Positions 1 to 64,000 of a DNA stretch of 64,000 nucleotides are shown here, in pieces; the stretch's first letter is position 1, and every line of letters starts with the position of its first letter. Position numbers and translations under genes: made by a program. The DNA lies in the NCBI RefSeq assembly GCF_003073045.1, contig NC_037594.1, positions 13,237,353-13,301,352 of the forward strand. The letters run 5' to 3'. Origin of the DNA: Pomacea canaliculata (lineage: Eukaryota). Under the pieces are notes generated by a model, which saw only the letters and a list, made by a program, of their open reading frames with translations, had not been told where the DNA came from and ran no database searches.

Positions 1-587
1 ATATGCTTATAAAAATCTATAACATATTTTGTGTACTTTAAAATCTTTAATGTGTTGAGTGACTTGATATATCCTACCAAGTAGAAGTGTTTCTGAATGT
101 AATTGTTCAGAAAATGTTTTTATTATATGTGTTCCCATTGTGATGCGATCACACATAAGCAACTAGATCAGAAAGTTTTGGCATAGATCTCAGTTCTTGT
201 CATTTCAGAAGACAAGGTAGATAAACACACCTGTGGCTTAAATAAGAGAGCAAACACAAAATTATTTATAAAGTGCATCTCTTATGTGACAGGTAGTTCT
301 GCATGCTGTATACTGCACACACATTCACCTAAAACTCCCCAGATGATAGTTGGGAGCACAGCATCATTAGTGGTAGCTTTGATACCCTTTTTAGGAAAAA
401 TTGCATAGTGCATGATCAGCCATGTGTATCTTCATAGCTGCTGAATTCCTTCAAGTACATAGTTCACTATATAAAGTGTAAAAAGCATGATGATAGTAGA
501 TTAAACAGTAGATCTGGGACTGAGAATGACAAAAATGAAGAATCGAAGTTAAGCAAGTTAATCGTCTTGTCCAACAAAGTTATTTTT

Positions 588-752
588 GGTGGTCCAGTGG
601 CGCAACATTTAGTACCTATAACCCAGTACTGTAAAGGTTGGCAGTCCTGGTCTTCGTCAGGCTGTTCTTCCTCTGCATGTTGCATCTGTTTACAGGGCTG
701 GCTGTCTTGCCGTGATATAGTCTTAGTTGCTGGCTCGGTGTAAAACACCAAG
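588..752 (+). mobile_element. tRNA-derived SINE, copy A (about 165 bp)
   Basis: 5' head ggtggtccagtggcgcaac (A-box-like), internal ggttggcagtcctggtcttcgtcagg (B-box-like), tail ...ggctggctcggtgtaaaacacca. Homologous in reverse complement to copies at 20455-20620 and 36625-36790 (shared strings ccactggacc, gatatag.cttagtt, aaaacacc). Confidence 0.65.
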
Positions 753-758
753 TCGTTT

Positions 759-776
759 CCCCCCCCCCCCCCCCCC
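759..776 (+). repeat. Poly-C homopolymer (C18, then aCCCC), immediately 3' of SINE copy A
   Basis: Direct read: 18 consecutive C at 759-776. Confidence 0.95.
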
Positions 777-1325
777 ACCCCAACAGTCATTTATAATTAA
801 ACTCCACGCTGGTGAAAATACCTCAATGAGAAATAAAGGTAGTTTATGGAATGATGAAGCTCAAGCATAGCAGCTACTGGAAGGACATAATTAGTAATCC
901 CTAAACTCTAACATCTGCTAAAATATTTATGGGCCCTTGGTGTTTTACAAATTACTTTTTCATAAGATGCGACAGATTTTTTTGTGCATTAATGAAATAT
1001 GGAAATGTTCAAATGATTTATAGAAAGCTTAACCTTGTGAAAAGGTCAGTTCCTTATGTAACTATAATGTTCATATAATTGACAGAACAGATTTTTGATC
1101 CTGGAGCATAAGTTCAGTATCTATGATTAATCCTGGTGAAAAGAACTATGCAGAATTTGTATCATTCTGAAATAAGATGTGCATATAAAATCATGTAATG
1201 TATTATATGTTTACCATAGTATTTGAGGTTTTTTGTTGTTGTTGTTGAGGGGAGTAGGGTCATCACTTTGTTTCTAACCACATTTAAAAAAAAAGTTATG
1301 TTATTTCTCTATTGTGTATTTACAG

Positions 1326-1384
1326 CAAATGCAGAATTTCCAGAACACTGTTCAAAGACAACAAGCTTTAGCCCTTATGTGTCG
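1326..1384 (+). CDS. PUF60: PUF60 coding exon (first one visible in the window; earlier exons lie upstream of the window or were not detected)
   Basis: Acceptor tacag at 1321-1325; translation QMQNFQNTVQRQQALALMC(R) matches human PUF60 ...QRQRALAIMCR; GTAAGA donor at 1385. Confidence 0.8.
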
Positions 1385-2164
1385 GTAAGATGCCTTCGTA
1401 TTTTACTGTCTGTAAATGTGGATAACTTCCTGGCTGTTTCCTGCTTTGTTTGTCACTTTTGCCATTTCCTCATGGCTGGTAGACTTGCTGGCTGGATTTT
1501 TTTTAAAAGGTGTTTTAGGTAGCTATATGATTTTTTAAGCACCTGACAAAAATTCAATAACATTGTTTGATGTTTGTTTCAGAGGCTGGTTTGACTTTTA
1601 AAGGGGGAAAGGGTGGCATTGTTTAAAGTCCTTGACATTGTCAACAGGTCAAATGTTGCATTATGTACTGTAGAATGTGTTTGACCATGTTGAGTTTCAG
1701 GGAAAAAGTCAAGCTGGGCTGCCTCAGTTGCTTATCAAGATGATGTCCCTCATAACTCTGCTTTCTGTAGGAAAACAGTAGCAGTGTATTGTGTTCTGTT
1801 GGTTTGTTTTTTTCAAAGAAAAAAATCGTAGTTTTTGTGGCAAGGTTTCAAGCAGATTATTTAAATAGTATATGTCGGAATATACTTTAGTATAAAGACT
1901 GCTGTGTCACCAGAAGATTCTACAAAGTAAAACTTCTTTAAGGTGGTGGTTAGGTCCCCCATTTATGCCAAGAGTTGAGGCATAAAAATATAGTTTCACT
2001 GGGTGACAGTGATGAGATAAAATATCAGGAGTAAAATTTTAAAAATTAAAGTAGGATGGATAAATTAAAATTATTTTCTAAAAGTATCTGAATGTCAGTG
2101 ACATTACCACATTAGATTACTAATTATTGCTGTCTGTTTCTTTTTCTCTATTTTCTTACTTCAG

Positions 2165-2378
2165 GATCTATGTAGGCAGTATCAATTTTGAGATCAAAGA
2201 AGACACTATCAAGCAGGCCTTCCTTCCATTTGGCCCTATAAAAAGTGTCAATCTGTCTTGGGATCCGATCACAAACAAGCATAAGGGCTTCGCCTTCATC
2301 GAGTACGAGGTGCCTGAAGCCGCCCAGCTAGCCCTCGAACAGATGAATGGCGTTATGATTGGCGGCCGGAATATCAAG
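2165..2378 (+). CDS. PUF60: PUF60 exon encoding RRM1
   Basis: Acceptor ttcag at 2160-2164; translation [71 protein letters not shown] is near-identical to human PUF60 RRM1 (RNP1 KGFAFIEY); donor GTGGGA at 2379; phase is consistent with the flanking exons. Confidence 0.93.
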
Positions 2379-4125
2379 GTGGGAGCTATTTGTACATTTC
2401 GCTTTATTTTTCTCCTATGGCTCTTCACACCTGGCATGTATTAAGTGGAAGTAATAGAAAATAATAAGTGTAAGGAATTATTTTTTTAGGAAGATATTGG
2501 GAAGTAATAGTTTTTACACAAAGGATTGGGAAGAGAGGGTAAAAGACCAAATCACAGACATAATCTTTATCTGCATATAATATTGCTATTGAAACAGTTG
2601 ACAAATAGTATTTGAAGATAAATATTGGCTGCCCCTTAAAATTGGGTGGAGGGGAGGATTTCCATGTTCATGTGCCCTATGATATATTTTTACCTTGCTA
2701 TAACATATTTGTTGCATTTACCAGTGTTGTGGTCTTCCTGGTAGAGGGAAGACCCCTGTCTTATTTTCTATTTTAATATATCACACAGAGCATTGGCAAC
2801 TGGTCACTTGGACATCATCTGCAGGCATGACCTGGTTTTTGGCTGTTATGCTCAGTCAAAGAATTGTGTTATGCTGTCTCTTCTTGGTTCATTTCCCCTT
2901 TTTTTCTTTGTTTCATTTCAGCTTGGGCAGAAAAGATTGATTTCAAGGAGTTTGTAGCACTTTGTACTCTCCCACCTTCTTGAGAAGGTCATGCAAGTTG
3001 GGTTTGGGGAAGAAAATTTTAAGAACAGATGGGCTCATTGAGCCTAGTTTAACACAATAAGTTTACATGATTATCTGCTACTGTGGTGTTAGTGTAAACA
3101 ACACAGTTTATTGTTTTGAAAATAGCTGCAGTTGATTTAAGGGAAGACATTTCCGGATATTTGATTTCATTCAACGATTAAGGCATCTAACAACTTATTT
3201 TGCTCAGTTTAGCCTTCATATGTTTGCAGAAATGACACATTATTTCATCGTTACTTGTTAAGCAACTTGAGTTTGATGGTTTTATAAGATTGGAAAGCAA
3301 TATTTCTGTATTGTGTCGATAACTCTGGTTAAAAAGTGTTGCCAAATCATGAAGCATGCAGTCTTTATGATTTATACAGCCTTTAATGCAGAGTGTGTCG
3401 AAGCCAGTTTCTTTCAATAGTTTGAGTTTTGAATCCAATAAGCTTAGCATACACTTCTTAGGGCTTTGCCATTATTTTGTTTGTGGAAACCAAAGAGGAG
3501 ATCCTTTTAAACCAACCTTACCGAACATTTGTAAACAGACTAAGAAGAAGGGATTTTTTTTTCTCAGAATGAGCCCATCTTCCAGATTTGACTTTATCAC
3601 AAGATTATTAAATGACAACTGTCATACATGATGATGTCAATAAAGCATTCTGTGAACTTTCAGAATGAGCTAATAAAGACAGTACCTGCGGGTAGGAGTC
3701 AAATATCAGCTATTTATGAACTTTCATTTGGCATATTTTCAGCTATGTTAAAGTATCAGAACTTTTATTCACTACTGCTTACAGGTTGAGAAGGATTGTT
3801 TTGAAATATGGCTGCTGCTGCTAAATAAATAGTAACAACATTCTTGCAAATTAAGTTTAGTAGTGCATTGTATTGGAAGTAGCTTGTGTGTGCTCTGTAT
3901 GCATTCTCCGTCCAGATCTTTCAAAAGTTTTTTTTTTTTTTTTTTTTGCATTGTGTAAATCTAAGAATGCTAAAAGTGTACTGGAAAAGCTTGAAAACTT
4001 TAGTGAAGGTAAATGAGTAAAGTGGGTTTAGACAGGATCTCCTCATTGAGTTTGTGGTGATTACACTCACCACTTTATTTATAAGAGCGAACTGCTACAT
4101 GGGGGTAGGGTGTGTATGTCAACAG

Positions 4126-4253
4126 GTGGGACGGCCAAGCAATATGCCTCAGGCCCAACCCATTATTGAGCAGCTTGCTTTGGAGGCTACACATTTCAAC
4201 AGGATATATGTTGCTTCCATTCATTCTGACCTCTCAGAGAGTGATATTCAGAG
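4126..4253 (+). CDS. PUF60: PUF60 exon (RRM1 C-terminus and start of RRM2)
   Basis: Acceptor aacag at 4121-4125; translation [42 protein letters not shown](S) vs human [43 protein letters not shown]; GTAGGT donor at 4254. Confidence 0.92.
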
Positions 4254-4763
4254 GTAGGTCTTTGTAAGATTGAGAAATTTTATTATGTAGCATAAATTAT
4301 TATACTTGCTTCATTTTCTCTTGCATTAAATAACCATCGTTGCCATTCATATTGGATCCATGGTTTAATTGGTTTTGCAGCTGAATAATTTTGTTTAGCT
4401 TATTTAGAATTGCAAGAGTATTGTTATTTTAGGCGGTGTACAAAAATCTTGTCCTAAAAAGGCACCAGAAACTTATGTTAAGGGTTTGCTACTGTTGAAT
4501 TTGTAAAGAAGGCATATTTTTTAAGAAAGATGTTCCTGGCAAAGTTAAATGATGACATTGTTCATAAAACTCTCAAAAGTAGTTAGATACTGTGTGTCAG
4601 AAGATAAATGATTTGCCTACACAGTCAAAAAGCTTCCAAGAAGAATTACTGATCAAAAGACTGGGCTTGGTGACCTGTTACTTGGTTTTTGAAATTGAAC
4701 ATTCTTCACATTTGTAGTGTGACTTTGTTGCCTTTACTTATGACAGTATTTACCTTTTTGCAG

Positions 4764-4835
4764 TGTCTTTGAAGCATTTGGGAAAATCAAGTCTTGCAAA
4801 TTGGCTCCAGATCCTAGCAAACCTGGTAAACATAA
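4764..4835 (+). CDS. PUF60: PUF60 exon (RRM2)
   Basis: Acceptor tttttgcag at 4755-4763; translation (S)[23 protein letters not shown](K) vs human [30 protein letters not shown] donor at 4836. Confidence 0.9.
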
Positions 4836-6604
4836 GTAAGTTCAAATGGCATAAACCTATTGTGTAAAACATCTCATTACTCTTTGTGCAATTTCTAATT
4901 GGATTTTTCAGGGACCTTTTAGGAAACTTATTTCCATTTTATCATTTACACTCATTATAGAACAGTATGTGCAGATGGAGAGCAGAAGTGTTTTTGTTCT
5001 CGCTAATTAAAACCCACAGTTTAGCAGTAATTAGGCTTTTTTTTTTTAATAAGCATGCAAAAAGAAGGGTCAAACAGTTGCAAAAGAAGCAGCAAAAGGT
5101 AATTTTTAGGGTTCCCTGGTCAGTTTTGAGTTAACATCCAATTTTGGTATATGTAAGATTCATGTGTGTTTTTGGTTAAAAAGCGTTTATAGTAAATTTA
5201 TTTGTCTGAGCTATCCTCACCAACTTCTTTTTAAGTCTCGTGCATTTTAATATCATGCATTTTATAATATCGAATATTAATAATCATTATAATTTAATAA
5301 TCATTAAAAAAATAACAACGTTGTATACATGTTTATTTCAGTATACTGGTGCCGAGTGCATCAGGTGAAATTGTAGATGCATACTCTAATGTAGTAAAAC
5401 TGAAATCAGAAATGATTGTAAAACAACTTTTATGTATGCTTGAAATGCTATGTTAAATCACACGATAAAAAGTCTGAGAAAGAAATAGCACTTTAAGTTA
5501 CTGGGTGTTTTAAATTTAGTTATCTATTGCAAATTTAATTATTTAGAATTTTTTCAAAACAGTATTTTTTGGCTGTGGCATGTTCATTTCAGATGCTTAA
5601 TCTTGAGAATGGGGGATGCCATGTTCAGTTGGTTTTATGTCCTAGAGTTTAAGATATAACAGAGTACTTAAATTATTCTTTAGAACTTTGTTTCTAGTTA
5701 ACCAAAATCTCAAGTGTTTTGGTATATGGGGAGATATGGTACTTCCCCCATCCCCCAGAAAGTTTGTTTTTAAATAACAACGGTTTGGTAGAAACATTTT
5801 CATTTTTGGAGTCTCCTCCTAACCTTACACTAAACTTCAGAGTTTTGTTTTTCAGTACTTTACTGGTTTAAAAATTCCTGTAATTTTGTTATTTTTCTGT
5901 GTGGGTTTATAGTTCCCCAAGAATTGTAAAGTATGTGTCAGAAAAGGAAGTAAAATATTTTTTGGGGAAAGTTGGGGTTGGCTTTAAAGAAGCAATAGGA
6001 AGTTATCTTACTGTAAGAATATAAGGTTGGGATGGGTATTTTTATGCATTTTTCATTGATCTGTTTTGGAATTTATACCGTTTGCATTTATTAGGATAGT
6101 ACAAGTTTGAAAACCGGTGGGGTTTTTGTTTTTGTCTTTTGTGTTGTTTTTTTTTGTTTTTTGTTTTTGTCTTCTTGTATCTTTCATAGCAACAGAGGGT
6201 GACACACAGTGTATAGGTGATTAAAACAAATTGTGTTGTAGATGTCCACATCTCGTCAATACTAATGTAAGTAAATCAGTATTTCTCAAGACTGATCTGT
6301 TGCTAGATCAAGTGTTCATCTGATATCTGTCAGCAGTATTCCATGTCATGTTGACAGTCCCAGATGCATAGTTTTGTGTACCTCGTTATTGATATCCTGC
6401 ATTCATTTATGCATACATGCAGACTTGCATACAAGTTGTGTTTATTCAACTGCCGCCCTATATATATCTGCCGTGGTTGGGCACTTCAGTTGGGAACATG
6501 TGAGTACCTCAGTGGAGAGTAAGAAATTTTGTCCTTAAATTGTGCTGTGTTGTGATTGTCAACTGATTTTTTTTATATTATTTTTTATTTTGCCTTTGTT
6601 GCAG

Positions 6605-6707
6605 AGGATATGGTTTTATAGAATACGAGACGCCACAAGCTCAGGCAGATGCTGTAGCATCAATGAATCTGTTTGACCTTGGTGGCCAATATCTGAGAGT
6701 TGGAAAG
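6605..6707 (+). CDS. PUF60: PUF60 exon (RRM2 RNP1)
   Basis: Acceptor ttgcag at 6599-6604; translation [34 protein letters not shown] vs human [34 protein letters not shown]; GTGAGT donor at 6708. Confidence 0.93.
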
Positions 6708-6818
6708 GTGAGTATCATAAACTGTATCAGAGAAAATGAGGAAGAAGTGGTGTGTATGAGGGAGAATAAATATGGCATATGTTATTATACTGAGTATTGA
6801 GTCTAAATGGTCCTGTAG

Positions 6819-6950
6819 GCAATCACACCTCCAGATGCTCTTGCACCAAGTCATGGACCGACCAGTATGCCCACAGCTGCAGCTGTTGCTATTGCAGCCA
6901 CAACAGCAAAGATTCAAGCAATGGATGCTCAGCAGCAAGTTACAGGACTG
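6819..6950 (+). CDS. PUF60: PUF60 exon (inter-domain linker)
   Basis: Acceptor cctgtag at 6812-6818; translation AITPPDALAPSHGPTSMPTAAAVAIAATTAKIQAMDAQQQVTGL vs human [46 protein letters not shown] donor at 6951; 132 nt, phase 0/0. Confidence 0.88.
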
Positions 6951-8405
6951 GTGAGAGCAATCATTGGTTTTTCTTATAGGTGTTTTTCTTATAGTTTTTT
7001 TAGGGTGAATTTTTTTCCGTTTTTTTTTTTTTTTTTTATTTGGTTTTGATTAGACCTAAATATCCCATCAAAAATGTACAAGTATTTTTAAAACAGAGAT
7101 GCACTTTTCTTTCTAAAGTTAATTCATTTCCAAATAAAACTGCAAAGCACCAGTGGTCAAAAGCAGCAGTTGAAGAAATTTAAGATTCATATGCATATAA
7201 CTTGTGTTGGATCATTTAAGAAAATGTTGGTAATCTTTTTATGCTTAAGTGGGCAGCCTACCCTGTAATTATGACAAATCCAATATGACATGATAATAGG
7301 TTTCACTCAAAGATGTCTTGCTTTAAAATTGTTAGCATTTTTGTTGTCCCTTCTACTTTTTTCTGCATTTTAGATTAAGATTGCATTAGATTGTTATTCT
7401 GACAGCTTTCATTCTCACACAGGTGATTAAGCACTGTTTTAAATAGATTTCCATGCAGACTTGGTTGTTTATTTTAATTCTTTGTTGTTCATCATCACAA
7501 TATTAGTAAGAGGTTGACATTTTTATTTTACATCACTGCATAACCGAATTAACTGAAACATCCACTCAGTACCTGACATTGATGATACTTCCAGATCTGA
7601 ATTTTCATGTAATGAGGGGTAAATGGTTCTAGAAAGTTCTGCCGCAGGTTGGAATGAAATAAAGAGCTTTATTTTTTATATTTTATGGTTGTTTTTTTTT
7701 AAGTTTACCTGGTGTGATTTTTAAGAATAACAGGCTTTTGGTTTTTTCCCCCCCTCTACTAAAATCAAATAAAAAGATGGTAACTATGGAATGGGGACTG
7801 GAAAGTAGGTCATAAAGTAGAACTTTACACAACATAGACATAAAGAGACAAATATTAGCACTAGGCTTTGAAAGAACTCAGTAATGGTAGGTGAGAAAAG
7901 GGAATTTTGTTAACCTTATGTATTTTAGATATATATATCTCAAAGCTTCAGAATTAGGTGTTTCAATTGTCTCATCAAAAGAGTAGATTTTGGCTGTATA
8001 TAGCTTTCCTTCAATGAGCATTTCAAGTTTTTTGGCAATTTAGTTAATACATCAGATCATTTTTTTGAAAGTTTCAACAGAATGAGCTTTCTAAGGTTAT
8101 TAAAACTATCAGCATTACCCAGTTGGATTTCTAAAAGCAAGATGTTTATGATTCCTTGAAAATAACAGAAGGATCAGATATCAATAATAAGATATGTACT
8201 GTGATATTCTGTAAAAAAAAAAAATTCATAAGTATTAGCTACGTTCCTTAAATTAAAAAAATGAAGATTTCTAAATACATATCTAGAAATTTATAATCAC
8301 GAAAGATAAACGGGACATAGATGTTCATTTTAGTGGATCTGTGCAAAATGCATCGACTAAAATAGATTCAAAGCTTGCTTACAAGATGTTTTTGTGGATG
8401 GACAG

Positions 8406-8721
8406 GGTCCTCCTGGACTAGCCATGCCCACATTAGGTGGGCCTGCAGTGGTTGCACCAACATCACTATCAACACCACCACACCAACCTCTGCAGCCTCC
8501 ACAGCCTCTTCCTGCATCTGTGACTGCTGTGACAGCTCCCTTTGCTGCAGCTGCTGGAAACCCTCATATGCACCATCCCGGATTGATGCCAGCAACATTG
8601 ACTCCAGCTGGCATGCCACTGACTCCAAGTGCTGCTGCATCCCTCTTAACACCTCTTAGGCCAGGTACACCAGGCCTGGGGCTGCCAGTGATGCCTCCAC
8701 CCATTATGACTACAAGTGCAG
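8406..8721 (+). CDS. PUF60: PUF60 exon (Pro/Ala/Thr-rich linker)
   Basis: Acceptor ggacag at 8400-8405; 105-codon low-complexity frame GPPGLAMPTLGGPAVVAPTSLSTPPHQPLQPPQPLP...IMTTSAG; GTGAGT donor at 8722; end phase 1 is completed by the next exon. Confidence 0.8.
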
Positions 8722-11700
8722 GTGAGTTCTGGAAACATTCTTTGATTTATTGCAACACAGAGGGATGAAAGCAGTAGAGTGTATGTGACTTTAGAGCCTG
8801 TTGTGAGCTGATGGAAGTGTTTGTATGTATGCATGTGTGTGTGTGGGATTGTTTGGCTTTTGGGAGAGCATGTTAGGTTAAGTGTGAGAGCTGGAATGCT
8901 TGTGTGTTTTATATATTTTCAGTTGGCCTGAGATCCCAAGGGTTTGGCTGAGATTTGTCATATAAGTGCAAAACAAGAGGAAGTAAGAGTAAAGTGTAAA
9001 GGCTCTTGACAATTTTATGCATGAGATGCACTGTCCCTAATTGCTGTATTCCCAGAAACATCTTGAGGACATATCATTAGTGCAATATATATGAAATGGT
9101 CTTAAATTTGAAGTCTATTTTAGGACATGCACTGGTCAATCAAAACCTTGTTCATATAAATTTTTGGCATTTTGGGGTTATTTGACCAAAACTGATGTTT
9201 TGGAAGCAGCAGCATTCTAAGGAATGCAATAGAGGAAAATTGTTTTGATATGGGAAACTCCTTTTTTTGGTTGTGATGATGCATAGTTGTTACTATTTCC
9301 TGTTGCTGTTGCACAACTTCAGGGTATGTTGTAGAAATAGGAAGCTTTATTGTCTTGTTGACTTTTCTAACGCTACAAGTTAATAGAACAGCTACAGTTT
9401 TGGCTTCTTACATGATTGACGGCTTGAAGAAAATGTTAAGTACACGTGCAAGTTAACTGTATAAAAAATTGTTTTGTGGGCCAGTCCAGTGGGACTGCTT
9501 GTTAGCAGGAAATAGTGAGCTGTGTCTTAGAATTGCATATCTTGCACACAGTTACTTTAAGATTTGGTACCTGTTAATGGCAGGACTGGTGTGCCATGGT
9601 GTAGCCTGTAAATGTTTTTTTTTTTCTGTCATATGGTGGGGGTCATTTTTTTTTTAAAGAGAAATAGAGGTACAAGACATGACTGGCTTAAAGGATTGTG
9701 GTATTTGAGCTTAATATCGGAACAGTGTGTATAAACATGCCATGAATATTGTGCATCATTGATGTGAACAGTTTTTGGCACTAATGGCTTGTATTTTTTT
9801 TTTTTGTGCTCCTGAAAAGTTTTAGTGATGGTGCTTATAAAACAGGCTTGAGTGAAATTGGCACCTATGGCTGTTTAGCTGTGGATGGGGAACAAGTTTT
9901 CAGAACTCATTTGGCTACTTTTTTTTTTTGGAAGTGTCAGTATTTACATTTTATATTGCATGCATGTGGCATACAGTGTTCTCTTTGTTTCTGGGAATAC
10001 GTCAATAAACGTTTCACTACCAATGGCCATTCACACCTGAGCATTTGCTTCCATTTCCCTGAACAGTTCAAACCAAATTGGCCCTGGTAGATTTTTGAAG
10101 ACAGCTGTTACCCCTATGTTAGATGTTCAATAAAAATCTGCATCGAGTTTTGCACTGCCTGTGGCAGTCTACTTCTCCTGAGATTGAATGATGGCTGGTT
10201 TCCCACTCCCCTTCCCCCTCACAAAAAAAGCAGTGTACAGTCCGGCAGACCTCCACAGTTACTGCTTTTTTGCAGTAAGCACCGTGACTGGCAAAATGTT
10301 TTGATGTGCTCAGGGAACATGGGAAGAGGTATTGGGCCAATGGGTGTTGGCAGTGAAAGGTTAAGATTCCCGGCTCAAAATGCAAGTGGCTGTCTTCCGC
10401 ATCCTTTGAACCAAGCATTAATGAACCTCAACCTTCCTGAAGTATTCATGTCTGGTAGGTCGATGCTAAAGCTGATTTTGTCTTATCATATTGCCATCGT
10501 CAACAATTTAATATGAGATGGTAAGCTTCTGGCAATGCGCATTGAAATAAAACAGATGGGTGGCTTAATTGATGAGAAATAAATATGTATTCTTATTAAA
10601 ATGCAAATGTTTTAAGTTAACACTAGTTTTAAAGTTCAAATCTGTTATGATAAGTTTGATGTAACTTGAGGGAATTGTATTATAAAGGTTAATTGTTTTT
10701 CAAAAGTTGTCATAATGATCCTTAGTTTGTATGTGGAATACAACAATTTTTACAACAATTCTTTCAGACATAAACACTGCTTTCATTTAGTAGCCTTACT
10801 ACCAACCCCATCCCATATAGGTCTTCCAAGTGCTATTTTGGTTGGTGATGGATGTTATAATTGTTCATTTCTAAAAAGCTGTGACAGTCTTTAGCTCAGT
10901 GTATCACTGTATGTCTTGTGAAATTTTAAGGGCAAGTGTGCATGTGAATTGTTTGTCTTCTCATTTCATTTAGAATGTCAGATTAAATCAGTTACTCGTT
11001 ACACAATTACAAAAGGCTTAGTCATCACCACAGAAATGTTTACAGATTGTGTATCTAATACTTTTTTAAAATCTTAACATTCCTTCTTCCCAATACCCAG
11101 GTAGTACATAAAGTTTCCACTAGAGACCTCCAATTTTGCCTGTCAGCAGCATATTTAGATTTGTGTCCATTTGCAAGAATGTTCTGTAATTCGAGGTTAT
11201 ATTTAAAATGTCCTTTTAGCTTTGGTCACCAGACACCATAACTCCAGTCACCCGGTCTGCCTTTCCACTGGCACTGTTTGTCTCTGGTTTCCATAACAGT
11301 TTCTTTTTACATGAGTAAATTATTAGTCTTGTGCCAAATTCCCTGTGGCCTGGAGCACTAGTTAATCATCACTTTTCGGTCTCTACCCCTTATTCCAGTG
11401 GTTCTCAAACTTGTGGGCCACACCCATAAGTCAGATGGGCAGCGGCTGACTCACATGTCTGCTAAGCTATATTTAAATCGCCAGACACACTAATTAATCC
11501 AGGATTGATTTCACACAAGTTTTAATTTTTTCTATCCCTAACTGCTTGTTTGCATTAAATGCTCGCTTACCAACTAAGTCTTTTTGGCACAATGTGAGCA
11601 TTACATCATTTAACCACATCATCCGTTACCCCTTATTAACGCAGTGAAATTCCTTATCTAAATTTTTTTGTGTACTTTACTGATTATGTAAACTTGTATA

Positions 11701-12140
11701 CTACTATCACAAAAATACATTTAGTTTTAAATTGTAATGAAATGAATGTAGAAATTCACGATACAGAGTGATTTTTGGCCTTGCATGGTGGCCACCTTAT
11801 TTTTTACTTTAGTAAAGTGGTCTGTGGTCTGAAATACTTTAAGAACCACTGCCTTTGCCAGTCTGACAATGAGATAGGTAGGAGCTAACACTCCAATGAG
11901 CATTGGGTCAAAGGTCGTTGACTATGGCATGATGGTGATACCTCAGGGTTTCAGTTATTTAAAATGTTACCAATGTTTTAAATGTTGCCCCCCGCCCACC
12001 CAGAAAAAAAAAATCTCGGAGGTTTTGGTTTGTATAGTTCTAAAGAATGTATTAGTTTGTGTCAAGGTTCTTGCAACCTTTACTATATTTAGACTGCATT
12101 GACAGAAGCACACAGTATATATTTTGTTCTGTTTTTCTAG

Positions 12141-12379
12141 CCACAGCAGCAGTATTAGCTACAGGGCTGCGGCATATGTTGGAGCAAAAGGCAGCTGCTG
12201 CAGCAGCTGCTGCTGCTCCTCCACAGCCCCCAATGACAATTCTTCCCCCAAAAAATGAGGAAGAAGAAAAAAAACAGGAAGAAGAAGCACCATTAACACT
12301 GGACCAACAGGAGAACTTGAAGATCAGTGGGAGCAATGCACGGCATATGGTCATGCAGAAGCTTATGAGGCAGGCTGAG
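12141..12379 (+). CDS. PUF60: PUF60 exon (poly-Ala and Glu-rich segment before the UHM)
   Basis: Acceptor tttttctag at 12132-12140; translation (A)[79 protein letters not shown] vs human ...[53 protein letters not shown] donor at 12380. Confidence 0.9.
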
Positions 12380-12635
12380 GTAAGAAAAAGTGGAATGCCA
12401 TGAATTGATGTGTCTTTAAGGTATTTTTATGAAAAAACCAGTTCTTGCTGCCAGATCTAAATATTTTCATATGAATAAAATCTTTAGTGTTAAACATTTT
12501 TACTTTATTTTTCATAGAGATGTTATTGTAGCCTGGTTTGCTTTTAAATTACATTATGGTAATACATAGCTCTTAGCATGTGTGCTGTATCGAAAAGAGT
12601 CTAATTAGAATTTTACCCAGGAACTGCAATTTCAG

Positions 12636-12825
12636 CACACAGTCATGGTGCTAAGGAACATGGTGGGAGTGGAGGACCTAGATGATGATCTCAAGGATGA
12701 GGTCACAGATGAATGTGAAAAGTTTGGCAAAGTGAAACGGGTTATCATCTATCAAGAAAAACAGAGCGAAGAAGAAGATGCAGAAGTTATTGTGAAGATC
12801 TTTGTGGAATTCACATCACATGATG
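12636..12825 (+). CDS. PUF60: PUF60 exon (UHM / RRM3, N-terminal part)
   Basis: Acceptor aatttcag at 12628-12635; translation [63 protein letters not shown] vs human [60 protein letters not shown]; GTAACA donor at 12826. Confidence 0.92.
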
Positions 12826-13310
12826 GTAACAGTCATTTGTAACTATTAGTTGGCTTGGAGCAGGGTAAATAATTCTGTAGTTTATAATTTCAATATTTCA
12901 TCTTGAACAAGGATTGAGAATTTTGTCTCCTTAATTTTTAAAGTTCTTTGGCTAGCTTATTACAATATACTTTTAGGTATGGGTGGGACTTTGAAGAGTG
13001 TTTTGTGTGGCCTGTGGAACTCATGAAATGAAATGATTGTGCGTCCTTTGGTTTGTTGGTGATGGTGGAGAAAAGGTGGAATAATTATTATAGAATCTTT
13101 TAAAGTTTGCATTTTATAATTACTGCTTACCAGTTTCAGATTGTATTCATCTCTGTATTGCCGTAGATCTTTTTTGAGAGGTTGCAGTTGCTTTTCACAT
13201 TATTATCATGGCTGTCCTTTTTTTTTTATAAATTTTATATCATATGACCATGCTGTGCTTACATTTTTGTGAACTGTACTGTGATAATTTTATTCAATTT
13301 CTGTTTTCAG

Positions 13311-13420
13311 AGGTTGAAAGAGCTGTAGCAGCATTAAATGGTCGTTTCTTTGGTGGGCGGATGTTAACAGCTGAGAAATATGATCAGGAAATGTTTAATT
13401 CCAATGACTTATCAGGGTGA
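13311..13420 (+). CDS. PUF60: PUF60 terminal coding exon (UHM C-terminus), stop TGA at 13418-13420
   Basis: Acceptor tgttttcag at 13302-13310; translation (E)VERAVAALNGRFFGGRMLTAEKYDQEMFNSNDLSG* vs human ...[34 protein letters not shown]. Confidence 0.92.
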
Positions 13421-14107
13421 GACGTTGTTTCAAGACTGTTGTGAAGGCTAAATCAATGCTAGGCAGTAAGAAATGGCTTATTATAAAAGAATATCGCAAG
13501 CCATATGGAAAGTCCAGTTCCTGCTACATGAAGATTAAAACCTGCTAAATAGCAATGATCGTCAGTTTGATCTGCAGTGTGAAGACAGTTCAGCCATGTT
13601 GGCTTTAGACAAGAATTCTTCCAGACTTGAGGCACTTATTTTTGCTGAACTGTAAGTGCTTATTGCTGTTTGTGTACCCTTTAAACAGGGTAGTTTGTTT
13701 AGTGAGAGCAGATGGCTCGTGCATGGCCACACTCATGGCAGGTTATTAGATGCTCCATGTGGGGTGTGTGGCCTTTCCACATGTTGTATTTGTCCTTCAC
13801 ATCACTGTTGTAACTAACAGCATTGGAGGGCTTGGATCTTGACCAAGGGGGAAAAGGCAAAGAGTGTGTTTAAGTGTGAATAGGTCAAGAGATCACATTT
13901 TCAGGGTATGTGACAAGAAGCTTCTGTGTGAGAATGCACATTGTGGGTATAGGTTTTGCTTTTCATGCAAAACAAAAGACAAACACAAAAAACTGTTTAA
14001 GGCTGACGCAAGGTGAGAGGTGTGAATCTGTATATTGTTTGTGGTACAGACAGTTCTGATGGTTGATGTTGAGCTTTGATGCTGACATTACAGTGTTTGA
14101 GTATTTG

Positions 14108-14113
14108 AATAAA
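14108..14113 (+). terminator. PUF60: Candidate PUF60 polyadenylation signal AATAAA; an alternative lies at 14561-14566
   Basis: AATAAA hexamers about 0.7 and 1.1 kb downstream of the stop codon; no transcript data to say which is used. Confidence 0.3.
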
Positions 14114-16362
14114 TGTGGAGATGAGTGCTATTAAAGTTACCAAAGCTTGTTTTAAAAGTGTGAAGTGACTGTATGATTCTTAACTGTTTATTCGTGTGCC
14201 AGCCTTTCAGACTACCATATGATGCACACCTTGCTCACTAAAGAAAAATTGCAGTAATATTTCGTGGTTGGAATGTGGTTCAAAACAACGGGTTATTAGG
14301 ATATGAAATGCCCCCATGTCCATGGAAAGTTGGTGGTCCAACAGTGACTGAGAAATTCATCTCATCTGTAAGCCACAGTAAAAAGCATATATCGTCAGCT
14401 ATATAAATGCTGTATTCTGCTCTTGTAGATCTTGAAGGTGGCATGCTATGGTGACTACAGTTCCCTGCTCCAATCATTTTTATACGTTCTTTAAGATGTG
14501 AGAATTATGGTCTTTGTGGGTTTGAAAGGAACTTGAACACTGTGCCAAGCATGCATAGCGAATAAAGTATGTTGCAGGTGAAGAATAGTTTCTTTAAACA
14601 AGCACAACTTTTGACAATTAAGCCTCAGTTAAACAGTATTTAACATTCGAAGTACATATTGGCAACAAAATTGGTTTTACTACAAGCACATATTGATGAA
14701 CTCATAAATTTTCTGCCTGTCAGTAACTTCTGGGAGGGGCTCCATCCAATGAATTTCTCAGGTGTAGATGCTCAAAGAATGTCCTTTGTTGGTTTTTGTT
14801 TTTCATTTTAGATGTAGGCTTTGTAATTTTTTTTTTTTCCATTTCATGCTATACCTGCTGGTTAGGTAACTTCACCTACTCAGATGTTTGTCAGGTTAGC
14901 TTTACCAGCTAGTTCCCTCCCCAAGTATTTACTCAGTTGTAAACTGCTACTGACTATGAATGCATGCCAGTTCTATCATATTTTTTTTTATGTACCTGAA
15001 CCCAACCATTGCAGAAATTGGCATTAGCAGCTTATCATAATGCTAATATATGTTAACTGGAAGTTCTTCCCCCAGAGTATAGTAGCCCCTTCAGTTGCTC
15101 CTTTAATCTTTAAGATTATTGCTAGGAAGTGCATCTAATTTTCTTGCAGTGGCCCCATTCACTCCTTTGACAAAATGTATTTCCAATCCAACTAAAATTT
15201 TATCAACATTCGGCAGTCAACTGTACATTTACAAATATGTGCTTGGCCCTCACACAATTTTGTGGCTTGCTGAATCATAACAATTGGCAAACTAAGATGT
15301 CCAATTACTGCATACACTTGAAGCTAAAATTTATCAAAAGCACCTGCACTTTTGCAGAAACAATGAATAATTGAATTACAAACCTTGTTTTTAAGGATCT
15401 GAAAGATGCATTAACCACAACTTTTCTCCTGTAGCTAAAAACGATGTTACTGGCATTATCACAGAACTGCTTGTTTGTATAACATCAATGAAGGTGTTAG
15501 CAGCAGCAGAAGAAAAAGGTCGTGTTGCCTGTCCAAACTGGTTTGTTTTTAAACTTATCAGTTGTCTTGCAAATATGAATATAAATGTTGCTCATACAGA
15601 GGTTATGTACATAACAAAAATAGCACGCTTAAAGTTCATGTTTATATCCCTAGCTCGAGAATCAAAATGAACTCATTTGCATATAAAGATTATGTGCAAC
15701 TGACATGAATGTGTTCATGGTATGCAGTTGTGAAAACTAGAATAAAAGACAAAAAGTGACACTGATGGGAAAATCCAAATATGCATCTTAAAACACTACA
15801 AAGTGTGGCACAAACTGGTAATGCAGCACAGGAAAGAAGCCACACTTCGTGCTTCTGAATGCAGTTCTGGAGATGTTAGTGCTGCCAGGTCAGGAAGTAA
15901 ATGTTGCCTAGTGTATCTCCAGCCACAAGTCCAAGTTCTCTGCCATTGCTGCATTCTACTTGACACATTGAAGTGACTGGTGCCTGACAGTGAAATTGGC
16001 CAACCTGCAACATGTTACCACAATGACACCTTATCTGACCTAATGAAGACTGAAATTATCCGGGGAAAATTTTTTTTTAAAGTACAACTCTTTATTCCAT
16101 GTATGAAAGGTTATAAACAAAATGACAGCCACACAAGGAAGAAACGTGTGAACAAAATAGTTCTCATGAGTAAAGACTAAACACAAGAAAGCTGGGGCAA
16201 AAAGGTTGTTGAAAATTTTTATGATTGTAATTTTTATGTTGGGGAGTGAGGTGTTAGTGATCTTGATCTTCCTCTCCTTCAGGAGGAAGGTCACAGCAAC
16301 AGCACGAATAAGAACCCCACCACTGACCAGCGGAACCTAAGAATCAGTACACTAGACTGTCA

Positions 16363-17412
16363 CTAGAGGAAGAACCATGTACTTGAGTCAAGGTGAGAAA
16401 GTCCACACATAACTAAATTGTGGCTGGTCAGTGACAGGTTGGAAAAGTGTGAATCAGGTAATGTTGAAAGCCCCAAATGCACTGATGGCAGAAACAACCG
16501 GCATAGCAGGGAACTATAAATGCTTAAACATACTGGAAAAAGACTTTCCAACAGCTTTGATATTTTCTCCAAGAGCCATTCACTTTCCCCAGCAACATAT
16601 CTAAAATACAAAGCTCATAAGCAGGATGATTCCTGTCAGGTGACCAAGGTGTTGAAGAGTGCAACCTGAGAGATTCAGCACAAGTAGATAGTATCCATCC
16701 TGCTCTGCTGGTGGGTGTCAACTTCAGCTCTGCTGGGCATGATGGCTGCACCACCAGGTTCTTGTCAGCATTCCATGCATCAAAGTCAGGAAGCAATACA
16801 AAGGCATAGGTTGCTGGGATAACCCTCGCTGTCCTTATCTCGTCTGTGACAGCTGGCAAGGTAGTGAGGGCAGCCATTAGGGGCTGGGGCTGATGGAAAA
16901 TAACTCATGTTCATGACTAGTGGGTCACCTGAAGCCTTGCACAGGGTGCCAAGGACAAAGTCCATGTTAAAAGTCCTCTCTCCAATTGGCTCAGTGGAGC
17001 ACTGGAGCAAAACTGTTAGATAAAAAGATTGTCTGGTGCAAGCTAAGCAAGCCTGCTTGTCCACACCCACAACCACGGCCCTAGCAAGTCACTGAAAGGT
17101 GGCCAAATGAGCAGGAGTGAGGAGATTAACAGCCAGCCTTCTCTAAAACTGGCACTGTAGCTTTGGTCTTCTTGCCTAGCACATGACAGTCTGGCACGGC
17201 CATGAACTGGATAGGAGTTAAAAACTTTCTGCAGGAGCTGTCTTTTCAAATTGCTGACATCCCCCGCACATGCAATCTGTTAAGGTAGGAGAGGAGGCCT
17301 TGAGGAGACTAGTGATGGTGGAACAAGAAAATTTGGCTCTCTGGTACATGTGAAGATGGAGAATCAAGGAGGCATGATGATTGATGGGGAAACATTGATA
17401 TCTCTCACACAC
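16363..17412 (-). pseudogene. Cluster of five overlapping or contiguous same-strand ORFs (60-117 aa, alternating frames), with no long ORFs on the opposite strand: a decayed coding relic (pseudogene or transposon ORF) in the PUF60-TEP1 3' intergenic region
   Basis: Minus-strand ORFs 17218-17412, 17043-17249, 16786-17076, 16524-16877 and 16363-16611 tile about 1 kb of moderately GC-rich sequence. I recognised no domain (peptides such as FNMDFVLGTLCKASGDPLVMNMSYFPSAPAPNG and AVTDEIRTARVIPATYAFVLLPDFDAWNADKNLVVQ). This is not TEP1 CDS, which terminates at 18238. Confidence 0.3.
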
Positions 17413-18237
17413 AAGTACACTAGAGATGGCCCAGCTGGCAAAGTCTGAGTTCTAAATGCTCTGAACAAAATGAATCAAGTTTTGATGTAGAAGAATAAGG
17501 CTCACCACAAGAGGACTACACATTCAGGCATCGGGCAGCCAGCAGACCAAGGGTATCACTCTTAGTTATAAGGTCAGAAATATTCTTTCTGGGGCTGGTA
17601 AATTATTTGGCTTCTCTGGTGCATGCAGATTGCTCTTTTGGGAGGGAAGGGTTGGAGGAATACAGAATTCAACAATTTGCATAAAACATTTTTTACAAAC
17701 ATTAGCTTCTGATATTTGCAAACATCTTTTTACTTTTAGTTTGATGTTTTATGCTCAATAATAGTATTAATAACTTTAATATTTAGATAAACATCAAATG
17801 TTTAGGAATATCTACAATCAAACAGTGAAGTATATATGTTTGAAATATACTGGGCAAAGACTTTCTGACCTGGATAAATGGGTCACACCATGCTTTGATG
17901 GTACAGTCTTGGGATGCTGTGAAAGTGTGTTGTGTGGCCTTGACAACACTTGTCACCACACCAGAATGTACCTGCAGCAGAAAGAGATCACCACATAACA
18001 GGAGATGTAAAATTTAGTTCGAGGGGATGATTCTTGGTTTCATAAGAAATTGCTACTTCTGTTCATAAAAATGCCTATAACTTAAATCAGATGAAGGACC
18101 TATTAGTAAATTTATGGGTACTTATATGTACAGGAAAGATGTGAACACTTGACCCACCCATACAAATTCAAGATTTAATGTCATTTGGTATCCTTTCTAA
18201 TCTGCACTTCCCTGTTCAAGAGGCAATGAAGGTATAA

Positions 18238-18410
18238 TCATTTTCCTGCCTTGAGCTGCTGGCTGCTACCACTGCTGTCCAGATAGGTGAGGCATCCATT
18301 AGAGTCTCCAACACAGACTGAATTGCTGGTTCCGGCCCATGCTGCTGCATGTACCCAGTTTGGTGAGGACGACGTGTCACCTGGGATTGTGAATCTTGAA
18401 AGCAGCGTTA
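18238..18410 (-). CDS. TEP1: TEP1 terminal coding exon; stop TGA at 18240-18238 on the minus strand
   Basis: Translation ...[58 protein letters not shown] vs human C-terminus ...LFRCEGSVSCLEPWLGANSTLQLAVGDVQGNVYFLNWE*; the acceptor (cacaag) is approximate. Confidence 0.75.
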
Positions 18411-21400
18411 CATCCTTGTGTAGAGAAAGGAATCATTCAATCACTTAATTTCATGCAGGTGTGTTCAGGCTAGAGGTAAAGATGAATATACAACCATGCA
18501 TTCAGCAGGATCTACTGTCTGCTTGTTAAGCTCTGCCTTCCAGTGGCTTAAAGTCCATCTATAGTGGCAGATTCCCTGGTAACCAGATGTCTATTTGTTA
18601 CAAGTCATGGCAAAATAACAAATCAGATGTCTGCAGTTGGTGGTGGGCACTCTGACAATAAGTTGCTCTCTTAAAACCAAGAAACTTTGCTTTTCATGTC
18701 TTCTGTTAGACATCTTTAGAGTCTTGCCATTATTCATAATAAGAGAACATACATCAACTTGTGTGAGCTAACCTGTATTTTATTCTGGACAGCAACACTC
18801 CAAGTGGTAACCTGGCCATCTGTAGAAGTAGCAATAAGATGGTTGCCATACGAACTCAGACTGAGTGGCCAGCAGCTGAATGACTTCATCTTCATGTCAC
18901 TTTTTTCATTGCTAGTATCAGAGTCATAGCTGAAAGTAAATAAAACATAAGATGGGTTGGGGGCCAGCTGCAAATACGTAAGTAAATCTTTCAACAGGAG
19001 TTTATTAAATACAAAACCTACTGGAATACTAGTCATCAATAAGGACTGAAACATGAACACTGAAAGAACAAAAGCTTTGCTTGCTTGCAGAACATACAGA
19101 AAGATGGCTGCTAGTGCTAATGCCAATTACAGATAAATTGCGCCAGTTAATACTGTTCCTTCACTTTCAAACTGCTTGCCTAGGAATATCACAAGATCAA
19201 ATGTGAGAGAGGTGGAGTGAGGGAGACAGAATTCTGTCATGTTTAGATGTAAAAAGGCTTGTAATGATTGTCAATAATAGCAGTATTGCAGATTTCTAAA
19301 TTTCTTCCTTGGTATTAGTAGGGCAAAGAGCATTCTGTGGATAAGGATGCCCACATTTCTCTATTAACAACATAAAGCAAAGATCCATCTACTCACAAAA
19401 ACAAAAGTGAGGATGGTTGTTGCATTTCCGGCAACCAGCAGAAAAGCCTGTTTTCCCAAGAGGTGCCAAAGACAAAGGCATACGGGACTGACATCAAAGC
19501 AGGATCCCAAATCAGGCTGGTCACAGGTGCACTAATTTCACACTTGTCTTTTTTCCTGCACATCACATTTAGTTCACTACACCCTCATGTACTAAAATGC
19601 ATTCAAGCACAACTCTTTTAATATGCAATAATCATTAAATTAGTCTTGCAATCAGTAAGTGTATGTAATGACCAAAATAATGGTCATTTTGTTGTGTCAA
19701 ACCCCAGCAAGTCTTCATTAAGACGTGAAAGCCCAGTATGCTGAATATTACTAGTACATGCTTGCCTAAGTTGTTGTGTGGAAAAACTGATAAGAGCTGA
19801 CACTGAATTTGGCTTTCTTTTATCAAACTCTCTTAAAATTTTATACATAAACATTTGAGTAAAGGATTAAAGACTTGCCTGACAATAATGCCTTCTTTCT
19901 TGTGCAGAATTTCCCATAATACCATTGTCATGTCATTAGATGCTGTGACAAATCTGGTACTTCCTTTGTTTACGAAGCATGCTGCACTGATGCATTTATC
20001 ATGGGCCTGTGTAAGAATGCATATAATAATATCCAACAACAAACAAAAATCAAGGCACAGGAATTTACTGTGGTGCAGTTCCATAAACTTTATGCAATTT
20101 CACAATAGCTGTGGTGGTGCATGTCAGTGTGAACACTGTCAATCTCTTTCACTATGCTGACGTCTCCCCTTCCTCTCCTTCATTCCCCCCCATGCCTAAA
20201 GGAAAAAAAATCAGTGACTGCCTACTGATTACCTGCAAGTGCAAGGGTCTAAAGCCAAGTTCAGTCTAGAACCAGTTATGCTTCCTTTTTTGTAACACCA
20301 TTACATCAATGCATACAAATGTGTGTGTGAGTACAGGGAAGTTGGGGGTGTGTGGGGTGTCATGCCTGTGTACTTTTTTGTAAGTATATCTGTATCATCC
20401 TCCACTTACACATGTGTGCGATAGAATGCGTGTGTAAGAGCAGGGAAGAGGTTGGTGTTTTATGCCGAGTCAGAAACTAAGGCTATATCCGGGTCAAGCA
20501 GCCAGCCACATGCAGATGCCACATGCGGAGAAAGAACGTGCCTGAGACGAGATCTGAACCAGGACAGCCAATCGTTATTGTATTGGTGACAGGCGCTAAC
20601 TGCTGTGCCACTGGACCACGCGAACGAGCGAGATCTAATGCCTACAGAGACAGATGCTCAAGTGCATATATGCTACAACAGAAATTTCAGAACAGGAATA
20701 AATACAGCTAGATATGCTTCTCTTACAGCCTGCTACCAACCTTAAAGCTGTGGACACAAAAGAACCCTGCTGCAGCAGTGTGCTGCCAAATGCAGACACC
20801 TCCAGATCTGTATGAAAAAATAAATCTTTGTAAAAATATGCTTGTGGAAAAGCTGTTTCATTTATAACTTTCAATCTGTAGATACGAACTACATGGAGTA
20901 CTGCAGAGATGGGCACAAGCCATTGTCATTGTATTGACAGAGATGGTTTGTGATGATTTGCATAATAAAGTTAGCTTCTGAAATTAGCCATTTTAAACTC
21001 TCAATTGTGATGAAAACCCCAAATTAACATGAATGAAGCTCTTGTATTTGTGCATCAGTAAACTTATTTGTACATATACTGGTATGGAATTTCAATTTTA
21101 CCTGTCTGTGGTGAGAACAGTACACCTATTCAAGCTGGGAGAAATACAAGTGACTTCTGTCTCATGACTCTGACTGACTGAACTCTTGGTGGCCAGTTGT
21201 GGTGCCCAGAGTCTCACAGATAAATCTAAACTGGCACTCACAAGATGTCCCTGCTTGTCTGCCGCCACAGCAACCACTTTTTTGGAATGGCCTGACAGAC
21301 ACGCTACAGAATACGCCTGAAATACACGAGGATGTAGATAGCCTTAGACTTCCATCTAAGCTGTGGCATTCTAAAGGCATGATAAAATCTCAGTGTAGTT

Positions 21401-24400
21401 ATTTAATTAGTAATAATAATTAGAGTTATACAGCGCAATTCCTTGTGTGGATATGAGCTTGATGAGCTGCACATGACTACTACAAAGAAACATTGTGAAC
21501 TGTGTAACAAACATATGCATCAGACGTAGAGTTCAAGGTCATCAATGTGACAATTAACTATTTTCTATGTATAGTATGAATAGTGAGCTTGCGCTCATGA
21601 TTGGAGCAGAGAACAAGCACACTTCCATCCAAGTTTACCTCCTGACATTGAAACTGATGAAATAAAAACAGCCACCCACTTTAACACACTGTATTGTTAA
21701 AATATGTATTGTCATAAAACACAATTTCTTGGTCAAACAAGAAGTTTAAAGCTGTAAAGAGGTAAGATAAAAAATTGGATGAAAAAAAGACAGCTTGAAA
21801 AAGAAAGGGCATTAAAAAAATGGACATCACCTCTAGTGGTTTCCACAAGCGCACAGTGCCATCGTCGCTGCAGGACACCAATATAACGTCTGTGATATTC
21901 TGGCCCTTCTTCTTTGTGCTGCTTGCATCTGCAGTTGATCCCCCTGTTTCTTCCTCCTGCATCATCTGGACCCAGCTCTTTTCTTCCTCTCTCTCCTTCT
22001 CCTTATCTGCACAGGTGTGTAAAATCAAAAGGACACAATAAGACAATGTAAGTACATTTGAATAAAGACAAAAAAAGTATTACAATCAGAATAAATAGAA
22101 GCTGTATAACTATGGCAATGTTTGAGGAAAAAAGTTGATAAACATAAAGATAAACTGATTAACTCAATGAAATGATATAGATGATGCATAAAAATTATCA
22201 GACTTTCATGCCTCAAATTACATAAAATAAGCTAAAATTTGTACACATGCTTAACAGCATTTGGTGGCACAGTGACTTAAGCCCCTGTCACCACGACAGC
22301 AAGAATTGTGTGTGTGTGTGAGGGAGAGAGACTGCACATAAGTAGTTACGAATTGAATGATGGTGAATGAATTAGGTAAGATGCCTACTAATAAGTGGGT
22401 ACTTATGTAACCACCTTGAGAATGCCTTTGTTGGTGGGATGAGGTGCTTTATAAATAAACTATTATCAATATTATTTACTGTCACACAACTCAAAATGCA
22501 TCAAAGAGTTATAACAACTTACATGCTTCTCGTACTTATATGACTCAACTCACAGACAACGTCATTACCCATTTCCAAGATTACATTCTCTGGCTGAAGT
22601 ACATTATTCCTAATTTCTAACCAAACAGAGGTATGACCAACACTTGTAAACATATGTGTTCTACAGAAATGCTTTTAGTGCTGCTGTTACTGCACATAAC
22701 TGCATCCATTATTTGCACTCACCATCAAAGCCACTGCATTTGACAAAAATATCACAAGCATTGACTCTTTGAGTGTGTCCATACAGTGTTGTAATCTCAG
22801 TGCCTCGGTGGGACCACACCTTAACTTGACCATCACTGGATCCAGAAACTATACAACCAAACTGTAGATGCAAGAAAAATGATCTCATAAAATATTAGTT
22901 ATATCTAGGAATGGATTGTCATGATGACAGTCTCCCTTTTAAACTATGCAACAAAAATCTTGCACACATATAAGACTATTATGAGAAAGAGCTCTGCCCC
23001 TTACTAAAAATTAGGATGCTATGCATTAAGATCTAAAACATTTTGGAGCAAGTCTTTCAACAACAAAAAATGGAATTTGAAAGAAATTTACCTTATAAGC
23101 CATTGCATTTACGCTGGATGTGTGACCTGTCAACTTAAACTTTTCTTGTTGAGTTTTGAGGTCCCATACTTTGAGGTTAAAGTCGCTTGAGGCAGTGACC
23201 TGAACATGGAAGAGGACACTGCATTATGACAACAACAGTAACATTCCTGAACTGGACTTGGTTCAATTTGATTAATGTGGATTGCATGTCTTAACATGAT
23301 TGACACATGGTCCATAAGCTTGTACACATTCACTTGCTTCATCAACATGGCTGTCTGGTTGTACAACAGAATAATAAAGACAAAAATGTTAAAACTACTT
23401 TTATTGTCTCCTAATAATATCAATTTTATGCCTGCAAATGTGTCCAAATGGTTCTTTGTGTGATTAAAAATATTATTTTGTGTGAGCTTACATGAGAAAG
23501 AGCATGTAAGCTCAGTCTATGTACAGACTCACCATGAAGTCACTGACATTGGACCAGCTGCAGGCATTAATCCAATCTGCATGGCACCGGGTCAGAGTAC
23601 ACTCAGGTGCAGGACTGCTGTCCATTTGGCAGACCATCAAGTCCCATATTTTTACTGACTGTAAGACAGAATGCGGCATCAACAAGGGCGCTTGTGTAGT
23701 GTCTGCATTGTTGCTAGCAAGCACAATTATGTCTTGCTCACACTCACATAAACCCAACACACATACAATCTCTCTCTCTCTCTTCCCCCTCATCACAGGT
23801 ACAAAGTAAAGACAACCCTTAGCAATGTCAATTTCAGACTTACCATATCACGACTGGCAGTTGCAAGCTTTGTTGCTCCTGGTCCAAAGGTACAGCTTGT
23901 AACAGGAGCAGTGTGACCTTGCAATACTGCTAGTGGCTTCACTCTGACAAACACAGATACAATTTTCATTGCCTGTCTCTAAAGACGCTTTATGTAAATG
24001 TAAAATTGCATACTTCTAGATCCTAATTTCTGAACACAGATGGAAAGTGATTCTAAAGTGCTGCACTGTATTGTATGGAGTCTTTCTTTTACCACCATGC
24101 ACTCATCAGGTAACTGAAGACCTGGAATCTTGATACAACAACTTCACATCACACCTAAAAATGATTAGTGCTATCTATGAATCAAATATGGCTTTATTGC
24201 TTAAATTTTCCTCGCTATTACCAAGGCAGAATCATGAAGATGTAAAAAGAATTTCACTCACGGTCCAGTACTTTTCACTGGCTTGAATGAAAATAGGCAA
24301 CAAGTGCAGTCCTCAGAGGCAGTAGCCAAGAATTTTCTGTGAACAGTCACACTCAGCACTGGTTTGGTATGGCTCTCTATAGAACAGATTTTATTTCCAC

Positions 24401-27400
24401 TGGTGGCGTCCAGCACCTGGACAAGCAAGCACATCTCAATTTACTCTAAAACCAAGGGCGAGATGGGAGAGTAGGGGGTAGTTGGTCATATTTGTTTTCT
24501 CTCTGTTTATTGGTCAGGTACATGTGACCAATCAGGAGTAGATTGCTGGAATTGAGGTAGCTATTCGGGATAACCACAATAGTCGTGTTATCTGCGACAG
24601 TAAAAGAAAAAATATGAATAATCACCTGCACAGTGGTGTCATCAGAACCTGTGACAACATGGGCACTGTCATGGGAGAAGGTAACTGCTCGGACAGCCTT
24701 ACTGTGGGGTTTTGCCTCCCAGAGACACAAGCCTTCAGAAAATAATAAAAAAAAAAAACATAGAACAATAGGGCACAGCAACTAATACACAAGAAACATA
24801 AATGATATACAATCAAATAATCAACTTCTGGAAATAAGTCATGCCACTGGGATAGAAACATATTGGCACACTTCCCACAAAGCCAAAAAGAAAACTGAAG
24901 TTTAACTTAAAACATCTGGAAATGTTCCTGCATTATAATGGATCCCATTTTGACATCATGGCATGGCTGTTTGTTACAAACGTCATAGCGATGTGCATAG
25001 CCACTGCACTAATAGGCTGCTGCATCGCTATTTCTGAGTTTACCTTCATCAAAGAAGATGGGTTATAAGTTTTCTAGCAGTACACCTTTCATGTAGTGAA
25101 CTTACCTGTAGTGACATCAAAGACACGAACATAGCTAGAATGATACCCCACAGCCACAGCGGTGCCATCAGGAGACAGAGACACAGAAGTAGCTGGTCCA
25201 TTCTTTGTGGAACCAAGTATACCCAAAGGAATTCCCAGGTCACCTGACCACACCTGGAAAATTTGTATTCTATATGCTTTAGGGTCACTAAATGAGATGA
25301 GGTAATCAAAATGTGAATGCTGATTATCTATTGAAGTATACATATATATGCATTTATATATTTACATAATATCTAAAAAAAAATGTTTATTGCTAATTTT
25401 AGACTTGTTTTTCAAGATCTGTTGTATTTACTATCTTGTCATGAAGCCCTCAACTGACCTTGACTTTGTGGTCATCACTGGCAGTGATCAAGTACTGTCC
25501 TGTAGGGGAGAAGGTCAGCTTGTTAATAGGTGCTCCGTGGCCATGAACACTGCCCACCTGCACACCTTTGATTGCTGACCAGATCTTGACTTCTCCATCA
25601 AGAGAAGCAGAAGCAACATGGGAGCCATCATGAGAATATGCAACTGAACGGACAGACGAGATGTGTCCTCGAAGTACCTACCAGGGTAACAAAAAAATTT
25701 ATCTGTTAATGTTGAAACATCAGATAGGTTCTTTCTGCATAAATGAAAAACACCACCATTTGTTAAAATATATTTTATAAAAAACTAACAGGTAAACAAG
25801 AATTATTTATGGCATATAGTGAAAAATTCACATCAGTAAGAATAAAAAATAACCCCCAAGACCCTGTCCTAAATGTGAAAAAAAAAAATTGTAATTTTTT
25901 TCATCACTCTTCTTTACAAAGAGAGTCGATGTATCTTTGTGGCTGAGGTAGAAAATGAAAATTCCAAATAAGACGTACAAAACCAACCACAATATACAAT
26001 ATTGTGCTGACCACTATGTACAATCCAGAGCTGACCACCATACACAATTCAGAACCAACCATCACATATGATCCTGAGCTTACCAACATATACAATCTAA
26101 ATCCAATGAAGAAAATGAAGCAGAAAAGGAAGTCGGTTAGGAGGATTGTGTTATAATCTGTACGTTGTGGTCTTTTTACCAATAACTTTTAGTTAAATGT
26201 CAGAAAAATATAGCATGCTTCTTTTTTTTTCTTTCCCTTTAACAAAACCTCAATGTTGAACAAAAGATACTTACAGCTTTGCGAGTTTTGTGAAATATGT
26301 CATAAATCTTAATAGTGGTGTCCCAGTTGGCAGTCACAATCAGCTGGCTGTCAGGGTGGAAGTCAACATCATTGACTGGGCTGCAGAAAAGAATATTTAG
26401 TTATACTGTGTGCAGAACAAATTTGTGTGAGTGCAGCCTAAGGTTTTTTTTTTATTTTCTCTTACTTCTTGAACACTTTATTGTTTCTGGTAAAACATAT
26501 GAGAAGATTTTTACTATCGACAGCCCACCCATTGGCTATCTCGCCAGGAATGTCTTCAGTCAGTACCATCTAGCCTATTGTCCTTAGCAACAAGCACTTA
26601 ATTCTATCATAATCACCATCTACATTTTAATTATATTTCTTATGACAAATTGAGGTCCAACTAACCATTCCAGGCTGAAAGAGCAGATTTCTTCGCCAGA
26701 TTTGACATTCCAGACACGTACAGTGCAATCCCATGATGCTGAAGCCACAAGATTTCCTGTGCAGTCAGCAACACAAGCACTGACACATCGTGTGTGGCCC
26801 TTGAGCAGAGCAACCCTGTGTATAAATATTACATGAAATAGATGTGACCTCAAGTTTTATTTTATTGTACTAACACTTGGTAAGTCTTCATCACCAACAA
26901 TCATGTGCATAATATGGTTTTCTGTAGTGATAGCAGTTGTAATGGTATGAGTGACGTAATCAAAATTTTGAACCAATTTCCATAATTTTAATTTTGCTAT
27001 AAGTTGAAATGCTAATTCATGATGCAACAAAGTCAGTCATTTGAGGGAATTTTTTTTAAAAAGACAAGGGTTTCATTAAAGAAGCCAAATGTAAAATGAT
27101 TCACATTTATACAATTTAAAGTCTAAACATTAACTATCTTAACAGCGACTTCTTGTATTCATCACTGGAGTTTCCATGCACTCAGTTTGAGCACCAGCAC
27201 ATACCTGTGTCCATTCTGCACATCCCAGAGGCTCAGCGTTAAATCTTGAGAAGCACTACACAGGATGGCATTGCTCACAAAACAGACATCAGTAATGAAA
27301 TCGGAGTGGCCATGATAGAAACGGATCTCCTGTTTGAAGAAATATTAATCATCATCATTTGAGCAGACTCAGCATGCCATATTTATTCAAAAGAAGTGTG

Positions 27401-30400
27401 TGTTGGGGTTCTTACAGGTAACAGGAGACAGAAAAATGCACATGATTTTGCAAAAAAATGTGAGGCATCACAATTAAAATAAAAAAGGTAATCACCTTGC
27501 CAGTTACCATGTCATAGAGATGCACAAGACAGTCCCATCCTCCTGTGGCAAAGTATGCACTGTCAGGTGATACTGCCACACTTGTCACAGGCTGAGAAAA
27601 GTAACGAGTCAATTATAGTTACACAGTTGGCATTTTCACATTAAAAACTGAAAACATTACGAAAGACAATTTCTGTCATAGAGAGGAAGACAAGCATGGC
27701 AGGGGATGCTGACAAAAGAAGAGAGCTAAAGAGCATTAAAGGAGAAGATAAAAATAAAATTTTTATTGTTAATTCTCATTCTTCAACTTCTTACCTTTGA
27801 CAGGTTGGCTAGATGCAGATAGCATGGGCTGGCAGAGGCTGGTTTGTTTTTCCACTTCACAGAAGTGCACTCTTCTTTGATGGTGCCAGCAGCCTGGAGA
27901 ACCTTCACCTCCTTGCAAACCTGCGAGTCTTCCAGGGCATTTTCAGCCTGTTGCCAAGTAAGAACTGGGTGCCTGGCAACACAGAGGCTCACAGTGAGGC
28001 CATTAGCACACTATCAGATTATGCTCAGTTAATGCAGCGTGATGAAGTCAGGACCAAAATGCAAAGTAAAGATAAGAACTTGACTATATATGGCAAAACC
28101 AGATGGTATCAACAGCTACAAAGGTTAATGTTAACTGTGCTGGTTATCTGCTGTAATGTTCCACCTCTGCCTCAGAGTATATAAATTACTGTAGACAATG
28201 CCATGAGTAACTTTGTTCACAATGGTTTCATAATTTTGTATATCTCAGTATGCAGCACTTGGATGTACTTAAATCTAGTGAATCTTCTTATCACCTGTTC
28301 AGTATATGGAGATTGGTGGAGACAAAGGCCTGGTAGTCCTGCACACGAGTAGAAGAGAGGAATTTCTGCTTTTCCTTTTCTTGAGATTTGCTGTTGCTAC
28401 CTAATCAGAAAAAAGGAAGTAAAGGAGAATTTGATGCAAAAAAAGTAATTTTAAATAAATATGTGTTACAGATCCCACACATACAAAGCAATACAAAGAT
28501 AACAGGACAGCAAAGATAACATTACCTTTAGCAGCAAAGTCCTCCATCAGCTGAGCAGCCAGTCCAAGTTTGCACTTGGTGTGGATGAATTGCAGACTGC
28601 AGAGCACATCCTCCAGCTCTTCATAACAGCTGCCATGACACTAAAAGAGAAACACTCTTCATCTTTGAATGTCTTCTCTCACACAAATATCATGCAGTGT
28701 AAGATATTTTTTAAGATAAACATTTTCCCTACATTTTCTAGAACTCAGTTATACTAAAGCAGGTATTATTCTGATTCAAATGATACAATAGACATTCAAC
28801 TTGATGGCTGTGATGTCATTGAATAGTTTTGACTCAAATTGCAAAATACTTTGAAGACACCTCATTTATTTAATTTGAGAGGAACTCTTTTCTTATTGTA
28901 CAAAGTTTTCAGAACAGCTGACCAACAGGCAGGGCATACACTCACAAGGTGGTATGGGAGTTTGCTAAATGCACGGGTGTTCCGACTTTGCCATGATCTG
29001 TCTCCTGATGGGTCTGCCTGAAGCATGTAGTAGCCTGCACACAAGCAACTTGAACAATAGTTTACAGCTAAATCTCTCAGGACAGAGGAACTGGGGTTTA
29101 GACAGTTTAATTACAATAAAATGTCCACAAAGCTGATAGGTAAAAAGGCCAGTTTAATGAGAATGAAAGAATTCACCTGCAAGCAGACGATGAAGCTGGC
29201 GCTCCTTATCATTTGTAGATGCCCGCAAATAGCGTTGTCTGATGGCCACACCTATATCATGGTGGGCCAGCATCAGCTGCACATTCCTGCAGACGAGAAC
29301 ACTTATTGTGCCAGGTATTGTCTAGCTTTGAAAATGAGATTTTTAAACATTTATAATCAAGATCATTAAAAAGAGCTGTACTAAGTACTGTCTAGTTTTG
29401 AAAATAAGTCTTTCAAATATTAATGACAAGGAGTACTGAGAGCTGAATGGAGGAACATATCCTAACAGGACATCCCCAAAATATCAAAGTTAATTTAAAC
29501 CACTAGATTTTATTCCCTTTAACATTAAAAATAAAAAATTTAACAATTTAAAAATGACAATTAAACAAACTAGGATTCACTTTCTTGGTTTCAAATGATC
29601 ACAGCAGCTTAAGTTTTTCTTGGAAAAATCCCACTAGAGTTTGCTCTATTACAGCTGCTACACTATTACAGATGATGTATCTTAAAGAACTTACCCAGAG
29701 TATGAGTTAAGTGGATTGAGGAAGGATTGAATGGATCGCTGAAGAAAAGCAAATGTTGCACAAGGGAGGGCTGCAGCTGCAGGAAATGTCTGTCCAATCA
29801 TATCATAGGGATGAAATTTGTCAAAGTTCTTTGCCAGACTGACATGCCAGGCAAGCAAGTCTTGCAGTTCTTCAGGGAACAGGCCTGCAGATGGGAACCA
29901 GTAACAGATGCTTAGAGGCTGGGTATTTTTCATTGTCACTTAATCTTGTCATTCACCTGTTACTTAATTTTACTATGATTTATATTACTTAGGATTTTTC
30001 CTCAGCTACATACTAGAAAAGGATGTATTACCTTTCCATGTTAAGTTTTGGATGTCTTTAGAAGAAGTTTATCAAAACAGATTGCTGTCACTGAATTTGT
30101 CAAAAGACCTAGATTAAAATATTTCAAGCAATCATAAAAGGTCAACAGGGTTCTTTTCTTGAAAAAAGCCTTAACATAAAGCATGGACATGAAGCATATG
30201 CAAAAGCTTTAAAAATATCAAGTTAAAGAAAAGGTGAAAAATTGTCCCCTTTCCTCCAACAATTAAGGGACCAGAAGATGAGCTGGATGAGATCTTGCTG
30301 CAAAATCAAATAATGATTTATGCTTGAAAGTACAGTGTTGTATTCTTTGCCAAAAAAATTAATGGCAGTGGAACTCTATGTGATTAAAAGCATCATTTGA

Positions 30401-33400
30401 ATGGTTAATTAAATATGAAATGAAGCATACAGCATCACAAATGCTGGCCACTGACCATCTCTGGAACACAAAAGCAGGCAAAGGGTAATGCTAACAATGT
30501 CAACCCCATGGTCACCCTCCATTCTGACCAGAACTTCTTGCAGCAGCTGTGGTGTTGTGTGAGGCATGGACTTCAGTCTGCTTGCCATCTGTCAATTCAA
30601 AGTCAAATGCTAAGCGATGTAAAAACAAAATTAAATTTTATCACCTTAATATTTCTTTATGATTTCTATTAATTTTATCATCTTCTTCCTTTGAGTTAGC
30701 AATTTAAAGGTGTGAATATTACAAACGGAATACTGAAAAATATATATGCACAAAGGACAGCTATATAATGTTTGCAGATAGGTTGGATTCAAAACTAAAA
30801 TGGGAAAAGGAGAAAAGAAATGAAAACAGCTGAGCGATTATAGGTAGAAAGTGTAAAAGAAAGAATCATGTTATGTTTTATTTTACCGAACAGCTATTAA
30901 ATAATAATAATAATGGAAATTTATATATATAGTAGTATCGAACGTGGCACACATACACACGCATGCACACAGGTACAGGCTTGGTGGTGGGGTTAATGGC
31001 CAGGTGACAACCCTGTGACCGAAGGAGAGCGGGAGAGGGTCGACTAGTGACAGGATGGAGGTATGGGGATAATTCGGAGAGCAATCGCGCATGAAAGTCG
31101 GGTGAAGAGGGCAGGAGGACAGAACGTGAATCTGTGATAAAAGCAGATCAATTTATACATGGAAACAATGAAAATGATGAAATCTAACAAAAATGTATGA
31201 TGCTCTTCTTTTTGCCCATCCCTTCCCAGATGGCTCACATCATCAAACAGTCCAAACACTCTCAGCTCTTCACAGGCCAGTTTCAGAAACAGAGGGTTGT
31301 GAGCCTCCTTTTTCATTGTGAGGACCTTGAGCTGTGGAAGAGATATTTACATGGAATAAACTAATGATCAAATCCTTTAACTAAATGAAGATGAAGCATC
31401 TTTAATTCTCCAAGTGAGAAAAGCAGTGACATAGCTGCCAGCTTTGCAGTACCCAGCATTTAAATTTGCATGATCAACTACCCCTCCACTTAACTGCCAT
31501 GAAATGAATAATGAATAACTAAATAACTAAATAATGCCTAACCTTTGCAGTTTTGCAGGTTTTATGTCAACAACAAGAAAGAATTTTTCAGAGATGAATA
31601 TTTCAGCTGGCTCACCTGGTTGTTGAATGGTGCTTCATTTAAGGCTTTGCGGTGGGTGGCCAGAGTTTTTCTAATGATCTCAGCTTTATCAAACATATCA
31701 AGTGGTCCTACTGACACCACATCCCCCTTCAAACGCTCTACAGCCTGGTGGCACTGGTCGCTTTCCACAGCAGAGACCACTACCACAACATTCTGCACGA
31801 GTTAAAAAAAAGTTACTTAATGTCTGGTCAAACAAATTTAAACTCTTTAAAGTAATAACTAATTGTTCGTAGAAAAAAAATCGTTTTATTTTTCACCAAC
31901 AGTTCACCAAAGGCTACCTTCAGCCACCCTGAGGCTAAGAGTATGTCATGGTTTTCACATACAGACAGTGCTTTCAACTTACTGGTGGTAAAGGGTGAGG
32001 TAGCCATTCCAAATTACAAGGCTTATGTACATCTTCCATCAAATAAAGACCATCCAAGAAGAGAACCAGTCGAGAACTTGGGCCACACAGCCTACCTGCT
32101 TCCTGCAGGATCGAGCCAAATACCACCACTTGGTTCCTGTAACACCCAGGTGCCTGACAGTTTCAACAGTTAAATGCTCATTTTAAAGTCTGGGCAATAA
32201 TTCATGTTAACATACCATGTTTGGTTAGTAAAATTTTTCTTTCTTGTAGTCTTTACCAGATGACATGACTCTATGATCACCTTACTGGCTATAGCTCTCA
32301 ATTTTAACTATCCACTCCCATTTGGTCAGAAATGACCAATGAACACAGAGAACACAAAATAAACTCACCCCCTCCATCCCTTCCTGCCTGGCTAGGAAGT
32401 TTGCCTCTGAACTGAAAAAGAGACCCACATTGGGGAGGCAGGAGGGAACTAGCTGTCATGTCATCTAGTAAGTACTTGAAGAAAGAAATCTTACTACCAA
32501 ACATGGTATTTCTTCTTTGTGCTGTACCAGATGACATGACTATATGGAGAGTAAATAACAAATGGAGGGAGTGGTTGCCTAGATGAAAGTTGTCTATTGC
32601 TTCCATACAAGAACAGTTTTTAAGATGTACCTCAGTTCCAGTCCAACTGCAGAAAAGAAGACCACTCTGGACTGAGCTCCCAAAAGACTCACTGGGGGCA
32701 GGACAGACAAGTCATGCTGCTTGTTGCAGATATGCTGACCTCATCCAGAGATTCAGAAAATAAGAGGGAGCTGCAAGTTCTCTTCAGTACAAGCTGGCAA
32801 ACAGAGTAGGACTGCCAGCTTATAGCCTGGCAAACACAAAGTAGGACTGCCGGTCTATAGCCTAGCAGTAGGACTGCAAGCCTATACCACCTTCACCCAA
32901 CTGCCCTTTGATTGGGAGAAGCAAATATCATACTGCAAGTGCAAAGAGCATGGAGGCAGCATTGGGAATGAACAGGAGAGCTGTAGGAGACTTGCTCCAC
33001 TGAAAGCAACATAAGGTTCTTTCGTGTAACCCCAAAGCCAGCAAACAAGCTGGCGACCAATGTGGCTGAAGCTGGATAAAAAATTGAGAAGTGTACTCAC
33101 TGGCCTATGATATAGAAGGGATTGGGGTTGAGTAGGTTGATTCTGTGTTCTACTTGTTCATTGGTCATTTCTGGTCAATCAGGAGTGGACAGCAGAAATT
33201 GAGAGGTAGCTAATAGGGTAATCTTCATATGGTCGTCATATGGTATTGTATGAAAAGAAAGTAATAACTGTCACCAGAATCCTTCAGGTCAAAAGAACAG
33301 TTTCATCATAACAGAATTTACAATGTATTTTCAAATGGCGAAAAAAAATTATTGGAACACACTCATTTAACGAAATATTGAGTCTTCTTACAGAACTGAG

Positions 33401-36400
33401 ATATTAGCATTAAGACACTGTTATAATGTTAGTCCTGAAAACCCACTTAAAATCTTCTGGAACTGTCAGGCTTAGTCCAAAGTTTTTAATGATTTCCTGG
33501 CTGAGGCGGCATATGGTGGCTCCCAGGTTAGTAGAGCCTGGAGCCGCCCCCACAATGTGAACAAGAACTGTGCTGCCACTGGAGCAATGCTTGGACTCCA
33601 CATACTGATGAATTATTGAGGCCTGGAAAGACACCAGGATCATATATTATTATTTCTGTACTTGGCTAGAGGGCTCACTGAGATATGCAAGAAATTGTTT
33701 TCATTTTCTTTCCTCTACACCTCTGGCAGTTTCGAATATCTGCGTCAGTCTTATTCCTAACAATCCCTCTCTCTATCTCTCTCTCTCACACACACACACA
33801 ACAAGACCATTATAAATACTGGAGCTAAAGACTCACCATGACAGAAGATTTTCCACTGCCTGATTTACCCACAAGGCCGATCAAACAGGAAGAGGTTTTA
33901 GCTATTCTGTTGACACACTGCTGGACAAGTGCTGTGCGGCCAACAAACTGACCACTTCTGCTGTCTACAAAGGCACGATGTAGGCGAGCAATGTGTGTGT
34001 CCTCGTCCAGCATGGCATCCTATTGAACAACAGCAAATACATAGTCACTGTTTGTGTGTTCTTTTGCTTGAAATGTGAATTTTATGGCAGGTGTCCATAT
34101 GGACGTTAAACTGATATTTCTGATGCTTGTTTTGAGCATATGAAAAGACACTGAAAAGCTAACTTGATATAGTGGTTTGTCTAAAATCATGGTTCTCACA
34201 TTGTTTTAAGCAAGAATAGAGAGAATGACTGGAGACTGCTAAGGAGCTCCATGTAGTTACACAATATCTTTCCTCTTAGCAAGAGAGAAAATACACAACA
34301 TAAGTAAAAAAAAAGAATGAAAGGGAATGCATCTTACTGCAATACCTCATCTGGGTACAGATGCTGCACAGCTAGCCAGAGATTGTTGAGAGCTCGTTGA
34401 CCAAACTCCTCCAAACCTGCAACAATTGGTTTCTTGTCTACTACCCCTCCCCACTGGCATGGGTAGCTGCAAAATACATACAAAAATATCACTTGGGCCC
34501 TTCTACTACATGACAATCTTGAAGATGAGTTTGATCAATACTAATGAAATTCAGAAAAGGATAAAGGATGTAGAAAATATGTATTCTTACTTGTCAAAGA
34601 CTTCATGTCCACTGCATCGAACCCTGTTTTTTAGGTTGTTCAGTCTGATCATACTTTCCTCGTCCTCTGATGCAAAGCTTTGCAAGAAAGCTGATGGGAC
34701 ATTTCTAAAAGGAAAAAAAGAAAAACAATATTGTTGACTAAGAATTTAGTCCCTGGCCATTGTACACACATGCATAATGCTAGTGAAAGCTCACACAAAA
34801 ATTTCTCAAAACTCTTGCCCAGTCTATTTCCATTTAGCAAAACCAAAAATGGAAAAAAATTAAAAAATGTAAAATAAATTATTTAAACTTACTTTTCAAA
34901 GCTGCTGTCTCTAATGAAAAAGAAGGCTCTCTCTTTTGTCTTCTCAACATCTGCCAAAGCACCAAAGTGAATCTCCAGCTCAGTGACTGAGGCTCCAGCT
35001 TCGTACTCTCGAACACAGTCATATTCAGGTGTGTCTGGAAGCTGGGATGGGGCAGGAACCCAACCATAGCGATTGCCTAGCAACCCCACAAAAAGCTGGC
35101 ACTTTTTCAGTTCTTGAAGGCAGAGCTCAACAGTTCTGAGGAAGTGACAGAATAAAATAAAGTCTTGATGGAACTCAATGGGGCCAAGTCATAGCCAGAT
35201 GCATTTTGTCAAGGGGACAGAACTACAGAGGGGAAAAAAGTCCCTAAAGGGTCAGACAGTAGTATCATTCATATAGCAATGATTTCTAGCAGTATTACCT
35301 ATGCAAACAGAGTGACTACAACTGTTAAGGCCTTGTTACAATGTACTACATGAAGGCGGTTCTAAGTCAGAATACAATATGATTCCCCTGAATTACATTT
35401 TAGGTAATAAATAAGAATAGTGAGCAATTTAGATTTACTACTTCTCTCTTGTGCAAGCACACGCACCCCAGCAAACACACAAAGATTCCGCCAAGCTTGG
35501 TGCTTCCTCGGTCTGCCTTGGTACCAGTATTGGCTCTTCCTTGGTCTCTCTATTGGATCTTCCTTGGAGGCGACAGTTGGGCCACTCTTAGCCCAAGATT
35601 GGCTAAGTCTTGGTCAAATCTTAGCACCAATATATCGCCCATCTTATCCCAATAACAGACCAGCTATAGACCAATCTTGAGCCAATCATCCATTGCCCAA
35701 GGAAACCCCACATTCAACCAATATTGCCCCAATGATGTTTTTGGTGGTATGTACACAAGTTCACACACAAAGCTGACCTTCACCTTCTGATATCACAAAT
35801 GCAAGCATTTTACCTGTTGTTTCTTGCGTCTTCTTCAGTGATTCCCCAACGAAGATCAACTTCAAATATGTTGATGAAGTGATGAGACCCACGTGCTCGC
35901 AGTTCTGGGAAAACAAACCTGGTCAGCAAGTCCCGTTCACCGTGCATGTCAAGGAAAGTAGATGAGATAAACACGCGTGCTGTGCGCCACCTGTGGTACC
36001 CAGAAGTTAACAAAGTTTTTTACAAATAATACTCGTTTTCTTTGGGTTAGAGATGTACACTGTCTGTATCCTGCTCAACCCAGTCAACATAGCTTGATCA
36101 TAAGGGTAGCCAAGGATGTTACCAGGCCCAGGAAGAAATACTCAGAGTGGTGGCATTGGTCTGCCGGTCATCTGATGCTTGATGTAACTCCCTTCCAGCA
36201 TCAGCTGTATTCATCAGTCAAAAATCTTAGCTCAACCTAAAAAGATGCAGTTTCAACTATGTCTGACACAGAAAAAGATGGTCATGTTTGAACTTACAAC
36301 TTATAACTTACGGCTTACAACTATAGCTTGGATGGACTTCCTAGGAGGGACAATGACTTCTGCTTGAAATGACCAAAATCTGCGAGCCCTTTACTCTGTG

Positions 36401-39400
36401 ATCGTCATCAGATCTTGTCTTTCACTTTCTGTGGCAAAATCTTTTTAAGGCCAATGGAAGCTTTTAATGCTGAACTTGGTTTTTCTAGTTATTTTGTTGA
36501 AAGCAAACAAGTCAATAAAATTCTTGTGCTCTCAGCCCATCCTGACTGCCCACATTTTAATCAGGATCGATCAATCTCCCGTCACCATGTCTGGGTTCCT
36601 GGAAAAGAATTGTCTGCCTGAATGGTGTTTTACACAGAGCCAGCAACTAAAACTATATCCCAGCAAGGCAGCTACCACTGTAAGCAGATGCTACATGCAG
36701 AGAAAGAACAGCATGCAAGAGACAAGAGCTGGGACAACCAACCATCCCTGTATTTTTTAAAAGTGCTAAAAGTTGCACCACTGGACCGTACAGCTTGTAC
36801 TTTGGAACATGGTACAAGTTTAGTAAGTTAAGAAATGCATACCAATTTATATGCCCTCCCATCTGCTCCACAGGAAGGTGATGCTAAGATTTTGACTGAT
36901 AAACACAGCTCACACCAGAAGGGAGCTACATCAAACATCAGGTGACTAGCAAACCAAGGGTGCCACCGGTTATTGCAGGTCAGAGTTACTCTTCCTAGGG
37001 GCTGGTGGTTTACTTGGCTTCCCTTATGACCAAGCTACGATGACTGGATCGAGTCAGATAAAGATAGTTTACATTTCTAACCTTACTAAAGCTACTTTTA
37101 CTTCAAGAAAACTTTTCTTCTTTTCACTGCCAATATATTTTGCATTAAGTTTTCATACTCTTAACACTTTTTTCAAGAAAACAACCATTTCCACAAAATA
37201 CACCAATAATAGAAATTTGTCTGAAACTTAATGAGCAAAAATTCCACGTTATCTGGTGGTATGTGGTCATGCCCACTGACATGTTAGCAATTAGTATTAT
37301 GCAGTAAATAATCAAATTTCACTTTGTCAGTACGAGTGCAAGCTAATATAGGGTACATCCCAGCTACACACATTAAACTGTACTGATGGCAATCTTTCCA
37401 TTTTTGTGGAAGCATTCTGACAACATTGCATACCTTGGTGTCAAGGATGAGACAGGTAGAGGTTTCTCTGGTGAACCAACTGGCACCTCTTTCTTCACGC
37501 TCTCCAGGAACAAGGGAGTTGACTCTTTCAGGCCAAAGATCTTGTCTATGTTTTCTACATGAATCAGCTGTCCCCCACTGCCGCGTTCTGCAACAAACCT
37601 GCACACACGGGATTAATGTCAATAAAACCTCATCGAGAACTTGTCACTTTGCTTGTCAGTACTCTGCAGATCAGAATGTTTATCTATCATCTGCTTATAT
37701 GAAACCTATCAGAGCTGAGCTCTTTGTTCTTGACTGGATGAGCACATCAACCTTGATATTCTTTTCTCTACCATCAGCAAGTGAAGTCATGACAGTAATA
37801 ATATAAAACAGAATACAGAGTATGCATGACAACAGAATATATTATGTGTTATTGCAGCACTCTAGTAGTGTACAGAGTAGAATGTCTTTGTTGTAAAGTC
37901 GGCGTTGAACGACGCGGCTGCCCCTTTCCCACGCTGGCTGCATTCGTGGTAGCCAACCTTGAACTGCCCACCTGTGGCCACTGGTCTATTGTTACACCCG
38001 CCTGAGAACTTGGGGGAAACAATGACCAGACAGGGCGAGGGGAGTGGGGGTGGATGGCTCTAGAATGTTCGAGGGTAGGGAAAATAAGTAGCGGGGCTTA
38101 TAGTGGTGTGAGACCTTTTTGAATTTGGAAGGAAGAGGAGAGAGACAGCAGGCCAGCCGCTGAGAGAAACTGAATTAAAAACTTCAGAGTGTGTGGAAAT
38201 TCCATCTTTGTGTTATTCCTGTACAACTAGCCCAACCCTACATAGCCATCAGAGACTGACGTGTTGGTTGCATTTCATGTATACACATACATTCCTAACT
38301 ATAACATATATTTACTAGATGTATTCTACTTAATACAATGCATGACAACAGAACACATACATTATAACATACACAGACCTACATGTAACTACAATAAACA
38401 TTTTCATTTTATATATTTTAGATGCAATGAGTTACTTTTCACACTTTATGAGGAAACATTTTAGATTTTAGACAAAGACATACAAGTCCGAGCCCAAATA
38501 ATGTTTAGGGTTAATGCTAAGAAGCGTAAGTTACCTGAGAATGGCATCGCTGAAGCCTGATATGTAGATGTCATTTTCATGTTCAGGTGTGATGTCAGTA
38601 TCAAACCTGGGGAACATACCATCAAGAAATTGTTCAGAGAAGTTCAACAGTGAGACATTCCTTGCTGCTTTTTACAAAGTCCTGCTTTGGAATCATAAAT
38701 CAACAAAATCTTTAGAAAGCTCAAGAACATGAACAAGAAGACAAACCACAATGCATAATATTTGATATATTAATTTCAATAAACTGCTTCACGTTAGCTG
38801 ATAACACTAAAGGCAAAGAGCATCACAGACTAGTGGCTGTAAGGGCACAAAACGGAGGTTTAGTGTTTGTAGGGCATAGCATATGGTAGGAAGTGCCCAA
38901 GTTCCCCTTCTGCCTCTCCTTTTTCCTTTCCACTTTTACTGCACAGCTGCTGTGTGGGCAAAGGTAGTTTTTTAGTCACAAACTCAAGCAGGTGCTACCA
39001 ATGCACTAACTACCAGGCACTACGACAGATTCTCCATAACAGTAAGCTAATAAGCTAAAATAGCACCACTCATGAAAATCTTATTTCCTTCTGCATACAT
39101 TTGATCAAAGTCATAATGCCTCAGAGATAGCCACAGTAACACATGTAGTAACACATGTAACATTGTACCACATTTAGTGAAAAAATGACTCATACTTGCA
39201 GCCACTGCCACTGGTACAAATGCTGACATACAGCAGGTTTGGGTTAACCAGACGGCGATATGGCCGAAGGAAGTCTCCTATCATGGTGCCAACCACAGCA
39301 CTAGGGTTGAGATCAAATCCCAGCACTACGATGTTGTCCACCTATCATAAATTCAGAAGAAAATAATAGCTGAATGTGCCGACAAAATCCATGACTTAGA

Positions 39401-42400
39401 AAGCAAATATTCCTTTGAATTTTTAATGTAAATGCAACAAAAAGTGAACAAACTATGAAAAAATGTGTAGAAATTAATCTTAACAAAACAACTCTGGTAT
39501 AAAGAAACTTTACAGTTTTTCTCCCGCATACACACATAAACACGCAGATGAAGATACACACAAACACAAACCTGTATTTTGTCTCTTAGTTTCTCAAACA
39601 ACACCCAATATGGGAAATTGTGCACCATCTCCTTTTTCTGCGAAAGACACAAAATATTTTTTTCTTATGCAGAAGATCTGCAATATATATTCTCATTTAT
39701 CATCTTTCAGTTGCACTGCCTCTCTTTCCAGAGTGGATGATATGTACTGTAATGATAATTAATAAATATTTATCCATGTGACTATCATAAAATGAGATAT
39801 GAAAAGGAAAACATTTATTTTGTGCAAATGGTAGGACAGGCCAAAAAAACCTGTTAAAACTCCAAAATGAATGTCAAAAGAGCAAACCAAAATAGCCACA
39901 TGAAAAGTAACATATACATTACACAAGACACTGCAAATACAAAACAAATTAGAAGATAAAACAGGAAAGGTTTGAAAGCTTGAATGTACTCACCTTGCGG
40001 TCATCCCAGGTTTGTAAAGGTTCTGCTGAACTCATCTGGCTTATTGATGTGTTCAACAGATGCTGCAAGTTGTCCAGGATGGTGCCCTTCTGCAACTGCA
40101 CACTACAGCATGACTCACCATCATGCAGAACCAGCTCACTCTCTTCACAAGAGTACTTGCACATCAGAGCCAGCAAAAGAGACACCTCTCTAACCTGAGC
40201 ACACACAAACATAAGCCTGGATGCAATAATTTCAATATAGAGATAACAGTGTGTGTGTGAGGGGCAAGGGGGCATGAAGAGGGTGAGAAATCAATTAGTC
40301 TTTCCACTTCAACCATCTTCACCCCAAGTGATATATGCAAACGGTCAACCTCTTTCCCTTTTTAAAAAACCTACAATCTCAGCTCAATAAAAAAGTTTTT
40401 ACATATCCAAGAAATCAGAAGTCATATGCTACTAATACCAAAGCAAAAGAGACAAAATCTAAGGACCTCATTTCTAAAAATTCATCTAAGTACTCCACCA
40501 ATAAAAGTACAAAGCTGTAAACTTCTAGGTGTGATGATTGATAACACTATGTTTTGGTCCCAACATGTATTAGCCATAAGCAAAATTGTATCAAAGAAAG
40601 CCTATCTAGAATTAAAGACTTCTTTGATTCTCACTCTCAGTAACTCTTCCACACAGTCCACATTCAACTGACCATTGATTATGCATCCACTCTGTGACAC
40701 TCTAGCAGAGCTTCGATGAGGCCTCTTGTAAGTTTTTGAAAGAAAGTGATCAATTCTATCTTTCTCTCTTATGTAACACACACACATGCATGAAGGCAGC
40801 AACACGCTTAGAAGGATATGCACATGAAGGCATGCCTCTATCATTATTATTAATGAAGTACACACACTTGCTATGGAGACATGATTTCATTTCAACTTTT
40901 GAAGGTAGGTATGAAGTTAGTGACTGTAGACTTACTGTTCGAGGTTTACCAAGTCCTCTGGCTGCGGAACATGGTGTTTGTGTTCTTGGATCCATACTGC
41001 AGATGATGACAGTGCGACCTTTGATGGGCTGTACATTGTAAACTGTGGCTATCTTCACTGCAGTATCCAGTGCCTTGCGATACCGTTGGAGAAGAGCCTT
41101 GTCATACATCGTTTCCCTGATGAGCATAAGAGATAATATTTATCATCGAGAGACCACAGGTATAGTAGTCAGAAGTCAAGACACTATTTAGATATTTTTA
41201 ATAATTTTATTAAATACAACACTATGATATTTTGGTTATGTAAACTGTTTACATTGAGGACACTGATGCACTAGGTACAGGTTAAAGCATACTTACTTTG
41301 TGCCACTGCTAGCTTTTTTCTGTAGTTTCTTCTGCCACCACTGGGGGGCAGCTCCACCTCGACCTCGACCTTTGCCTCTTGTGCCACGACTTCCCCTCCC
41401 CCTTTTCATGTGTCCTTGAAATTTTGAAGCTCCACTTTCTCTAGTGGCAGCAACAGCTTCATCAATGATGGCTTTCTCTGTCAAACATTACCCCATTTAT
41501 AATCATAGCCCTCATATTAATATATACAAGTTTAGGGAACAAAGTGATATTAAGAAAAATCATTGTCATATGGCATACAACAGTTCACATCTGAAGGAAT
41601 GCCACTCTGATTTATTATTATGTAACAAAATACAGGATGAAGTGTTGTTTCAGAAAAATAATTTTCATGGGGTTATTAGTGACAGTAACCCTCCATAAGA
41701 GACTCAAAAGTGTAAAAAAAATCACGACCTGAAAAGATTTTATATGCATGCAGGTAAACAAACATAATTACAAAAACATACTTCACACATTCTACCTTGG
41801 TTTGGTAGTTAATGGTGGAGGTTGTGGCACTCCTATATCAGTATCATCAAGAACACTACAGTGGATTTAAGTGTGTCATGTGTCACTTACGTGTCTTGTC
41901 AAATTCCTTCTCCATGGTGTTTAACACCTCATAAGCTGAGAAGAACCTGAAGGGAAACTGCTTGCTATTGATCACTTGTTTCTGCAAAGAAAGATGCTTA
42001 TGTACAGTACTAATTTCCTGATAGTTTTCTGCTGTCTACTACAGTTTTGAGAGATGAACTATGAACTAACTTTTGTGTCTATGCAGCAGATGCGTTAAGT
42101 TCCACTACTATTTCAAAGATACAACATTTGGTGCATTGAAACTAGAGGAATTCATCAGTAAAACATACATGTACATTCTATAACCTTCAGAAATACATAC
42201 TTCATTTGTCAGTCTCCGGATGACCATGTTGTGGTGTTTATCCGATATCCCCGCTTTGATCAGATTCCGCAGATTTCTCAACATTGCCATGAATGGCAGC
42301 TTCTTGTGATCTATGAACAGAACCCCACCCCACCCCAAAAAAAATTCTATACTGTGTAGGCAGACACTTTTTCAGAATTATCATCTTGTAAGTCAGGTTG

Positions 42401-45400
42401 ATTTAACATTGATCAACTCTGAATCAAAATCTTTTATTATCTCTTCCAGCTCACTTTTCTACTTCCAACACCCAGCTCTAGTGGGTAACAACGCTATACA
42501 ATGAACCACACTCTTTCCAATATAGCTTCATCCTGCTAGCTTGTTGCAGGACAAAATATCAGTTTACTGTGCCTGAAGCTCATACACATAATCGTCACCT
42601 GCAAACATTTAGTGCAAAATTTTACCAACAGCAGCATCCTTGGCAATAAAGTAAAAGACACACAAGTGACGGTGATATGTACCCAGCAAATCCTCCCATG
42701 TCTTTGCTTTGTTGCCCTTCAGGGACACCTGCGTCTCCCAGGTTTCTGGGATGGGAAGTTTCATGCGCTTGCCTGCTCGCTCTTCTTCCCATACACCAGG
42801 CAGCCGACTGCAGTAAAATTCTTCAGGTGTCTTGGGATATCTTTGAACAGATTCAGATGTTGCAAACATGAGTGTGCAGTTTCCTGCAAAGTAAGCCTGC
42901 CCACAGCATAAGACTCAGCTATAACTTCATAAGGAGTCTTCTCACTGCTGCAAACCTTTTCTAAACTAAAATATGTCCTAACATATATCATAAATATAAA
43001 ATACACATATCAGATTTACCAGCTATAATGTTAAATTTTACAAGCTTATGTCATCCTTATTTTAAAAAGTATCATTAGGTGCCTCTCTTTCTGTGAGTGC
43101 AATTCCCTCAGCAAATCCGTGAATGATTCATTCTATATTTTGCACTATCTAAATAACAAGCAAAAAGCACAGGTTAGAAAAGAAGAATTTAAGAAAGGTA
43201 GCTTTAACATCAAATGAACAGATGTTATTTTCCCTTGAGAAAGAAACATCTGTACATGTAAACTTGAGGCATGGATGATCATATTCCATTTCTTCTAGTT
43301 GTTGGTGAGGGAGAATGGGTATAATAATTAGAGGGTTTATAAAAGAGTTAGTTACAGAGGGCTTATAAAGAAATGGTAATAATTATATATAGGGTTTAGA
43401 AAAAGGCAGTAATGAAGTAATCAGTTCAGATTAAGGTCACGTACTTCTTGCCAACAAGGCACATGACATGTTCAGGAGGCTCCACAATGTGTAGCTTGCG
43501 GATAAGTTGCTTGAGTGTGAAAGTTTTGCGTTCTTGTTCTTCTTTTGTCTCACTCTCCTCATCATACTTCACACCACGGACCTGTGCAACATGCCCAGCA
43601 CTTAACTATTACTCCAAAAGACTGTCATGCCATTTTACCAAAGGAAAAAGTTCATGACATTTGGTCAAAAATCTCCTAAGCTATAGTTTCCTGCTTTCAT
43701 AATTTATGACAAATTTTCTCACCAGATGCAAAATATTTGTTTAAAACCCATTATGCACTTTAAAATTATTTGAAAAATCATATCTGATGATATGAGAAAA
43801 AAACTGCTTTAAGTACTCTGTTGCAGATGCTAAGCTTGTCACTTTTTTTATGGAGTGTGATACTTTCATCTAGTTGCTTGTCTTGATATTATCACTAATA
43901 TTGTATTTCCTTTCAATATAACATAAGCTCTTCATTTGGATTCTGCTTCCTTTATTAGGTATGTAGAGTTTTACAACTGTGCTTTTAAAGAAAGTAATTG
44001 TTAACTAGAAGCTCATTTTACAGATATACCCTTTTAAATGCTGGATTTTCACCATCACTGCCATCATCACCATCATCATCATTGTCAGTATCATCATCAC
44101 TGTGACTCTTGATTTTATCACCACTTCGTTTTGTTCCTGCTTTTATCAGTTTTCCGCCTCTCCCTTTATCTTGACCAGCATCCTGACTTGCAGATTTCTC
44201 TTTGCTCTCACTTTTCTTGTTCTTCTTTAAGCGAGACTTCTCCTTATTGTACTTGGCTGCAAAATGCAAAAGATAAGCATTAAAACTTACATCAGTTCAT
44301 TCATCTTTCTTCTGCAGTGTACGTAACTCTTCAGTTTTTCTGGTAACACGAAGACTTACTAGGGGACATTTGATTTAATGTCTGTAATAGAAAAGATGCA
44401 GAAATGTGTAACTAGATCATTATTTATCATATCAAGAGCTGTGCATCACTACAGTATCCTCCAAACAGCGAGGTGCATAAGATCGAAGGGATCTCATACA
44501 ACACATAAGATAATGAACCAGATTGATGATGTTGATGCTAACAAACTCTTCAAGCTTAAACATATTAGAACAAAATAACAAAATTTATATACAAAACAGT
44601 TATACTAATTTTTGCAGAAACGATTTTTTACTAAAAGTGTAATACTTCTCTAGAACTGCTTAGAGCTGGTGACCTCATGACATAGCAACTCCTTTAATTA
44701 AAACTTCTGAACCAATGAACTCATCAAACCCCTCAACCTACCAACCATGTTAGAACATGGATATCTGTCATTCATACATGCTCCTAGAAGTCACGTCCAT
44801 GACACTATATTAGAACATAGATATTTTCATTCATCCATGTTCCTTTATGTCATGTTCCTTTATATTGCATTAAAACATCCTCCATTCATACATGCTCCTA
44901 TTATTCTCTAAATGGCTGTAGCTTTAATGACCTAAGATTCTCTATTTGATGACAGAATCACATTTTTACATGACAGAGATTTAACTTCTTTCTGCCCAAG
45001 TCCAATGTCACAGAAAAGGTCTTTTGTACTGAAACAAAGTAACCCAATTATTTATTTTTATTCTTCCAGTGGGCCCTTAAAGAAAACTGATTTACATTGT
45101 ATCTGTTATCCTTTTAAATAAGTTTTCTAATGAATTAGTTTGATGACATGGTTTGCCTTACCAAGCTGGTATTTGTCAAAGTCGAGAAATTTTACTGTCA
45201 TCACCTTACGCAGTGCTGCTGGTAAAGCTCCAAAATTCAGCTTCTTATCACCAAAGACCTGAAAATAAGATAAAATACAAAAGTCATAGCAAGCAGAACA
45301 ACAGAAAACAGCACACTTTTAAGCCATTAACCTTCTACTTTTACCCTCTAAATGCTATTGATGTTTCTATGTTATCTTCCCTAAATATGACAATTAAGAT

Positions 45401-47181
45401 TCTAAAAGGGAATTTCCTGTATAATTTTGCCAGCACAAAGTGAACATTTTTGCATTTAAAGGTCAAATTAAAACTGCTAATAAAAAACCTAATATCTACC
45501 TGATACATTTCTGCAACTTCTATCCAGTCTGAGGGCAGCATGATCGTGCTGGAGTAGTACTTGCGAAGGTAAGGACGGCACTCCAGGTAATTGGATGCCA
45601 AAGCAAGCAAAAAATTGGAAGTTGTGCGAATATTCAGCTCTCGCCTTGAGTAGAGGGCAACCTGACAAGAATAAATAGGTAGCATTTCCATTTTGGCATA
45701 GAAAGACATAAAGGCCCATACCTATTGCATAATTTGTTGCTTGCTAAACAAAAGAAAAGAGCTCATGAAATTTTATAGGATGCTTAATGTCCTGTTTTAC
45801 TGTGTCTACTATAACCATTGGAATCAAATGGCTTTCTCTCATTAAAATAAACAGTTTGCTGGGTTTGGTGATATAAAGATACTAAGATATAAGCATCCAC
45901 AAAAAAAAATCACACCATATTAGCTTTACCACTAACTCCAGACAATATAAGCTGCCACATCATTAGCATCAACTCTGTCTGAAATAGGTAACATGCCTTT
46001 AGCACAAACTCTGGTTTATATAAGCTGCTGTATCTTCATTTTTTAAAAATCTGGATCCCATAAACTGTCGCACTTTAAACATAAGTTTTGAATCTTAACT
46101 TTCAAACTGGTTGCCATACCTTTAGCACAAACTCTGGATCATACCAGATGATGCTTTCACTCATGATTAACAGCTGCTGACGAGCCTGGTCTCGTAAATT
46201 ATGGAAGTTTGGAGAGCAAAGCAGAGAGGCACTTACAGCATTAATTAATCCATTCTGAAAGTGCAGGTTCATTCCCAAATATTAGCTGCTTGATCATTTC
46301 ATTTTCAGCCTACTTTCAAGTGATTAAATGCTTAAGCTAAAAAAAAACAAACAAAAAGAAAATGAAACTGTTTCATGTCATATCAGCTTGAAAAAAGTTT
46401 TCTAATCAAAATGACAAACTATAAATATTAAGATTTAAAAAAAAATTAGCACAGATACAGTGGTATGAGTATAATGAATATGTGTGACAATGTTAAAGCT
46501 GTACAGAAAACTTTGTTCCATGGAAACTGTTATAAATTAAATAAAAAGACAACAAGTTGGAAAAAGCCTAAAATATAATGTAAAAAGGAGACCGTAAAAA
46601 AATGCTCAAACCTTCAGTCCATTCAGGTTAACAATAGGCTGACTCATGCTAGTTACTAGTTCTGAATCTTGTGTCGGATAGATGAATGCTGGGATCTTCA
46701 TCTCTACATCGTCCACAGTATCAGAGAAGAGCCCATACTCTGGCAGTTGGGTGGTGTATTTCATCAATGCTGCTGTTTCATCATCATCTATTTCTCTTTG
46801 CACCTTAATTTTTTTCTTCTTACTTATTCCCAATTTGCATCTTGCACTATCTTCCTTCTTTGGAGATTTTACAGCACTATTCTGTTTCTCTCTCTTTGCT
46901 GCAGAAGATCCTGCATATTTCATAGTTGGGCCATGGCTAGATGAGACACCCAGTTGACCAGGACTGATGTGTGATGTGAGTTGCATAGGTGAGTGTAGAC
47001 TCAAATACGGTGACTTGAGCTTAAGATTGATTTCATGCTTGGTGGATGATAAAGCTGATAATGTAGATGAGGAGACTAAGAGACTAGGCCCACTTGTCAC
47101 TTGTTTAGCAGACAGAAAGCTCAGATTTGATTGTTCATCTTTTGTATTCTTTACATTTCTTGCTGTTAAAAATGGATTCAT
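18238..47181 (-). CDS. TEP1: TEP1 orthologue (telomerase-associated protein 1 / vault protein component), whole CDS span, more than 45 exons. Domain order: lineage-specific N-terminus, TROVE, vWA-like, DUF4062, NACHT NTPase, WD40 array.
   Basis: Successive minus-strand exon translations match human TEP1 blocks in order: [54 protein letters not shown] ~ ASLYARQQLNVRNVANNILAIAAFLPACRPHLRRYFCAIVQLPSDWIQVAELYQ; [42 protein letters not shown] ~ [42 protein letters not shown]; [20 protein letters not shown] ~ [20 protein letters not shown]; [30 protein letters not shown]...[11 protein letters not shown] ~ [30 protein letters not shown]...IDLRWGVTEEE; [13 protein letters not shown] ~ [21 protein letters not shown]...GLEEFGQ ~ YPCEWGGV...GLEEFGQ; a Walker A motif and multiple WD repeats follow. 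ATG at 47181-47179, TGA at 18240-18238. Confidence 0.88.
18784..27612 (-). CDS. TEP1: TEP1 WD40-repeat exon array (about 16 exons, approximate). Examples: 27497-27595, 27200-27340, 26668-26820, 26285-26390, 25460-25680, 25135-25260, 24625-24730, 24340-24430, 23840-23945, 23520-23670, 23130-23230, 22740-22860, 21828-22020, 19890-20000, 18784-18890.
   Basis: Minus-strand exon translations carry canonical WD motifs: [27 protein letters not shown]; [37 protein letters not shown]; [34 protein letters not shown]; [25 protein letters not shown]; [20 protein letters not shown]; [21 protein letters not shown]; [20 protein letters not shown]. Individual boundaries were not all verified. Confidence 0.75.
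20455..20620 (-). mobile_element. tRNA-derived SINE, copy B (same family as 588-752), inside a TEP1 intron
   Basis: Minus-strand reading gtggtccagtggcacagcagttagcgcctgtcacc...ggttcagatctcgtctcagg...ggctggctgcttgacccggatatagccttagtttctgactcggcataaaacacc aligns along the full length of copy A. Confidence 0.65.
24465..24580 (+). repeat. Unclassified interspersed repeat (MITE-like family R2), copy 1
   Basis: ttattggtcaggtacatgtgaccaatcaggagtagattgctggaattgaggtagctattcgggataacc is about 75% identical to 33115-33235 (ttcattggtcatttctggtcaatcaggagtggacagcagaaattgagaggtagctaatagggtaatc). It contains an internal tggtca...tgacca palindrome. Confidence 0.5.
25983..26106. repeat. Minisatellite, about 24-bp unit in about 5 copies, in a TEP1 intron
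   Basis: Units accaaccacaatatacaatattgtgctg / accactatgtacaatccagagctg / accaccatacacaattcagaacca / accatcacatatgatcctgagctt / accaacatatacaatctaaatcc. They underlie the spurious 92-aa minus-strand ORF 25904-26182. Confidence 0.7.
27790..29285 (-). CDS. TEP1: Block of four TEP1 exons between NACHT and the WD40 array (approximate: about 29177-29285, 28940-29030, 28500-28640, 27790-27975)
   Basis: Translations [36 protein letters not shown] (human ARLCLPDGPLRTAAKRCYGKRPGLEDTAHILIAAQLW); [29 protein letters not shown] (human KTCDADASGTFRSCPPEALGDLPYHLLQSG); [39 protein letters not shown]; ...[60 protein letters not shown]. Confidence 0.65.
29695..29884 (-). CDS. TEP1: TEP1 exon
   Basis: Translation (G)[62 protein letters not shown](G) vs human LTVDQLHGVLSVWRTLPKGTKSWEEAVAAGNSGDPYPMGPFACLVQSLRSLLG; donor GTAAGT. 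The phase of its junction with the next exon is unresolved (see findings). Confidence 0.75.
30456..30588 (-). CDS. TEP1: TEP1 exon (winged-helix-like region)
   Basis: Translation [44 protein letters not shown] vs human VSERLRTLPATVPLLLQHILSTLEKEHGPDVLPQALTALEVTRSG; donor GTCAGT. Confidence 0.82.
31239..31331 (-). CDS. TEP1: TEP1 exon (NACHT-associated helical region)
   Basis: Translation [31 protein letters not shown] vs human MRLLLVKRESGRPLYLRLVTDHLRLFTLYEQ; 93 nt; donor GTGAGC. Confidence 0.88.
31616..31792 (-). CDS. TEP1: TEP1 exon (NACHT)
   Basis: Translation [59 protein letters not shown] vs human RCVHLVLSVSSDAGLGETLEQSQGAHVLALGPLEASARARLVREELALYGKRLEESPFNNQ; 177 nt, phase 0/0; donor GTGAGC. 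Confidence 0.9.
31983..32760 (-). CDS. TEP1: Two TEP1 NACHT exons (approximate: about 32690-32760 and 31983-32130), including Walker B
   Basis: Translations ...[20 protein letters not shown](Q) and [51 protein letters not shown] vs human GQTQVLIIDGADRLVDQNGQLISDWIPKKLP; donor GTAAGT. Confidence 0.7.
32213..32512. repeat. Foldback / inverted-repeat structure: arm 32213-32268 and arm 32455-32512 (about 80% complementary, roughly 55-bp arms, roughly 185-bp loop), plus a direct duplicate of the arm end at 32513-32560
   Basis: Reverse complement of arm 1 (gtcatgtcatctggtaaagactacaagaaagaaaaattttactaaccaaacatggtat) vs arm 2 (gtcatgtcatctagtaagtacttgaagaaagaaatcttactaccaaacatggtat). Both arms carry accagatgacatgac. 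Confidence 0.55.
32290..32350 (-). repeat. Partial R2-family copy (reverse orientation), lying in the loop of the foldback element
   Basis: Reverse complement gggatggagggggtgagtttattttgtgttctctgtgttcattggtcatttctgaccaaatgg matches the 5' part of copy 2. Confidence 0.45.
32806..32898. repeat. Decaying tandem repeat, about 3 units of 22-35 bp (agtaggactgcNagcNtatagcc), in a TEP1 intron
   Basis: agtaggactgccagcttatagcctggcaaacacaa / agtaggactgccggtctatagcctagc / agtaggactgcaagcctatacc. Confidence 0.65.
33115..33235 (+). repeat. Unclassified interspersed repeat (family R2), copy 2
   Basis: See copy 1; the 5' part gggattggggttgagtaggttgattctgtgttctacttgttcattggtcatttctggtcaa also matches 32290-32350 in reverse complement. 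Confidence 0.5.
33447..33622 (-). CDS. TEP1: TEP1 exon (NACHT)
   Basis: Translation [58 protein letters not shown](K); acceptor ttccag, donor GTGGGT. Confidence 0.85.
33770..33801. repeat. (CT)n(CA)n dinucleotide microsatellite in a TEP1 intron
   Basis: ctctctatctctctctctcacacacacacacaacaag read directly. Confidence 0.9.
33837..34019 (-). CDS. TEP1: TEP1 exon, NACHT Walker A (P-loop)
   Basis: Translation [61 protein letters not shown] vs human ...HGRLSLVTGQSGQGKTAFL; 183 nt, phase 0/0; donor GTGAGT. Confidence 0.9.
34346..34466 (-). CDS. TEP1: TEP1 exon (pre-NACHT)
   Basis: Translation (N)[40 protein letters not shown] vs human [37 protein letters not shown]; donor GTATTG. Confidence 0.88.
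34571..34684 (-). CDS. TEP1: TEP1 exon
   Basis: Translation (K)[37 protein letters not shown] vs human [37 protein letters not shown]; acceptor tttag, donor GTAAGA; 114 nt. Confidence 0.85.
34893..35135 (-). CDS. TEP1: TEP1 exon, DUF4062 C-terminal half
   Basis: Translation [80 protein letters not shown] vs human [59 protein letters not shown]...ALIYFRDSSF; 243 nt. Confidence 0.9.
35814..35990 (-). CDS. TEP1: TEP1 exon, DUF4062 N-terminal half
   Basis: Translation (R)[58 protein letters not shown](R); acceptor ccacag, donor GTAAAA; its phase is continuous with the previous exon. Confidence 0.9.
36625..36790 (-). mobile_element. tRNA-derived SINE, copy C (same family), inside a TEP1 intron
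   Basis: Plus strand ggtgttttacacagagccagcaactaaaactatatcccagcaaggcag...gttgcaccactggaccgtac equals the reverse complement of copy A. The spurious ORFs 36622-36831(+) and 467-790(-) give parallel peptides ([23 protein letters not shown]), confirming homology. Confidence 0.65.
37434..37598 (-). CDS. TEP1: TEP1 exon preceding DUF4062
   Basis: Translation [54 protein letters not shown](R) vs human FIAEHGASHLLEHVGQMDKIFKIPPPPGKTGVQSLRPLEED; donor GTATGC. Confidence 0.85.
38536..39643 (-). CDS. TEP1: Block of three TEP1 exons (approximate: about 39578-39643, 39197-39349, 38536-38607)
   Basis: Translations [22 protein letters not shown]; [48 protein letters not shown] (human VDRVILLGQSMDDGMINVAKQLYWQRVNSKCLFVGILL); [24 protein letters not shown] (human YLSTDLNPNDVTLSGCTDAILK). 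Confidence 0.7.
39994..40194 (-). CDS. TEP1: TEP1 exon (vWA-like region)
   Basis: Translation [67 protein letters not shown] vs human NYALLLIGMMITRAEQVDVVLCGGDTLKTAVLKAEEGILKTAIKLQAQ; 201 nt, phase 0/0; donor GTGAGT. Confidence 0.82.
40926..42305 (-). CDS. TEP1: Block of four TEP1 exons (approximate: about 42201-42305, 41889-41984, 41297-41479, 40926-41117)
   Basis: Translations [37 protein letters not shown]; [31 protein letters not shown] (human AKSVIHSRQFPFRFLNAHDAIDALEAQLR); [60 protein letters not shown] (Arg/Gly-rich); [43 protein letters not shown]... (human YDGEMLNRYRQALETAVNLSVKHSLPLLPGRTVLVYLTDA). All have canonical AG/GT boundaries. Confidence 0.75.
42683..42896 (-). CDS. TEP1: TEP1 exon 7 (TROVE)
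   Basis: Translation [71 protein letters not shown]; acceptor gggcag, donor GTACAT. Confidence 0.88.
43445..43581 (-). CDS. TEP1: TEP1 exon 6 (coordinates within 2 nt)
   Basis: Translation [46 protein letters not shown] vs human ...EKKNPPRFTLKKLVQRLHIHKPAQHVQALLGYRY; donor GTACGT. Confidence 0.8.
44030..44256 (-). CDS. TEP1: TEP1 exon 5 (highly charged, Lys- and Asp-rich insertion)
   Basis: Translation (A)[75 protein letters not shown]; its phase is consistent with exons 4 and 6; the human region (AKYNPRKHRAKRHPRRPPRSP...) is also basic. Confidence 0.75.
45162..45258 (-). CDS. TEP1: TEP1 exon 4 (TROVE)
   Basis: Translation [33 protein letters not shown] vs human LAEGDKNKLVPLPACLRTAMTDKFAQFDEYQLAK; acceptor ttttcag, donor GTAAGG. 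Confidence 0.88.
45500..45661 (-). CDS. TEP1: TEP1 exon 3 (TROVE domain core)
   Basis: Translation [54 protein letters not shown]; acceptor cag, donor GTAGAT; 162 nt, phase 0/0. Confidence 0.9.
46120..46254 (-). CDS. TEP1: TEP1 exon 2
   Basis: Acceptor tttcag; translation [45 protein letters not shown] vs human KMALLSLLCSTLVSEVNM...EICRELALLEPEFILK; donor GTATGG; 135 nt. Confidence 0.8.
46612..47181 (-). CDS. TEP1: TEP1 coding exon 1 (190 codons, low-complexity Ser/Lys-rich lineage-specific N-terminus)
   Basis: ATG at 47181-47179, preceded by an in-frame stop; translation [59 protein letters not shown]...NLNGLK; donor GTTTGA (minus strand) just below 46612; 570 nt, phase 0. It has no counterpart to the vertebrate N-terminal TEP1 30-aa repeats. 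Confidence 0.7.
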
Positions 47182-49049
47182 TATGAGCTTTCTACTGACT
47201 TCCCCATCTGTGATTTTGGAGGAAAAACCTGTAAAATTTCAGAAATATATAAAATAAATCTGTGATATATGATAAGCAGCATAATATATTTTTTTTTCAT
47301 TTTGTTGCTGACAAAATAATACATTTCAAGTCTGCTCAAAGCACATTTCTACACCATTTTAGTTTTTTTATTTACCCCTCATTATTTCCACAGGCTTGAG
47401 AGAGAGAGAAAGTGAAAGAGATAGAGTGTTTGTGTGAATGCATGCATGTGTGGTGTGCGTACATGTGCATGATTGTGCATGTGTGCATACAATGAAAATC
47501 TTACCAGATGTCAGAAGGTTGCTCTTCAAATTGAGTGATCCACCACCTTCTGACCATTTGGTCAGTAAGGAATTGTGGGTGCCTAGAAGGTCTTTTTCTT
47601 TTGACATAATTGCAGTGTGCTAGCTGTGTATCTCTGTCTTGCAATCAACTCATCAGACCAGGCATAATGAACTCTGCCAAATCAGTCAAAGATCAATGGA
47701 TGACAACTTGAAAGGTCATACATGTTTCTTAAAATATACATTATTTGTTCCCTGAACAATCTTACATAAGTGTTGTTTACTTCCATCACACAAATACCCA
47801 AAATCATTTCCTTGTGAAAATGTACACAATGAGCTGAGGACACTGAAACATGCAGTAAACTGGAGAATAATAATAATGAACATTTATTGTTCTATAGCTG
47901 TTTTTCAAATAATTTGCTTAGAGTGCTTCACAAATAAGCGAAACAGAATAATCCAATCCTAAATAACCTTACACGCTAACTAACATGCACATATGTACTC
48001 ATACATCATACAACAGACACACCCACAGAGTAAATACAGATAGACATTACACCAGCATACAATCTGGGCATGGAAGAAGAATTCATTGATTTTGAAAAAA
48101 GTACATCTTAAGTTAAGACTTTAAGGTGGTAAAGAATCAGCATGATAAAGACTGATGGGCAATTTGTTGCAAGTTGATGGAAAAAGACTTCTGTCCACAC
48201 ATGTTTGTCTTAGTTGGACTCAAAGATGCCTGGTGTCAAAAGATATATGGAGAAGTCATGAAGAAATATAGACAGGAGTGAGTTTTGAGAGGTATTGAGG
48301 ATCAGAACCAGAAACAGTGGAATAAGCGAAAGTAGAAAGTTCATATGCTTTATGATCAGAGACTGCAAGTCAGTCAAGAGAGCAAATGATGGGTGTTATA
48401 AGACAATTTGCAGATAAGACAAACAGCATTATTCTGAATCTAGAAAAACAATTTGCCGATGCATACACAGACGTATACATTATATAAACATATATACATC
48501 TATAAACCAATCTAACATATATTACATACTACCCTGCGAAGAAAAAGTACAGCAAACGGCCGGCTAGGAAGTGTTTTGCTTATCAGCAGCAAACAAAAAT
48601 GTGGTCGAATGTGTGTAGGCGAGATAAATTCTTGTCATAGAAACACTTGTAAAATGCACCTGTTAATTTTGAGTCCTTCATTTGCACAATTATCTTAATA
48701 ATAATAAATGCAAAATTTGTAAAGCGCATACTCACACCCCTAAGGAGCATGCTCTTAGCGCTTAAGAACAAGAACGAAACATGGACAGCACACGAGGGAC
48801 AGGAAAACAAACAAATAACATATAAACTATAAAAGAATAAACAACCGTACTAAACGAAGAATAAAATCAAATACAGAAAACGCAAAGAGGAACCAAATAA
48901 CAATTAAGAGCTGAGAGTAATATGATATTGCAAAAGGAAGGGTGTGAAAAAGGAATCTTACATCTTAAGAGAAAGACTGAAATCACCTCAGAACCCGTAG
49001 CAGTCCGACAATGTATTTTCAATGATTGTAGAGCTTGTTGCAAGTTCCT

Positions 49050-49650
49050 GTGTTCCTTGAACTTTGTAGCCGCTCTCGCTAGTTTATCCTAGCAACCTTC
49101 AGCATCTTTTTAATAACTATACAAATACAAGGAAAATAACTTTCGGTGCATTTACTCCACATAAATATACAGCCTGTGACAATTCTTGTTGCACGTGAAC
49201 TAGTTTGAGCTAGGAACTATTTTAAAAATTGAGCCGTGCGACTGCTAGTTGTGCAAGCCGAGGAAAGGGTCAACCCGCTTATTTACGGAGACGGGATTGC
49301 GAAACTCACTGAAATCCTTTGACAGGCGTCGTGAACAAGGGGACGTAACACGCAAAACACGCAGGCTGAGAAAAGGAGTTATTTCTGAGATGTTTGGACA
49401 TGTTTTAGCCAATGCTGAATCGCAATAATTAGTATGAAACTTTTAATGAGACGAAGGATATGAAACGGACCAAGCTAAAAAATATATTTGTATCACTTTT
49501 CTTTTCCAAAGGAGTACGATAATCAGTAGACAGCCCCGCCCTCTTGTTTACGAATGTGTGCTCTCCCCTTGACCGTTTCGAGACGACTGTGTGTGCGTGT
49601 GACTGTGAACTGTACGGGAAATTACAATAATTGTGCACGTCAACAAACAT
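49050..49650 (-). promoter_or_regulatory. TEP1: CpG-enriched region upstream of TEP1 exon 1: candidate TEP1 promoter and non-coding first exon
   Basis: CG dinucleotide density rises sharply (gccgaggaaagggtcaacccgcttatttacggagacgggattgcgaaactcac...cgtcgtgaacaaggggacgtaacacgcaaaacacgcagg) about 2 kb 5' of the TEP1 ATG; there are no long ORFs. Assignment is by position only. Confidence 0.3.
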
Positions 49651-50289
49651 GTTTACACAGCAATCTTTAGAATCTTAAGAATCTTAGTACTATGGCAGTG
49701 TCGACTGTTCACATTTTGGTTTGAATTTATCTTTCTGCCTTACCGTTCAAACGAGTGATCTGGTCGTGTTCACTTTAGCACTGTTCAGTTTGCAGCAGCA
49801 GAAAAAAACAACACCCCACCAAACAAAACAGGCATTTGTGAATTTTTGCAATACTTAGATACCTGTCTCGTAAATCATAATATTTAGAACAATCCTCTAA
49901 AAAGTTTGCACAGAATGGACAATAATCGTTTGATTACTGTCGAAAATATTTACAATTAGATCATTTTAATAAACTTTATAAACAAATTTCGAAACTTTAT
50001 TTCTAGTAATATTTGACAAGTCTTTTTCTGGCTGCAACGGGGATTTGAATGAATGATATTCTGAGAAGCGGTTACTGCCATTTAGTTTAATTCAAGTCCT
50101 GCAATCACCCATTCACACAATCCTCTATTTTTTTTTGCCTGAAGATTTTCAAAAGACTTTTTCGTTTCCCACTCCTCCTTTTACCCAGACTTCAGAGAAG
50201 CCGCATAGCTCAAAACATTTATAAAAATCAATCGTTGTCAGTTTAGTCGTTAGCTTCCATCTCCAAGATTTTTGTCTACAGCAAATCCG

Positions 50290-50770
50290 AGTGTATCTTC
50301 TGTTATTAACAAAGAACAGATCGGGTGGACAATATACAGCCCTGCTTTACTCCAGCTGGACATTGAGAGAAATTAGATGTGTGGGAATTCCAACGAACAC
50401 AAAATTGCACAGATCTATAGATACCGCGTAATATTTTTACCATTTTTGTCAAAACCTTTAGCTTAGGTAGGACTGCCCAAAGGTTGTTTCTATCAACCGA
50501 ATCAAAAACTTTCATAAAATTCACAACACGAACATAGAATTTACTTCTTCACTGGCCACATAATAACTTCTGGATCATAAAGACCAACGTGTAAATATGT
50601 TCAGTAGTAGCATAGTTTTGGGGTCACTTTTCTTCAGTAACGGTACAATAACAAATTTTAACCATTCAACCGGATAAATGGCTTTTGATGAAGTCTTGCA
50701 TGAAGGGCTATGGAATGTGGCTAAAAAATTCAACATTGAAGAGGCCCTCGTCCGAAGCATCGAAGCTGAG
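50290..50770 (-). mobile_element. Degraded non-LTR retrotransposon (LINE) reverse-transcriptase fragment
   Basis: Minus-strand ORFs 50575-50760 (...VIVPLLKKSDPKTMLLLNIF, the IPKKGD/PISL-like RT motif) and 50306-50524 (MNFMKVFDSVDRNNLWAVLPKLKV...IYRSVQFCVRWNSHTSNFSQCPAGVKQGCILS, RT motifs A (F-DSV) and B (GV-QGC-LS)), with a frameshift between them; a degenerate FAVD (YxDD-like) motif follows. Confidence 0.6.
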
Positions 50771-52594
50771 AAGACTCCAGAAGCTCAGTTCTCCTCAACA
50801 ACCGGTTAGGATAGATCTTCCCGACGACGATAGGCTGCCAGAGGCACCGTCTCTACCCTGTTCTCTCCAACGTCCTTTTTGAGAATATCATGCGAGATAT
50901 ATTCCAATCCTCACATCTCCGTGTCCATCGTAGGGAGACTACTATGTAACCTACGTTTTGCTGAAAGCATTACAGATGGCGAAAATGTTCAAAGAGCAGG
51001 GAAGAGAGCCAGCGATAGGGTACCTGTACCGGGTGTTACCCACTTTTGTTGGCGCCACTACCGAAAGTCGTGAGAGCATACCTGTGTACAATTCTGCTGA
51101 CAAAGGGAGTTTCGCCTAATCTTTCACTACAAAAGGCTTGTTAATAGTTGTCAGATATGATGCCCCACAAATCGTAACTCATGTGTAAGACCTAGCTCAG
51201 CAAGTTTGTAAATGAGGATAAAGTGTAAGTATATAGCTGCTCTGCACTTTTCCATACTTCCTCAACTTCATTCTACGTATTTCTTACAGGGAGACAACGC
51301 AAGACATTTATATCATCGTAACCCTGACCAGCGAAACATCATTCTGCACCCTGAAGGGGTCCAACACCTTTTAGAGTACCCCCACCACCACCCATAAAGT
51401 TTTATCGTCTTCAGAATATATTATTTGCCTTTGCACGCATTCCTTTTCTGGACAAATTACCCATTGTTTCAATTTGTGACCGAGTTAACACGAGGAAATT
51501 CGTTCCAGACAGAAATTAGTATGGCTGCATTACGTCGAATGACACACATATGGACCTAGAGGTAACGCACTCACATACACAAGTACAGGCACGCAAACAC
51601 ACACACACACTTTGCCTTGTCCATTGATCTATGTCGATTTTTGATGTCTCCTGTTGACCTTTGTTCTTTGTTGCCCCGGTTACCTCTGCTCTAAATTGTT
51701 CCTCTGTGCATATGCCTGTGCCAAGTCGTTTTTTTTTATTTAACCGATGGACCAATCTTCCCTTTTTCTTATCTGCGGCCATATGCTTTTCATCTACATC
51801 TGACACTAAGCAGGTTCCTGATCTGTAGGTCGACATCAGCGGGAACATCCAACGACATGCACGTGTTTCGCGCCATCTTGTTCCGTGTACTTCTGTCGTG
51901 TCCACTAGTGGTTCCTCGGTGTCAGGAACTCATAACCATGTGCCCCAAGAAATTTGTTCAAGTGTTCACTGCCAAATGTTCAAAATTTTCTCCGCCTCGC
52001 CTTGACTGCAAGATCCGGTTCCTATACTTTAATGCCGCGATAATGTATCAATGAATATTCTTTTTCATTGTTATGAATGCTATTATTTTATGGCACAATG
52101 TAGATATTTAATTATAAAAGCTGTCCGTGTTCCCACCATTCACACATTTTTTAAAATAAGAATTAAATTTTTTTAAAGATAGTATATTTTGCGATGTCAT
52201 TTATCCCAGAGGGCATTTAATAGCAGTTCTATTAGGAAGCAATCAGGATTAGAACTAAGCAACACAAAAACAATAATCAACGATATCATCACACATTTAT
52301 ATCCGTCACACCAGATAGACTCCCAAACAAAGAAAATTCAGACCCACGTGTGAGCACAATTCACTCACACAGGGCAGAGCTCAGAAGTCGTTCGCACGAA
52401 ACTATAAAGGACAACCTGAACCTGTTTGTCCTGCATGCAGGCGTACAGAATGGGCGGCCCGACAGGACTCTCCCGACAGGACAGGCCTATTGTTACGTAG
52501 AATTGCACTTTTGAAAATGTCATATTACACAAAGTCTGAAGATCACTCTGAGCGGTCCTATTAAAATTATATATAAAAAAGCGTGCTTACACAA

Positions 52595-52817
52595 ATGGAA
52601 CTTCGAAAGTTGGATGAAGATATTAGTGCAATCAGATGGTTTGTTGGTTTGTTTGATAAGAACGTTCCTTCATTCAGCGATGAAGCGGACAGGCAAATGG
52701 CTCGGGCACTGTCGTCCAAACAGGCGCAGTGGTTCGATACCCGTGAAGCGCAACATATTTCCCCAGTTGAGCCAACTGTCGGAAATAAGTACCTGACTCC
52801 AAAGAGTGCTGGTGAAG
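52595..52817 (+). CDS. Candidate first coding exon of an unidentified plus-strand gene (74 codons, then a GTAAGG donor)
   Basis: ATG at 52595 in acaaATGg context; open frame MELRKLDEDISAIRWFVGLFDKNVPSFSDEADRQMARALSSKQAQWFDTREAQHISPVEPTVGNKYLTPKSAGE ending exactly at a strong donor gaag|gtaagg (52818). No homology recognised; the TATA-like tatatataaaaaa (52569-52581) is too close to the ATG to serve it. Confidence 0.2.
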
Positions 52818-53099
52818 GTAAGGCAGCGAGGTAGAGTACACGACAGTACACATACATTTCAAAGGCAGAACGGGTCTTATGGGCACTTTCATGTTCAGAG
52901 GGAAGATCTCAACATTTAGGCAGCTGTCCATGATGAGTAGCGCCTTCAAAAATATTACTAACATTATTATTAAAATATTACTAACTTAGTAACTATATTA
53001 TTAATACAGATAGCAAAAATATTACGAAGATTAACTAACATATAGTAATATAGAAACGAAAGGATGGCAAGCAACTTTAACCCTTTAACTTAGTGCAGC

Positions 53100-54250
53100 C
53101 GAGGGTCAGTCTCACCGACCGGCACTTACAAAGCTCTCACCTCACTCGCGATGGTCAGTGGACTGTCTGAGTGCCTTGGAGGGGAACCTGACCTTGATTT
53201 AGTAACGGAAGACGAACGAAAGGGGCGTGTGACAGTTTTGTGGTGGGAAACGCAGGCTGTGGTCCAGGCAAGGAGCAACCGACCACGTACACGGCTGGCT
53301 TTTGCGATAAATTATCTACCTAACAAGTCATACAGCCGTTTTCTGGAGAAAGAGCAGTAAATGCAAAACAGAGTGAGAATTGGAAAGGGGCCGTGACGGC
53401 CCTTGACAGATGTGTTGACGCGACCATTTTGCGGTTAAGGAAAGCTGACAGATGTTTCTAAGGTTCCGAGACCATTATTATAACGCCACCGAAGTTGCTA
53501 AGCTCTTCACGCGTAGACGAGACCTCTCCTTAATCCGCAAATCGTGGCGTTTCGTCTCTCATCAACAATTTACACGCGACAGGTCTCGTAAACCCGCCAG
53601 TGTCAGACAGGCGAGCAGCTCGTGTGGACCCCTTGCTCCAGCCCGAGCGGGAACGACGAGCCCAAGCGCGTGGTGACGTCACAAGCGAGTGCTTACGTCA
53701 CAGGCCACCAACCATCTCGGTTGTCGTAATACGAGCTCGGCACAGCTTTGTGCCACCCAACGACTGGACTCTTGGCGATCCCGTTCTGCCGGAAACCCGA
53801 TAGTCTGTCGACCGACTGGGATGACCGCTGGATGACCGTTGGCAGTTGGCCCGCCTTTGTACTGCAACACAACGCCACTTTGATACTTTAATTACACACA
53901 AGCAGTTAATAGAGTGTGGGTGGCAGGGTGGTTAGTGGCCGCCCCGGACTTAGCGGGCATGACCCACGCTGATCACGTGACAAGTAGCAGTGGGGCGGGG
54001 AGGTGGCAGAGGGGGTGGTTTACTGGGCCAGAGGTCAGGGGGAATGTAAGTCCAGCGCGGGCAAGTGTTTAGTGCAAGATATTCGGATACTCCACTGCAC
54101 ATTTAAATCGACATGTTAAGACCAAATCATTGACTCTGATCATGTGACTTAAATAATCCCACTAATGTTGCCTCTCCTTTTTTCGCGCATGCGCAATATC
54201 TGACATACAGCATGGCGCATCGTGAGAGGGTCATGAAGTCATCAAACACC
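53100..54250. promoter_or_regulatory. CpG island with two palindromic CRE sites (TGACGTCA at about 53675 and about 53693) and an NRF1-like GCGCATGCGC (about 54188); an orphan or bidirectional promoter candidate
   Basis: High CpG observed/expected ratio by eye over about 1.1 kb (gcccgagcgggaacgacgagcccaagcgcgtggtgacgtcacaagcgagtgcttacgtcacagg ...ttttcgcgcatgcgcaatatctg). ORFs overlap on both strands (GC artefact); no convincing coding exon inside. Confidence 0.4.
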
Positions 54251-54595
54251 ATTTTAGTAGACCAGCTGTCCAAAATATGTGATTAATAATACATACCAGT
54301 TGAAACATTTAAAGTAATGCATTTCATAAGTAATGAAATTAAGTATTGGGACCCTTTTCTGTCTAAAGTTTGTAGAAATCAGCCTGAGGATCACAAAGAA
54401 GGCCATTTCTTCACAGTAAAGGTACACGTTCAAGTGAGGGTCTATCGTTTAGAATCAGAATTTAGCAAGCTTTTCAGTGCCATACGCAAACCAGAAAGGG
54501 AAGGGAGGAGTGGTGTGTGTGTGAGTGTGAGTTGTATGTACGTGGCTTGGCTTACAGCGTTTTTTCACGATCTACACGATTTCATCTTTGTCGAC

Positions 54596-54684
54596 ATGGA
54601 GACAGAGCAATTAAAGTCAAAGAGAAGTTCTGAGTCACTTTCAAGGTTGCCTACACTTGCCAGAGTAGTAATTGTAGGCAGTGG
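54596..54684 (+). CDS. Weak candidate first coding exon ending in the start of a dinucleotide-binding (Rossmann GxGxxG) motif
   Basis: ATG at 54596 (G at -3, G at +4); METEQLKSKRSSESLSRLPTLARVVIVGSG, then donor-like gg|GTAGAG; it sits at the 3' edge of the 53.1-54.25 kb CpG island. No in-phase continuation exon was found. Confidence 0.12.
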
Positions 54685-57499
54685 GTAGAGGAAACAAAGT
54701 AAACCGATGAAAGCGAAGCGTAACTAAGTCTGCTTAATGCACGAAAGAATCGTGTACCGTCTGCCTGTGTCTGACTCTTACACCTTCTCTGTACACTTGC
54801 AGAAAGAACATTTGTCGACCGCTACTATCAACACCTTTTTTCCCCGAGTGAGGAAAGCTAGACAGAAAGGAGTGGAGCGCTTTGAACCAAAGATGCACGT
54901 GAGCAACTCTTTACTGATCAGCACAAATATAAGCCTAATTTAATAATTATACTAATAAATCGCAATAGAAACAATAACGATTATTTCTGTGTGTTAAGCA
55001 CGATATATGTACTTATATGCGAAAAAAAAAATAATAAAAAAAATGCGAACCATTCGGGACGTGAGCATGCGCAGTCGAGCTACTGCCTCTGATGTTCATA
55101 AAGGGCATGTGATCCGTCCTGTCTGAGCGGACTCATAGGCTGAGGCTCACGATTAAGTAGCAGCCAAGAGTATGAAATATGAGATGTCGAAAATGCAAAA
55201 GTGCAATATCACGAACCACAACATCAGCTTATAGCTGTAGCTATCGCAAACTGTTCGAGCGTGCATTCAAAGTACATTGTTTCAAAAAAAAAATTTATTA
55301 TTATTATTGCAGATTTATATAGCACAATTTTCAACATTAGAGTGGTCTCCACGCACTTTACAAAACAAAATACTTCAAAACAGATTGACACAAAAAAACC
55401 ACGTTCAAACAAAGGCAAAACTTATTAACAAACAATTATACAGAGACATTGCAACTAACAAAAATACAAGGTAGAAAAAAGAAAAATCTGCACACAAGCA
55501 TAGATACAACTTCTTTATAAGAGGGTCGTGATGAGGAGGGCCTCAACACAAAGGCCGTGCACAGCAGTTCACAAGACATCAGAAGGTTTCAGTCCACGCT
55601 GCTGCAACACGTTGATCAACAATCTCAAATGTGGCGAAGCGGGTCTGAGATGAGAAATTGTCAAATGTGGAGTGATAGAAGTGGAGAAAATATGGCTGTA
55701 GAGATCGTTAGTTGATTATAACCCCACCAGTAGTACAATGCAATAATAACGTGTAGAGCATATTTCCTTCCCAATAAAATTTGTCGATTTATTCAAGATT
55801 GTCAGTCCCCACAGTAACCCTGATTATTACTTTACCCCTTTGCCTAGGTAATGGCAGCTCATAGTCCGGCATAAACTCAAACATCTCTTTTCTCGTCGTT
55901 CATCACCAATCGGATCAATTTCATATATATATATAATTGTATTCAACTTTCAGTCCTTTGTCGATTTGTAAAATACGTTGCCGAGGGGAAAAAAGATGAT
56001 CGTGTGAAAAGCGCTTAGGCAACGTCTGGTAAATCCACTTGAACCCATGGACACCATTTGCGGAGAGGCAAGAGAGAGTTCGTCAAGGGGGATAATCACC
56101 ACGCCTCATTTTCCCATGATTGATAGCAGACTGCAACAGTTTCCAAACAAACCTCCTAAAGGAACTGCCGTGCAACGTCGCTTTCCAACGACCCGCATCC
56201 GTCTGCAAATCCCCGAGCATCAAAAACGTGGTGAGAGATGAGAAAACCTGAAAGTCAGTTCGCCTATAATCACATCGCTTCTGCTCTTTTTGTCCTTTTT
56301 TCTCGGCTCGCCTTTTCGAAAACACTCTCCCCCTCAAAAGATCGGATGAGATGTTTTTGTTAGCTTTCGACTGGAATCAAGAGGTTATATCAGTGCGTTT
56401 CCTGAGATAAAGTATTGCTTTTTCAGATTTTGTTTGAATGTTTGCCCGTCTTTGATAGAACAGCGCGAAGATGTCTTAGCAAGACTGGGTCTCGTCTGCC
56501 TTGTAGTTCTAAGCGGCCACTCCAACATGCCGAGTCTTATAACTGTCCCAGCGGCGGTTTATCGCTACAATAAGAAATGAAAAATGTTCGTGAACCTGGT
56601 TTTAGCTGCTCGCCGAGGGCATCCCACTGGATTGGTCCGTGCATTAAAATACTTCGAGTTGCATAGTGAAACAGGAAAAAATGCTTTGAACTTAGATGTG
56701 GAATTTCTGTGACTCAGGGATGTGCGGGCGTTTGTGGGTAAGGGTTTCCGATCCCATCATGCCCTTTTCCTGATTCACCCCCAACCCCCGCCTTAACTCA
56801 CCCGAGTGGCTGCAGTAGTCAGTGAACAAGGTCTTGGGTCACCTGGTACAAAGGAAATGGTCCAGCAAAGTTGGCGTGAGGTTGTCGACAAAACAGACAG
56901 AGGTTTCCAGCGGAAAAAAATCAACAGCTTTGGACCCAAACCATCGGAGAGCATGAAACACCCTTCCCCTATGACGCTAGGTACAGGGAGGTCTACAAAA
57001 ATGCTAGAAAAAAAAACGTTTTATTTTTCTACTCTGAGAAAATTCAATGATGGGTTGCATGCCCTCAGAAATACCAAAGTGTCTTTATCACTGTTATTAT
57101 TACCTGGAAAATAAACAGTAAAGCTATGTTTTCTTTGTTCTCTGCGAACTAACTCTTTCGCACATTCAGCTGTAAGTGAACTAACGGAAAAGTCATGAAG
57201 CAAGAAGGAAGTGGCGCGCGACGATAGGAACTGTAGCACGTTAAATGCCACAGCTTGGAGGGTGACGTCCGATGCATGTGTTCTTTGAGGATTTGTTAAT
57301 GACATTTTTTTTTTAGACACGGCACACGCCATGGAATGATTAATCTCAAGCCCTCGCATTTTAGAGTCTAGCTGCATGTTATAGCTATGGTGATGGATTA
57401 AGTTACGGTGGTTGCGGTGGAAGCCAAGCATTAATTAGCATAGATTTCCGTAGAAATGAATCTTCTTTTGTCTTCTTGTTTAACAGATTGCTTCCTTCT

Positions 57500-57529
57500 G
57501 CTCTCTCTCTCTCTGTGTGAGAGAGAGAC
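57500..57529. repeat. Palindromic compound microsatellite (CT)7(GT)2(GA)5, capable of forming a hairpin
   Basis: ctctctctctctctgtgtgagagagagac read directly. Confidence 0.9.
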
Positions 57530-60279
57530 GTTGGTATGATTGGGTGGATATTGGGACGTTGATTACATTTCCCGTCTTCACATACGGCCTTTCATGTTTG
57601 ATGGAAGCCAGTTTCGAGCTTGAGTGATGTCGTTTATTGCCTTTGCCATCACCAGACACAACACCTGCAGAGACAAATGCCTTTCTTTCAAAAGATCTTA
57701 GCATTTATAAAAGTTATTAATCTATTCTGGTTCTTCAGTTTAAACAGAAAGATCTTTGTCTCACTTTATTACAATTGTATGGATGCCCCAGAGGGGACTG
57801 CAAAAGCTATCTTTTATCGTTTCTATCCATCAAAGAACCTTTACATTTTAAAAAGTTATAGCTGAGTTTGTGTGGAAATAGATATCTGAATGCTTGTGCA
57901 AGACACAGCAAAATGAAAAGAATATGCTCCTATCTTTCTGCATCCAGGTAAAGAGGAGTGTTAAATGATATTCAAGGAACCACAGTTCCTACTTCACCCA
58001 GTCTAGAGAGCCAGTGAAGGAAAGCAAAGTTGTCACACAGAAAGGACGTGCGTTTGATCTTTGTCATTGCCAGACTTTCCATCCCACCCACTCCCTTCTG
58101 TACCCTTTGAAATAACAGTGATCCCTAAGATCGATCGTCGCTTAATGGAGGCTAGCGAGCACCCGGTCAGTCACCCAACACCCCGTTGTTGTACAATCGA
58201 GCGCTTTACACCCGACGGACGTCCTGTCCCTATAATTATGTTTGGATCGACCTCTACCTGTCCAGGGTGGAGGGAGGAAGATAAGCGTATTTTCGGCAAC
58301 ACCACACGTGTCTATATTTTTGTTTTCGGATTGTTTTTCCTGGTCACCATGGGTACTGTAGCAGCAGGAAGCGATTTGCAGGAAATGAGATTTGCTTTAC
58401 AAACACCTTATTCTGAGAATGGCGGCGTCTTTGAAGAATCTACCGTCCACTATTCGTTTAATTATTTTGTGTGTGAGTGCGTGAAGCGCTTTTAATTAAA
58501 GGAAAACAAACCCTACCCGGGCTACCCTGCTTATATTTGTCAGCGGTCGCTATTCCTGTGATTCCAAACCGATTTCAGATAAATTAAGTAAAGTGTGACA
58601 AGCAGACACACTGTCGGGGTGTGGTCAGACAGACACTGATATATTTTGAACTGACTATTGTTTTCAAGAACGCTTTAAAAAAAAATGTAATGTGGAAGGA
58701 AAGGTCTTCTCGCTGCTGCCTGCCATGTGAGTGGCATTATGGGAAAATGCCCAGCTCGCGTGTCGTCCACAAGACGCTGGGGGACTTTTGGCTGATCCTC
58801 TCCTCCTTTGAAGTCACAGTAATACTTCATCGGGCAAATGAAAGTATCAGGCTTTTCTGTGGTCGAGTAAGACGTGTAATGACTCAGGTGTAATGAAAAC
58901 CGCTCCTTCTCTTGTTCTCCTTTTGTCGGAACTCGTTAGCCTGAATGTCCGGACTTTATCTACAGTCAGGGTCACGTGATCAACGAAGAGCATCACAGTA
59001 ATTATTCTCTCCCCTCCTCCCATAAATGTTTATTTATGACATCTTCAAAAGTCGTACGGTGAAAGTTTCTCATTAAAGGATGAAGCGGCTGTTTAACAAA
59101 ATAACTTACACTTTAACGAAACTAAAGTACCACCTGTAGCAGACCATTCAGGTTCAAAATGTCCACGTTTCCTTTTTTCACCGGCTGGGGCGACCCAGCA
59201 GAGAAGCGGTAAAACTCAATTTTGTCACCACCGCAGTGAGGATCGTGATGTGATCGTCTCGTGTTAGGACACGTGCTTGTGGACCACCAACAACAGTACT
59301 AAATCGCTTGAAGCTGAAAACTACAAAATAAACCAACTAACCGCCGCCGACTTTTATTTCTGTAATGACCCATTCTGTTTGAACCTGGAGACGCTTGGAG
59401 ATGCTTTCATGTTCTGTCAGGATAAGCCATTTCCCAACCTTGCGAACTTTAAGCTCTTGGCAGAAGTGGAGATCCCTCTAAAGGCCTAGAATTTTCCAGT
59501 TTTACATGTTGTTGGCAGATTGTTTTGATGTCTACAAAAGGGTGATAGTCTTGTTCTGCTATACTTTCTAATGGTGGATATTGTTGAAAGACCATCAAAG
59601 GTCTGAATTTTTTCCCCACAATGATGACATTGTCAACTATTTTTTAAGACACTCAAAAGGACAGTTCTTGATCGAATCTTAGTCACTAGTAACCATACGC
59701 TTTAACTGGCTTTTGTTTAGTTCGCGAGCATACTTATGAATGTTCAGGCAGTCCACCCAAACATCGTACACAAAACGAAAACAACGGACACACATCTCAG
59801 ATGTATTAAGGGAAGAAGCGCGTGTGACTATCGATGTGTCTGTTATCTGTAAATTTTAAAAAATCATTGCAACTCGTCTACACTGTCTGCAGCACATCTG
59901 CTGCAAGTTCGCAATCACTTTCTGGACTTAGCATCATGGGTGTACGTGTTTCCTTTCCATGCATTAAAGTGCCCACAAATGTCACAAAGTAGACGTGAAC
60001 CAACGAACTACTGTATGTAAGGAAAGAAAATTCGAAGACTCGTGTAGCCCAGTCAGGTGCTCACGGATGCCCTCCGGCCACATTTCCTGTACCAGCTGCT
60101 CACCGTCTTCGTGTGCTCATCCACGTGATTGGCAGAGTTCAGCGGCAAGTGAGTTATCCCCCATCCTTATCCCTCCACCCAGTTCGACGTGAGTGGCTAG
60201 AGGTGAGGGGAGGGGGAGGAGAGCGTTTCTGACAAAATGAATGCAAGTTCTTTCATCAACAAAAAAGTTAATGTTGCCG

Positions 60280-61400
60280 CTGAAGCCGGAACAGCGGTGT
60301 AAGTGGCTTATTACTGGAGTCCTCAACAGGACACATCAGAGGCGTTCCGCGAGCCTCTCGGCCTCGAGTATGTAGACGCTGTACGGAGGCCGGTAATAGA
60401 ATGCATGCTCTTCTAGCAAATCGGTGCACGCTCACGATGCTGCCATAGACATGGCCCGGGGATCTCTGATGTGAGCTGCATGGGCTGGACTGGCCTACCA
60501 GTCACGAAAGCATGGGCCTCTCTTAACGCGAAAATTGCACAACGCCAAGGCGAGATATGCGATAAGCTTGATCCGGGCCCACGGGGAAGGCTGCAGATAA
60601 ATATGTGCTCATTAAATGCTGGCATTAAGGGACATCTAGATGAAATACGACCGCAGAAACCCCGGTGGCTGGCGGGACCATTATTTTTGGGGAGAACTCA
60701 AGGTGTCAAAATTTAATGTCAAAAATCCGCTTTGAAGTCTATCTAATGGAAAGTACACACCGGGGCCTTTCTGAGATACCTCTGATGCGGCGGCAAGTGG
60801 AACGGCACTTAACCACGTCACGTGATTCTAATCGGGTCCTTTGATTGGCTGCCGCGCTAAACGAAAAACGGTAAGTGCTCCCTCTGAGATGCTTTTGACA
60901 GATAAGTCAGTTTGGAGGCGCTCATAATTCAGGCCAGCTCGGAGTGGTGAAGGCAGATTATGAGGAAAATTGTTTTGTCATAATCGCAGTGTAACATTTC
61001 AGCGGAGTCGGGCAGCGGTCGGGGGTAGATGCCATCAGAGTGAAGCACGGGCAGAGTTGTTTGCGGCTGGCGGGCGTCCCGGCCCAGCCGCTTTTGAAGA
61101 CGCGAGGCAAAAACAAGGGGTGGTAAGTCTTTAATGTATGCAAGCAAGCCTTCTTCTCGGCCGACTCGCCACTTGGAGGCTGAAGCGACCATCGTCTCAT
61201 CAGTCTGATTCATGGGCCACCAGCCCCAAGCCGACAGACGTTCAGCACAGGCTACTGCGGGAGGACGGGGACTACCGCAACTGCATGCGTGTGAAAAGGT
61301 GCGCGGGCATGATCGTGGTGAGGGACGGGAGCTGTGTGTGTGTGTGAGGATTGGGGGTTTGGAGGTTGGTATATATGTTGCTGACCACGATACCTTGTAC
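60280..61400. promoter_or_regulatory. CpG island with an inverted CCAAT box (tttgattggctg, about 60841-60852), an E-box / CRE-half cluster (cacgtcacgtgatt, about 60816-60829) and a downstream consensus donor cg|GTAAGT (about 60870): candidate promoter plus non-coding first exon of a plus-strand gene
   Basis: Motifs read directly: ...cttaaccacgtcacgtgattctaatcgggtcctttgattggctgccgcgctaaacgaaaaacggtaagtgctcc. The flanking ORFs 60929-61405(-) and 61212-61691(+) overlap each other and look like GC-content artefacts. Confidence 0.35.
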
Positions 61401-61514
61401 TTCACACAGTACAGAAAGTCATTTATATTATGTCAGAGAATGGAGGGGTCTCAAAAGAAGATAAAGATTTGCACATTTTCAATAATTTGGAACCCATATA
61501 ATCTTCCTTCATTA

Positions 61515-61548
61515 AAACAAAAAAACAAAAAAAAAAAAAAAAAAAAAA
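61515..61548. repeat. A-rich homopolymer (about 22 consecutive A within aaaacaaaaaaacaaaa...a)
   Basis: Direct read at 61515-61548; the (ACA/TACA)n-like stretch acacatacacatacatacactcacacacag follows. Confidence 0.9.
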
Positions 61549-62689
61549 CCAACAACACATACACATACATACACTCACACACAGAAATCTCACATCCAAT
61601 ATACTTTTTAACCAAGAAATATTACGTTATTATAAATATTATATTATTAAGGATTGTAGCAGTCCACAACATATGTTTGATGTTTAGATGATTATCTAGA
61701 GACAAATCACCTTAGTGATGTGACTGTGAAGATAGCCGTCGCTATAGGAATAGCAGTTTGGTGATGTATGTTAATAAACTCTTCTTCAAATCTACATCAA
61801 CATACCTGCGTATGATGAACATCTGTATGAGAGGCTCCCCCACTACAATATTTAATTGAAATTCTGCAGTCACCAGGGACTCCATTAGACCGAAATCTGG
61901 GAGTAGATGGTTTGAAGTATGTCTGTGTAGCATTTTCATACACGACAGGAATCTAAGGCACATGTATGCCTTCGATGTCAGCTTCTAAAACTGCTGCACT
62001 TATGTTTAAAAAAAACGGAATGCCAAATATCGTTGCACATTTTTTTCACGTTTTGTTCTTCGTGTGGCACAGCGTTAGGTGTCAACCGGCTGGCTGAAAG
62101 GACTAACTGAATAACGAAAAAACGAATTCTCAGCTTTAACTATGACGACCAAACCTTCAGGTCTTTCAGGAAATTTGCATAATTGCATAAACGGTGGAGG
62201 GCACATAAAAGTAATTATTCAATTTAAATAGAGAATATTCGGCATAGATGTACATGTAGTGACCAAGGCACATGTAACGATTCTTCAGCCACGAACCGAT
62301 ATGAAAACCATCTATTCTAGACAAGGCATGAAAGCTTCCAACTCACAAGGCTGTTCTCTCATTTTTTCTCTTTGAATGTTTGTTTTGTGATGCCTGTAAA
62401 AGATTCTTTTTTCAACTCTCGTCTGCTAGGGTTTGTAACTTGTGGGGACACAAAGGGTACTCTGTCTTGAGCGCAAATGACGCTATACTCACAATCTGGG
62501 GAGATAACTGCCAAAAACCGCCGACGACATTGGTATTTTCACATCTCTAAAAACCGCAATGTGTACCGGGTGCACTGGCGAACAATGGACCTTTCTCACA
62601 AAAGACGCTTGGGTGAACTCGGGGTTCGTGAGGTTAACAGCCAACTGTGGCGAAGTAACTTCGTTGTTAACGTGAAAGGGGGTTGGGGT

Positions 62690-62900
62690 AGGGGTAGAGG
62701 TTAACTCTCACTCGCCCGTGAAGCATATCTGTCCGAGCTCTTCATCGGGCAAAGCTAACTGGCGGAGGTGACGTCACGGAGGATCAAAGGCAAGGAGACG
62801 TCGCTAGCGAGCGCCAGATACGGCTTTTTTATGGAGGAGATAAATGATGGTGTCCTCGCACTGCCTCCAGGATACAAGGCCTGCAAGGCGGGAGTGGCGC
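62690..62900. promoter_or_regulatory. Small CpG-rich patch with a palindromic CRE (ggtgacgtcacgg, about 62769-62781)
   Basis: ctcgcccgtgaagc...ctggcggaggtgacgtcacggaggatcaaaggcaaggagacgtcgctagcgagcgccagatacgg; followed by T13 at 62934-62951. Confidence 0.25.
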
Positions 62901-64000
62901 GATGAGGGGCTGGTTAAAAGCAGACATTGTTCTACATTTTTTTTTTTTTTACTAATTCTTCATTACAGCATCCCGAGTGATGCAGTATAATGTCTTCATT
63001 GATATTTCGTAAAATCGTGGTAATTATATGACCTGGAAATAACTCATTTTCTAATTCCAAGTGCCTTGTCCCAAGACCAAGAGAGATCAGTTAACAAATT
63101 GTCAGCAGTCCTGGGTATCTTCGCTGCGCTCTTCCACTTTTTATTTTTCTTGTAGCTTTTTAAACCTTGACCAGAAATGTGCACTGCAAGGGTTCAAACC
63201 AAAACACACACACACTTGTAAGTCACAAGAGACGACAACAGAAACCCGTCGTTGTATGCCTGCATGTATCAGACATTTTGTAGCAAGGTGTTTAGTGAGT
63301 CAGGTGTGGAGTGTAACTAGAGAGGATGGCTGGATCACCCCGTGCAAACAGCCAGCTTGCCACGTCATCAGCCCATCGGCATGTCCATGCTTCTTTCTCC
63401 ATTTTGCGTCTGACAGATGACTCCGACTCGCTAGCTTCTCGGTAAAACTCATTTGATCATGTCATATTCCCCATATGTCCGCTGGTGTCTGCATATATCT
63501 TAATCACAGACCAGCCTGGCCTATTGTCTATGTCAGGGCGGCCGCTTTTGTAGTCGTTGCTTAAGGCTAGGGTAGTGCTTGGGCCTCGCTGCGCGCAGTC
63601 TACATCAAAGGCCGAGGGGCCTTTGCTCCACCTGCTTCACAGTTTCATCGTCACATCCCGTCTCGGTCACGGCTTTATGATGGGTCAAGCGTCAACATCA
63701 AAGGCTGTACCTCTCTCTCTTACTCTGTGTGTGTGTGGTGAAGCGAAATAAACCTACAATGCATCTAATGTATATCACCAGCCAATTCACTTCAGAGCTC
63801 GATGTAACTGCATGCCATATTTCCAAACACTCTTTGGAGAATGGTAAGTGGTAAGAAAAAACTCGCCCTTATCTTCTGAAACAACTGCGATGTCATTTGG
63901 ACAACATGTGTCAGCTGAAATACTTCTATTATATGTATCAGAGTAACCGTCAGGCATTGCCACTTAGCTAGCACGACTGTGAATCTGGTCCATAGTGGTT

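Follow-up and report, generated by a model that had tools for sequence, protein, structure and literature searches.

TEP1 (telomerase protein component 1) is a 290-kDa protein in humans, and vaults together with genomic homologues of TEP1 and VPARP were reported from the sea urchin in 2005 (PMC550661). A survey of MVP evolution described TEP1 as ubiquitous among vault-bearing eukaryotes (PMC3762200). Mussel gill is rich in MVP protein (PMC5302490), and vault RNAs have been catalogued for the limpet Lottia gigantea, a mollusc, and for the annelid Helobdella (PMC8824774). Loss of Tep1 in the mouse leaves vaults devoid of vault RNA, which is destabilized, and TEP1 is not required for telomerase (PMC2193651). 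A preprint of 2026 describes DUF4062 as a TIR-like NADase, with human TEP1 active inside vaults and the sole active NADase among the human proteins examined; E1008 is catalytic, R908, R954 and R976 line the pocket, and R908A reduces the activity of the human domain (bioRxiv 10.64898/2026.05.01.722283).

Parts of this architecture occur in other proteins. Ro60 and Tetrahymena p80 have the TROVE and vWA-like RNA-binding module in common with TEP1 and end after the vWA-like domain. Ro60 (TROVE2) comprises ~540 residues with TROVE and vWA only, while human and mouse TEP1 extend to ~2,600 residues. NWD1, NWD2, NPHP3 and bacterial Swarozyc carry DUF4062 beside a STAND NTPase, several with WD40 or TPR repeats, but lack the TROVE/vWA module.

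Here, we analysed a 64-kb stretch of DNA (hereafter referred to as the window) from Pomacea canaliculata (golden apple snail), for which a chromosome-level genome has been published (PMC6129957) and annotated by RefSeq. We hold with high confidence that its minus strand carries a single, intact orthologue of the telomerase and vault protein TEP1. This is an ordinary orthologue, a gene of an already known kind.

Source genome and gene model

The window has a G+C content of ~38%, and its source was apparent from the plus-strand neighbour of the locus, PUF60 (half pint). In a spliced alignment, 568 of 569 residues of PUF60 (aa 132–700) were identical to P. canaliculata XP_025095071.1, the sole mismatch being an artefact of an aligner micro-exon. 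The genome that the preliminary description had called invertebrate-like is thus that of a gastropod. PUF60 and TEP1 are convergent, lying tail to tail with stop codons 2.4 kb apart. Because the neighbour carries an XP_ accession in a public, RefSeq-annotated genome, the TEP1 gene has almost certainly been predicted there already.

Stop-to-stop translation of the minus strand over 18238–47181 revealed a dense run of short open TEP1-like segments, in which the TROVE motif, the DUF4062 motif, the P-loop GKSGSGKS and many WD40 blades were visible. Two further TEP1-like open segments lie below 18238, at ~17971–17870 and 16004–15879, the latter terminating in ...GDTLGNIYFLTWQH followed by a stop.

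Homologues from two database searches were placed on the window by tblastn and aligned with a spliced protein-to-genome aligner written for the task, which models GT-AG introns in all three phases. Such an alignment had been proposed in the preliminary description; run with four references (Saccostrea P0003, the environmental TEP1 fragment P0127, Lingula P0117 and Batillaria P0121), it recovered TEP1 exons. The references were concordant wherever they overlapped and settled most exon boundaries, and for junctions outside their cover every frame- and phase-compatible acceptor and donor was enumerated. Micro-exons of 1–20 nt, which the homologue-guided alignment placed wherever a reference lacked a segment, were discarded and their junctions redone by enumeration of phases and splice sites.

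The resulting gene model, predicted from the genomic sequence and homologue proteins, comprises 53 coding exons that form a single open reading frame (CDS 8,016 nt, 2,671 aa) over a coding span of 31.3 kb (Table 1). Its 52 introns are 124–1,865 nt long (median, 348 nt); 51 of them are GT-AG and one, intron 51, is GC-AG. An earlier estimate of about 29 kb and more than 45 exons therefore stands for the exon count but falls short in length, and the gene is full-length, as had been claimed, only when its span is extended from 18238 to 15876.

The start codon in exon 1 is preceded by an in-frame stop at 47241–47239. A search with the first 190 residues among 1.84 billion representative proteins returned four weak relatives, all short first-exon fragments, and zero full-length proteins. 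As these four relatives begin with MN(F) and finish with GLK|V, both the ATG and the exon 1 donor are supported. Besides exon 47, five exon boundaries are provisional, among them those so marked in Table 1. Exon 47, a tentative exon absent from the Batillaria model, is the best-scoring phase-compatible candidate and encodes the WD-like SGGVCIWQ; it was included because exons 46 and 48, if joined directly, do not match in phase, and that join was rejected. For exon 50, the longer of the two candidate forms (acceptor 19028) is favoured by an open frame of 130 codons.

Table 1 Coding exons and protein domains of the predicted P. canaliculata TEP1 gene, with the neighbouring gene (positions in the window; aa, residues of the 2,671-aa product)
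Feature	Position	Strand	Residues	Content and evidence
PUF60 (half pint)	1323..13420	+		neighbouring gene
TEP1 coding span	15876..47181	-		ATG 47181, stop codon 15878–15876; frame open throughout, 53 exons
Exon 1	46612..47181	-	1–190	Ser/Lys-rich N-terminal region
Exon 2	46120..46254	-	191–235	TROVE start; spliced alignment to P0003, Pfam TROVE
Exon 3	45500..45661	-	236–289	TROVE; tblastn + spliced alignment
Exon 4	45162..45258	-	290–321	TROVE; tblastn + spliced alignment
Exon 5	44030..44256	-	322–397	Lys/Asp-rich loop within TROVE, variable in all homologues
Exon 6	43445..43581	-	398–442	TROVE; tblastn + spliced alignment
Exon 7	42683..42840	-	443–495	TROVE; tblastn + spliced alignment
Exon 8	42201..42310	-	496–532	TROVE; tblastn + spliced alignment
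Exon 9	41891..41981	-	533–562	TROVE; tblastn + spliced alignment
Exon 10	41297..41477	-	563–622	RGG-rich variable loop within TROVE, common to oyster P0003
Exon 11	40936..41116	-	623–683	TROVE end; tblastn + spliced alignment
Exon 12	39994..40194	-	684–750	DUF5920 / vWA-like; spliced alignment, Pfam
Exon 13	39572..39637	-	751–772	vWA-like; acceptor uncertain (39637, 39631 or 39628, all in frame; references differ in choice)
Exon 14	39196..39341	-	773–820	vWA-like; tblastn + spliced alignment
Exon 15	38535..38606	-	821–844	vWA-like; tblastn + spliced alignment
Exon 16	37434..37598	-	845–899	vWA-like end and linker; spliced alignment
Exon 17	35814..35990	-	900–958	DUF4062 / TIR-like NADase start; L913 at human R908 position
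Exon 18	34893..35135	-	959–1039	DUF4062; R959, R981 and catalytic-position E1013 conserved
Exon 19	34591..34704	-	1040–1077	TIR-like domain, C-terminal part
Exon 20	34346..34466	-	1078–1118	PDB 11gz match ends
Exon 21	33837..34019	-	1119–1179	STAND/NACHT NTPase start; Walker A GKSGSGKS
Exon 22	33447..33622	-	1180–1237	NACHT; spliced alignment, Pfam
Exon 23	31983..32136	-	1238–1289	NACHT, Walker B-like motif
Exon 24	31616..31792	-	1290–1348	NACHT; spliced alignment + site enumeration
Exon 25	31239..31331	-	1349–1379	spliced alignment + site enumeration
Exon 26	30456..30588	-	1380–1423	winged-helix region (HTH_NWD1, below cut-off)
Exon 27	29695..29884	-	1424–1486	winged-helix region
Exon 28	29177..29286	-	1487–1523	site enumeration; sole strong phase-compatible acceptor
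Exon 29	28946..29034	-	1524–1553	APAF1_C-like helical domain
Exon 30	28526..28640	-	1554–1591	helical domain; spliced alignment + site enumeration
Exon 31	28295..28400	-	1592–1626	helical domain; spliced alignment + site enumeration
Exon 32	27795..27972	-	1627–1686	linker to WD40 region
Exon 33	27496..27591	-	1687–1718	first WD40 blade; site enumeration
Exon 34	27205..27329	-	1719–1759	WD40; spliced alignment + site enumeration
Exon 35	26666..26815	-	1760–1809	WD40; site enumeration
Exon 36	26275..26380	-	1810–1845	WD40; spliced alignment + site enumeration
Exon 37	25459..25677	-	1846–1918	WD40; tblastn + site enumeration
Exon 38	25106..25253	-	1919–1967	WD40; spliced alignment + site enumeration
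Exon 39	24626..24732	-	1968–2003	TEP1 second propeller start; spliced alignment, Pfam
Exon 40	24262..24416	-	2004–2054	WD40; strong phase-matched sites
Exon 41	23844..23943	-	2055–2088	WD40; site enumeration
Exon 42	23533..23658	-	2089–2130	WD40; spliced alignment + site enumeration
Exon 43	23092..23199	-	2131–2166	WD40; spliced alignment + site enumeration
Exon 44	22723..22861	-	2167–2212	WD40; site enumeration
Exon 45	21831..22006	-	2213–2271	acidic insert, then WD40 blade; acceptor picked on site strength and phase
Exon 46	21102..21316	-	2272–2342	WD40; spliced alignment + site enumeration
Exon 47	20741..20807	-	2343–2365	tentative; restores frame
Exon 48	19884..20006	-	2366–2406	WD40; donor provisional (19884 or 19875)
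Exon 49	19397..19542	-	2407–2454	weak, provisional acceptor; site enumeration, Batillaria 'SCEG'
Exon 50	18773..19028	-	2455–2540	acceptor provisional (19028 or 18929)
Exon 51	18250..18414	-	2541–2595	weak acceptor; GC donor (gcagga) at end
Exon 52	17870..17971	-	2596–2629	TEP1 C-terminal propeller; outside the span first described
Exon 53	15876..16004	-	2630–2671 + stop	...GNIYFLTWQH*; outside the span first described
TROVE (PF05731)			191–656	347 bits, cut-off 23; E about 1e-103 to 4e-103
DUF5920, vWA-like (PF19334)			687–868	39.7 bits, cut-off 27
DUF4062 (PF13271)			905–998	57.9 bits, cut-off 24.7
nSTAND1			1134–1334	36.8 bits, cut-off 27.1
NACHT			1167–1334	23.0 bits, cut-off 26.7 (3.7 below); E 7.7e-5
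HTH_NWD1			1393–1509	22.7 bits, cut-off 27 (below)
APAF1_C			1517–1632	32.1 bits, cut-off 22.8
Beta-prop_TEP1_2nd (PF25047)			1991–2206	270 bits, cut-off 89
Beta-prop_TEP1_C (PF25048)			2597–2669	143.7 bits, cut-off 32

In a sensitive self-comparison, which covers copies within the 64-kb window, 1,987 of the 23,290 TEP1 intron bases (8.5%) were repeated. Among the eight repeat pairs found are three copies of a SINE-like element (~165 bp), a ~1.1-kb foldback within intron 16 and, in intron 22, inverted arms; TRF reported five short arrays inside the gene. Together with the short median intron, these values lend little weight to the earlier statement that the introns are loaded with lineage-specific repeats. 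Rfam returned zero matches at the gathering threshold over the whole window, vault RNA included, and at E ≤ 1 only two chance matches, in a CA/CT-rich stretch at 47401–47602. No tRNAs were found in the window, and a Pfam search of the ten longest ORFs of 47.3–64 kb and of an intron 11 ORF returned only RVT_1, below threshold.

Domain architecture and homologues of the spliced product

Pfam analysis of the spliced 2,671-aa product with curated cut-offs places all TEP1 modules in one polypeptide and in TEP1 order, with domain scores far beyond chance (Table 1). The succession of TROVE, vWA-like, DUF4062, NACHT and WD40 parts read from the DNA in the preliminary description is thereby borne out, as is its expectation that a domain search would return TROVE and an NTPase: nSTAND1 passes its cut-off, and the NACHT match is accompanied by the Walker A motif. 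A Walker B-like LVLFLDG was likewise read from the sequence. The WD40 propeller region spans ~985 residues with about 21 blades (11 Pfam WD40 stretches over aa ~1680–2600) and ends in the TEP1-specific C-terminal propeller.

The same order, from TROVE through the vWA-like, NADase, NACHT and helical domains to the WD40 propellers, including the second and C-terminal TEP1 propeller families, is seen in vertebrate TEP1, which is also of comparable size. Differences lie in the N-terminal region and in the loops. The first 190 residues of the snail protein form a disordered, lineage-restricted and fast-evolving region; no Pfam match to the TEP1 N-terminal repeat family was found at E ≤ 0.01 in aa 1–1686, and TRF detected no tandem array in exon 1. 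N-terminal 30-aa tandem repeats are a trait of mammalian or vertebrate TEP1 and are not known to be one of the whole family. The claim that every block of vertebrate TEP1 is present therefore holds from TROVE to WD40, but not for the N-terminal repeats, and the NACHT model itself stays below its cut-off. The snail TROVE domain, unlike that of vertebrates, contains RGG-rich and Lys/Asp-rich loops, the RGG loop being common with the oyster Saccostrea.

The best matches come from a protein index apparently limited to entries of up to ~1,450 aa, shorter than full-length TEP1. The TROVE-to-DUF4062 half matched 510 proteins; where these carry a name, it is 'telomerase protein component 1' or 'TROVE domain-containing'. 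The NACHT-WD half was matched best by a Batillaria protein with DUF4062 and TEP1 propeller families (E 1.5e-161) and next by a 'telomerase protein component 1-like' protein of Lingula (E 3e-94). Over both halves, the best named matches were telomerase protein component 1(-like) of the molluscs Saccostrea and Octopus, the brachiopod Lingula and Branchiostoma (amphioxus), whereas a 'NACHT domain- and WD repeat-containing' protein matched the NACHT-WD half at E 3e-25 only. Identity to the final model was 53% for Saccostrea (aa 106–844), 48% for Lingula, 60–62% for Batillaria in the vWA-DUF4062 and NACHT parts, and up to 74% for the TROVE core of Branchiostoma. Solved TROVE-domain proteins (9l5y, 9kop) were weak matches (E 2.4e-7).

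Among structures in the Protein Data Bank, the one TEP1 chain, 11gz_A ('Telomerase protein component 1'), which corresponds to the human TIR/DUF4062 construct (bioRxiv 10.64898/2026.05.01.722283), matched aa 901–1115 with 216.8 bits and 47% identity. This match, the two TEP1-specific propeller families above cut-off and the ranking of named homologues uphold the initial assignment to TEP1 over NWD1 or another NACHT-WD protein. Pocket residues were mapped onto 11gz_A by spacing, with 19 homologues aligned. The catalytic glutamate is conserved, snail E1013 being aligned with human E1008. Of the three pocket arginines, two are retained (R959 and R981). The third, human R908, is replaced by Leu913, and a few other homologues also have leucine at this position.

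The 3′ end and alternative readings of the locus

Exon 51 ends in ...QQLK at 18250 with the GC donor AAG|gcagga, and site enumeration found no GT donor of the right phase at this exon end. Unspliced read-through past 18250 yields AGK and then the TGA at 18240–18238, where the preliminary description had ended the gene. A splice that joins the GC donor to 17971 stays in phase 0 and gives ...QQLK|VHSGVVTS..., opposite HQLK|VHASH in the Batillaria homologue (...HQLKVHASHITG...), the blastp match of which is unbroken over model positions 2508–2633, across the exon 51/52 junction. A 35-nt bridging exon between exons 51 and 52 (18192–18158) was dropped, as the GC donor reproduces the Batillaria sequence. 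Exons 52 and 53 cover the whole Beta-prop_TEP1_C model (positions 1–73 of 73), which the C-terminal fragment by itself matches with 66 bits. The phase-0 GC splice, the continuity with Batillaria and the complete propeller match thus carry the gene to 15876, 2.4 kb past 18238, and its C-terminus presumably resembles that of human TEP1. Ending at 18238 depends on read-through of the GC donor and is not borne out.

We consider it highly unlikely that the gene truly stops at 18238 as a C-terminally shorter TEP1, with the exons at 17971–17870 and 16004–15876 being relics or foreign. The non-canonical donor and the in-frame TGA, reached within five codons of exon 51 if the donor is unused, would fit such an end, but they leave unaccounted for two exons that follow in phase and complete a TEP1 propeller contiguous in Batillaria; a minor read-through isoform ending at 18238 may exist. 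A very slight chance remains for an unexpressed or decaying TEP1 copy, to which one might attribute the weak splice sites (the GC donor as well as the acceptors used by exons 49 and 51) and the lack of exon 47 in the Batillaria model. By contrast, 8,016 nt remain open over 53 exons with 51 GT-AG introns and one GC-AG intron, conservation is seen in the catalytic and nucleotide-binding motifs, the introns are compact and features of a processed copy are absent.

It is exceedingly improbable that the locus consists of two adjacent genes, a Ro60/p80-type TROVE/vWA gene followed by an NWD1/NWD2-type DUF4062-NACHT-WD40 gene. Each of these architectures exists as a stand-alone protein, many database fragments contain TROVE only, and HTH_NWD1 gives a weak match. 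However, exon 16 joins exon 17 in a compatible phase and the join calls for neither a stop nor a start signal, P0127 (1,076 aa), P0002 and P0001 each span TROVE through NACHT, and P0121 spans the vWA-like domain through WD40; the TEP1-specific propellers pass, while NWD-named proteins score far lower. Identity with Ro60 (TROVE2) is ruled out by the ~1,800 residues of NADase, NTPase and WD40 that the snail protein adds beyond TROVE/vWA, and identity with NWD1 or NWD2 by TROVE and DUF5920 in the same reading frame.

Predicted function and relation to vaults

As a single TEP1 gene, the locus most likely encodes what would be a vault-RNA-binding NADase subunit of vaults, by analogy with the mammalian protein. 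The TROVE/vWA module would bind a small pol III vault RNA and recruit this RNA into the MVP-built vault particle, as expected from mammalian TEP1, and the NACHT and WD40 parts, like those of other STAND proteins, would be expected to provide nucleotide-dependent oligomerization and docking. While the architecture and motifs are read directly in the spliced product, we infer for the snail protein that it binds RNA, resides in vaults and is catalytically active. Regulation unlike that of mammalian TEP1, through a GC-donor read-through isoform without the last blades or through the Arg-to-Leu replacement altering NAD+/NADP+ handling, would be conceivable from the sequence but is very unlikely.

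The locus had been put forward as a useful anchor for the vault question in this lineage. This carries limited weight, since invertebrate TEP1, mollusc MVP and Lottia vault RNA have already been published. Its practical value is modest and lies in a complete, hand-checked, 53-exon gastropod model. Other invertebrate TEP1-like entries (Saccostrea, Batillaria, Lingula, Branchiostoma and Octopus) are mostly partial or mis-joined, those of other molluscs included, and in the Batillaria entry the greater part of the NACHT region is missing, as are counterparts of exons 47 and 49. Conservation in a mollusc of the catalytic glutamate of the TEP1 NADase is in keeping with an ancient role of vault TEP1 as an enzyme.

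Intron 51 donor and reference model

The donor of intron 51, AAG/gcagga (18248-18249, minus strand), is the sole non-GT donor in TEP1. Because read-through past the unspliced donor meets a stop five codons on, a truncated TEP1 isoform is conceivable from the sequence. P0121, a Batillaria attramentaria hypothetical protein and a public gastropod model, appears to be mis-joined. Most of the NACHT region is missing from it, as are counterparts to exons 47 and 49, and it is therefore unsuitable as a full-length reference.

Flanking regions

TEP1 and the splicing-factor gene PUF60 are convergent, lying tail to tail, with their candidate poly(A) signals interleaved at 13.5-15.7 kb. Alignment of PUF60 covered aa 132-700 of the reference protein in 12 blocks, one of them a 3-nt aligner micro-exon, at an identity of 568/569; the 5' end of the gene falls outside the window.

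Upstream of TEP1, an acceptor-like ttttacag at ~47230, near the ATG, suggests an intron in the 5' UTR. The low-complexity stretch beyond it yields chance Rfam matches (mir-297 and sno_ZL1). G+C climbs to 0.42-0.47 across 47300-64000, where no protein-coding gene was recognised by a scan that is insensitive to short-exon genes; the longest ORFs scanned there had no Pfam match other than RVT_1. The reverse-transcriptase fragment that gave this match, adjoined by an ORF with a VIVPLLKKSDPK-type motif, is probably a decayed LINE.

Features in and around TEP1 (window positions)
Feature	Position	Strand	Remarks
PUF60 / half pint splicing-factor gene	1323-13420	+	Alignment to Pomacea canaliculata XP_025095071.1
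SINE-like interspersed element, ~165 bp, 3 copies	591-750, 20452-20619, 36623-36787		
Second inverted-arm pair	32236-32383 and 33115-33264		TEP1 intron 22
Self-reverse-complementary segment, ~1.1 kb	36012-37115		TEP1 intron 16
RGG-rich loop, aa ~590-606	Exon 10, 41297-41477	-	Insertion at variable TROVE position
CA/TG- and CT-rich low-complexity stretch	47380-47500		200-300 bp upstream of TEP1 ATG
Degenerate reverse-transcriptase fragment	50309-50784	-	Pfam RVT_1 E 0.0055, under cut-off

Repeats and foldback elements

The three SINE-like copies share 70-78% identity; TEP1 introns 47 and 16 contain one each, and the third is near the 5' part of PUF60. ARAGORN found no tRNA-like head in the element. 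The self-reverse-complementary segment of intron 16, with 72% identity between its arms (36012-36231 and 36883-37115) and 60% over its whole length, looks like a foldback-type element.

TROVE loop and NADase pocket

The RGG-rich loop of the snail TROVE domain has a similar counterpart in the homologue of the oyster Saccostrea. The Octopus fragment lacks the loop, as do several further homologues, among them the environmental TEP1 fragments.

In human TEP1, R908 is a pocket arginine, and NADase activity is reduced in the alanine mutant. The codon at this position in the snail gene (35952-35950, minus strand) encodes Leu913, and leucine also occupies it in three unnamed homologues, whereas the arginine is kept in Batillaria, Lingula, amphioxus and four teleost fishes.
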